Assembly (NCBI GenBank): GCA_050084985.1
Contig: JBITNC010000001.1
Location: forward strand, 62,744,001 to 62,808,000
DNA length: 64,000 nt
Direction of reading: 5' to 3'
Source of the DNA: Nageia nagi
Taxonomy: Eukaryota > Plantae > Pinophyta
The number at the start of each line of letters is the position of its first letter. Position 1 is the stretch's first letter. Position numbers and translations under genes: made by a program. The notes beneath the pieces were generated by a model. That model was not told the DNA's origin. It made no database searches and saw nothing but the letters and a program-made list of their open reading frames with translations. Positions 1 to 64,000 of the stretch are shown here, piece by piece.

Positions 1-3000
1 TTTGCTATACTATTTGGTTTTTAATTTTAATATATTATTCCAATTGAATTAATTAATGCATTGCTTGTATATGGTTATTTCATATTTCAATATTTCTTAT
101 GGTATTCAAGGTACAACCCCTTTTTATTTCTACTAGATTCTTAAAAGGTGGTATCAAAGCCTTGAATTTGGCTACCTATGGGCATTTTTGTGTGGTTCCA
201 TCAAGCGAAAAAAAACAAGAATTTATCTATTTTACAACTAAAACTTTGCCTAAATTTTTGCAAATTGTAAGGTTACATTGAAGTGGAACCCTATAAATCA
301 CTATTTTTTCAACTAAAACTTTGTCCATTTTTTCAAAATCTCAGGAAACCCTCAAACTTATCACCTGAAATAGAAAATCTGAAATAGGTAAAAACTTTTA
401 TAGTGAATATCTTCCAAACCATGAAGACTTACCAAATTCTAAGGGTGCCCATTATGACCTTCCTCATTTTGACATTTTTTCAACCTAATCATTTTCATAT
501 GTAGCATCGATATACTTTTTTTAACTCTCAAAAATAACAGTCACTAAAAATAGTAAGTCAAGACCTAGCTTGTATTTCAAATGGAGGGGAAACGATCTCA
601 AGACCTCACTCTGGAAATATTAGATAATAAGGTTAAATGGCTTGAAGCTGACCTTGGTGGAGTTGACCTCAAATATGCTATTGAAGAGATAAATAGAAAA
701 TTATCTAAATTTTTCTAGGAAACCTTATTAGATTGGGCACTAAATATGATTCTACGAATTCAAATCTATTGGAAGTACAAAGAATAGGTCTTACAACTCT
801 ACAATAATCATCTATGCAACGATAAATATTATCATAGGGCATTCTAGGTACAAGTATTCTACAATACTTAGGAAAAAATACTCATTTGCAAGCACAACAG
901 GTGCATATGAGAGGTCCTCTGGCCTTTATCCTTATAAGGATAACTAAGTTGGATTTCCCTTGATTTGATAGAGAGGATCCCACTGGATGGAATTATAGAG
1001 CAAACTAATACTTTACACTGAATCAAATTCTTGAGGTTTAGAAGATCAATATATTTTCTTTTCATTTAAAGCATGAGACCATTCAGTGGTACCAAATGTT
1101 TGAAAAGCTAATACGAATCCTTGTTAGGGGGATTTCCTAAAACTATTTTTGGTGAGGTTTGGACCAAGTGATTTTGAGGATTTCACAAGAGCACCTACAA
1201 AAATTCAATAAATATCAATTGTGAAATAATATCATATACAATTCAAAAAGCTTACAAATTGCATGGAGGGATTAGATTAATTATCTTTTTTTAGGAGTTG
1301 CTTCATTAGTGGGATTAAGGAAGACATCAGGGTGGAAGTCAAAATGTCCAATACTATCACTATAATATAGGCTATTCGGTTTGCTAAATTGGAAAAAGAC
1401 AAATTCAATACCCCACATTGATAAGGGCTGAAAACATTCATCAAACCTCAAGCTTCTCCTAAACTTATTCATTTATTTCAAATTAAGCAACTCAGTAAAG
1501 AGGAAATGAATGAGTACAAAGTGAATGGTCTTTGCTATAATTATAATCAAAGATTGTATTTCCTTAATGCAGATATATTTTGATGATTTAGAGGATGTAA
1601 TTGTTATTGAGGAAGAAGGTAATGAGCTTGAAATAATTGAAAAATATGTTCTTGTAATTTCTTGTAGTACCCTTGCAAGAGTTATGACACCCCAAATAAT
1701 GAAGGTTTTTCAAAAAATTATCTCTCATCATTTTACTTAACTAAAGAAGAACACATAATTTCATTGATCCTTATGTGGATGAACATGCTAATTATTTTAT
1801 ATATCCTCAAAATAAATTTTGAAGTAATGATTTTAAATGGAGGTAGAATTTCTTGCAAGGGGAAACATTGAAGTGTTAAGCTCAACATGGAAGATTAGCA
1901 CATACAAAGTTATATGTATGTACTTCCATTGGGAGAGTATGATGTGCTCTTAATAGTTCAATAGTTATGAATATTCAAACCTATAGTATGGGATTTCCTT
2001 GAACTGTGGATGAAATTCACTATTGCAAGACATGAATATCTAATCATTGGACTATGTGTTTGTCCACATAGATTATTGGTTCACATCAAATGGAGAAACA
2101 AAATTCGAAAAGGAAAAGAGGGAATGGTTGGAAAAGTATTTGTAATACAATGAATTGCGCAATAAGGGAGATGAATTAGTAGAGCTACAACAACTTTTGG
2201 CAAGTCATGAGAAGGTTTTTGAGGAACCAAAACATTTACACCCTAATTGCCCTCAAGAACACACTATATAAATAGCTCTCGATAGTCAACCATCCAACAT
2301 TTCACCCTACTCCTATCCATATTTGCAGAAAGATGAAATTGAAAAATTGGTATAGGAAATATTGGATGCAAGAATTATGAGGCCAAGTTGTAGTTCTTAC
2401 TCTTTGCCTATCATATTAGTCCAAAAAATGGATGGATCTTAGCAGTTATGCAGTAGACTTTCAAGTTGTCAATAAATAACTGTGAAAATAAATTCCTATT
2501 TCCATCATTTATGAACTATTGGATGAGCCACATGGAGCCAAATATTTCTCAAAACTAGATTTCTTATCAAGATATCATGAGATTTGACTCTGTGAAGAGA
2601 ATATTTTAAAAATAACTTTTTAGAAGTATCAAAGATATTATAAACTTTTATTAATATCATTCAGCTTTAATAATTCTTTTCAACATTCTAGAGTTTGATG
2701 AATCAAGTATTTCACCCTTATCTTCCTTAATTCCTTTTGATTTTCTTTAATGATATTTTGATCTATAGAAGGCATGGCAGGATATCTTCACAGCTTAATT
2801 CAAACTCTACAATTACTTTAAGAGCATCAATTATAAATAAAGAAATCCAAGTGTTCCCTTAGGCTTTTGAGATTTAATACTTGGGCCATGTCGTTTCTAA
2901 GGATGAAGTCAAGGTAGATCCACATAAAATTATCGACATTGAAGATTGGCTTATTCCAAAACCACTGAAGGATTCACAAGGATTTTTGGACCTAATAGGT

Positions 3001-4447
3001 TACTATCAAAAATTTGTGAAGAATTATGGAAAGATTGCAACTCCACTCATATTGGTACTCAAAAAAAATTTCTTATTTGGTCACCAGTTACTAAAAACTA
3101 AAGGAGCTTATTATGTTCTAATCCTATTTTAACCATGTTAGATCTTTTCAAAACATTTAAATTTGGCCCGATATACCTATGCAAAGCAGATGTTGGTAAT
3201 AATTTATATGCTTCAACAATGGATACCATACCTGATTGGTCAATGTTTTATCTTACAAACAAATCACCATAATCTGAAATATTTTATAGAACAACAAATC
3301 ATGATAACTAAATTTCAAGAAAGGATGATCAAACTATTGGGATATGGCTATGAAATAATGTATCAAAAGGGCTTAGAGAATGTGGTTATGGATGCACATT
3401 CCCACAAACTTAGAGAACCCTTAGCACTTCAAGCAATCTCACTATCAAAACTCGAGTGCCTAGAGAAATTGAAATAGGAATGGATTCAATGTGATTCAGT
3501 TCAAGCATTAATTCAAAAAATTCAAACTAATCCTACTAGTAAATCAAAATTCTCTTTGCAAGATGGATTTTTACACTTCAAAGACCATATTGTGTTGCTA
3601 TCCACTTCTTCATACTGAGAAGTAATACTTTGGGAGTTGCATGTTACACCATCAATAGGATACTTTAGTTTTCTCAAACCTATAAGAGTTCTCCAACATA
3701 TTAGACCTAGTACTTATAAGTTGGAGTTACCAACATCCTCCAAGGTTGGTCATGTATTTCATGTTTTATGTTTGATATGGGTATTAAATCACAAGTTCAT
3801 ATTCAACCAGAGTTATTGGAATGCAATGATAATGATTCTATCAACATTAAACTTGAAGCAATTTTGGACAAAACACATCCTCAACCTTTGTCATCATACT
3901 ATATTCAAGATTTTGATCCAATGGTAGGTGCTAACACTAGAATATGCAACATAGGAAAATGTACATAAGCTTCAATAAGAGTTTCTAAATTTTTGGCTTT
4001 GAGGATAAGATGTTTTCCAAGAGGGATGGCATGTTAGCATCCCATATCCTAAGATCTAGTAAGGCTTATTTATGTTTTAGTTAACTTAATTATTTTCTTG
4101 CATCAGCTTGTAATGTGAACCATCATATGTTTGAAGGTGAACCCCCAACTTGAATGTAAATCATCAATTAGGTTAGGAGGACTATAAATACTTGTAATAA
4201 AGGTAAGGAGAGTATCTTGAAAAATATATTATCTTTTTGAGATGTAAGGAGGAAGCCCCCTCAAAGAGCTTGCAATTCACATTGCTATTAGTAAAGTTAT
4301 TCTATTTTGTTATCTAGTTGTTAATTTGAATATATTATTCCACTTTCTTTACTTGATACATTACAATTCTACTGGTTATTTTGTGTTTTAGTACATTTTA
4401 TGGTATTAAGGGTAAAACCAATTTTTAGTTATGCTAATTTCCTAAAA
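1..4447 (+). mobile_element. Decayed Ty3/gypsy chromovirus (Reina-like) LTR retrotransposon, unit 1; integrase core deleted
   Basis: 5' LTR end at 146 and PBS TGGTATCAAAGC (tRNA-Met type) at 149-160. Broken gag/PR/RT (LGHVVSKDEVKVDP..FLDLIGYYQKFVKNYGKIATPL), RNase H (FILQTNHHNLKYF..KLLGYGYEIMYQKG) and chromodomain (EAILDK..KILIQW). PPT AAGAGGGATGGCA, then 3' LTR 4032-4447. Confidence 0.92.
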
Positions 4448-4849
4448 GATACAGAGTAGTGGGAGCCACATCTGAAAGAATTATGAATAGCTAGAGAAAG
4501 AAGGAAAAAATAGATCTATGAATGGTAAAAACTATATCAAAGCACTAAATAAAATAAAAAAATAATGCAATGAAACAAGAATATAAATTAAAATTGGTAA
4601 TTTCCATCTACCTTAAGAAGAGACAAGTGATATATCAAGGAAGAGTGAGAAGGAACAAAACTATGAGGAATATTAAAGAATTGAGGATGATGAACTAATA
4701 GATTTAAAGGAGCTCTCGAATGCTATTATCCGCAAAGTGAGAGGAAGGAGGTAAAATAGGGAAGATCTAATGGAATTTGCAAATGCATACTTTGATGTTG
4801 ATGGTGAGTTTAAGTTCATACTTATACCATGTAATTTATTCATTTTTTT

Positions 4850-5310
4850 CAAGATATTGATGATATGAAATGGGTTTTAATAGATGAGAAAAACTATTTT
4901 TTAGCCAAGGAGAAATTTATACGAGGAAATGGGATCGAAACTTCATTCCATTCACTAAAAAACATACAAGATACCAAATTTGGATTAGTTATTATGCCCT
5001 TCCAATAGTGTTTTAGAAAAATAAAACCTTAAGAAAGATTTGATATATCATTTGAGAGTTATAAGGCAAGGATTTAGTATACAATAAAAAAACTTGAGAT
5101 CCAAGGAGAATCTCTCCAAGAAAAGAATATATATTTGGTTGATTATAAATGCTCAGTAGACAAAATTAATTACATTATCATCTAATTTTATTGATGCCTT
5201 AAGTAGGAGAAACCTATTATTTAAATTGATGGAAAATAAAGTTGTTGGATTTAAATTAATGTGGGAGAAGTATATGGATGATCCTAATTTTACTACAATC
5301 TACCATGCTT
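4850..5310 (+). pseudogene. Older gypsy (CRM-like) RT/RNase H remnants
   Basis: Degenerate RT motif TKFGL..MPF at ~4975-5000 and RNase H end DALSRRNLLFKLMENKVVGFKLMWEKYMDDPNF at ~5193-5290; repeated in other units. Confidence 0.6.
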
Positions 5311-6914
5311 ATCAAGATCATTGATTGATTAGGAGGATTGTTGCACATTCACCCACTGCTTTACGTTTATGGATGGAATTTTACTCTATAGGTATATTTA
5401 TCAATGAAAAGAGTTCAAATTTTGGAACACAATTTTCACATATTCTAAAAGGATACAAAGAGCTGAAAAAATATTAGAGCATAAACCGTTACGGCAGATT
5501 TACAAAATGTTATTATAATATTTTAGTGTTGTCAACTATTTTCACTATTATATGATGAAGGCTATTATTACATGATGAAGGTTATTATAGCCCAAAATAA
5601 CATTGCTATGTTTTTATAAGCTTCATATAACCATGAACTAAGGTAGAGGCTATATTAAAATGTTGTAAATTAGAGTAACTTTGTCTATTTTGTGAGTCCC
5701 AACATTTTCATTATGCCAAATAAAAAGATTATCACCCAGCATCCTTATAATTTATCAAAAACATGACTCCACATATTTCACTCATCCTTTCTTCTAAAAG
5801 AATAGAATATCATTTATTGTAGTACATTGTTTTCTCCTTTCTATGAGAATCATACAAATGGGTGCAATTCTTTTAATTGGTATATTTAAGATATGTATTT
5901 TACAATTTATTTAGGTTACCTTTTATCTTAAATGTTCGTCAGAATTATTCAAAATATCCTTTGTATTTCTTTATATTATTATGTCTACTAACTTTTATAA
6001 GAACACATCATCCACAAATAATATAGAGCTATTGTATTCAAGCTCCTACATTATTTTACCCCATGGATTAAATTTTTAATTATATCTTTTACTAGGTCAT
6101 TATCTAAAACTTCAACATTTATGGTGAAAAGCTAATAAAGGTAAAGGTAAATATGATTAACATCCATTGGAGACCAACTAATATATGGTACGGACAACTT
6201 GCAATAGACTATTACATATAGCATGTATGTACCCTATATAGAAGAAATAGAAGATTGACTATCTTTATGTTAATACCCTATATACTTTATAAAATTTGGT
6301 ACTAAACTCATTGACTAAAACTTGCTAAGACATAGATGCAATATACATTTACACGTTTTTTAAACCATTTACGGTAAATATGAACTTTCGATTTATGTTT
6401 AACATCATTTTCTATTTTATTAGATCATTTCTTTTAATATTAATATCATTTTATTTTTCTTTCTGATAAAAAATGAATTATAAACTTATTTATGATAATC
6501 ACAACATCAAATATCGAACTTATTTTGATAAAACCTCTAGTATTTTTAAAATAATTTGAATAAGTATAATTAATTAGCTATAGTTCTCAAATTTGAAGTT
6601 AGAAAATAATAAGTAAACTATCCAAGGTAATTCTTTTATTCATTTGTAAAGAACACTCTTATGTTGATTACGAACGTATAGCCTTTTCTATGATTAAGAA
6701 CTTGTGACCTTATCTTCATTTATGATTATTGACATAAATTACTTCAATGGACCAAATCATGTATATTAGGCAGCATTTCCAAGCAGCTACACAACCTGAA
6801 ATGGTCCATGGTAGACATCAAACAAGATATTCAGTAAATATGAAAGAGGAAAGAGAGAAAGAACAAAAGAATATCTCCGCGAGAAGGTATTAGTGAACGC
6901 CTGCAAGGTAAACG

Positions 6915-6968
6915 ATGGCCGGACGATGTGGCTTTCTTTTGCTCTACCTCTTCCTTTCCTGGCCATGA
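6915..6968 (+). pseudogene. Truncated copy of a candidate signal-peptide-like small ORF (MAGRCGFLLLYLFLSWP*)
   Basis: ATG in AAACGATGG context after a GA-rich leader inside the CpG island; hydrophobic N-terminus; the same ORF runs 47 codons in the copies at 30880 and 58482. Confidence 0.25.
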
Positions 6969-7803
6969 CCGATTTTCTCAATTTCTACTTTCTGCAATAC
7001 AGATTTCATTTTGAGGAGTTGAAATGGGGGAAAGAGTTGAGAGCGCGCAGGGGTTGAGCGCAAAACCACACAAAATGGAACCAAAATGCTGATATCAGTT
7101 TTACGGGACTGATCTCGGATTGGTTTGTTTCCTTTCGACTGTGAATCAACAGGTTTCAATTATCATCACGAGTGGTTCCTATTTCGAAAACTTTAATAAT
7201 TAACAGTAACTTTTCAATTTTATCTTTCTTATTAATGAGGGGTAAATTTAATAATTATTCTTTTAGGTCTATCGGATTAAGTGGCTTTTGCAAGCCCTTG
7301 AAGGTTTCAAATTTGACCCTAGATTCCAAGTAACTTACGAGTTTAAGTTAAACGATATAAGGTTTGTTGGGCTAATTATTAAACTTTTACAAGGCAATTT
7401 GCATTACATTCAGTGCAGATGAAAAAACAAAAGTGCAATTTGCAGTACCTTCAGTCTTGTTTACTTGTTTGCCTGTTCCATGCTTAAGTTCACGGGACAG
7501 GTTAATGATCTAGTTGAATACATCTTAGCCGTAGTATTCACCATTTTCGTATTGTTGAATCGCTCCATATTAAAGTGTGAGCGAAAATGGTAAAATTTGA
7601 CTCCCAAACATCATTTAGTATTCATAGTTCAGCTCACATTTATTACAATTGTTCAACATCAATTATCATATTGTGTAGCTTAACCCCAATAATGACAGGC
7701 GGAACTGAAAATCCGAAAAGAACATTGCATGTCGAAGTTTCTTTATTACAGCACCATCAAATATGAGCCAAAGCAGATCACTTGTGTCAGTGTATATCAC
7801 AAA

Positions 7804-8000
7804 TTCCAACCAGAATAAAAAGAGAATTCGAAAAAGGAGCAACCTGTCTGTTTTTATTATGCTTAGGACTTACATTAGGAACGATGATTAGGTCTATGGA
7901 CCAAATGATCTATATTATGGAGTATTTCCAATCAGAATAAAAAGAGAATTCCAAAAAGGAGCAACCTCTCTGTTTTTATTATGCTTAGCACTTACATTGG
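7804..8000. repeat. Direct repeat (~75 bp x2, period 122) in the 3' flank of the peptide gene, each copy with AATAAA on both strands
   Basis: TTCCAAyCAGAATAAAAAGAGAATTCsAAAAAGGAGCAACCTsTCTGTTTTTATTATGCTTAGsACTTACATT at 7804 and 7926; present in all five gene islands. Confidence 0.85.
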
Positions 8001-8053
8001 ATAGATAGAAAGCAGACATGGCAGGGAAGAGCATATTGGTGTGAGATCAAGTT

Positions 8054-8269
8054 TTAGGGATGATTATCAACAACGAGGGGTCTCGGAGGTGGATCACCAT
8101 GGCAGGGAAGACCGGGAGGAACACGAATATGGCCATTATGGCATATAGACAGAATTTTCCTCCCTCCGGCTTCAACTCCATCACTCACTGCACTTACGTT
8201 TCCATTCCCACTGTTGAGAAGTGCCAAAACAACCACCATTATCGTCAGTTTTAGCTTAAAATTATCCAT
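8054..8269 (-). CDS. Small secreted two-Cys peptide precursor, 71 aa, copy 1 (MDNFKLKLTIMVVVLALLNSGNGNVSAVSDGVEAGGRKILSICHNGHIRVPPGLPCHGDPPPRPLVVDNHP)
   Basis: ATG at 8269 in AGAGAATGG context, ~100 nt below TATAAAA. N-terminal basic + hydrophobic signal peptide, GRKIL motif, Cys-x12-Cys. ORF intact in three copies with AATAAA downstream. Confidence 0.85.
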   Translation of the reverse strand: MDNFKLKLTIMVVVLALLNSGNGNVSAVSDGVEAGGRKILSICHNGHIRVPPGLPCHGDPPPRPLVVDNHP

Positions 8270-8370
8270 TCTCTTCTGGACCGAACTCAACTTACTTCGT
8301 TTTTTAACAAGAAACTCGAACACTGCTGTAATGTAATTCGTTAGTAATTGGAAAGTGATATGAGGCCTCA

Positions 8371-8377
8371 TTTTATA
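8371..8377 (-). promoter_or_regulatory. TATA box of peptide gene copy 1
   Basis: TATAAAA on the minus strand 102 nt upstream of the ATG; conserved at 18784-18790, 32324-32330, 50765-50771 and 59698-59704. Confidence 0.7.
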
Positions 8378-9629
8378 CTGATACCGCATACGAATGGTTA
8401 CGTTGCCAGCAAGGAATAGTAGGGAAAGTGGACAACTCAACTCCATACGACTCGTAATGTCATTTTTTTCAGGGCAACTTGTACGATAACCGTGAAAGAG
8501 ATGACCAGGTCCTGCGGACGCCGTTGAATCGCGTCCTCGGACACGTTCTCGTTTGTTAGATGTTCCCCGCATAGATGGATTCTAACCAAAAACTGACAGA
8601 TTTGAATAGAACACAAAGGAAGCACAACTAGTAAGCATCCCGCGCATGCAACTTCAATACACTTTTTTTGTCACTCCTTTTGAATCACCTCGTCATACTT
8701 GTTCTCGTTCAAGTTGGACGCGCTTTTGGGTCCAATTCTTAATACTATTGATCACCCATTTATATCAAACCTTTTCAAAAACTTAAATATAATATAATTA
8801 AATGAAAATTTATAACCATAAACCAAAAAATTTTGAAAATTAAAAATTATGTATAAGAAAAGAAGACCTTAATTTATATCAAAGAAGATTTGCTACTTCA
8901 TATTATTTTGGATTTTAGTTGTGAAAACTTTTCTACAATAAGAATGATATCATTGTTATCCTTTTATCTTAATGCTTCTAATATCATTCTTATATTGGAG
9001 CTTTGGATAAACTATGATGAGGTATAGGTTCACAGGAAGGCAGTACCTCATAAAGTCAACAATGTAAGTAATGCTAATTTACTACACGTTAGTATTCATT
9101 CTACCTAAAGCTATGGTAATATAAAGCTTATAAAAATAAGCGGTCAAACTTACTAAAAATGTAGCATTTTGAAACTATTTGAACACCATTAGAAAATCAT
9201 AATAATATTTTTTAAAGTTATCTTAATAATTTTTTCAATGTTTTTTTATTTTTTGTATCTTTTTTAATACAAGTTAAACTCGTGTTTATGCATTATAATT
9301 CTTTTCATCGATGAGTAAAATAATTGAATGTGTTACCTTGAGTCCTAAGGCAAGAATAATCTAAGAAAGAATCAATAATCAAAATTTATCATTTTAAGTA
9401 CATATAATTAAATTTTATATACCCTTGTTATAATCCTAGCATATTGTACTAATTAATTATGTTTTACATAATCAATAATGCTCAATGTAACTTGTTGAAC
9501 TCATCATATTTTACTAACAAATCCATTATATGTTATGTTATTATTACTAAATAAGAACAGAAAGGAGGAAGCAATTTTAAAATAAGTAGAATGGATCTTC
9601 AAACACCTTGTATGGAGAGTTTAATATAA

Positions 9630-9790
9630 TCTTCCAAAAGGATTACCTCATATGAGAAAGATTTACACAAAATTGATTTAATCATTGGAGAAAACCTACC
9701 AAACAAATCACCCTATAACATGCACCTAATTATTACTATTTGTATTCGTAGTGAAGAGAAATATGATTAGAAAATGGTATTTTAAAACAA
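9630..9790 (+). pseudogene. Older gypsy (CRM-like) protease-RT linker remnant
   Basis: Reads GLPHMRK..HKIDLIIGENLPNKSPY across a frameshift, resembling the LPPxRxIxHxIDLxPGxxLPNxxxY motif that precedes gypsy RT. Confidence 0.6.
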
Positions 9791-9976
9791 ATGGGTTACA
9801 TGTATTCTCAATGATATGACTAGAAAAAAGTGTTTCAAAAAAATGAAGTGCAACATTGACTAAATTGGTGGACTACTTGCAAGAGTTATACCTATATTTT
9901 GACTCGTGATGCTAGAGTATCTAACAATTTTGTGATGCATCTTAAGTGACAAAGGGTTATTTGATGCCATGGTGAG

Positions 9977-10111
9977 CTAGGGGGAGGAGATCTAGTGATT
10001 GGACATCCAGTGAGTGGAGAGCCAATAAGTGGATAGACAATGAGAGGATAACTAACGAGCAGGTAGCCAAGGAGTGGAGAGCTAACTAGTTGAGTGCTAG
10101 TGAGAGAAGAG
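9977..10111. repeat. 15-bp degenerate minisatellite (consensus ~CTAGTGAGTGGAGAG), 9 units
   Basis: Units ctagtgattggacat/ccagtgagtggagag/ccaataagtggatag etc.; also at ~20363, ~51734, ~53808 and ~61266 (10 units). Confidence 0.85.
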
Positions 10112-10160
10112 CCAAGATGAAAAGCAATGAGCATAAAGCAACGGTACTGCTAAAAGCTCT

Positions 10161-13100
10161 TGTTAAGATCCCATATCCTAATATTTACTTTTACTTATTT
10201 ATATTTTAGTTAATTTAATTATTTGCTTGTATCGACTTGTAATGTGAACCATCATATTTTCTTAGATGAGTCACCATTTGGAATGTAAACTATCAATTAG
10301 GGTAGGATGACTATATAGACTTGTAAGACACGTAAGGAGAGTATCTTGGAAAATCAATTATCTTTTAGAGTTGTAAGGAGCAAGCTCCCTAGAAGCACCC
10401 TGCAATTCCTACGTTATAAGTAAAGTTATTTTGCTATACTATTTGGTTTTTAATTTGAATATATTATTCCAATTGAATTAATTAATGCATTGCTTGTATA
10501 TGGTTATTTCATATTTCAATATTTCTTATGGTATTCAGGTACAACCCCTTTTTATTTCTACTAGATTCTTAAAAGGTGGTATCAAAGCCTTGAATTTGGC
10601 TACCTATGGGCATTTTTGTGTGGTTCCATCAAGCGAAAAAAACAAGAATTTATCTATTTTACAACTAAAACTTTGCCTAAATTTTTGCAAATTGTAAGGT
10701 TACATTGAAGTGGAACCCTATAAATCACTATTTTTTCAACTAAAACTTTGTCCATTTTTTCAAAATCTCAGGAAACCCTCAAACTTATCACCTGAAATAG
10801 AAATCTGAAATAGGTAAAAACTTTTATAGTGAATATCTTCCAAACCATGAAGACTTACCAAATTCTAAGGGTGCCCATTATGACCTTCCTCATTTTGACA
10901 TTTTTTCAACCTAATCATTTTCATATGTAGCATCGATATACTTTTTTTAACTCTCAAAAATAACAGTCACTAAAATAGTATAGTCAAGACCTAGCTTGTA
11001 TTTCAAATGGAGGGGAAACGATCTCAAGACCTCACTCTGGAAATATTAGATAATAAGGTTAAATAGCTTGAAGCTGACCTTGGTGGAGTTGACCTCAAAT
11101 ATGCTATTGAAGAGATAAATAGAAAATTATCTAAATTTTTCTAGGAAACCTTATTAGATTGGGCACTAAATATGATTCTACGAATTCAAATCTATTGGAA
11201 GTACAAAAAATAGGTCTTACAACTCTACAATAATCATCTATGCAACGATAAATATTATCATAGGGCATTCTAGGTACAAGTATTCTACAATACTTAGGAA
11301 AAATACTCATTTGCAAGCACAACAGGTGCATTTTGAGAGGTCCTCTGGCCTTTATCCTTATAAGGATAACTAAGTTGGATTTCCCTTGATTTGATAGAGA
11401 GGATCCCACTGGATGGAATTATAGAGCAAACTAATACTTTACACTGAATCAAATTCTTGAGGTTTAGAAGATCAATATATTTTCTTTTCATTTAAAGCAT
11501 GAGACCATTCAGTGGTACCAAATGTTTGAAAAGCTAATAGGAATCCTTGTTAGGGGGATTTCCTAAAACTATTTTTGGTGAGGTTTGGACCAAGTGATTT
11601 TGAGGATTTCACAAGAGCACCTACAAAACTTCAATAAATATCAATTGTGAAATAATATCATATACAATTCAAAAAGCTTGCAAATTGCATAGAGGGATTA
11701 GATTAATTATCTTTTTTTAGGAGTTGCTTCATTAGTGGGATTAAGGAAGACATCAGGGTGGAAGTCAAAATGTCCAATCCTATGCACTATAATATAGGCT
11801 ATTCAGGTTTGCTAAATTGGAAAAAGACAAATTCAATACCCCACATTGAAAGGGCTGAAAAACATTCATCAAACCTCAAGCTTCTCCTAAACTTATTCAT
11901 TTATTTCAAATTAAGCAACTCAGTAAAGAGGAAATGAATGAGTACAAAGTGAATGGTCTTTGCTATAATTATAATAAAAGATTGTATTTCCTTAATGCAG
12001 ATATATTTTGATGATTTAGAGGATGTAATTGTTATTGAGGAAGAAGGTAATGAGCTTGAAATAATTGAAAAATATGTTCTTGTAATTTCTTGTAGTACCC
12101 TTGCAAGAGTTATGACACCCCAAATAATGAAGGTTTTTCAAAAAAATTATCTCTCATCATTTTACTTAACTAAAGAAGAACACATAATTTCATTGATCCT
12201 TATGTGGATGAACATGCTAATTATTTTATATATCCTCAAAATAATTTTGAAGTAATGATTTTAAATGGAGGTAGAATTTCTTGCAAGGGGAAACATTGAA
12301 GTGTTAAGCTCAACATGGAAGATTATGCACATACAAAGTTATATGTATGTACTTCCATTGGGAGAGTATGATGTGCTCTTAATAGTTCAATAGTTATCAA
12401 TATTCAAACCTATAGTATGGGATTTCCTTGAACTGTGGATGAAATTCACTATTGCAAGACATGAATATCTAATCATTGGACTATGTGTTTGTCCACCATA
12501 GATTATTGGTTCACATCAAATGGAGAAACAATTCGAAAAAGGAAAAGAGGGAATGGTTGGAAAAGTATTTGTAATACAATGAATTGCGCATAAGGAGATG
12601 AATTAGTAGAGCTACAACAACTTTTGGCAAGTCATGAGAAGGTTTTTGAGGAACCAAAACATTTACACCCTAATTGCCCTCAAGAACACACTATATAAAT
12701 AGCTCTCGATAGTCAACCATCCAACATTTACCCTACTCCTATCCATATTTGCAGAAAGATGAAATTGAAAAATTGGTAAGGAAATATTGGATGCAGAATT
12801 ATGAGGCCAAGTTGTAGTTCTTACTCTTTGCCTATCATATTAGTCCAAAAAATGGATGGATCTTAGCAGTTATGCGTTAGACTTTCAAGTTGTCAATAAA
12901 TAACTGTGAAAGATAAATTCCCTATTTCCATCATTTATGAACTATTGGATGAGCCACATGGAGCCAAATATTTCTCAAAACTAGATTTTTATCAAGATAT
13001 CATGAGATTTGACTCTGTGAAGAGAATATTTTAAAAATAACTTTTTAGAAGTATCAAAGATATTATAAACTTTTATTAATATCATTCAGCTTTAATAATT

Positions 13101-14860
13101 CTTTTCAACATTCTAGAGTTTGATGAATCAAGTATTTCACCCTTATCTTCCTTAATTCCTTTTGATTTTCTTTAATGATATTTTGATCTATAGAAAGCAT
13201 GGCAGGATTCTTCACACGCTTATTCAAACTCTACAATTACTTTAAGAGCATCAATTATAAATAAAGAAATCCAAGTGTTCCCTTAGGCTTTTGAGATTTA
13301 ATACTTGGGCCATGTCGTTTCTAAGGATGAAGTCAAGGTAGATCCACATAAAATTATCGACATTGAAGATTGGCTTATTCCAAAACCACTGAAGGGATTC
13401 ACAAGGTTTTGGACCTAATAGGTTACTATCAAAAATTTGTGAAGAATTATGGAAAGATTGCAACTCACTCATATTGGTACTCAAAAAAAATTTCTTATAT
13501 TGGTCACCAGTTACTAAAAACTAAAGGAGCTATTATGTTCTAATCCTATTTTAACCATGTTAGATCTTTTCAAAACATTAAATTTGGCAGATTATACCTA
13601 TGCAAAGCAGATGTTGGTAATAATTTATATGCTTCAACAATGGATACCATACCTGATTGGTCAATGTTTTATCTTACAAACAAATCACCATAATCTGAAA
13701 TATTTATATGAACAACAAATCATGATAACTAAATTTCAAGAAAGGATGATCAAACTATTGGGATATGGCTATGAAATAATGTATCAAAAGGGCTTAGAGA
13801 ATGTGGTTATGATGCACATTCCACAAACTTAAGAACCCTTAGCACTTCAAGCAATCTCACTATCAAAACTCGAGTCTTAGAGAAATTGAAATAGGAATGG
13901 ATTCAATGTGATTCAGTTCAAGCATTAATTCAAAAATTCAAACTAATCCTACTAGTAATCAAAATTCTCTTTGCAGATGGATTTTTACACTTCAAAGACC
14001 ATATTGTGTTGCTATCCACTTCTTCATATGAGAAGTAATACTTTGGGAGTTGATGTTACACCATCAATAGGATACTTTAGTTTTCTCAAACCTATAAGAG
14101 TTCTCCAACATATTAGACCTAGTACTTATAAGTTGGAGTTACCAACATCTCCAAGGTTGGTCATGTATTTCATGTTTTATGTTTGATATGGGTATTAGAA
14201 TCACAAGTTCATATTCAACCAGAGTTATTGGAATGCAATGATAATGATTCTATCAACATTAAACTTGAAGCAATTTTGGACAAAACACATCCTCAACCTT
14301 TGTCATCATACTATATTCAAGATTTTGATCCAATGGTAGGTGCTAACACTAGAATATGCAACATAGGAAAATGTACATAAGCTTCAATAAGAGTTTCTAA
14401 AATTTTTGGCTTTGAGGATAAGATGTTTTCCAAGAGGGATGGCATGTTAGCATCCCATATCCTAAGATCTAGTAAGGCTTATTTATGTTTTAGTTAACTT
14501 AATTATTTTCTTGCATCAGCTTGTAATGTGAACCATCATATGTTTGAAGGTGAACCCCCAACTTGAATGTAAATCATCAATTAGGTTAGGAGGACTATAA
14601 ATACTTGTAATAAAGGTAAGGAGAGTATCTTGAAAAATATATTATCTTTTTGAGATGTAAGGAGGAAGCCCCCTCAAAGAGGCTTGCAATTCACATTGCT
14701 ATTAGTAAAGTTATTCTATTTTGTTATCTAGTTGTTAATTTGAATATATTATTCCACTTTCTTTACTTGATACATTACAATTCTATGGTTATTTTGTGTT
14801 TTAGTACATTTTATGGTATTAAGGGTAAAACCAATTTTTAGTTATGCTAATTTCCTAAAA
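10161..14860 (+). mobile_element. Decayed Reina-like gypsy element, unit 2; integrase core deleted
   Basis: 5' LTR 10161-10574 (TGTTAAGA...TCTTAAAA), PBS at 10577, same broken pol as unit 1, 3' LTR 14445-14860. Confidence 0.92.
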
Positions 14861-17800
14861 GATACAGAGTAGTGGGAGCCACATCTGAAAGAATTATGAA
14901 TAGCTAGAGAAAGAAGGAAAAAATAGATCTATGAATGGTAAAAACTATATCAAAGCACTAAATAAAATAAAAAAATAATGCAATGAAACAAGAATATAAA
15001 TTAAAATTGGTAATTTCCCATCTACCTTAAGAAGAGACAAGTGATATATCAAGGAAGAGTGAGAAGGAACAAAACTATGAGGAATATTAAAGAATTGAGG
15101 ATGATGAACTAATAGATTTAAAGGAGCTCTCGAATGCTATTATCCGCAAAGTGAGAGGAAGGAGGTAAAATAGGGAAGATCTAATGGAATTTGCAAATGC
15201 ATACTTTGATGTTGATGGTGAGTTTTAAGTTCATACTTATACCATGTAATTTATTCATTTTTTTTCAAGATATTGATGATATGAAATGGGTTTTAATAGA
15301 TGAGAAAAACTATTTTTTAGACAAAGGAGAAATTTATACGAGGAAATGGGATCGAAACTTCATTCCATTCACTAAAAAACATACAAGATACCAAATTTGG
15401 ATTAGTTATTATGCCCTTCCAATAGTGTTTTAGAAAAATAAAACCTTAAGAAAGATTTGATATATCATTTGAGAGTTATAAGGCAAGGATTTAGTATACA
15501 ATAAAAAAACTTGAGATCCAAGGAGAATCTCTCCAAGAAAAGAATATATATTTGGTTGATTATAAATGCTCAGTAGACAAAATTAATTACATTATCATCT
15601 AATTTTATTGATGCCTTAAGTAGGAGAAACCTATTATTTAAATTGATGGAAAATAAAGTTGTTGGATTTAAATTAATGTGGGAGAAGTATATGGATGATC
15701 CTAATTTTACTACAATCTACCATGCTTATCAAGATCATTGATTGATTAGGAGGATTGTTGCACATTCACCCACTGCTTTACGTTTATGGATGGAATTTTA
15801 CTCTATAGGTATATTTATCAATGAAAAGAGTTCAAATTTTGGAACACAATTTTCACATATTCTAAAAAGGATACAAGAGCTGAAAAAATATTAGAGCATA
15901 AACCGTTACGGCAGATTTACAAAATGTTATTATAATATTTTAGTGTTGTCAACTATTTTCACTATTATATGATGAAGGCTATTATTACATGATGAAGGTT
16001 ATTATAGCCCAAAATAACATTGCTATGTTTTTATAAGCTTCATATAACCATGAACTAAGGTAGAGGCTATATTAAAATGTTGTAAATTAGAGTAACTTTG
16101 TCTATTTTGTGAGTCCCAACATTTTCATTATGCCAAATAAAAAGATTATCACCCAGCACTCCTTATAATTTATCAAAAACATGACTCCACATATTTCACT
16201 CATCCTTTCTTCAAAAAGCAATAGAATATCATTTATTGTAGTACATTGTTTTCTCCTTTCTATGAGAATCATACAAATGGGTGCAATTCTTTTAATTGGT
16301 ATATTTAAGATATTATTTTACAATTTATTTAGGTTACCTTTTATCTTAAATGTTCTCAGAATTATTCAAAATATCCTTTGTATTTCTTTATATTATTATG
16401 TCTACTAACTTTATAAGAACACATCATCCACAAATAATATAGAGCTATTGTATTCAAGCTCCTACATTATTTTACCCATGGATTAAATTTTTAATTATAT
16501 CTTTTATAGGTCATATCTAAAACTTCAACATTTATGGTGAAAAGCTAATAAAGGTAAAGGTAAATATGATTAACATCCATTGGAGACCAACTAATATATG
16601 GTACGAGACAACTTGCAATAGACTATTACATATAGCATGTATGTACCCTATATAGAAGAAATAGAAGATTGACTATCTTTATGTTAATACCCTATATACT
16701 TTATAAAATTTGGTACTAAACTCATTGACTAAAACTTGTAAGACATAGATGCAATATACATTTACACTTTTTTAAACCAATTTTCGGTAAATATGAACTT
16801 TCGATTTATGTTTAACATTTATTTTCTATTTTATTAGATCATTTCTTTTAATATTAATATCATTTTATTTTTCTTTCTGATAAAAAATGAATTTAAATTA
16901 TTTATGATAATCACAACATCAAATATCGAACTTATTTTCATAAAACCTCTAGTATTTTTAAAATAATTTGAATAAGTATAATTAATTAGCTATAGTTCTC
17001 AAATTTGAAGTTAGAAAATAATAAGTAAACTATCCAAGGTAATTCTTTTATTCATTTGTAAAGAACACTCTTATGTTGATTACGAACGTATAGCCTTTTC
17101 TATGACTAAGAACTTGTGACCTTATCTTCATTTATGATTATTGACATAAATTACTTCTATGGACGAAATCATGTATATTAGGCAGCATTTCCAAGCAGCT
17201 ACACAACCTGAAATGGTCCATGGTAGACATCAAACAAGATATTCAGTAAATATGAAAGAGGAAAGAGAGAAAGAACAAAAGAATATCTCCGCGAGAAGGT
17301 ATTAGTGAACGCCTGCAAGGTAAACGATGGCCGGACGATGTGGCTTTCTTTTGCTCTACCTCTTCCTTTCCTGGCCATGACCGATTTTCTCAATTTCTAC
17401 TTTCTGCAATACAGATTTCATTTTAAGGAGTTGAAATGGGGGAAAGAGTTGAGAGTGCGCAGGGGTTGAGCGCAAAACCACACAAAATGGAACCAAAATG
17501 CTGATATCAGTTTTACGGGACTGATCTCGGATTGGTTTGTTTCCTTTCGACTGTGAATCAACAGGTTTCAATTATCATCACGAGTGGTTCCTATTTCGAA
17601 TACTTTAATAATTAACAGTAACTTTTCAATTTTATCTTTCTTATTAATGAGGGGTAAATTTAATAATTATTCTTTTAGGTCTATCGGATTAAGTGGCTTT
17701 TGCAAGCCCTTGAAGGTTTCAAATTTGACCCTAGATTCCAAGTAACTTACGAGTTTAAGTTAAACGATATAAGGTTTGTTGGGCTAATTATTAAACTTTT

Positions 17801-18466
17801 ACAAGGCAATTTGCATTACATTCAGTGCAGATGAAAAAACAAAAGTGCAATTTGCAGTACCTTCAATCTTGTTTACTTGTTTGCCTGTTCCATGCTTAAG
17901 TTCACCGGACAGGTTAATGATCTAGATGAATACATCTTAGCCGTAGTATTCACTATTTTCTTATTGTTCAATCGCTCCATATTAAAGTGTGAGCGAAAAT
18001 GGTAAAATTTGAGACCCAAACATCATTTAGTATTCATAGTTCAGCTCACATTTATTACAATTGTTCAACGTCAATTATCATATTGTGTAGCTTAACCCCA
18101 ATAATGACAGGCGGGACTGAAAATCCGAAAAGAACATTGCATGTCGAAGTTTCTTTATTACAGAACCATCAAATATGAGCCAAAGCAGATCACTTGTGTC
18201 AGTATATATCACAAATTCCAACCAGAATAAAAAGAGAATTCGAAAAAGGAGCAACCTGTCTGTTTTTATTATGCTTAGGACTTACATTAGCAACGATGAT
18301 TAGGTCTATGGACCAAATGATCTATATTATGGAGTATTTCCAATCAGAATAAAAAGAGAATTCCAAAAAAGGAGCAACCTCTCTGTTTTTATTATGCTTA
18401 GCACTTACATTAGATAGATAGAAAGCAGACATGGCAGGGAAGAGCATATTGGTGTGAGATCAAGTT

Positions 18467-18682
18467 TTAGGGATGATTATCAACAACGAGGGGTCTCGGA
18501 GGTGGATCACCATGGCAGGGAAGACCGGGAGGAACACGAATATGGCCATTATGGCATATAGACAGAATTTTCCTCCCTCCGGCTTCAACTCCATCACTCA
18601 CTGCACTTACGTTTCCATTCCCACTGTTGAGAAGTGCCAAAACAACCACCATTATCGTCAGTTTTAGCTTAAAATTATCCAT
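18467..18682 (-). CDS. Small secreted two-Cys peptide precursor, 71 aa, copy 2 (protein identical to copy 1)
   Basis: Same ORF from the MDNF start, with TATA box and 3' repeat. Confidence 0.85.
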   Translation of the reverse strand: MDNFKLKLTIMVVVLALLNSGNGNVSAVSDGVEAGGRKILSICHNGHIRVPPGLPCHGDPPPRPLVVDNHP

Positions 18683-20546
18683 TCTCTTCTGGACCGAACT
18701 CAACTTACTTCGTTTTTTAACAAGAATCTCGAACACTGCTGTAATGTAATTCGTTAGTAATTGGAAAGGGATATGAGGCCTCATTTTATACTGATACCGC
18801 ATACGAATGGTTACGTTGCTAGCAAGGAATAGTAGCGAAAGTGGACAACTCAACTCCATACGACTCGTAATGTCATTTTTTGCAGGACTCGGAAGCCGTT
18901 CACTCCTTTTGAATCGCGTCCTCGGACACGTTCTCGTTTGTTAGATGTTCCCCGCATAGATGGATTCTAACCAAAAACTGACAGATTTGAATAGAACACA
19001 AAGGAAGCACAACTAGTAAGCATCTCGCGCATGCAACTTCAATACACTTTTTTTGTCACTCCTTTTGAATCACCTCGTCATACTTGTTCTCGTTCAAGTT
19101 GCACGCGCTTTTGGGTCCAATTCTTAATACTATTGATCACCCATTTATATCAAACCTTTTCAAAAACTTAAATATAATATAATTAAATGAAAATTTATAA
19201 CCATCAACCAAAAAATTTTGAAAATTAAAAATTATGTATAAGAAAAGAAGACCTTAATTTATATCAAAGAAGATTTGGTACTTCATATTATTTTGGATTT
19301 TAGTTGTGAAAACTTTTCTACAATAAGAATGATATCATTGTTATCCTTTTATCTTAATGCTTCTAATATCATTCTTATATTGGAGCTTTGGATAAACTAT
19401 GATGAGGTATAGGTTCACAGGAAGGCAGTACCTCATAAAGTCAACAATGTAAGTAATGCTAATTTACTACACGTTAGTATTCATTCTACCTAAAGTTATG
19501 GTAATATAAAGCTTATAAAAATAAGAGGTCAAACTTACTAAAAATGTAGCATTTTGAAACTATTTGAACACCATTAGAAAATCATAATAAAATTTTTTAA
19601 AGTTATCTTAATAATTTTTTTCAATGTTTTTTTATTTTTTGTATCTTTTTTAATACAAGTTAAACTCGTGTTTATGCATTATAATTCTTTTCATCGATGA
19701 GTAAAATAATTGAATGTGTTACCTTGAGTCCTAAGGCAAGAATAATCTAAGAAAGAATCAATAATCAAAATTTATCATTTTAAGTACATATAATTAAATT
19801 TTATATACCCTTGTTATAATTCTAGCATATTGTACTAATTAATTATGTTTTACATAATCAATAATGCTCAATGTAACTTGTTGAACTCATCATATTTTAC
19901 TAACAAATCCATTATATGTTATGTTATTATTACTAAATAAGAACAAAAAGGAGGAAACAATTTTAAAATAAGTAGAATGGATCTTCAAACACCTTGTATG
20001 GAGAGTTTAATATAATCTTCCAAAAGGATTACCTCATATGAGAAAGATTTACACAAAATTGATTTAATCATTGGATAAAACCTACCAAACAAATCACCCT
20101 ATAGCATGCACCCAATTATTACTATTTGTATTCGTAGTGAAGAGAAATATGATTAGAAAATGGTATTTTAAAACAAATGGGTTACATGTATTCTCAATGA
20201 TATGACTAGAAAAAAGTGTTTCAAAAAAATGAAGTACAACATTGACTAAATTGGTGGACTACTTGCAGAGTTATACCTATATTTTGACTCGTGATGCTAG
20301 AGTATCTAACAATTTTGCTGATGCATCTTATTTGACAAAGGGTTATTTGATGCCATGGTGAGCTAGTGGGAGGAGATCTAGTGATTGGACATCCAATGAG
20401 TGGAGAGCCAATAAGTGGATAGACAATGAGAGGATAACTAATGAGCAGGTAGCCAAGGAGTGGAGAGCTAACTAGTTGAGAGCTAGTGAGAGAAGAGCCA
20501 AGATGAAAAGGAATGACCATAAAGCAACGGTACTGCTAAAAGCTCT

Positions 20547-22725
20547 TGTTAAGATCCCATATCCTAATATTTACTTTTACTTATTTATATTTTAATTAAT
20601 TTAATTATTTGCTTGTATCGACTTGTAATGTGAACCATCATATTTTCTTAGATGAGTCACCATTTGGAATGTAAACTATCAATTAGGGTAGGATGACTAT
20701 ATAGACTTGTAAGACACGTAAGGAGAGTATCTTGAAAAATCAATTATCTTTTAGAGTTGTAAGGAGCAAGCTCCCTAGAAGCATCCTGCAATTCCTATGT
20801 TATAAGTAAAGTTATTTTGCTATACTATTTGGTTTTTAATTTGAATATATTATTCCAATTGAATTAATTGATGCATTGCTTGTATATGGTTATTTCATAT
20901 TTCAATATTTCTTATGGTATTCATGGTACAACCCCTTTTTAGTTCTACTAGATTCTTAAAAGGTGGTATCAAAGCCTTGAATTTGGATACCTATGGGCAT
21001 TTTTGTGTGGTTACATCAAGTGAAAAAACAAGAATTTATCTATTTTACAACTAAAACTTTGCCTAAATTTTTGCAAATTGTAAGGTTACATTGAAGTGGA
21101 ACCCTATAAATCACTATTTTTTCAACTGAAACTTTGTCCATTTTTTCAAAATCTTAGGACAACCTCAAACTTATCACCTGAAATAGAAAATCCGAAATAG
21201 GTAAAAACTTTTGGAGTGCATATCTTCCAAACCATGAAGAATTACCAAATTCTAAGAGTGCCCATTAAGACCTTGCTCATTTTGACATTTTTTCAACGTA
21301 ATCATTTTCATATGTAGCATCGATATACTTTTTTTAACTTTCAAAAATAAAAGTCACTAAAAATAGTAAGTCAAGACCTAGCTTGTATTTCAAGTGGAGG
21401 GAAAGTGATCTCAAGACCTCACTCTAGAAATATTAGATAATAAGGTTAAATAGCTTGAAGCTAACCTTGCTGGAGTTGACCTGAAATCTACTTTTCAAGA
21501 GATAAATAGAAAATTATCTAATTTTTTCAGGAAAGCTTATTAGATTGGGCACTAAATATGATTATACGAATTCAAATCTATTGGAAGTACAAAAAATAGG
21601 TCTTACAACTCTACAATAATCATCTATGCAACAATAAATATTATCATAGGGCATACTAGGTACAAGTATTCTACAATACTTAGGGAAAAATACTCAATTG
21701 CAAGCATAACACGTGGATATGAGAGGTCCTTTGGCCTTTATCCTTATAAGGATAACTAAGTTGGATTTCCCTTGATTTGATAGAGAGGATCCCACTAGAT
21801 GGAATTATAGAGCAAAATAATATTTTACACTGAATCAAATCCTTGAAGTTTAGAAGATCAATATATTTTCTTTTCATTTAAAACATGAGACCATTCAGTG
21901 GCACCAAATATTTGAAAAAGCTAATATGAATCCTTGTTAGTGGGATTTCCTAAAACTATTTTTGGTGAGGTTTGGACCAATTGATTTTGAGGATTTCACA
22001 AGAGCACTTACAAAACTTCAATAAATATCAATTGTGAAATAATATCAGATACAATTCAAAAAGCTTGCAAATTGCATAGAGGGATTAGATTAATTATCTT
22101 TTTTTAGGAATTGCTTCATTAGTGGAATTAAGGAAAACATCAGGGTAGAAGTCAAAATGTCCAATCCTAGCACTATAATATAGGCTATTAGGTTTGCTAA
22201 ATTGGAAAAAGACAAATTTAATACCCCACATTGACAAGGGCAGAAAACATTCATCAAACCTCAAGCTTCTCCTAAACTTATTCATTTATTTCAAATTAAG
22301 CAACTCAGTAAAAAGGAAATGAATGAGTACAAAGCGAATGGTCTTTGCTATAATTATAATCAAAGATTGTATTTCCTTAATGCAGATATATTTTGATGAT
22401 TTAGAGGATGTAATTGTTATTGAGAAAGAAGGTAATGAGCTTGAAATAATTGAAAAATATGTTCTTGTAATTTCTTGTAGTACCCTTGCAAGAGTTATGA
22501 CACCCCAAATAATGAAGGTTTTTCAAAAAATTATCTCTCATCATTTTACTTAACTAAACAAGAACACATAATTTTATTGATCCTTATGTGGATGAACATG
22601 CTAATTATTTTATATATCCTCAAAATAATTTTGAAGTAATGATTTTAAATGGAGGTAGAATTTCTTGCAAGGGGAAACATTGAAGTGTTAAGCTCAACAT
22701 GGAAGATTATCACATACAAAGTTAT
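20547..22725 (+). mobile_element. 3'-truncated Reina-like element (LTR, PBS, gag, part of protease)
   Basis: LTR 20547-20961, PBS at 20964; homology to unit 1 stops at ~22725, where the sequence jumps to the flank of another LTR. Confidence 0.88.
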
Positions 22726-22767
22726 CATGGAAGATTATCATAAAACAATGATACAACTAAAGAATCT

Positions 22768-25700
22768 TGTTAAGATCTCATATCCTAATATTTACTTAAG
22801 CTTATTTATATTTTAATTAATTTAATTATTTGCTTGTATCAACTTGTAATGTAAACCAATCATATTTTCTAATATGTGTCACCATTTGGAATGTAAACTA
22901 TCAATTAGGGTAGGAGGACTATATAGACTTATAAGACATGTAAGGAGATTATCTTGGAAAATTAATTATCTTTTTGAGTTAAAAGGAGCAAGCTCCTCGA
23001 AGCACCCTACAATTCCTATGTTATAAGTAAAGTTATATTGTTATATTATTTGGTTTTTTATCTGATTATATTATTCAAATTGAATTAATTGATGCATTGC
23101 TAGTATATGGTTATTCCATATTTCAATATTTCTTATGGTATTCATGGTACAACCCATTTTTAGTTCTACTAGATTCTTAAAAGGTGGCATCAGAGCCTTG
23201 ATTTTGGCCACATATGGGCATTTTGTGTGGTTGCATCAAGTGAAAAAATAAGAATTTATCTATTTTACAACTAAAACTTTGCCTAAATGTTTGCAAATTG
23301 TAAGGTTACATTGAAGTGGAACCCTATAAATCACTATTTTTTCAACTAAAACTTTGTCCATATATTTAGAATCTCATGAAACCCTCAAACTTATCACAAG
23401 CAATAGCTAATCCAAAATAGGTAAAAACTTTTAGAGTGAATATCTTCCAAACCATGAAGAATTACCAAATTCTAAGAGTGCCTATTGAGACCTAGCTCAT
23501 TTTGATATTTTTCAGCCTAATCATTTTGATATTTAGGATTGATGTACAATTTTTAATTTTCAAAAATAACAATCACTAAAAATAGTAAGTCAATACCTAG
23601 CTTGTATTTCAAATGGAGGGAAAAAGATCTGAAGACCTCACTCTAGAAATATTAGATAATAAGGTTAAACATATTGAAGCTCACCTTGGTGGAGTTGACC
23701 CAAAATCTGCTTTTCATGAGATAAATGGAAAATTCACTAAATTTATCTAGGAAATCTTATTAAATTAGGCGCTAAGTATGATTCTACAAATTCAAATCTA
23801 TTGGAAGTAAAAACAATAAGTCTTACAACTCTACAATAATCATCTATGCAATGACAAATGTTGTCATAAATTATACTAGGAAATATTATTAAATATAGGC
23901 GTAAAATATATTAAAATCAAATCTATGGAAGTAAAAATAACAATAATTCCTTAATTATATAATCACTAATGATATAGACAAAATAATTACTTTACATAAT
24001 AAATTCTAACTTAAAGTAATATAATACTTATAGAGAAAATATACCAATTAAACACAAAGTAATATCTGAGTCCAAGACTTTTAATTCCTTTATAAGGATA
24101 ACTAAGTTGGATTTCTTTGATTTGATGAGAGAGATCCACTAATGAGATTTATAGAGGCAAAATAATACTTTACATGAATTAAATTGATTACACTTTAGAA
24201 GGTTAATATAACTTCTTTTCATTTAGAGCATGACACCATTCATGGTACCAGTGGTTTGAAAAAACTAATAAGAATCCATAAGGGGATTTGTAAAAATATT
24301 TTTAGTGAGTTATGATTAAGTGATTTTGTGGATTTCATAAGAGCATTACAAAACTTCGATAAAATCAATGTAATAATATCATAATAAGAGAATAATTGCA
24401 TAAGGATAATAATTATCTTTAGAGTGCTCATAGTGATAAAAGACTAGGGAATAAATTATCTATTATATAGCTATTAGGTTGCAAATGAAAAGACAAATTC
24501 AAACCCAGACATAAAATTAGCAAACCTAACTTTCTCAACTATTCATTTATTAAATAAGCACTTAGTAAGAGAATGAATGATTACAAGCAATGGTCTTTGC
24601 TATATAGATAAAATGTATTTCTAATGAATAATTTTGTGACTAGATGTATGTTACAGAAGGCTTCATAATAATTAAAAAATATGTTCCTCTCTTGTAGTTC
24701 CCTTGCAAGAATTATGACACCCCAAATAATGAAGGTTTTTCAAAAAATTATCTCTCATCATTTTACTTGACTAAGGAAGAACACATAATTTCATTGATCC
24801 TAGTGTGGATAAACATGCTAATTATTTTATATATCCTCAAAATAATTTTGAAGTAATGATTTTAAATGGAGCTAGAATTTCTTGCAAGGGGAAATATTGT
24901 AATGTTAAGCTCAACATGGAAGATTATCACATAAAAAGTGATATATATGTACTTCCATTGGGAGCATATGATGTGGTCTTAATAGTTCAATAGTTACAAA
25001 CATTAGAATTGATAGTATGGGACTTCCTTGAACTATGGATGAAATTCGCTATTGCAAAACATGCATATCAATTCATTGGACTATGTGTTGGTCCATCATA
25101 GATTATAAGTTCACATTAGATAGAGAAGCTAATTTGAAAAGAATACAAGGGAATGGTATGAAAATTATTTGCAATACAACAAATTGCATATAAGGGAGAT
25201 GAATTAGTAGAGCTATAACAACTTTTGGCAATTCATGAGAAGGTTTTTGAGGAACCAAAATGGTTACCCCCTAACCACCCTTAAGAACACACTATATAAC
25301 TAGTTCTTGATAGTCAACCATCCAACATTTGAACCTACTCCTATCCATATTTATAGAATGATGAAATTGGAAAATTGGCATAGGAAATGTTGAATGTAGG
25401 GATTATGAGTCCAAGTGTTAGTTCTTACTCTTTGCTTATCATATTAGTCCAAAAAATGGATGGATCTTAGTAGTTGTGCATAGACTTCTGAGTTCTCAAC
25501 AAAGTAATTGTGAAAGATAAATTCCCTATTTCCATCATTGATGAACTATTGGATGAGCTATATGGAGCCAAATATTTCTCAAAACTAGATCTGTTATCGG
25601 GTTATCATCAGATTTGACTCCATGAAGAGGATATTTTAAAAATAACTTTTTAGAAGTATGAAAGATATTAAAAAATTTTAGTAATATCATTCAGCTTTAA

Positions 25701-28464
25701 TAATTCTCATTCAACATTTTAGAGTTTGATGAATCAAGTATTTTGCCCTTATCTTCCTTAATTCCTTTTGATTTTCTTTAATGATATTTTGATCTATAGA
25801 AAGGTATGGCAGGATCTCTTCCCACACTTAGATCAAACTCTATAATTACTTTAAGAGATCAATTATAAATAAAGAAATTCAAGTGTTCCTTTAGCATTTT
25901 GAGATTTAATACTTGGGGCATGTCATTTCTAAGGATGAAGTCAAGGTAGATCCACAAAAAATTGTCAACATTCAAGATTGGCTTATTCCAAAATCATTGA
26001 AAGGATTTGCAAGCATTTTAGCCCTAATAGGTTACTATAAAAAATTTGTAAAGAATTATGGAAAGATTACAACTCCACTCACATTGTTACTAAAAAAAAG
26101 ATTTCTTTAATTGGTAACTAATTACTGAAGAATATTTTTATAAACTAAAGGAGGTAATATGTTCTAATCCTATTTTAACCATACTAGATTTTTCCAAAAC
26201 ATTATCATTAAGAGTGATGCCTCTAGAGTAGAATCAAGTTTTATTTTGATGTAAGAGGGAAAATACTTGATTTTCACTAACAAGGCATTATCAGGATAAA
26301 ATTTGGTGAGATATACCTATGCAAGGAAGATGTGTGTAATAATTTATATGGTTCAACAATGGATACCATACCTGATTGGTTGATATTTTATCTTACGAAA
26401 AAATCACCATAGTTTGAAATATTTTATAAAATAATGAATCATGATAAATAAATTTCAATAAAGGATGACCAAACTATTGGGATATGGCTATGAAATAATG
26501 TATCAAAAGGGTTTATAGAATGTGGTTATGGATGCACATTCCTAGAAATTTAAGGAACCCTTAGCACTTCAAGCAATCTCATGATCAATTATCAAGTGGC
26601 TAGAGAAATAGAAATAGGAATGGATTCAATGTGATTCAATTCAAGCATTAATTCAACAAATTCAAACTAATCCTACTAGCAAATCAAAATTCTCTTTGCA
26701 AGATGGATTTTTACACTTCAAAGACCATATTGCATTGCTATCCACTTTTTCATACTAAAAAGTAATACTTTGGGAATTGTATGTTGCACCATCAATAGGA
26801 TACTTTAGGTTTCTCAAATCCTATAAAAGAATTGCTTGATATTTTTATTGGGATAAAATTAAACATAACATCAAAAAATTTATTGACAAATATTATTTTT
26901 TCAATGGTAGAAAGGTAGAATAATTGGCACTCTTGGTTTACTTCAGCCCTTACCTATCCCAAGCCACACTTGTACTTATATTTTGATAAACTTCATTGAA
27001 TGTCTCCATAAGTCCTAAGGTAAATATATTATTTTGATGGTAGTTGAATAGTTTTCTAAATATGCACACCTTTGCTCTTTAGCACATCCATTTAAAGCTA
27101 TCAATGTGTCCTAACTTTTTATTTATAATATTTTTAAGCTTCATTATATGCCCTCTACCATAGTTAGTGATCGATATCCTATGTTCACTAGCAAATTTTG
27201 TTAAGAATTTTTCAAGCTACAGGGAACTCAAGTCATAACGAGTTTAACCTATCACCTCCATATTGATGGATAGTCTAAAGTTATTAAAAATTGCTTTGAA
27301 ACTTATTTGTGTTGTTTTGTATCAATCAAATTAGTTCATTAGATAAAATGGCTTCCTCTGATAGAATGGTGGTATAACATTTCATACCATACAACTATTT
27401 AGATGACACCATATGAAGTATTATATAGTAAGGTACAATCCATAAGGGAAGCATATGTACTAGGTAACATGAAGGTCTGAGTATTTGACACTCATTTATA
27501 TACTCTAGAAGATATTGTTCATCTTTTTCAAGAGAATTTAAGGACTGCTCAACATAGTATGAAGCAACAAGTTGAACAAAATTTTATAGAACTTGATTTT
27601 ATAGAAGGTGATATGATCTTTTTGCACCTTCAAATGTATATACATAAATCCTTGAACATTAATGATCCTTAGGAAATGGATATAAATTTTATATCCCTTA
27701 AAAAGTTCTCAAACATATTAGACCTACTACTTATAAGTCAGAGTTACCAATGTCCTCCAAGGTTCATCATGTATTTCATATTTTATGTTTGATAAAGTTA
27801 TTAGGGTCACAAGTTCAAATTCAACCAAAGTTACTAGATTGCACTGATAATGGTTCTATTAAGATTAAATCTGAAGCAATTTTAGATAAACACATCCTCA
27901 ACCTTTGTCATCATACTATAATTAAGATTTTGATCCAATGGTAAGTGCTAACACTTGAATATGCAACCTAGGAAAATATACATAATCTTCAATAAGAGTT
28001 TCTAAATTTTTAGCTTTGAGGATAAGCTATTTTCCAAGAGGAATGGCATGCTAGCATCCCATATCCTAGGATTTAGTTAGGCTTATTTATGTTTTAGTTA
28101 ACTTAATTATTTTCTTGCATTGGTTTGCAAGGTGAACTATCATATGTTGTAAGGTGAACCCTCATTTTGAATGTAAATCATCAATTAGATCAGGAGGACT
28201 ATAAATAATTGTAATAAAGGTAAGGAGTGTATCTTGAAAAATATATTATCTTTTTGAGTTGTAAGGAGGAATCCCCCTCAAAGAGGCTTGCAATTCGCAT
28301 TGCAATCAGTAAAGTTATTTTATTTTATTATCAAGTTGTTAATTTGAATATATTATTCCAATTTCTTTACTTGATACATTATGATTCTATGTTTATTTTG
28401 TATTTTAGTACATTTTATGGTATTAAGTGTAAAACCAATTTTTAGTTATGCTAATTTCTTAAAA
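22768..28464 (+). mobile_element. Full-length (~5.7 kb) but decayed Reina-like gypsy element, subtype B, retaining integrase
   Basis: 5' LTR 22768-23182 and PBS TGGCATCAGAGC at 23185. RT, full RNase H, integrase remnants 26830-27700 (GLLQPLPIP, SKYAHL, IVSDR, YHL.IDG.S) and chromodomain. 3' LTR 28049-28464. Short LTRs, size and chromodomain fit the Reina lineage. Confidence 0.92.
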
Positions 28465-30879
28465 GATACAAAGTAGTGGGAGCTACATCTAAACGAATCA
28501 CGAATAGTGAGAGAAAGAAGAAAAAAATAGACGTATGAATGGTAAAAACTATATCAAAGCATTGAATAGAATAAAAATTAATGTAATGAAATAAGAATAT
28601 AAATTAAAAGTAGTAATTCCTATCTACCTTAAGAAGAGATAGGTGATAGATCAAGGAAGAGTGACAAGGAACAGAACTATGAGGAATATTAAAGAGTAGA
28701 GGATGATGAACTAATAGATTTAAAGGAGCTCTCAAATGCTATTATCTACAAAATGAGAGGAAGGAGGCCAAATAGGGAAGATATAATGGAATTTGCAAAA
28801 TGCATACTTTGATGTTGATGGTGAGTTTAAGTTCATACTTATACCTTGTAATATACTCATTTTTTTCAAGATATTGATGATAAAAATGGGTTTTAAAAGA
28901 GGAGAAAAACAATTTTTTTAGCCAAGGAGAAATTTATATGAGAAAATGGGATTGAAACTTCAATCCATTCACTAAAAAACATACAAACTACCCAATTTGG
29001 ATTAGTTATTATGCCTTTCCAATAGTGTTTTAGAAAAATAAAACCTTAAGAAAGAATTGAAATATCATTTAAGAGTTATAAGGCAATGATTTAGTATACA
29101 ATAAAAAAAACTTGAGATCCAAGGAGAATCTCTCCAAGAAAAGAATATATATTTGGTTGAATATAAATGCTAGAAAATAATTTTGTTGGATTTAAATTAA
29201 TGTGGGAGAAGTATATGGATGATCCTAATTTTACTACAATCAACCATGCTTATGAAGATCATTGAGTGATTGGGAGCATTGTTGCACATTCTCCCATTGC
29301 TTTACGTTTATGGATGGAATTTTACTTTATAAGTATATTTATCAATGAAAAGATTTCAAATTTTGAAACACAATTTTGACATATTTTAAAAAGGATACAA
29401 AGAGCCAAAAAAATATTAGAGCATAAATTGTTATGGTAAATTTACAAAATGTTATTATAATATTTTGTTGTTGTCAACTATTTTCACTATTATATGATGA
29501 AGGTTATTATTATATGATGAAGGTTATTATTACGTGATGAAGATTATTATAGCCCAAAATAGCATTGCTATGTTTTTATAAACTTTGTATAACCATTAAC
29601 TTATGTAGAGGCTATAATAAAATGTTGTAAATTAGAGTAACTTTGTTGATTTTATGAGTCCTCACCTTTTCATTGTGCTAAATTAAAAGATTATGACCCA
29701 ACACTTCCTTATACTTTATCAAAAACATGACTCCACATATTTTACTCATCCTTTCTTATAAAAGCAATAGAATATCATTTATTGTAGTACATGTTTTCCT
29801 CCTTTCTATGAGAATCATACAAATGGGTGCAATTATTTTAATTGGTATATTTAAGATATATATTTTACATTTTATTTAAGTTACCTTTTATCTTAAGTGT
29901 TCCTTAGAATTATAAAAAATATAGTTTATATTTCTTTATATTATTATGTCTACTCACTTTTGTAAGATCACATCATCCACAAATAATTTAGAGTTATTGT
30001 ATTCAAGCTCCCACATTATTTTACCCCATGGATTAAATTTTTAATTATATCTTCTACTAGGTTAATTTCCAAAACTTCAACCTTTATGGTGAAAAGGTAA
30101 TAAAGGTAAAGGTAAATATGATTAACATCCATTGGAGACCAACTGGTCTATGGGATAGACAACTTGCAGTAGGCTATTATATATAGCATGTATGACCCTA
30201 TATAGAAGAAATAGAAGATTGACTATCCTTATGTTAATACCCTGTATACTTTATAAAATTTGGTACTAAACTCATTGACAAAAACTAGCTAAGAGATAGA
30301 TGCAATATACATTTACACATTTTTAAACCAATTACCATAAATATGAACTTTCGATTTATGTTTAACATTATTTTCTATTTTATTAGATCATTTCTTTTAA
30401 TATTAATATCATTTTATTTTTCTTTCTAATAAAAAATGAATTATAAACTTATTTATGATAATTACAACATCAAATATCGAACTTATTTTAATAAAACCTC
30501 TAATATTTTTAAAATAATTTGAATAAGTAAAAAGTATAATTAATTTGCTATAGTTCTCAAATTTTAAATTAGAAAATAATAAGTAAACTATCCAAGGTAA
30601 TTCTTTTATTCATTTGAAAGAACACTCTTATGTTGATTATGAACGTATAGCCTTTTCTATGATTAAGAACTTTGTGACCTTATCTTCATTTATGATTATT
30701 GACATAAATTACTTCTATGGACCAAATCATATATATTAGGCAGCATTTCGAAGCAGCTACACAACCTGAAATGTCCATGGTAGACATCAAACAAGATATT
30801 AGTAAAGATAAAAGAGGAAAGAGAGAAACAGAAGAATACCTCCGCGAGAAGGTATTAGTGAACGCTTGCAAGGTAAACT

Positions 30880-31023
30880 ATGGCCGTACGACGTGGCTTT
30901 CTCGTGCTCTACCTCATCCTTTTTTGGCCATGGCCGAAGTTTCTCAATTTCTACTTTCTGCAATACAGATTTCATTTTAAGGAGTTGAAAAAGGGGAAAG
31001 AGTTGAGAGCGCGTAGGGGTTGA
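30880..31023 (+). CDS. Candidate 47-aa ORF with signal-peptide-like N-terminus (MAVRRGFLVLYLILFWPWPKFLNFYFLQYRFHFKELKKGKELRARRG)
   Basis: Manual translation; same length at 58482-58625, truncated in units 1, 2 and 4. Confidence 0.25.
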   Translation: MAVRRGFLVLYLILFWPWPKFLNFYFLQYRFHFKELKKGKELRARRG

Positions 31024-32006
31024 GCGCAAACCCATACAAAATGGAACCAAAATGCTGATGTCAGTTTTCCGGGACTGATCTCGGATTGGTTTGTTTCGTT
31101 TCGACTGTGAAACGAGACGTTTCAATTATCATCACGAGTGGATCCTATTTTGAATACTTTAATAATTAACAGTAACTTTTCAATTTATCTTTCTTATTAA
31201 TGAGGGGTAAATTTAATAATTATTCTTTTAGGTCTAACAGATAAAGTGGCTTCTGCAAGCCCTTGAAGGTTTCAAATTTGACCCTAGATTCCAAGTAACT
31301 TATTAATTTAAGTTAAACGATATAAGGTTTGCTGGGCTAATTTTTAAACTTTTACAAGGCAATTTACATTACATTCAGTGCAGATGAAAAAACAACAGTG
31401 CAATTTGCAGTACATTCAGTCTTGTTTAGTTGTTTACCTGTTCCATGCTTAATATCACGGGACAGGTTAATGATCTAGATGAATACATCTTAGCTGTAGT
31501 ATTCACTATTTTCTTATTGTTGAATCGCTCCATGCGAAAATGGTAAAATTTGAGACCCAAACATCATTTAGTATTCATAGTTCAGCTCACATTTATTACT
31601 ATTGTTCAACATCAATCATCATATTGTGTAGCTTAACCCTAATATTAACAGATGAAATTGAAAATCCGAAAAGAACGTTGCATGTCGAAGTTTCTTTATT
31701 ACAGCACCATCAAATATGAGCCAAAGCAGATCACTTGTGTCAGTATATATCACAAATTCCAACCAGAATAAAAAGAGAATTCGAAAAAGGAGCAACCTGT
31801 CTGTTTTTATTATGCTCAGGACTTACATTAGGAATGATGATTAGGTCTATAGACCAAATGATATATATTATGGAGTATTTCCAATCAGAATAAAAAGAGA
31901 ATTCCAAAAAGTAGCAACCTGTCTGTTTTTATTATGCTTAGCACTTACATTAGATAGATAGAAAGCAGACATGACAGGGAAGAGCATATTGGTGTGAGAT
32001 CAAGTT

Positions 32007-32222
32007 TTAGGGATGATTATCAACAACGAGGGGTCTCGGAGGTGGATCACCATGGCAGGGAAGACCGGGAGGAACACGAATATGGCCATTATGGCATATA
32101 GAAAGAATTTTCCTCCCTCCGACTTCAACTCCATCACTCACTGCACTTACGTTTCCATTCCCACTGTTGAGAAGTGCCAAAACAACCACCATTATCGTCA
32201 GTTTGAGCTTAAAATTATCCAT
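32007..32222 (-). CDS. Small secreted two-Cys peptide precursor, 71 aa, copy 3 (A34V)
   Basis: Intact ORF; three substitutions versus copy 1 (two synonymous Leu codons and A34V), none in the last 31 codons. Confidence 0.85.
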   Translation of the reverse strand: MDNFKLKLTIMVVVLALLNSGNGNVSAVSDGVEVGGRKILSICHNGHIRVPPGLPCHGDPPPRPLVVDNHP

Positions 32223-34735
32223 TCTCTTCTGGACCGAACTCAACTTACTTTGTTTTTTAACAAGAAATTCAAACACTGCTGGAATGTAATTCTTTAGTAA
32301 TTGGAAAGTGATATGAGGCCTCATTTTATAATGATACCGCATAGGAATGGTTACGTTGCTGGCGAGCAATAGTAGGGGAAGTGGACAACTCAACTCCATA
32401 CGACTCGTAATATCACTTTTTTCTGGGCAAAGTGTACCGTAACCGTTAAAGAGATGATCAGAAAAGAGATGAGCATGGCAACGTGTACGATAACCGTGAA
32501 ACAGATGAGCTGGTCGTGCGGACGCCGTACACTCATTTGCCTCTTTTGTCACTCCTTTTGAATCGCGTTGTTAGATGTTCCCTACATAGATGGATTCTAA
32601 CTAAAAGCTGACATATTTGAATAAAACACAAAGGAAGCACAACTAGTAACCATCCCGTGCATGCAACTTCAATACACTAAATCAGGACTTGAATTGATAG
32701 GAAGGCAGGATATATTTTGATCATTTCGATTGCGAGCAAAATGGAATCTTATGTAATTCTCTCAATTGCAAATATATTTGATCCAATTGAATTCCTACAT
32801 GGTTGTATGTATTATATGAGATAATTGTAGTTTATGAAATTATGTCGACACATTACATCTTGTGAAACAATCATTGAGCTTTGATGTACCACATTAGCAT
32901 GAATTTTATCGTGCATGTTGAAATGCATGTGACTATAGAAATAATTTATTCGTAGAATTTTCTAACATTATTCATATCAATAAAGATGGCACGATAGCAA
33001 CCATGAACTTTATTCTTATTCTACAAGACTAAATATAGAAAATCGGAATAATTGGCTAAGCGTACATCAAAAAGTAGAGGAAGAAGACAATCAAACACTT
33101 GACATGCATAAAATAAAGTAAATTTTAATGAAGGGGGAGTACTTTCCAAGAAAACATAACATTTCCACAACTTATTCCTTCATTTTTCTATTTTTTTTGA
33201 GATCCACTAGTTTAGCACATGTATCCCTATATAACATGCATTATTACAAATAAATTTTTACATTGTCTTATCAAGAACATATCGTAATGCTATTAAATTT
33301 TTTTCTACATAAGAAAATGTCTCTATGAGGTCATTATAAAGATAATGTTTAAGGAATGTATTATCTCCATGTATGACTGACTGTATGCAAAATGTGGAAT
33401 AATAAATAAGGACCTCCAATGAGGAATTAGTTCACAAGATGCATGATACAAAGCATTTCATGGTTTGAAATGATTACAATTTTTTATTACATGCAAATGA
33501 AATTTCTTAAAGAATCACTTTTAAAAAAATTAAAATGGAACATAAAATATGATATACATGTATGCAAAATGTAGAAGATGCATGATGTAGATAAAGTTTC
33601 TTGCACTGCAATGTGGAAGATGCATTACACTTTTAATAGTAACCAATCAAAGTGTTATAAGGTTGCAAAAGCATGCTCGTAATACTTAGCCAAACATAGA
33701 AAAACATACTTATAATGTAAATAAAATTATCAAAAATTAATCCAAAAGCATCTTGTAATACTTATGCAAATACAGGAAAATATGTGTGTAATACTTATCC
33801 TAGTTATATCAATAATACCACAATTAAGATCAAAAATTAAATATTTTATATTAAAATGATTCAAGTATGCTATATAATTCTAATTATTGCTCAAATAATT
33901 TATATATGCTCTAGAATACTACTATCACAACATTTAATTCACAAGTAGCAAGTAGACACATGCACATAATAAAGAGGCACTATTTGAAAAATTGAAATAG
34001 AACATAAATCCCGATCGATATGTATTTAAAATGTAGAATATGTATGATGTATACATAATTTCATGGAGTGCAATGTGGAAGATGCATTATGTAGATACAA
34101 TTTCATGGGCCTTGGGTATTATTCTTCCATATTTTCCAAGTTTCTTTAGAAGGCACTTGGAATATTTTTGGTATTTTGAGTTTTTCAAGTTTTCCAATTG
34201 AGAGTTTAAAGGAGAGAAAGAAGCATTTTGTAAGCAAGAAAAATATTAGCAAAGATTCATTATACATGTACAAAATTTATATATCTTGAAAAATAATTTG
34301 GCTATTTTTTGGGATCCACATTTTTATCTATTGGCTAAATATTTATGAAAAATGTGTTAAAAAAGGTACTTTAGCCAAAGTTAAAAATTAAATATAATAT
34401 TATGGCCATTTCTAAATACAATATTTCATCTATTTAGCTTAGAAATTATAATCGATCTCATTTATTCTAAATTAATCATCTCTATTACCCCATATATAAG
34501 CTAAATATTTTGTGAGATATGATATTTTTACAAGCCACTCGATCTAAAGTCTACAAGGTGCATTATTAACTTTTGAATATAATAATATAGTATTTTAGAT
34601 AATTAGGAATATTCATCATAATGATAGAACCACAAGCTATGTAAGGTTGTGAAATAATCTAGTTTTAAAATATTCTACTCTCTTCAACAAATACCTTGTC
34701 TAAGCAGCCTTGTCCCTCAATTCATATTGATTACA

Positions 34736-34905
34736 CCATGTCGATTAAGTTATGTCTTTTAGTCCATGTCAATCGACCCATACTAATCAAGCTATATAAA
34801 TTAGGCCATGTAGATTAGGCCATATTGATAAGGTCATGTTGTTTAAGCCATGTCGATAAAGCCCTATTGTTTAAGCCATATCAATTAAACCCTATCTATC
34901 AAACC
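34736..34905. repeat. 14-bp degenerate minisatellite (~GCCATGTCGATTAA), ~12 units
   Basis: gccatgtagattag/gccatattgataag/gtcatgttgtttaa/gccatgtcgataaa etc. Confidence 0.75.
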
Positions 34906-34952
34906 TTATCATCCCATTCTACATAATACCCATATACACATTCATGGTATGA

Positions 34953-35346
34953 TACATATTTATCTTGTTATTCATATCTTTCACTAATGAAATTGTATAA
35001 ATAATAACCTCCACTTGATTATCAAATAAACTATCCTTCTCAACCCTGTATATTTAGACTAGAAAAACTTTGTGACGTCAAAGAGTTGAAATACTTTATA
35101 GCTTCAAGCTTTGTAAAAAGCCCTTATCATCAAGGCCATATCATCCATTTTATTTATCTAATGCCTTTAATCCCTATTGATTTAGCCTTATCGATCAAGC
35201 ATTATCATCCCATATGTGATTCTGCCTAAGACTCATATAGGATGGGCTTGGTACATATATGTATTGCTATTAATATCTTTAACTAATGAAGTTGTAACAA
35301 TAATAACCTCCACTTGATTATCAAATAAATCATCCTTCTTAACCCT
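34953..35346. repeat. Direct repeat (~95 bp core, period ~300 bp)
   Basis: ACTAATGAA.TTGTA..AATAATAACCTCCACTTGATTATCAAATAAA at ~34983 and ~35282. Confidence 0.75.
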
Positions 35347-38300
35347 ATATTTTTTGTTGCTTTTGTAGCTTTAATATTTACAAAGGTCTTTCCTTGGTTG
35401 ATCAAATACAAAATATGTGTAATAAGACTTTGTCATCTAGACCACGTCTTCCTTTTCATTCTTCCCATATAAAAATATATATCCTAATTTGTCCTTATAT
35501 TTTTTTCTAGTGATATTTTGCTACTTGGTAACTACATTATATCCTCCTTCATATAGTTTTTTAAATTATTTATGCCCACTTTTAGGAAATAGTATCTTGT
35601 GAGGATGAAGTTCCATACCCTATTATAAATGTTTTATCACACGATAGTCATATGGCTTTATACAATTCAAATATCATACACTATAAGGACTTTTTAGATG
35701 TTTTCCTTTTTATTTTAAACGAGTCATAAACTTTAGATGTTGATCTTCAAAAGGATCTCCTACCTTCTTTTATTTTCTTTTATGTCTTCCTTATTTTAAA
35801 TATTTTAAGGATTTTATTATGGTCTTTCTTATTTACTTTGATGAGAGACCATATTCTCCTAATATTATTACCTAGAAGCCTTTGCTTCACTTGTCTAGCA
35901 TTAGGAATATTTTGAAACTCTCTCACATGTATATTCTATTAGATTCTCTTAAGGATATACCAATAACTATTTTTAAGCTTCTTTTTGTACCTTTCTTACT
36001 ACTTCCATGGTTATTTTCTTTATGAAATAAGATATTGGATTTTCTACACTTCTAGGTCTATTGTTGGCATTTTCACTTCAACATGATTTACAAATTCATT
36101 CATTATCACAAGAACCATAATTAATTTTATGCCCTCGTCACACTTTCTTGGAATAAAAATATTTATGATGTACACCTCATAGCTACTTTATTTCATGTAG
36201 GAGTAATTTAGTTCTAGGATTAGGTAACTTGATCATTTGAAAATATCACATGGATTATATTCATGATCATCATAATAGAATTTTTAGTAACATAAAATTA
36301 ATATAGTATTTCAAGTATAACCTGACATCATCTCAAAATAGGATTAAGCAAAAATAAATTCACCATTGTTCTTAATTTTAATTACTAATAGGTGATATGA
36401 GTTTCCCTTTTCTAAGATCTTGTAAGAAAATATTCCTTCAACAAAATGGTAATCAAAATTTATCACAAAAGTTCTAAATATCTTTTTATGTTATATAGGG
36501 GATTAGAAAAGTTGGTTATAAATTGGAATTACCACCAAATTCTAAGGTTTATGTATTATTCTATTTGTTTTATCTTAAATAAGTATTAGTAAAATAGACT
36601 ACAGCTCCAACCATACTTCCTAAATTTAATGAATAAGGACTCCACCACCCTTATTGGTGAGGGGAATTCAAGTTAAAAGTTATAATAATTTTTTATTTCA
36701 CCACTCTTTTTCAATTCAAACAAATCTTTTTTAATGTTCTATTAACTCAAGAGAGGTCATAAGTATCGATATCCACTTGATATATGAGCCCCAAATGGAT
36801 TCATATTTTGAATAAAATTTAATGAGATAGTGTGATGAATCAAAATTGGCTAGTCCTCTCTATGCAAGGAGGGAGAAGGACCAAGGTTACATTACCAATG
36901 CTAGGGGAGAATTTATCTATTTACAAATGATGAAGAATGTATGTTATACCTACAAGAAGATAAATGCCAATGGGGACCTCAAAACTCTAGTCCCTTAAGA
37001 CCTTAGAGTGCACTCAAAGACAGGTGTTGAACCTCCTTGATGGAATGTAGGCCCCCTATCCCATAATCAATATTTAGGCACTAGAAAGTAAGGGAATGTC
37101 TATAATATAAAGCGATATGCTCATGGTATGCTAAGATAATGATAAAGTGATAAAAAGAAGCTAAACTACCATGAATACAACCTAGTAACAAAGGATACAA
37201 GTGTTCTATTTCTCCAAGATAGCTTCTAATGCTCTCCAACACTTGAAAGTATGATCAAACCATATAAAATGAGTGCTAGAGGATATCATGGCTTGGGTTC
37301 TTGCTCAAGGGTTCAGATGGATGGAGGATGGGGAGGTTGGTAATCACTAGGGTTCAAGATAAAAATAAGTAAGAAAAGGAAATCAAAATTCAAATTCTAC
37401 CTTATAGATTAGACACATACTAGTAGGTTGTTGACCTAGTTAGTTAGCCACCTAGAGGCTAATTAGTTAACTGACCAAAGTAAAATATCATAATCATTTT
37501 GGTGCCCAACAAGTGCCCTGTTTTGAGGCAAGTATCATGAGATATTGCACTCAAATCAAAAGATAGCAAGGAAAGTGAAAATGATAAAAATATGAAAAAT
37601 AAAATAAGAAAGGATAAAATGATGAGATGATGAAATGATAAAATGATAATGATCAATGGTTAATGATATTTTATTGGCACACAAGGGAATTCAAAGGTAC
37701 ATAAACCTACAACATGCTTAAGTTATGTTAAATTATCATGGTGGGAGATATTTAAGGATAAATTTTTCTCTTGCTAAATGGAAAGCAAAGAAAAAAAAAT
37801 CATAACAACAACAACCTTATTTCAAAATAATAAATAGTGATGACCTTACCCCATGTTAAATACAAAGCAAGGTTTGTTGAGGATAAGTCTTGCCTCATAC
37901 TCAATGGAAACCAAGATATGCTAACTATTATCAAAGTGATAGTTTGTGCAACATTTTAAGATGCAACAAGACAACATGATCATATTAAGTGTTCCTATGG
38001 CTATAACAGCTCATGATGTCAACACTATCATATCATAACTAGTTAGTACCATAAAAAAGGATAAAATATAAAACACCTAGGTATGTATAGCTATAACACC
38101 TCATAGTTCCATTATTATTATTTATAACCAATCAACAACATAAAAAAGGATATAATACAAGTGACACAATCATGTCGAGGGTACCTATGGCTATAACACC
38201 CCATAGTGTTAACACTATCTTATCATAATAAGTGGTATCATCAGATAGGAAAAGGCTAATATGATATAACTAATACAATTATATCAAGGTTACCTATGTA

Positions 38301-38374
38301 TATAATACCTTTTGATGCCAACATTATTGTCTCATAACTAGTTGGTACAATAAAAAGATAGAAGAAATAAGAAA

Positions 38375-38656
38375 ATAAATTATCTCTACTTTGCCCCAAT
38401 AGTTCAAAGGTGAAAAGAAAAGTAAAATGATTATTGGTTTTCCTCAATAGTTGAAAGGTAAAAATAAAATAAAAATGATCTCTACATTACCCCAATAGTT
38501 GGGTAAAAATAAAGATAAGATGATCTCTTCTTTCCCCAATAGTCGAAGGGAAAAAAGAAAATAAAAATGATCTTTACCTTTCCCTAGAAGTCAAAGGGTA
38601 AAAGGAAAGGTAAAATGATCTCTACTTTTCCTTAGTATTACAAGGATAAAATGATC
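38375..38656. repeat. ~47-bp tandem repeat, ~6 units
   Basis: AAAATGATCTCTACTTTCCCCAATAGTTGAAGGGTAAAAAGAAAAT-like units. Confidence 0.8.
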
Positions 38657-40399
38657 ATGCATAGGCTCATAGACCTACCAAGAATTCAACCATAGCATGC
38701 AGGCACGTAATGCCTAAACAAATAGGATAAAGATTCTCAAAAGGATAACCTTACCCCATTCTCAATTAAACATAGATAAAGGAAGAATAAATGGTACAAG
38801 ATAAGGTTACCCCATGCTCAATGGAAAGAAAAGAGAGAAATTATCAAAGTGATAAGGATAAATATCATGACATATGATAAGATATTCAAATGATAAGATG
38901 CAAATTTAATATTAGCAACAACTTAATATAGATGATATCTTAAGCTTAAATAAAAGAAAACAAGGTGATGGCAATAAAACATCATAAATTCATTGATAAG
39001 ATGCTCATTAATCATGATATAGAAGATCAAATACCAATGATATGATATGATATAATGCATGAAGATTTGATTAATGATGATATAATAAAAAATGATAAAT
39101 GATAATTTAAGATAAAAAGGTGTTAACTCAATGATTAACTAGTGATGATACATGAGAAAATAGATTCATCCATATCAAATCCATTATCACATGCTCTACA
39201 AGACTAAATATCCCTCAAAAACCATGATAGTTAATAATATATGATCAATCCAACGGGATGATTCAAGGAAACTTGATATGTATGATTATGATCTAAGTGG
39301 TTATATCCTCATCAGGAAATGAGGCCCATGGGAAGAGATAATGATATTAAACCAAATGAACCTCAAGGATATGTGCCTATAATGACACAATTGATATGTT
39401 AAGATAATAGGCATACTTCATGAAAGTGGTGAAGGATAATTATGAGAGGATAATAATCACAACAACAATAATGATGAGGAGAGGGAAGGCATAAGAAAAT
39501 AAAATATGATATGAAAAAAGATGGTAGGATGATATGGTAGTGGGATGAGGATGCATGCCACATGAGGAGGATACAATGCTAGTGCTAATGATAAGTGATG
39601 ATAAAACAAAGATATGGTGATGGTGGGAGATGAATTATTATTATCTTACCTCAAATTCTCTAGTATTGGATGATCATAAAGGAGTAGGCTCTAGTATTGA
39701 ATCTCTAGATTATAAGATTAATAAACATGATTAATTATAAATGGATGTAATTATAATATGATGATAAGATATGATAGCACTTAAGATGAAACAATCATGA
39801 AGAAATCAAGGAGAAGGTCCATATTCAATGTCTCAACCAACAAAGGTACCATAAGAGGATGGAGGTTCTACCTCATGGTAATCCTACTCACATGATGCAA
39901 GACTTTGATAATGATTAGGAAAATGATTTTTAAAAATCCCTAAATGGTGATTAGGTGGTACAATTGGTACTCCTATTGATACTCAAACATCATTTATAAT
40001 ATCCTAAATATCATGATTTAATCATATGCATCCATTGGTGTTGTTTCCACTATTTCTAGGAAAGTCATAAAACTTGCTTGCAATATACCAAGATTTTATT
40101 GATACTAGTAGATTTTCTTTGATTGGGGGAAAAGTTAAAATATTTGTTTGTAATAAATAAGGTAAGATATTTGATAATGACCCCCTAAAAGGATTAAATA
40201 TTCTTCTTTTCTCTTGATTAAGGGTTTTCTATTGCTCACACATGGTTGGTTGCTCCAAATGTAATTGATTAATTTCATAAGAGTGTTGACTTGATGGTTG
40301 CTTTTGATATGCTTGAGAATGTTTATTACACTTTTGATTTTGATCATGATACTTCTTGAATAATTTGATTTCACTTGATTATATCTTGAATTCCTCAAT

Positions 40400-40900
40400 G
40401 AGATTTACTTACGATAATGCTTCCTCAAAAGATTTATATTGTTTGATTTGCAAGGTGGAAGATATTCTCTTGTTAAACTTCTTACAAAAGATTCTAACAT
40501 GTTCCTCTTATGGAAAGGTATATAAGAAATATGTTGCAATTGATCTTCATCTTACAATATAATCATTGATAGACTCATATCCATATTAACATATGTTTAT
40601 TAAATCTATGATAGATGATCATTTCCTTATGTTGATGGTAAAATGGTCTAAGAAGAGATTTGCTAGTTTTTCAAAGGAATAGATGCTATGTTGGGGTATG
40701 TTGTTGTACAATCCAACACTTTGCTTGCTAAAGTTTTTGGAAATATCGTAAACATAGGGATATCATCGATTCTTATGAGATAGTAGGAATACTTGAATTG
40801 CCTCTAGTGCTCTCTTGTTAATTCTTTCCCTTTGAACTTCGCAATTTGAGGAACATCAAACTTATAGAAAAATAGCTTTATTGGAACCAAAGGGTTGATA
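40400..40900 (-). pseudogene. Retrotransposon gag remnant
   Basis: Minus-strand translation across stops and frameshifts: KFDVPQIAKFKGKE..REH.RQF..IFPKTLASKVLD.YNNIPQHSIYSFEKLANLFLDHFTIN. Confidence 0.7.
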
Positions 40901-43900
40901 GGTTTATTAACAATCAATTGATAACATAAGTTGCTTTTGCTTTGATTTTGATCCTTGATTCCATGTATTATAATCTCTTTAAGATATTCTCATGAATTTT
41001 TAGAGGCTATTAAGTTCTCATTCTTTGCACTTGATATGTTACATGTTGATAGGCTTGTTGACACTTTATCCCAAAGGTTGATTCCATATGTTGGATTGTG
41101 AATAAGTTGACTTTTAGGTTGAGCCATTTGATTAATGTATCCTTAACTTTGGTATGATGATTGATGCACATGATGAAAGTGAGAAGAAGATGGAGGAAGA
41201 ATCACACTTTAATAAGGTTGATTAATGATGCTTTGAGAGGCCACTTGTTGAAAGTTACCTTTTATGTGATTCTGATTAGGATCATGTTGCTATGGTTGAT
41301 AGTAAGAAATAATTTTTCCAACATTGGAAAAATTATGTCAATTAATTTTTTATTTTGATATGCAACTCTAAGGGTATGGAAATTATGATGTAGCCCTATC
41401 TACCATCTTATGATGCATCCAAAATGGTTGGTCCTCTCCACAGAAGGAGAGAGAAGAACCAATGTTGCAACACAAATTCTAGGGGAGAATTTATCTATTT
41501 CCAAATAATAAAGGGTATGTGCTATACCTACAATAATATAAATATTAATGGGGGCCTCAACACTCTAATCCTTAAGACCCTAGAGTGCATTTAAAGAGAG
41601 GTATTGAACCTTCTTGATGGAATGGAGGTCCTCTATCCCACAATCATATGGGAACTAGAAAGTAACAAAATACCTATAATATAAAGTGATATGGTCATTC
41701 TATGTTAAGATAATGACAAAGTGATAAAATAAGTTAAACTACCATGAATCTCATTTAGAAATAGGCTACATGCTAATACAAATGCATTACAATGCAATAA
41801 ATAAAGGATACAAGTGCTTCACTCCTCCAATATAGCTCCCAATGCTCTCCAACACTTGCAAGGATAATCAAAACATTTCAAAAGGAGTTCTAGGGGATTC
41901 CATTACTTAGGGTCTTGCTCAATGGTTTGGCTAGAGGTGATGGAAAGGATGGTAATGATTAGGGTGAAATTTTAAACTGAAATTTGTACTTATAGATAAG
42001 AAAAAAAATTGATCACATGGTTAACTTATCTAATTTTTTGGTTAGAGGCTAATTGGTTGATTGACTAGTGCAACCAGCATATCGATTCTATGCTTAATGT
42101 ATAAGGTCAAAAATTACTATGATGGTAAAGTAAATGAACCAACATGAAAATGATTAGGGGAAAAATACAATTTTGATATTCTTAAAGCAAGTACCTCTCT
42201 TTTATTGAATAAGATCATCACATGATCATTGAAAGGTATATGTTAGTTATTTTCTATTTGCTCATAAAAGAAATGTTTATGTAAGTTTTCTTAACATGCT
42301 TGCTCCAATCATCTATACCTTTAAAGCACATCTTTTTCATCCATTTATTTTTATATATAATCTTGTGTTTTATTCCCCTTATCCAATTCCAAAATTCCTC
42401 CTTAATAGTTGAATTTATCCTTGAGGGCTTGAGATTATATATTGCAACATTATAAAAGATTATACTCCTTGACTTTTTATAATATAAATGATTGATAACT
42501 AATATCATATTACAACATTGAAGTACTCTACTAGATTACATATCACTACAAATGACCATCCAATAGGTTATAAGGTGACCAACCCAATTTTGAGGTTTCT
42601 TCTAATATTTCGTTTGGACGATGTTTGTTTATATAAGTCACCTTCTTCATTTTTTGTTCAACCTATCACATTGAATAATTAGATCTAATAATTTATAATA
42701 GGTTTTGATTATTAATCATATTATTCTTTTGTCTCATATTTAATGCTAGGCCTCATAACTTAGCATCATTCAATGTCAATAATAACATGTCCATTAGTGA
42801 TTGATAAATCCAACTATCTTTAATATTTATTAAGATCAATAACACTACCTTCATATTAATTCATGACTATATTAATAACAAATATATAAATTAATTATGA
42901 ACACTTTCATTAAATATCTTATAGAAATGTCTCACCTCTAATGTATAACAAATATCTTAAATTAATAATGAACACTTTCATTAAATAAAAAGATTATCAC
43001 CTAGCACTTCCTTATAATTTATCAAAAACATGACTCCACATATTTCACTCATCCTTTCTTCTAAAAGCAATAGAATAGCATTTATTGTAGTACATGTTTT
43101 TCTCCTTTCTATGAGAATCATACAAATGGGTGCAATTCTTTTAATTGGTATATTTAAGATATATATTTTACAATTTATTTAAGTTACCTTTTATCTTAAA
43201 TGTTCCTCAGAATTATTCAAAATATCCTTTGTATTTCTTTAATTATTATGTCTACTAACTTTGATAAGAACACATCATCCACAAATAATATAGACCTATT
43301 GTATTCAAGCTCCTACATTATTTTACCCCATGGATTAAATTTTTAATTATATCTTTTACTAGGTCAATATCTAGAACTTCAACATTTATGGTGAAAAGCT
43401 AATAAAGGTAAAGGTAAATATGATTAACATCCATTGGAGACCAAACTAATATATGGTATGGACAACTTGCAATAGACTATTACATATAACATGTATGTAC
43501 CCTATATAGAAGAAATAGAAGATTGACTATCTTTATGTTAATACCCTATATACTTTATAAAATTTGGTACTAAACTCATTGACTAAAACTTGCTAAGACA
43601 TAGATGCAATATACATTTACACATTTTTTAAACTAATTACCGTAAATATGAACTTTCAATTTATGTTTACCATTATTTTCTATTTTATTAGATCATTTCT
43701 TTTAATATTAATATCATTTTATTTTTCTTTCTGATAAAAAATGAATTATAAACTTATTTATGATAATCACAACATCAAATATCGAACTTATTTTGATAAA
43801 ACCTCTAGTATTTTTAAAATAATTTGAATAAGTATAATTAATTAGCTATAGTTCTCAAATTTGAAGTTAGAAAATAATAAGTAAACTATACAAGGTAATT

Positions 43901-44015
43901 CTTTTATTCATTTGTAAAGAACACTCTTATGTTGATTACGAACATATAGCCTTTCTATGATTAAGACTTGTGACCTTATCTTCATTTATGATTATTGACA
44001 TAAATTACTTCTATG

Positions 44016-47000
44016 TGTTAGAAACGGTGACAACAACTCATCCGTGAATAGGATTTTAGATCCTATAAACTAGGATTGGTTGTAACTATTGAAATGGTGA
44101 CAACAACTCATTTGTGAATAGGATTTTAGATCCTATAAACCAAGATTGGTTGTAACCAATGCAACCAAGTTAGAATATAGGTGAGATCACAATTAATGAT
44201 CAGTTTCTAATATATTGCTATAAATTTGTATGCCCATTGAGGCTGTGAGTGGGTCAGAGAGGAGTGAGTCCTGACTGTAATCTCCATTAGCTGAATAATA
44301 AGATAACTGATACCTATGCTTGGTGGATGTAGCCCAACATTTGGGTGAACCACGTAAATTACTATGTTTTTTGTTTGCATTGGTATTGATTATTTTATGG
44401 TAATTTATGTTTCCACATTTGCAAATTACAACAAGTGGTATCAGAGCTGAGGAAGAGCTAAGGAGGATGTAGACTAGAAGAAGCTACTCATTAAAGAGGT
44501 TGTGTTGCTGAAATCACTGCTAAATTTTATGTTTTTGGCATCAGCACTTAGATATCCTTGAGAGGGAGCACCAGCGCTAGAGACTAAGTTGAAGGCCACA
44601 TTGATAAATGAAATTAGATATCTTTTGAGAGGGAGCATTGAGAGGGAGCCAGCACTCACCTCAGTGACTAAAGAGAGCACCAACCCACTAGTGCCCTTAC
44701 ACTCCATTCCTTGATTTTGTGCAACACACACCGTATCTTATACAAGGAGTGCTAAAAAATTCATGCGCTAAAAAAAAATTCATGAGATGCAGAGTGCTAA
44801 GTTTGAAATTGAAAAGTTTAATGGAAAGAATAATTTTGAGATCTGGAAGGTTAAGATGCATGATCTGCTCATGCAACAAGGCATGGTGAAGGTGCTTTTG
44901 GGAAAAGGAAAGTAACCCGCATCCACAACAGATGAAGACTGGGATGAGATAGATGCGAGAGCACTGAGTGCCATATGCCTGTATTTGGCCAATGATGTAC
45001 TATTCAACATTGTTACAGAGAAGATAGCAACCAGTTTGTGGTCAAAGTGGAAAGCTTATACATAATGAAATCCTTGATAAATAGGATCTTTCTGAAAAGA
45101 CAACTGTATAGTTTGCACATGAAGGAAGGTACAAAAATTGTTGATCATCTAAATACTTTCAATACTCTTCTAGTCTAGTTGAATAGCATGGGTATGAAAT
45201 TTGAATCTAAAGATAAGGTAATTACTTTATTATGTTCTTTGCCTACAGCATGGGATCATTTCATTACCTCTATTAGTTTTAGTTCAATAGAAACTATTGA
45301 GTTTGATGATACTATTGGAGCTTTACTATCTAAGGAAACAAGGAAGAAATCAAATCTAGAAACCTCTACATCTGAGGCATTGGTGGTCAGAGTTAGACCA
45401 AAAGAAAGAGGATAGGGTTAGAGGGATTTCTCTCAATCAAAATCAAAAGCCATAAAGTGTAAGCCAAAGTGCTGGTTTTGTGGAAAATCTAAACACCTAA
45501 AGAAGGACTATTGGAAGCGACACCAAACCTCCAATGAAGACCCTCAAAAGGAGACGAAGGAAGCAAATGCAACCAAAATAAGTTCAGTAATAGGTTCAAG
45601 TATAGTTGATGAAGTTTTAACAATTAATACTGGTTCACATCATGATCAACATTGGCTATTAGATTCTGGTGCTTCAAACCACATGTGTCTTCATAGACAT
45701 TAGTTTATTACTTACCAATCTATAGATGATGGAGTTGTTTACATGGGTAATAATATTTCATCTAAAGTTATGGTGATTGGTAGCATCTGAATTAAAATGT
45801 TTGATGGAACTGTTAAAACACTAACTAATGTAAGACATGTACTTGATCTTAGTAAGAACCTAATCTCTTTGGGAGTCCTAGACAGAGGAGGCTATAAGAC
45901 CATTGTTCAAGGTGGAGTTATGAAAGTCTACAAAGGAATTATACAGGTTATGAAAGCAAAGAATGTTGGTAATCTTTTTTTATTAGAAGGGAGGACTGAA
46001 TCAGATCATGCGATAATGGTATCTAAGAGTGATAGTGATTCTGTTCAACTATGGCATCAATGGTTGGGTCATATGATCGAACAAGGATTAAAGGTATTAA
46101 CTGATCGCAAGTTACTTCCTAGCCTAAAGTCTTTAAAATTAGATTTCTTTAAGCACTGTGTTTATGGAAAACAAAATAGGCAGAGATTTAAAACCGAAAG
46201 ACACACCAGTGAAGGAATCCTAGACTATATTCATTCTAATGTTTGGGGACCATCTCCTACTATTTCATATGGAGGATCATCATATTTTGTAACTTTTATA
46301 GATGATTTCTCTAGGAAGGTGTGGATCTATATGTTAAAGAGTAAGGCTGATCTATTTACAATTTTTAAGTAGTTTAGAACTTTAGTGGAATAGAGCACTA
46401 CTAGATCTATTAAATGTTTAAGAATAGATAATGGTGGTGAATTTATGTCAATGGAGTTTGAGAGTTATTGCAAGGAATTTGGGATTGATAGGCATAAGAC
46501 TACTGCCTATACTCCTCAGCAAAATGGAGTTGTTGAACGCATGAACAGGACTCTTCTAGAGAGAGTAAGGAGTATGCTTAGTAATGCCAATCTGTAGCAG
46601 GAACTATGGGTAGAAGTAGTAACTACAGTTTGTTATCTGGTGAATCGATCACCATCAATAGCAATAGAATGCAAAATTCTTGAGGAGGTATGGATAGGTC
46701 ACCCTTGTAATTATTCTAATGTTAAAGTTTTTGGTTGTGATGCTTATGCTTTAATTCTGAAACATCAACGTTCTAAATTAGATCCAAATAAAAAAGGCTT
46801 ATCTTTGTTGGATATGGTGATGGTATTAAGGGGTACAAGTTATGGGATCCTACTGCCCACAAGATCACCATTAATAGAGATGTAATATTTGATGAATCAT
46901 CTCTCATCAAATCAAATGAAGATGTTCAAATGAAATAGCAAGAAGTACCTAAGTATCAAAGGATTCAGTTTGAAACTAGTTCAACTACAAATGAAAATGA

Positions 47001-49142
47001 ACATGAACAAGTTCTTGAAGATGTTCATGAAGAAGTTCCTACAAAAGAAAATGTGGATGATGATGACATTCAATAGATTGTGGATGAACCACAAACTACC
47101 CTAAGGAGGTCTACACGGTTCAGAGTTCCTCTAAGAAGGTATGATGATTTTATTTCATCAGTTTCTTTAAGTACTAATGATGATGAACCTTCATGCTATT
47201 AGGAAGCTATGAAGGGTTCAAATAATGATAAATGGAAAGAAGCGATCAAGGATGAAATGAAAGCATTAGAGAGGAATGCTACATGGGACCTGGTAGAGAT
47301 TCCAAGAGATAGGAAAACTATAGGTTCCAAGTGGGTCTACAAGCTGAAGAAAGGTGTTGATGATAAGGTGGAAAGGTACAAAGCAAGGTTGGTTGCGAAA
47401 GGGTATTCTTAGAAAGAAGGTATTGACTTTCATGAGATTTTTTCACTAGTTGTAAAGATTGTTTCAATTCAAATTATGTTAGCATTAGTTGCATTGCTTG
47501 ATTTGGAGTTGGAGCAACTAGATGTTAAAACTGCTTTCTTACATGGAGATTTGGATGAGGAAATTTACATGGAACAATCGAAAGGGTTCATTCAAAATCA
47601 CAACAAGATATTTGTTTATAGGCTTAATAAATCATTGTATGGTCTGAGGTAGTCGCCCAGACAATGGTACAAGAAATTTGACTCTTTCATGGTGAGCCAA
47701 AATTATACAAGGAGTGGGTATGATCATTGTGTCTATTTTAAGAAATTGAATAATGGCATATTCATTATCTTAGTATTGTATGTTGATGATATGCTTTTAG
47801 CAAGCAAAAGCATAACTGAGATCAATAGGTTAAAGGCTTAGATGGCTAGGATGTTCAACATGAAAGATCTAGGAGCAGCAAGATAGATTTTGGGCATGGA
47901 GATATTCAGAGATAGGAGGAATGGTAAGCTTTGGTTGTCACAACAAAAGTATGTTGAGAAGATACTTTTGAGGTTTGGTATGAATGATGTGAAACCAATT
48001 TCAGTCCCTTTGGCTTCCCATTTTAATCTTTCTTCAATTCTATGTCCTAGGACAAAAGAAGAAAAGGAATATATGTCTCGAATACCATATGCTAATGCAG
48101 TAGGAAGTCTAATGTATGCGATGGTTAGTACAAGGCCAGACATTTCACATGTAGTTGGGGTTGTCAGTAGGTTTATGGAAAATCTAGGTAAAGAGCATTG
48201 GGCAGCATGCGAAATGGGTGCTTCGATATTCTGAGGGGCACAAGTGATTACTATATCACCTATAACAATGGTCTGAGTTAGTCTGTGGATATGTTGATTC
48301 TAATTTTATAGGTGATCTGGACAAGAGAAGGTCAACTTCAAGGTATGTATTTACTCTTGCAGGTGGAGCTATTAGTTGGATGTCAAAGCTATAGAACATT
48401 GTTGCTTTATCCACTATAGAAGCAAAATATGTAGCTACTTCACATGCTTGCAAAGAAGCAATTTGGTTGAAAGGTTTGTTTCGTGAGTTTGGAAGGATAC
48501 TAGACAAAGCAAAGTTACTTTGTGATAGTCAAAGTGCTATTCACTTGGCTAAGAATCTAGCCTATCATAGTAAAACAAAACATATACCTATCAAGTACCA
48601 TTTTGTAAGACAGGTCATCAATGAAAGTGGAGTCTCTCTTGAAAAAGTGCATACAAAAGAGAACTATGCAGGCATGTTCACAAAACTAGTACTGATAGAG
48701 AAGCTACAACGGTGCGTGGCTTCCCTTGGCTTGCAAAAAAAGTGATTAATAGAAGCAGGAGAAAGGTATCAGGTTAATTGTTATCAAGGTGGAGATTGTT
48801 AGAAATAGTGATAACAACTCATCTATGAATAGGATTTTAGATCCTATAAACTAGGATTGGTTGTAACCAATGTAAGCAAGTTAGAATATGGGTGAGATCA
48901 CAATTAATGATCAGTTTCTAATATATTGCTATAAATTTGTATGCCCATTGAGGCTATGAGTGGGTTAGAGAGGAGTGAGTCCTGACTATAATCTCCATTA
49001 GCTAAATAATAAGATAACCAATACCTATGCTTGGTGGACGTAGCCCAAATTTGGGTGAACCACGTAAATTGCTATGTTTTTTGTTTGCATTGATATTGAT
49101 TGTTTTATGGTAATTTATGTCTCCGCACTTGAAATTACAATA
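44016..49142 (+). mobile_element. Full-length decayed Ty1/copia (Tnt1/Tork-like) retrotransposon with 5-bp TSD CTATG
   Basis: TSD at 44011-44015 and 49143-49147; the empty site ACTTCTATGGAC is seen in other units. 5' LTR 44016-44433, PBS TGGTATCAGAGC 44436-44447, PPT AAGGTGGAGAT, 3' LTR 48797-49142. Confidence 0.97.
44787..48745 (+). pseudogene. Copia gag-pol (gag, protease, integrase, RT, RNase H) with many stops and frameshifts
   Basis: MQSAKFEIEKFNGKNNFEIW; WLLDSGASNHMC; LWHQWLGHM; YFVTFIDDFSRKVW; YKARLVAKGYS; LYVDDML; CDSQSAIHLAKN. Confidence 0.95.
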
Positions 49143-50450
49143 CTATGGACCAAATCATGTATATTAAGTAGCATTTCCAAGCAGCTACAAAAACTAAAAT
49201 GGTCCATGGTAGACATCAAATAAGATATTCAGTAAATATGAAAGAGGAAAGAGAGAAAGAACAAAAGAATATCTCCATGAGAAGGTATTAGTGAATGCTT
49301 ACAAGGTAAATGATGGTCAGATGATGTGGCTTTCTTTTGCTCTACCTCTTCCTTTCCTGGCCATAACTAATTTTCTCAATTTCTACTTTCTGTGATATAG
49401 ATTTCATTTTAAGGAGTTGAAATGGGGGAAAGAGTTGAAAGCACATAGGGATTGAGTGCAAAACCACACAAAATGGAACTAAAATGCTAATATCAATTTT
49501 ATAGGACTGATCTCAGATTGGTTTATTTCCTTTCAACTGTGAATCAACAGGTTTCAATTATCATCACGAGTGGTTCCTATTTTGAATACTTTAATAATTA
49601 ATAGTAACTTCCCAATTTTATCTTTCTTATTAATGAGGGGTTAATTTAATAATTATTCTTTTAGGTCTATTGGATTAAGTGGCTTTTGCAAGCCCTTGAA
49701 GGTTTCAAATTTGACCCTAGATTCCAAGTAACTTACGAGTTTAAGTTAAATGATATAAGGTTTGTTGGGCAAATTATTAAACTTTTACAAGGCAACTTAC
49801 ATTACATTTAGTGCAGATGAAAAAACAAAAGTGTAATTTGTAGTACCTTCAGTCTTGTTTACTTGTTTGCTTGTTCCATGCTTAAGTTCACGGGACAGGT
49901 TAATGATCTAGATGAATACATCTTAGCCATAGTATTCAGCTATTTTCTTATTTTTGAATCACTCAATATTAAAGTGTGAGCAAAAATGGTTAAATTTGAG
50001 ACCCAAACATCATTTAGTATTCATAGTTCGGCTCACATTTATTACAATTATTCAACATCAATTATCATATTATGTAGCTTAACCCTAATAATGACAGGCG
50101 AAACTAAAAATCTAAAAAGAACATTGCATGTCAAGTTTCTTTATTACAGCACCATCAAATATGAGCCAAAGCAGATCACTTATGTCAGTGTATATCACAA
50201 ATTCCAACCAAATAAAAAGAGAATTCAAAAAAGGACCAACCTGTCTATTTTTATTATGCTTAGGACTTACATTAGGAACGATGATTAGGTCTATGGACCA
50301 AGTGATATATATTATGGAGTATTTCCAATCAGAATAAAAAGAAATTCCAAAAAAGGAGCAACTTCTCTATTTTTATTATGCTTAGCACTTACATTAGATA
50401 GATAGAAAGCAGACATGGTAGGGAAGAGCATATTGGTGTCAGATCAAGTT

Positions 50451-50663
50451 TTAGGGATGATTATCAACAATGAGGGGTCTCGAAGGTGGATCACCATGGC
50501 AGGGAAGATCGGGAGGAACACGAATATGGCCATTATGGCTTATAGATAGAATTTTCCTCCCTTTGCTTCAACCATCACTCATTCCACTTACGTTTCCATT
50601 CCCATTGTTGAGAAGTGCCAAAACAACCACCATTATCATCAGTTTTAGCTTAAAATTATCCAT
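50451..50663 (-). pseudogene. Peptide gene copy 4, disrupted
   Basis: 2-nt and 1-nt deletions near 50563-50573 put TGA at codon 32. The downstream frame reads GRKILSISHNGHIRVPPDLPCHGDPPSRPLIVDNHP (first Cys to Ser, G>D, P>S, V>I). Confidence 0.85.
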
Positions 50664-51917
50664 TCTCTTATGGACCAAACTCAACTTACTTCATTTTTTA
50701 ACAAGAAACTCAAACACTGCTGTAAGGTAGTTTGTTAGTAATTGGAAAGTGATATGAGGTCTCATTTTATACTGATACCGCATAGGAATGGTTACGTTGT
50801 TAGGAAGGAATAGTAGGGAAAGTGGACAACTCAACTCCATACGACTCGTAATATCATTTTTTTCAGGGCAACTTATACGATAACCGTGGAAGAGATGACC
50901 AGGTCCTGTGGATGCCCTTCACTCCTTTTGAATCACATCCTCAGACACATTTTGGTTTGTTAGATGTTCCCTGTAATGATGGATTCTACCCAAAAAATGA
51001 TAGATTTGAATAGAACACAAAGGAAGCACAACTAGTAAGCATCCCACGCATGCAACTTCAATACACTTATTTTGTCACTCCTTTTGAATCACCTCATCAT
51101 ACTTGTCCTCGTTCAAGTTGGAAGCACTTTTGGGTCCAATTCTTAATACTATTGATCACCCATTTATATCAAACCTTTTCAAAAACTTAAATATAATATA
51201 ATTAAATAAAAATTTATAACCATAAAGCAAAAAAATTTGAAAATTAAAAATTATGTATAAGAAAAGAAGACCTTAGTTTATATCAAAAAGATCTCCTACT
51301 TCATATTATTTTGGATTTTAGTTGTGAAAACATATCTACAATAAGAATGATATCATTGTTATCCTTTTATCTTAATGCTTCTAATATCATTCTTATATTG
51401 GAGCTTTGGATAAACTATGATGAGGTATAGGTTCACAGGAAGGCAGTACCTCATAAAGTCAACAATGTAAGTAATGCTAATTTACTACATGTCAGTATTC
51501 ATTCTACCTAAAGTTATGGTAATATAAAGCTTATAAAAATAAGAGGTCAAACTTACATGGATTCTCAATGATATGACTAGAAAAAAGTGTTTCAAAAAAA
51601 TGAAGTGCAACATTGACTAAATTGGTGGACTACTTGCAGAGTTATACCCATATTTTAACTCGTGATGCTAGAGTATCTAACAATTTTGTTGATGCATCTT
51701 AAGTGATAAAGAGTTATTTGATGCCATGGTGAGCTAGTGAGAGGAGATCTAGTGATTGGACATCCAGTGAGTGGTGAGCCAATAAGTGGAGAGACAATGA
51801 GAGGATAACTAATGAGCAGGTAGCCAAGGAGTGGAGAGCTAACTAATTGAGAGCTAGTGAGTGAAGATCTAAGATGAAAAGGAATGACCATAAAGTAACG
51901 GTACAGCTAAAAGCTCT

Positions 51918-52415
51918 TGTTAAGATCCCATATCCTAATATTTACTTCAACTTATTTATATTTTAATTAATTTATTTATTTGCTTGTATCAACTTGTAAT
52001 GTGAACCATCATATTTTCTAAGATGAGTCACCATTTGGAATGTAAACTATCAATTAGGGTAGGATGACTATATAGACTTGTAAGACACATAAGGAGAGTA
52101 TCTTGGAAAATCAATTATCTTTTAGAGTTGTAAGGAGCAAGCTCCCTAGAAGTACCCTGCAATTCCTATGTTATAAGTAAAGTTTAATTTTTGCTATACT
52201 ATTTGGTTTTTAATTTGAATATATTATTCTAATTGAATTAATTGATGCATTGCTTGTATATGGTTATTTCATATTTCAATATTTCTTATGGTATTCATGG
52301 TACAACCCCTTTTTAGTTCTACTAGATTCTTAAAAGGTGGTATCAAAGCCTTGAATTTGGCTACCTATGGGCATTTTTGTGTGGTTGCATCAAGTGAAAA
52401 AATAAGAATTTATCT
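51918..52415 (+). mobile_element. Reina-like 5' LTR + PBS only; rest of the unit deleted
   Basis: LTR 51918-52335, PBS at 52338; at ~52416 the sequence jumps to the equivalent of position ~8582. Confidence 0.88.
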
Positions 52416-53992
52416 AGTAACCAAAAATTGATAGATTTGAATAGAACATAAAGGAAGCACAACTAGTAAGCATCCCGCGCATGCAACTTTAATACGCTTT
52501 TTTTTGTCACTCCTTTTGAATCACCTCGTCATACTTGTTCTCGTTCAAGTTGGATGGCTTTTGGGTCCAATTCTTAATACTATTGATCACCCATTTATAT
52601 CAAACCTCTTCAAAAACTTAAATATAATATAAATAAATGAAAATTTATAACCATAAAGAAAAAAATTTTGAAAATTAAAAATTATGTATAAGAAAAGAAG
52701 ACCTTAATTTATATCAAATATGATTTGCTACTTCATATTATTTTGGATTGTAGTTGTGAAAACTTATATACAATAAAATGATATCATTGTTATCCTTTTA
52801 TCTTAATGCTTCTAATATCATTCTTATATTGGAGCTTTGGATAAACTATGATGATGTATAGGTTCATAGGAAGTAGTACCTCATAAAGTCAACAATGTAA
52901 GTAATACTAATTTACTACATGTTAGTATTCATTCTACCTTAGTTATGGTAATATAAAGCTTATAAAAATAAGAGGTCAAACTTACTAAAAATGTAGCATT
53001 TTGAAACTATTTGAACACTAGAAAATCATAATAATATTTTTTAAAGTTATCTTAATAATTTTTTCAATGTTTTTTTATTTTTTGTATCTTTTTTAATACA
53101 AGTTAAACTCGTGTTTATGCATTATAATTCTTTTCATCAATGAGTAAAATAATTGAATGTGTTACCTTGAGTCCTAAGGCAAGAATAATCTAAGAAAGAA
53201 TCAATAATCAAAATTTATCATTTTATGTACATATAATTAAATTTTATATACCCTTGTTATAATCCTAGTATATTGTACTAATTAATTATATTTTACATAA
53301 TCAATATAGCTCAATGTAACTTGTTGAACTCATCATATTTTATTACCAAATCCATTATATGTTATGTTATTATTACTAAATAAGAACAGAAAGGGGGAAG
53401 CAATTTTAAAATAAGTAGAATGGATGTTCAAACACCATGTATAGATAGTTTAATATAATCTTCCAAAAGGATTACCTCATATGAGAAAGATTTTACATAA
53501 AATTGATTTAATCATTGGAGAAAACCTACTAAACAAATCACCCTATAACATGCACCTAAATATTACTATTTGTATTCGTAGTGAAGAGAAATATGAATAG
53601 AAAATGGTATTTTAAAAAGAATGGGTTACATGGATTCTCAATGATATGACTAGAAAAAAGTGTTTCAAAAAAAATGAAGTGCAACATTGACTAAATTGGT
53701 GGACTACTTGCAGATTTATACCCATATTTTAACTCGTGATGCTAGAGTATCTAACAATTTTGTTGATGCATCTTAAGTGACAAAGAGTTATTTGATGCCA
53801 TGGTGAGCTAGTGAGAGGAGATCTAGTGATTGGACATCTAGTGAGTGGTGAGCCAATAAGTGGAGATACAATGAGAGGATAAACTAATGAACAGGTAGCC
53901 AAGGAGTGGAGAGCTAACTAGTTGAGAGCTAGTGAGTGAAGAGCCAAGATGAAATGGAATGACCATAAAGCAACGGTACAGCTAAAAGCTCT

Positions 53993-56032
53993 TGTTAAGA
54001 TCCCATATCCTAATATTTACTTCAACTTATTTATATTTTAATTAATTTATTTATTTACTTGTATCAACTTGTAATGTGAACCATCGTATTTTTTAAGATG
54101 AGTCACCATTTGGAATGTAAACTATCAATTAGGGTAGGATGACTATATAGACTTGTAAGACACGTAAGGAGAGTATCTTGGAAAATCAATTATCCTTTCG
54201 AGTTGTAAGGAGCAAGCTCCCTAGAAGTACCTTGCAATTCCTATGTTATAAGTAAAGTTATTTTGCTATACTATTTGGTTTTTAATTTGAATATATTATT
54301 CCAATTGAATTAATTTATGCATTGCTTATATATGGTTATTTCATATTTCAATATTTCTTATGGTATTCATGGTACAATGCTTTTTTAGTTCTACTAGATT
54401 CTTAAAAGATGGTATCAAAGCCTAGAATATGGCTACCTATGGGCATTTTTGTGTGGTCGCATCAAGTGAAAAAATAAGAATTTATCTATTTTACATCTAA
54501 AACTTTGCCTAAAGTTTTGCAAATTGTAAGGTTACATTGAAGTGGAACCCTATAAATCACTATTTTTTCAACTGAAACTTTGTCCATTTTTTTAGAATGT
54601 CAGGAAACCCTCAAACTTATCACTTGAAATAGAAAATCCGAAATAGGTAAAAACTTTTAGAGTGAATATCTCCCAAACCATGAAGAATTACCAAATTCGA
54701 AGAGTGCGCATTAAGACCTTACTCATTTTGACATTTTTTCAACCTAATCATTTTCATATGTAGCATCAATATACTTTTTTTAACTTTCAAAAATAACAAT
54801 CACTAAAAATAGTATGTCAACACCTAGCTTGTATTTCAAATGGAGGGAAAATGATCTCAAGACCTCACTCTGGAAATATTAGACAATAATGTTAAATAGC
54901 TTGAAGCTGACCTTGGTGGAGTTGACCTCAAATCTACTTTTCAAGAGATACATGGAAAATTCACTAAATTTATCTAGTAAAGCTTACTAGATTAGGAACT
55001 AAATATGATTCTATGAATTCAAATCTATTGGAAGTACAAAAAATAGGTCTTACAACTCTACAATAATCATCTATGCAATGTAAAATGTTGTCATAAAACA
55101 TACTAGGTACAAGTATTAAACAATACTTAGGGAAAAATACTCACTTACAAGCACAACAAGTGCATATGAGAGGTCCTTGAGAGGTCTTTTTACACCTTCA
55201 AATGTATATACATAAATCCTTGAAGATTAATGATCCTCAAGAAATGGCTATAAATTTTATATCCCTTACAAAGCTCTCCAACGTATTAGACCTACTACTT
55301 ATAAGTTGGAGTTACCAACATCCTCCAAGGTTGGTCATGTATTTTATGTTTTATGTTTGATATAGGTATTAACATCACAAGTTCATATTCAACCAGAGTT
55401 ATTGGAATGCACTGATAATGATTCTATCAACATTAAACTTGAAGCAATTTTGGACAAAACACATCCTCAACCTTTGTCATCATACTATAATCAAGATTTT
55501 GATCCAATGGTAGGTGCTAACACTTGAATATGCAACATAAGAAAATATACATAAGCTTCAATAAGAGTTTCTAAATTTTTAGCTTTGAGGATAAGATGTT
55601 TTGCAAGAGGTATGGCATGTTAGCATCCCATATCCTAAGATTTAGTGAGGCTTATTTAAGTTTTAGTTAACTTAATTATTTTCTTGCATTAGCTTGTAAT
55701 GTGAACCATCATATGTTGTAAGGTGGACCCCCAATTTGAATCTAAATATCAATTAGGTTAGGAGGACTATAAATACTTGTAATAAAGTTAAGGAGAGTAT
55801 CTTGAAAAATATATTATCTTTTTGAGATGTAAGAAGGAATCCCCCTCAAAGAGGCTTGCAATTCGCATTGCTAGTAGTAAAGTTATTCTATTTTGTTATA
55901 TGGTTGTTAATTTTAATATATTATTCCAATTTCTTTACTTGATACATTACAATTCTATGGTTATTTTGTATTTTAGTACATTTTATGGTATTAAGGATAA
56001 AACCAATTTTTAGTTATGCTAATTTCCTAAAA
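53993..56032 (+). mobile_element. Internally deleted (~2.0 kb) Reina-like element
   Basis: 5' LTR 53993-54407, PBS at 54410, junction at ~55180 from early gag to the end of integrase, chromodomain remnant, 3' LTR 55618-56032. Confidence 0.9.
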
Positions 56033-58481
56033 GATATAGATTAGTGGGAGTCACATCCGAAAGAATTATGAATAGCTTAGAGAAAGGAAAAAAATATAGA
56101 TGTATGAATGCTAAAAACTATATCAAAGCATTGAATAAAATAAAAAATAATACAATGAAACAAGAATATAAATTAAAAGTAGTAATTCCTATCTACCTTA
56201 AAAAGAGACAAGTGAGAGATCAAGGAAGAGTGAGAAAGAACAAAACTATGAGGAATATTAAAGAATTAAGGACAATGAACTAATAGATTTAAAGGAGCTC
56301 TCAAATGCTATTATCTGCAAAGTGAAAGGAAGGAGTCAAATAAGGAAGATCTAATGGAATTTGCAAATGCATATTTTGATGTTGACGGTGAGTTAAAGTT
56401 CATACTTATACCATGTAATTTATTCATGTTTTTCAAGATATTGATGATATGAAATGGGTTTTAAAAGATGAGAAAAACTACTTTTTCAGCCAAGGAGAAA
56501 TTTATACGAGGAAATGGGATCGAAACTTCAATCCATTCACTAAAAAACATACAAGATACCAAATTTGGATTAGTTATTATGCCCTTCCAATAGTGTTTTA
56601 GAAAAATAAAACCATAAGAAAGATTTGAAATATCATTTGAGAGTTATAAGGCAAGGATTTAGTATACAATAAAAAAAACTTGATATCCAAGGAGAATCTC
56701 GAAGAAAAGAATATATATTTGGTTGAATATAAATGCTCAATAGAAAAAAATAATTGCATTATCATCTAATTTTATTGATGCCTTATGTAGGAGAAACCTA
56801 TTATTTAAAATGATGGACAAAAAAGTTATTGGATTTAAATTAATGTGGGAGAAGTATATGGATGATCCTAATTTTACTACAATATACCACCCTTATCAAG
56901 ATCATTGATTGATTGGGAGGATTGTTGCACATTCACCCAGTATTTTACGTTTATGGATGGAATTTTACTTTATAAGTATATTTATCAATGAAAAGATTTC
57001 AAATTTTGAAACATAATTTTGACATATTTTAAAAAGGATACAACGAGCTGAAAAAATATTAGAGCATAAATTGTTATGGTAAATTTGCAAAATGTTATTA
57101 TAATATTTCAGTGTTGTCAACTATTTTCACTATTATATGATGAAGGTTATTAATCCCCAAATTAACATTGCATATGTTTTTTAAGCTTTGTATAACCATA
57201 AACTTAGTTAGAGGCTATATTAAAATGTTGTAAATTAGAGTAACTTTGTTGATTTTATGAATCCCAACCTTTTCATTGTGATAAATTAAAAGATTATGAC
57301 CCAACACTTCCTTATAATTTATCAAAAACATGACTCCACATATTTTACTCATCCTTTCTTCTAAAAGCAATAGAATATCATTTATTGTAGTACATGTTTT
57401 TCTCCTTTCTATGAGAATCATACAAATGGGTGCAATTATTTTAATTGGTATATTTAAGATATATATTTTACATTTTATTTAAGTTACCTTTTATCCTAAA
57501 TGTTCCTCAGAATTATTCAAAATATCATTTATATTTCTTTATATTATTATGTCTACTCACTTTTAAAAGATAACATCATCCACAAATAATTTATAGTTAT
57601 TGTATTCAAGCTCCTACATTATTTAAGCCCATGGATTAAATTTTTAATTATATCTTTTACTAGGTTTATATCTAAAACTTGAACCTTTATGGTGAAAAGG
57701 TAATAAAGGTAAAGGTAAATATGATTAACATCCATTGGAGACCAACTAATCTATGGTATGGACTACTTGCAGTAGACTATTACATATAGAATGTATGTAC
57801 CCTATATAGAAGAAATAGAAGATTGACTATCGTTATGTTAATACCCTATATACTTTATAAAATTTGGTACTAAACTCATTGACTAAAACTAGCTAAGAGA
57901 TAGATGCAATATACATTTACACGTTTTTTAAGCCAATTACCATAAATATGAACATTCGATTTTTGTTTCACATTATTTCCTATTTTGTTAGATCATTTCT
58001 TTTATTATTAATATCATTTTATTTTTCTTTCTGATAAAAAATGAATTATAAACTTATTTATGATAATCACAACATCAAATATAGGACTTATTTTAATAAA
58101 ACCTCTAGTATTTTTAAAATAATTTGAATCTGTATAATTAATTAGCTATGTTTTCAAATTTGAAGTTAGAAAACAATAAGTAAACTATCCAAGGTAATTC
58201 TCTTATTCCGTTGTAAAGAACACTCTTATGTTGATTATGAACGTATAGCCTTTTCTATGATTAAGAACTTGTGACCTTATCTTCATTTATGGTTATTGAC
58301 ATAAATTACTTCTAAGGACCAAATCATATATACTAGGCAGCATTTCGAAGCAGCTACAGAACCTCAAATGGTCCATGGTAGACATCAAACAAGATATTCA
58401 GTTAAGATAAAAGAGGAAAGAGAGAAAGAACAGAAGAATACCTCCGCGAGGAGGTAGTAGTGAACACTTGAAAGGTAAACG

Positions 58482-58625
58482 ATGGCCGGACGACGTGGCT
58501 TTCTTTTGCTCTACCTCTTCCTTTTCTGGACCATGGCCGATTTTCTCAATTTCTACTTTCTGCAATACAGATTTCATTTTAAGGAGTTGAAATGGGGGAA
58601 AGAGTTGAGAGCGCGCAGGGGTTGA
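58482..58625 (+). CDS. Candidate 47-aa ORF with signal-peptide-like N-terminus (MAGRRGFLLLYLFLFWTMADFLNFYFLQYRFHFKELKWGKELRARRG)
   Basis: Manual translation; paralog of 30880-31023. Confidence 0.25.
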   Translation: MAGRRGFLLLYLFLFWTMADFLNFYFLQYRFHFKELKWGKELRARRG

Positions 58626-59574
58626 GCGCAAAACCACACAAAATGGAACCAAAATGCTGATATCAGTTTTAAGGGACTGATCTCGGATTGGTTTGTTTCC
58701 TTTCGACTGTGAATCAAGAGGTTTCAATTATCATCACGAGCGGTTCCTATCTCGAATACTTTAATAATTAACAGTAAATGAGGGGTCAATTTAATAATTA
58801 TTCTTTTAGGTCTAACGGATGAAGTGGCTTTTGCAAGCTCTTGAAGGTTACAAATTTGACCCTAGATTCCAAGTAACTTATTAATTTAAGTTAAACGATA
58901 TAAGGCTTGCTAGTTAAGCTTTTACAAGGCAATTTGCATTACATTCAGTGCAGATGAAAAAACAACAGTGCAATTTGCAGTACCTTCAGTCTATTTTACT
59001 TGTTTGCCTGTTCCATGCTTAAGTTCACGGGACAGGTTGATGATCTAGATGAATACATCTTAGCTGTAGTATTCACTATTTTCTTATTGTTGAATCGTTC
59101 CATATTAAAGTGTGAGCGAAAATGGTAAAAATTGAGACCCAAACATCATTTAGTATTCATAGTTCAACTCACATTTATTACTATTGTTCAACATCAATTA
59201 TCATATTGTGTAGCTTAACCCTAATATTGACAGATGGAATTGAAAATCCGAAAAGAACATCGCATGTCGAAGTTTCTTTATTACAGCACCATCAAATATG
59301 AGCCAAAGCAGATCACTTGTGTCAGTATATATCACAAATTCCAACCAGAATAAAAAGAGAATTCGAAAAAGGAGCAACCTGTCTGTTTTTATTGTGCTGA
59401 GGACTTACATTAGGAATGATGATTAGGTCTATGGACCAAATGATATATATTATGGAGTATTTCCAATCAAAATAAAAAGAGAATTCAAAAAAAGGAGCAA
59501 CTTGTCTTTTTTTATTATGCTTAGCACTTACATTAGATAGATAGAAAGCAGACATGGCAGGGTAGAGCATATTG

Positions 59575-59596
59575 GTGTGAGCTAAATATTATCCAT
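59575..59596 (-). pseudogene. Peptide gene copy 5: CDS deleted, only MDNI* left
   Basis: 3' flank GGTGTGAG is joined directly to CTAAATATTATCCAT; promoter, TATA box and 3' repeat remain. Confidence 0.9.
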
Positions 59597-61463
59597 TCTC
59601 TTCTGGACCGAACTCAACTTACTCTCTTGTTTAACAAGAAATTCGAACACTGCTGTAATGTAATTCGTTAGTAATTGGAAAGTGATATGAGGCCTCATTT
59701 TATAATGATACCGCATAGGAATGGTTACGTTGCTGGGAAGGAATAGTAGGGAAAGTGGACAACTCACCTCCATACGACTCGTAATGTCATTTTTTTCAGG
59801 GCAACTTGTACGATAACCGTGAAAAAGATGATTCTAACCAGAAAACTGACAGATATGAATAAAACACAAAGGAAGCACATCCAACTTCAATACAGTTTTT
59901 TTGTCACTCCTTTTGAATCACCTCGTCATACTTGTTTTCGTTCAAGTTGAATGCGCTTTTGGTTCAAATTCTTAATACTAGTGATCACCTATTTGTATCA
60001 AACCTTTTCAAAAACTTAAATATAATATAATTAAATGAAAATTTATAATTAGAAAGAAAAAAAATTTGAAAATTAAAAATTATGTATAAGAAAAGAAGAT
60101 CTTATATCAAAGAAGATTTGCTTCTTTATATTATTTTGGATTTTAGTTGTGAAAACTTGTCTACAATAAGAATGATATCATTGTTATCCTTTTATCTTAA
60201 TTCTTCTAATATCATTCTTATATTGGAGCTTTCGATAAACTATGATGAGGTATAGGTTCATAGGAAGGTAGTACCTCATAAAGTCAACAATGTAAGTAAT
60301 ACTAATTTACTACACATTAGTATTCATTCTACTTAAACTTATCGTAATATAAAGCTTATAAAGACAAGAGGTGAAACGTATTAAAAATGTAGTATTTTCA
60401 AACTATTTAAACAACATTAGAAAATCATAATAATATTTTTCAAAGTTATCCTAATAATTTTTTTAATGTTTCTTAATTTTTTGTATCTTTTTTAATGCAA
60501 GTTAAACTCGTGTTTATGCATTATAATTTTTTCATCGATGAGTAAAATAATTGAATGTGTTACCCTGAGTCCTAAGGCAAGAATGATCTAAGAAAGAATC
60601 AATAATCAAAATTTATCATTTTATGTACATATAATTAAATTTTATATACCCTTGTTATAATCCTAGTATATTGTATTATTCAATTATGTTTTACATAATC
60701 AATATAGCTCAATGTAACTTGTTGAACTCATCATATTTTATTAACAAATCCATTATATGTTATGTTATTATTACTAAATAAGAACAAAAAAGAGGAAGCA
60801 ATTTTAAAATAAGTAGAATGAATCTTCAAACACTTCATATAGATAGTTTAATATAATCTCCCAAAAGGATTACCTCATATGAGAAAGATTTTACACAAAA
60901 TTGATTTAATCATTGGAGAAAACTTACCAAACAAATCACCCTATAACATTTTACATAAAATTGATATAATTATTAGAGAAAACGTACCAAACAAATCACC
61001 CTATAACATGCACCTCAATATTACTATTTGTATTCATAGTGAAGAGAAATATGATTAGAAAATGGTATTTTAAAAAGAATGGGTTACATGGATTCTCAAT
61101 TATATGACTAGAAAAAGGTATTTCAAAGAAATGAAGTCCAACATTGACTAAATTGATGTACTACTTGTAGAGTTATACCTATATTTTGACTCATGATGCT
61201 AGAGTATCTAACAATTTTGTTCATGCATCTTAAGTGACAAAGATTTATTTAATGCCATGGTGAGCTAGTGAGAGGAGAGCTAGTGACTAGAGATCTAGTG
61301 AGTGGAGAGCCAATATGTGGAGATCCAATAAGTGGATAGACAAGGAGATGATAACTAATGAGTAGGCAACCAAGGAGTGGAGAGCCAACTAGTTGAGTGC
61401 TAGTGAGTGAAGAGCCAAGATGAAAAGGAATGATCATAAAACAATGATACAACTAAAGAATCT

Positions 61464-62157
61464 TGTTAAGATCTCATATCCTAATATTTACTTAAGCATA
61501 TTTATATTTTAATTAATTTTATTATTTGCTTGTATCGACTTGTAATGTGAACCAATCATATTTTCTAAGATGAGTCATCATTTGGAATGTAAACTATCAA
61601 TTAGGGTAGGAGGACTATATAGACTTGTAAGACACATAAGGAGAGTATCTTGGAAAATTAATTATCTTTTTGAGTTGTAAGTAGCAAGCTCCCTCGAAGC
61701 ACCCTACAATTCCTATGTTATAAGTAAAGTTATTTTGTTATATTATTTGGTTTTTTATCTGATTATATTATTCCAATTCAATTAATTCATGCATTTCTAG
61801 TATATGGTTATTCCATATTTCAATATTTCTTATGGTATTCATGGTACAACCCCTTTTTAGTTCTACTAGATTCTTAAAAGGTGGCATCAGAGCCTTGATT
61901 TTGGCTACATATGGCCATTTTGTGTGGTTGCATCAAGTGAAAAAATAAGAATTTATCTATTTTACAACTAAAACTTTGCCTAAATTTTTGCAAATTGTAA
62001 GGTTACATTGAAGTGGAACCCTATAAATCACTATTTTTTCAACTGAAACTCATATTTTTAGAATCTCATGAAACCCTCAAACTTATCACAAGCAATAGCT
62101 AATCCAAAATAGGTGAAAACTTTTAGAGTGAATATCTTCCAAACCATAAAGAATTTC
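61464..62157 (+). mobile_element. Subtype-B 5' LTR + PBS + ~270 bp leader, truncated
   Basis: Flank AAAGAATCT, LTR 61464-61879 and PBS TGGCATCAGAGC at 61882, as at 22768. Confidence 0.88.
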
Positions 62158-64000
62158 TCAACCACTTTTTAGTTCTACTAGATTCTTAAAAGGTGGTATC
62201 AAAGCCTTGAATTTGGCTACCTATGGGCATTTTTGTGTGGTTGCATCAAGTGAAAAAATAAGAATTTATCTATTTTACAACTAAAATTTTGCCTAATTTT
62301 TTGCAAATTGTAAGGTTACATTGAAGTTAAACCATATAAATCACTATCTTTTCAACTAAAACTTTGTCCATTTTTTTAGAATCTCTGGAAACCCTCAAAC
62401 TTATCACCTAAAATAGAAAATCTGAAATAGGTAAAAACTTTTAGAGTGAATATCTTCCAAACCATGAAGAATTACCAAATTCTAAGAGTGCCCATTAAGA
62501 CCTTGCTCATTTTGACATTTTTTCAACCTAATCATTTTCATATGTAGCATCGATATACTTCTTTTAACTTTCAAAAATAATAGTCACTAAAAATAGTAAG
62601 TCAAGACCTAGCTTGTATTTCAAATGGAGGGAAAATGATCTCAAGACCTAAGTATGGAAATATTAGATAATAATGTTAAATAGCTTGAAGCTCACCTTGG
62701 TGGAGGTGACCTCAAATCTGCTTTTCAAGAGATACATGGAAAATTCACTAAATTTATCTAGTAAAGCTTATTAGATTGGGCACTAAATATGATTCTACAA
62801 ATTCAAATCTATTGGAAGTACAAAAAATAGGTCTTACAACTCTACAATAATCATCTATGCAATGACAAATGTTGTCATAAAGCATACTAGGTACAAGTAT
62901 TCAATAATACTTAGGGAAAAATACTCAATTACAAGCACAACAAGTGCATATGAGTGGTCCTTTGGCCTTTATCCTTATAAGAATAACTAAGTTGGATTTC
63001 CTTTTATTTGATAGAGAGGATCCCACTAGATGGAATTATAGAGCAAAATAATACTTTACACTGAATCAAATTCTTAAGGTTTAGAAGATCAATATATTTT
63101 CTTTTCATTTAAAACATGAGACCATTCAGTGGTACCAAATGTTTGAAAAAGATAATAGGAGTCCTTGTTAGGGGGATTTCCTAAAACTATTTTTGGTGAG
63201 GTTTGGACCAAGTGATTTTGAGGATTTCGCAAGAGCACTTACAAAACTTCAATAAATATCAATTGTGAAATAATATCAGATATAATTCAAAAAGCTTGCA
63301 AATTGCATAGAGGTATTAGATTAAATATCTTTTTTTAGGAGTTCCTTCATTAGTGGGATTAAGGAAGACATCAGGGTGGAAGTCAAAATGTCCAATCCTA
63401 GCACTATAATATAGGCTATTAGGTTTGCTAAATTGGAAAAAGACAAATTCAATACCCCACATTGATAAGGGTAGAAAACATTCATCAAACCTCAAGCTTC
63501 TCCTAAACTTATTCATTTATTTCAAATTAAGCAGCTCAGTAAAAAGGAAATGAATGAGTACAAATTGAATGGTCTTTGCTATAATTATAATCAAAGATTG
63601 TATTTCCTTAATGCAAATATATTTTGATGATTTAGAGGATGTAATTATGATTGAGGAAGAAGGTAATGAACTTGAAATAATTGAAAAATATGTTCTTGTA
63701 ATTTCTTGTAGTACCCTTGCAAGAGTTATGACACCCCAAATAATGAAGGTTTTTCAAAATATTATCTCTCATCATTTTACTTAACTAAAGAAGAACACAT
63801 AATTTCATTGATCCTTGTGTGGATGAACATGTTAATTATTTTATATATCCTCAAAATAATTTTGAAGTGATGATTTTAAATGGAGGTAGAATTTCTTGCA
63901 AGGGGAAACATTGAAGTGTTAAGCTCTACATGGAAGATTATCACATACAAAGTTATATGTATGTACTTCCATTGGGAGAGTATGATGTGCTCTTAATAGT
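62158..64000 (+). mobile_element. Subtype-A Reina-like element (last ~33 bp of LTR, PBS, gag), running off the window
   Basis: Second PBS TGGTATCAAAGC at 62194; colinear with positions ~113-1955. Confidence 0.88.

Follow-up and report, generated by a model that had tools for sequence, protein, structure and literature searches.

Several groups of small plant peptides and their precursors are close enough to the gene described here to be compared with it. Propeptides processed by S1P/SBT6.1 include RALF23, GOLVEN1 and the PME pro-regions. Modified-peptide families carry C-terminal motifs of 12-15 aa, for example RxxPxGPxPxHN, a DY-sulfation motif or SGPSxxGxGH. In the legume NCRs, the DEFLs and the Brassicaceae ARACINs the cysteines number 4-8, with conserved patterns of 4, 6 or 8 in defensin-like and NCR peptides, whose genes are usually split by an intron behind the signal-peptide exon. 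The CTNIP/SCREW ligands of the receptor kinase HSL3/NUT come from proteins under 150 aa with an N-terminal signal peptide. They are represented by CTNIP4 (QRGPVRGSGRNGCTNIPRGSGRCHN), which has a C-x9-C loop (Cys58-Cys68 type), the CTNIP motif after Cys1 and an end two residues past Cys2 (PMC13585564; PMC9191895).

The window, which is the whole stretch of 64,000 nt that was analysed, contains three intact and two dead copies of a 71-codon gene (n=5), as follows.

8054-8269, minus strand: coding sequence of copy 1, 71 aa, stop included (ORF list, tblastn)
18467-18682, minus strand: coding sequence of copy 2, encoding a protein identical to that of copy 1 (ORF list, tblastn)
32007-32222, minus strand: coding sequence of copy 3, with three nucleotide changes, two synonymous and one causing A34V (tblastn, copy alignment)
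50454-50663, minus strand: copy 4, a pseudogene with an in-frame stop, a 3-bp deletion (one codon) and C43S (tblastn)
59575-59600, minus strand: copy 5, a deletion scar, with 207 bp lost (8046-8252 in terms of copy 1) and the ORF gone after codon 5

An earlier note on this DNA had reported a single-exon ORF of 71 aa in three intact copies, one per repeated unit. The same ORF was found in the ORF list and by tblastn, and the observation of three tandem intact copies amid old retrotransposons is confirmed. Copies 4 and 5 lie outside the interval considered at that time and were absent from the earlier finding. Copy 5 still has its promoter and 3'UTR, despite the deletion, which takes essentially the whole CDS.

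The composition claimed for the last 31 aa, namely two Cys arranged as C-x12-C, 4 His and 8 Pro, agrees with the sequence. The N-terminus contains K5/K7 and a hydrophobic core of 11 residues whose Kyte-Doolittle mean reaches 3.6, after which a polar NSGNGNVSA stretch leads to VSA|V. This n-h-c hydropathy layout and an AlphaFold2 helix at residues 3-19, the only one predicted, support the signal-peptide-like N-terminus noted before; the C-terminal part is without a confident fold.

8189-8269, minus strand: predicted signal peptide, codons 1-27, with cleavage at VSA|V or alternatively at GNG|N (hydropathy and AlphaFold2 helix; cleavage site from the -3/-1 rule)

An exhaustive HMMER search of 1.84 billion protein representatives was combined with searches of Pfam, PDB sequences, the ESM Atlas and Rfam. 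The sole true relative recovered was one near-identical variant (93 % identity), and no other homologue was found among the 1.84 billion proteins, Pfam, PDB sequences and the ESM Atlas, so there is no deep conservation. No Pfam family matched the 71-aa protein at E values up to 10. The description of the family as unclassified thus holds, and the gene appears to be a lineage-restricted, plant-specific orphan.

The analogy with CTNIP/SCREW, which had also been drawn, fails on the defining features of that family, the CTNIP motif after Cys1 and the C-x9-C loop at the C-terminus. The precursor is similar in its length of about 70 aa, predicted N-terminal signal peptide, two C-terminal Cys and a His after the second Cys (CHG here, CHN in CTNIP4). 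However, it has C-x12-C, Cys1 is followed by H-N-G-H-I with no TNIP, and a 15-residue Pro-rich tail extends past Cys2. No sequence similarity to CTNIP/SCREW was found in any search, and membership was rejected on the loop spacing, the lack of the CTNIP motif and the tail past Cys2. The likeness to the S1P/SBT6.1 propeptides is an R-x-x-L tetrapeptide (RKIL) between the predicted signal peptide and the Cys/Pro-rich C-terminus. This resemblance is limited to a four-residue motif, for which the chance expectation is roughly 0.2 per such protein. RALF membership was rejected, as there is no Pfam RALF match, two Cys rather than four and no YISY. The motifs of CLE, CEP, IDA, PIP, RGF, PSK, PSY and EPF are lacking, as had been stated, with neither a Pfam match nor a positive result on inspection. 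The gene shares with NCRs, DEFLs and ARACINs its tiny size and signal peptide (predicted here), a tandem birth-and-death array, a narrow taxonomic range and a signal-peptide half that is better kept than the mature half (seen here in one variant). Defensin-like/NCR membership was rejected because there are two Cys, an unspliced RNA contig and no Pfam match.

The repeated unit consists of a Ty3/gypsy element and a spacer, and is found head to tail across the whole window with a period of 10.4-13.5 kb. In the self-comparison, all unit copies are in direct orientation, positions 1-8473 match 10430-18886 at 98.6 % and the third unit is about 92 % identical, which bears out the claim of tandem amplification within retroelement-rich DNA. 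Each gene copy is within a spacer of about 5.7 kb, with a 416-bp LTR of an old, degenerate Ty3/gypsy element on either side.

10161-10588, plus strand: LTR A (416 bp, TGTTAAGATCCC...TTAAAAGG) with the primer-binding site TGGTATCAAAGC (tRNA-Met type), both belonging to the neighbouring Ty3/gypsy element
14432-14861, plus strand: polypurine tract and LTR B (77 % identical to A), the gypsy 3' end
14862-20546, no strand assigned: spacer R, from LTR B to the next LTR A, carrying gene copy 2

LTR A recurs at 20547-20975 and, together with primer-binding sites, at 149, 23185, 52338, 54410, 61882 and 62194. Upstream of LTR B, Pfam identifies RT_RNaseH (13518-13829) and an integrase SH3 domain (3619-3924). 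Spacers equivalent to R are found at 4449-10160 and 28466-32678, and an independent DNA run shows exactly the same copy-3 junction, at 32678/32679. No similarity to retroelement proteins was found in spacer R (14862-20546), where the gene follows the end of LTR B by 3.6 kb and precedes the next LTR A by 1.9 kb. The possibility that the gene is part of a Ty3/gypsy element was rejected, as it is neither between a 5' LTR/PBS and a PPT/3' LTR nor in an LTR.

The transcription signals of copy 1 are listed below.

7806-8345, minus strand: transcription unit of copy 1, comprising 5'UTR, CDS and 3'UTR (RNA contigs 7806-8312)
8371-8377, minus strand: TATA box (TATAAAA), with the 5' end of the RNA contigs about 60 nt downstream
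7975-7980, minus strand: proximal AATAAA, with RNA depth falling from 407 to 75 just downstream (7928-7957)
7853-7858, minus strand: distal AATAAA, within the 3'UTR tandem duplication, the RNA contig ending at 7806

Runs holding part of the stretch include six recorded as RNA (6 studies) and five guessed to be RNA. In X6, whose RNA status, like that of X8, is a guess only, contigs cover 7806-7957 (depth 75), 7928-8203 (depth 407) and 8174-8312 (depth 269). The X8 contig covers 8089-8302, and that of X16, a leaf-litter metatranscriptome, 7898-8266. All three have zero coverage in 6800-7805 and in 8313-9200, while the DNA run X2 covers 6800-9065, i.e. the flanks too. No splice joint was seen in the X6, X8 and X16 contigs over 7806-8312. 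The restriction of the RNA to this interval, with no joint, supports the discrete single-exon transcription unit that had been proposed. As the contigs carry no strand information, the transcript strand was deduced from sequence signals: TATAAAA, AGAATGG and the two AATAAA on the minus strand match where RNA depth begins, drops and ends. With the strand assigned from these signals, the gene is shown to give rise to a short mRNA of about 0.4-0.5 kb, without splicing, which starts from a TATA promoter of its own and ends at either of two poly(A) sites.

The TATA box and good start context (AGAATGG) described previously are both present, and the TATA box is kept in all five copies (also at 18784-18790, 32324-32330, 50765-50771 and 59698-59704). 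From the end of the RNA contig at 8312 to the start codon of copy 1 there is no other ATG, and the 71-codon frame opens at the first AUG of the transcript. The 3'UTR contains a 122-bp tandem duplication (7804-7876 and 7926-7998).

An ATG ORF of at least 71 codons occurs in 5 % of transcript shuffles, so ORF length is a weak argument, and what carries the case for a gene is that promoter and poly(A) signals, RNA coverage, a signal-peptide-like N-terminus and low CDS divergence occur together. In the comparison of copies 1 and 3, the CDS has 3/216 changes (1.4 %), whereas the unit as a whole differs at 7.8 % and the UTRs at 4.6 %. With one nonsynonymous and two synonymous changes, pN/pS is 0.16, and the probability of at most one nonsynonymous change is 5e-5 if the unit rate is assumed and 0.005 with the UTR rate. 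The comparison of CDS and UTR divergence taken by itself is marginal (Fisher p = 0.07), and local gene conversion could mimic CDS constraint. Pseudogene copy 4 is about 7 % diverged, which is the flank rate, with 15 changes in the same 216 nt, and the frame upstream of the ORF diverges fastest (13-16 %). The pN/pS of 0.16 is a sign of some constraint between the intact copies. The 93 % variant has 4-5 replacements and one silent change, all within codons 41-66 (pN/pS about 1.3), leaving the signal-peptide half more conserved than the mature half. Its pattern looks neutral or diversifying, and changes in the proposed mature part are a poor fit to a strictly conserved ligand.

We consider the chances about even that this is a young, lineage-restricted protein-coding gene. 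Its product would enter the secretory pathway via a cleavable predicted signal peptide of 23-27 residues, releasing a Pro/His-rich peptide of about 44-48 residues with two Cys that could form a loop of 14 residues; a second cut at RKIL|S, leaving a 31-mer, may follow, though this is a guess. The gene would have been multiplied because of its place in the 5.7-kb spacer flanked by LTRs of old gypsy elements: element and spacer would have duplicated together, head to tail, for which unequal crossing-over among the repeated units is the simplest route. Its copies would undergo birth and loss, with three intact and two dead in the window. From general knowledge of such precursors, a role in apoplastic defence or signalling would be the most likely one. 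Cleavage by S1P, a disulfide-closed loop, a part in signalling and amplification for dosage are speculation, and proline hydroxylation, metal binding and a ligand or defence role of the peptide are speculative. The full proposal of a new plant secreted-peptide family, recently born in transposon-rich DNA, amplified in tandem as retroelement plus gene, abundantly expressed and acting as a single-disulfide Pro/His-rich apoplastic signal, antimicrobial or metal-binding factor, is doubtful.

Provided that the peptide is produced and secreted, plants would have one more lineage-specific family of small secreted peptides, and the locus would be a clean example of a very young gene gaining copies via a tandemly duplicating retroelement-plus-spacer block, in which intact, decaying and deleted copies stand side by side. 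Its present value is as a well-documented candidate, in which promoter and RNA are real, the signal peptide is plausible and some constraint is seen. Comparable orphan candidates are numerous in plant genomes, and only biochemical evidence would set this gene above them.

Somewhat unlikely, though the strongest of the rival explanations, is a transcribed proto-gene or non-coding RNA, where a promoter-like GC-richer island in repeats drives abundant short RNA, and the 71-codon frame with its hydrophobic start is fortuitous or too young to function. The copies would then be intact because they are recent duplicates, copies 1 and 2 being only 1.4 % apart. The frequency of ORFs this long in shuffles, the death of 2/5 copies, the pN/pS of the 93 % variant and the failure of the searches to find relatives beyond that variant all fit this explanation. 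In the island (8054-8581, GC 0.46), several frames are also open on either strand, which makes an open frame cheap there. However, copy 3 has a single amino-acid change despite the 7.8 % unit divergence, compared to the 15 changes in broken copy 4, and the frame runs from the first AUG in a good context into a textbook n-h-c signal-peptide layout. A language model finds the 71-codon frame protein-like and the opposite-strand frame not (recognition scores 2361 and 1067, respectively), and the RNA is without unusual structure (0 Rfam matches, transcript fold z-score -0.04).

It is improbable that the gene is cargo of an old non-autonomous DNA transposon (MULE/Pack-MULE-like), either as a captured or as an element-born ORF, bounded by the arms of a degenerate inverted repeat.

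5400-5673, no strand assigned: left arm of the degenerate inverted repeat bracketing the gene (alignment 9-12 sd above shuffles)
9074-9312, no strand assigned: right arm, 70-78 % complementary

Copy number would then reflect the element and the array rather than host selection, and this is compatible with the other readings. The arms, of about 240-270 nt, enclose a 3.4-kb segment with the gene, and what lies between them is roughly matched by a truncated unit (42983...51556). However, no target-site duplication (the 9-10 bp MULE hallmark) is recognisable at the arm ends, arm sequence is found in the window only inside array units, and no copy was seen in another context. The TATA box about 700 bp inward of the arm is also the gene's own. 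It resembles orphan or de novo genes and Pack-MULE cargo in having no homologues beyond the lineage, a location amid retroelements, degenerate inverted-repeat flanks and transcription, and differs in the pN/pS of 0.16 between intact copies and in having a complete promoter and poly(A) architecture that belongs to it. Unlike Pack-MULE cargo, it has no parent gene that the homology searches could find for a captured fragment, and there is no evidence of mobility.

The gene is very improbably a relic of a beta-propeller (Tectonin-type) repeat protein with residues 31-71 as one blade: these align gaplessly to blades (consensus roughly AAGRQLFQLHxNGxIWRxTGxPCxGxxCPGWQxLDNNP), with E = 3e-13 for P0002 and alignments of five more Tectonin-repeat proteins, Tectonin being confirmed by Pfam, but the relationship is largely refuted by per-repeat scores of -3 to 11 bits, the E-value being a sum over 7-12 repeats and hence a classic false-positive mode in a 1.8-billion-protein library, while further matches (P0007-9, P0011) are to unrelated repeat proteins and involve different query segments, a lone blade of 40 residues cannot make a propeller fold, and there is no second blade in the fast-diverging frame upstream.

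Asparaginyl endopeptidase ligases use Asx-His-Val tails. The C-terminal Asp-Asn|His-Pro of the 71-aa protein resembles these, and head-to-tail cyclisation of the putative peptide is conceivable.

A protein of 71 codons, MDNFKLKLTIMVVVLALLNSGNGNVSAVSDGVEAGGRKILSICHNGHIRVPPGLPCHGDPPPRPLVVDNHP, is encoded intact on the minus strand at three places in the window, as a single ORF per array unit. Two further, damaged copies fall beyond the interval covered by the earlier note. We conclude that this is a real gene, small, expressed, lineage-restricted and tandemly duplicated, that shows signs of constraint and whose product has a plausible signal for secretion. The copies are as follows.

8054-8269, minus strand, CDS of copy 1, protein identical to that of copy 2
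18467-18682, minus strand, CDS of copy 2, protein identical to that of copy 1
32007-32222, minus strand, CDS of copy 3, single replacement A34V
50454-50663, minus strand, copy 4, pseudogene: reading frame broken by a stop, 3 bp lost, C43S
around 59580, copy 5, 207-bp deletion (equivalent to 8046-8252 of copy 1) removing everything after codon 5, promoter and 3'UTR kept

The TATA box and good start context described earlier were both found. TATAAAA is present in all five gene copies (8371-8377 in copy 1), and the start codon, in the context AGAATGG, is the first ATG below the 5' limit of the RNA. Each of the five copies also carries two AATAAA motifs (7975-7980 and 7853-7858 in copy 1), the second derived from a 122-bp tandem duplication within the 3'UTR.

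Self-comparison revealed that one directly oriented unit makes up the whole window, and the earlier description of a tandem amplification amid retroelement debris is therefore upheld. Positions 1-8473 match 10430-18886 at 98.6 %, the third unit is approximately 92 % identical with a period of approximately 13.5 kb, and 43-64 kb is occupied by rearranged units. Each unit consists of a degenerate Ty3/gypsy element and a spacer, and the parts of the element are listed below.

10161-10576, plus strand, LTR A, 416 bp, directly followed by a tRNA-Met-type primer-binding site, TGGTATCAAAGC
13518-13829, plus strand, RT_RNaseH domain (Pfam) of the degenerate gypsy interior
3619-3924, plus strand, Tf2-type integrase SH3 domain (Pfam) of the degenerate gypsy interior
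14445-14861, plus strand, LTR B, preceded by a purine tract and closing the gypsy element

Primer-binding sites of the tRNA-Met type number 8 in the window, versus 2.9 expected at the mismatch level used. The gene lies outside both the LTRs and the gypsy element, in the 5.7 kb spacer between LTR B and the next LTR A (14862-20546 and equivalents), 3.6 kb past the former and 1.9 kb short of the latter. Nothing in the spacer resembles the proteins of the gypsy element. Placement of the gene inside a 6.5-kb long LTR was ruled out, as the purine tract and the LTR start (TGTTAG...) are directly behind pol and the 416-bp LTR ends at the primer-binding site.

The copies are all in one orientation and the window starts and finishes within units, which point to tandem duplication via unequal exchange between repeated blocks, not independent insertions. 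An independent DNA run contains, base for base, the same 32678/32679 junction that cuts unit 3 short, so this junction is no assembly artefact. LTR A and LTR B share the same start (TGTTA..ATCCC) and are 77 % identical (10161-10576 versus 14445-14861, and equivalents), whereas whole units are 92-98.6 % identical. Hence either the gypsy element long predates the tandem amplification, or two related families recombined to form it. With the LTRs 23 % apart and the units 1.4-8 % apart, the old element and the spacer already adjoined each other before the block was amplified. Unit junctions are found at arbitrary internal sites (22729-22739, 51553-52418 and 55177-55272); the interior is cut off at 22729 and restarts approximately 30 nt ahead of an LTR A, and 10656 is joined to 8583. 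Illegitimate recombination and deletion have thus remodelled the array since it was amplified.

Part of 7950-8550 occurs in 20 public runs from 19 studies, of which six are on record as RNA (four leaf-litter metatranscriptomes, one seawater and one gut). Run contigs were mapped over 6800-9200, with the flanks as silent control. In run X6, which was guessed to be RNA and shares its organism label with the best-matching DNA run, the contigs are limited to 7806-7957 (depth 75), 7928-8203 (depth 407) and 8174-8312 (depth 269). There is one contig in X8, also guessed to be RNA (8089-8302), and one in X16, a leaf-litter metatranscriptome (7898-8266). The RNA or RNA-like contigs of these three runs are thus confined to 7806-8312, with no coverage in 6800-7805 or 8313-9200, while the DNA run X2 spans 6800-9065. 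This is the pattern of a locus giving a discrete RNA of approximately 0.4-0.5 kb. Depth drops from 407 to 75 immediately downstream of the first AATAAA and the contigs stop approximately 47 nt beyond the second, consistent with a minus-strand transcript that has two poly(A) sites. The contigs are strandless, and we infer the minus strand from where TATA and AATAAA lie and from the fact that no AATAAA occurs around 8300 on the plus strand. Splicing at GTAAGT (8192-8197), just past the signal peptide, was ruled out because the RNA contigs are uninterrupted, with no joints reported.

In X6, a 169-nt RNA contig covers 8174-8312 and then repeats 8174-8203, with a k-mer cycle linking 8312 to 8174. 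Chimeric reads, in a transcript of very high depth, are the probable cause of this artefact, though it may be a tandem or circular form of the transcript. The same share, approximately 28 % of the words sampled from the stretch, recurs in runs X15-X20 (litter, seawater and gut metatranscriptomes, and air metagenomes). This means either that the source plant occurs very widely, as pollen, litter or fodder, or that this abundant transcript leaks between co-sequenced libraries.

The main rival reading is that the locus is a transcribed proto-gene without function. ORF length is weak coding evidence on its own, since 5 % of shuffled transcripts contain an ORF of this length, and the ORF is in an island (8054-8581) with a GC content of 0.46, versus 0.29-0.36 in the surroundings, where several frames are open on both strands. 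Comparison of the copies gives better evidence for coding. Between copies 1 and 3 the unit diverges by 7.8 %, the UTRs by 4.6 % and the promoter island by 13 %. The CDSs differ at 3 of 216 positions, two synonymous and one a conservative replacement (pN 0.006, pS 0.039, pN/pS 0.16). Under a Poisson model, at most one replacement has a probability of 5e-5 if the unit rate is assumed and of 0.005 under the UTR rate. On the other side, the CDS versus UTR divergence by itself is of marginal significance (Fisher p = 0.07). Over this segment the broken copy 4 has accumulated 15 substitutions (7 %), equal to the level of its own flanks. ESM 'recognition' was 2361 for the peptide frame, a level that, in the calibration supplied with the tool, is attained by 91 % of genuine families and by 9 % of shuffled sequences, versus 1067 for the opposite-strand frame.

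An origin of the gene as transposon cargo is possible, and is compatible with either a functional gene or a proto-gene. Degenerate inverted repeats (5400-5673 versus 9312-9074) flank a 3.4-kb gene segment inside the spacer, with arms of 70-78 % complementarity whose scores exceed those of shuffles by 9-12 sd. The layout resembles that of a MULE or Pack-MULE but differs in that no target-site duplication was found at the ends of the arms. A structured RNA or miRNA precursor was unsupported, with no Rfam matches and no fold excess (z = -0.04).

Searched exhaustively with phmmer, 1.84 billion cluster representatives yielded P0001, a variant of the peptide, and ten long repeat proteins. P0001 (93 % identity), encoded on a 6392-bp Logan contig, is the only relative in any database. 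Six of the ten repeat proteins have Tectonin blades in register with residues 31-71. This homology was rejected as a false positive, as each single repeat scores at most 11 bits and the E-values are sums over 7-12 repeats. No Pfam family (E up to 10) and no PDB sequence matched the peptide, a literature search on the peptide string found nothing, and protein-pattern and exact 31-mer scans of JGI metagenome contigs found no relatives.

P0001 and the X16 contig, which bears essentially the same variant, differ from the peptide by S41 (silent), I48L, R63K, L65F and V66F, with H47R additionally in P0001. These changes, which weigh against coding constraint, are confined to codons 41-66 (pN/pS approximately 1.3), and appear either neutral-looking or diversifying in the putative mature part; the signal-peptide half is invariant. 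A 172-aa upstream-extended frame was rejected as a real protein. Its sole match, P0012, is from the P0001 contig and stops ahead of the peptide ORF; the segment upstream of that ORF is the most divergent (13-16 %) and indel-rich, and the extension is upstream of the TATA box and every RNA contig. At 8346-8581, the peptide frame is open for 130-187 codons upstream, across the TATA box, in three copies and P0012, indels notwithstanding. We read this open frame (GC 0.46) as a compositional accident, not coding.

Residues 1-7 include two lysines and are followed by an 11-residue hydrophobic core, LTIMVVVLALL (residues 8-18; Kyte-Doolittle window means up to 3.6), which, judged by length, is too short as a membrane anchor. 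Next is the polar NSGNGNVSA, with V and A at -3/-1 before V28, or G and G before N24. AlphaFold2 without an alignment gave a helix at 3-19 only (pLDDT approximately 79), the remainder being unstructured (pLDDT approximately 50) with no usable fold of the mature part. From hydropathy and the modelled helix, the N-terminus is predicted to have the layout of a cleavable signal peptide. The last 31 residues contain two Cys (C-x12-C), four His and eight Pro, exactly as the earlier note had counted.

Substrates of S1P have the pattern R-x-x-L. RKIL matches it but carries little weight, because such a four-residue pattern occurs by chance approximately once in five such proteins. The putative mechanism of the earlier note, namely S1P cleavage that yields a 31-mer, a loop closed by a disulfide, action as a ligand or in defence, and a copy number raised for dosage, is treated here as a hypothesis. 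Its view of the peptide as unclassified stands, within reach of the libraries searched, because the family comparisons were all negative. CTNIP4, QRGPVRGSGRNGCTNIPRGSGRCHN, has a Cys58-Cys68 loop at the extreme C-terminus (PMC13585564). Relative to the CTNIP/SCREW family as defined (PMC9191895), the peptide lacks the CTNIP motif and has a longer loop and a 15-residue tail, and therefore falls outside that family. Its two cysteines are fewer than RALF, DEFL or NCR peptides require, and it lacks the terminal motifs of CLE, CEP, IDA, PIP, RGF, PSK and PSY.

One further element is inserted in the spacer of one unit, and the gene copy adjoining it is the pseudogene at 50454-50663.

44016-49131, plus strand, Ty1/copia element, separating 42983-44015 from 49132-51556

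Its LTRs of approximately 340 bp (44091-44431 and 48802-49140) are 93 % identical, the primer-binding site, TGGTATCAGAGC at 44436, is an exact match, and Pfam identified gag_pre-integrs, rve, Pol_BBD and retroviral SH3 domains. The array is also broken after unit 3 by approximately 10.3 kb of unrelated sequence (32679-42982), which contains no ORF of note. Direct repeats of 340 bp within it (36833-37176 and 41411-41749, 82 % identical) are possibly the LTRs of another old element.
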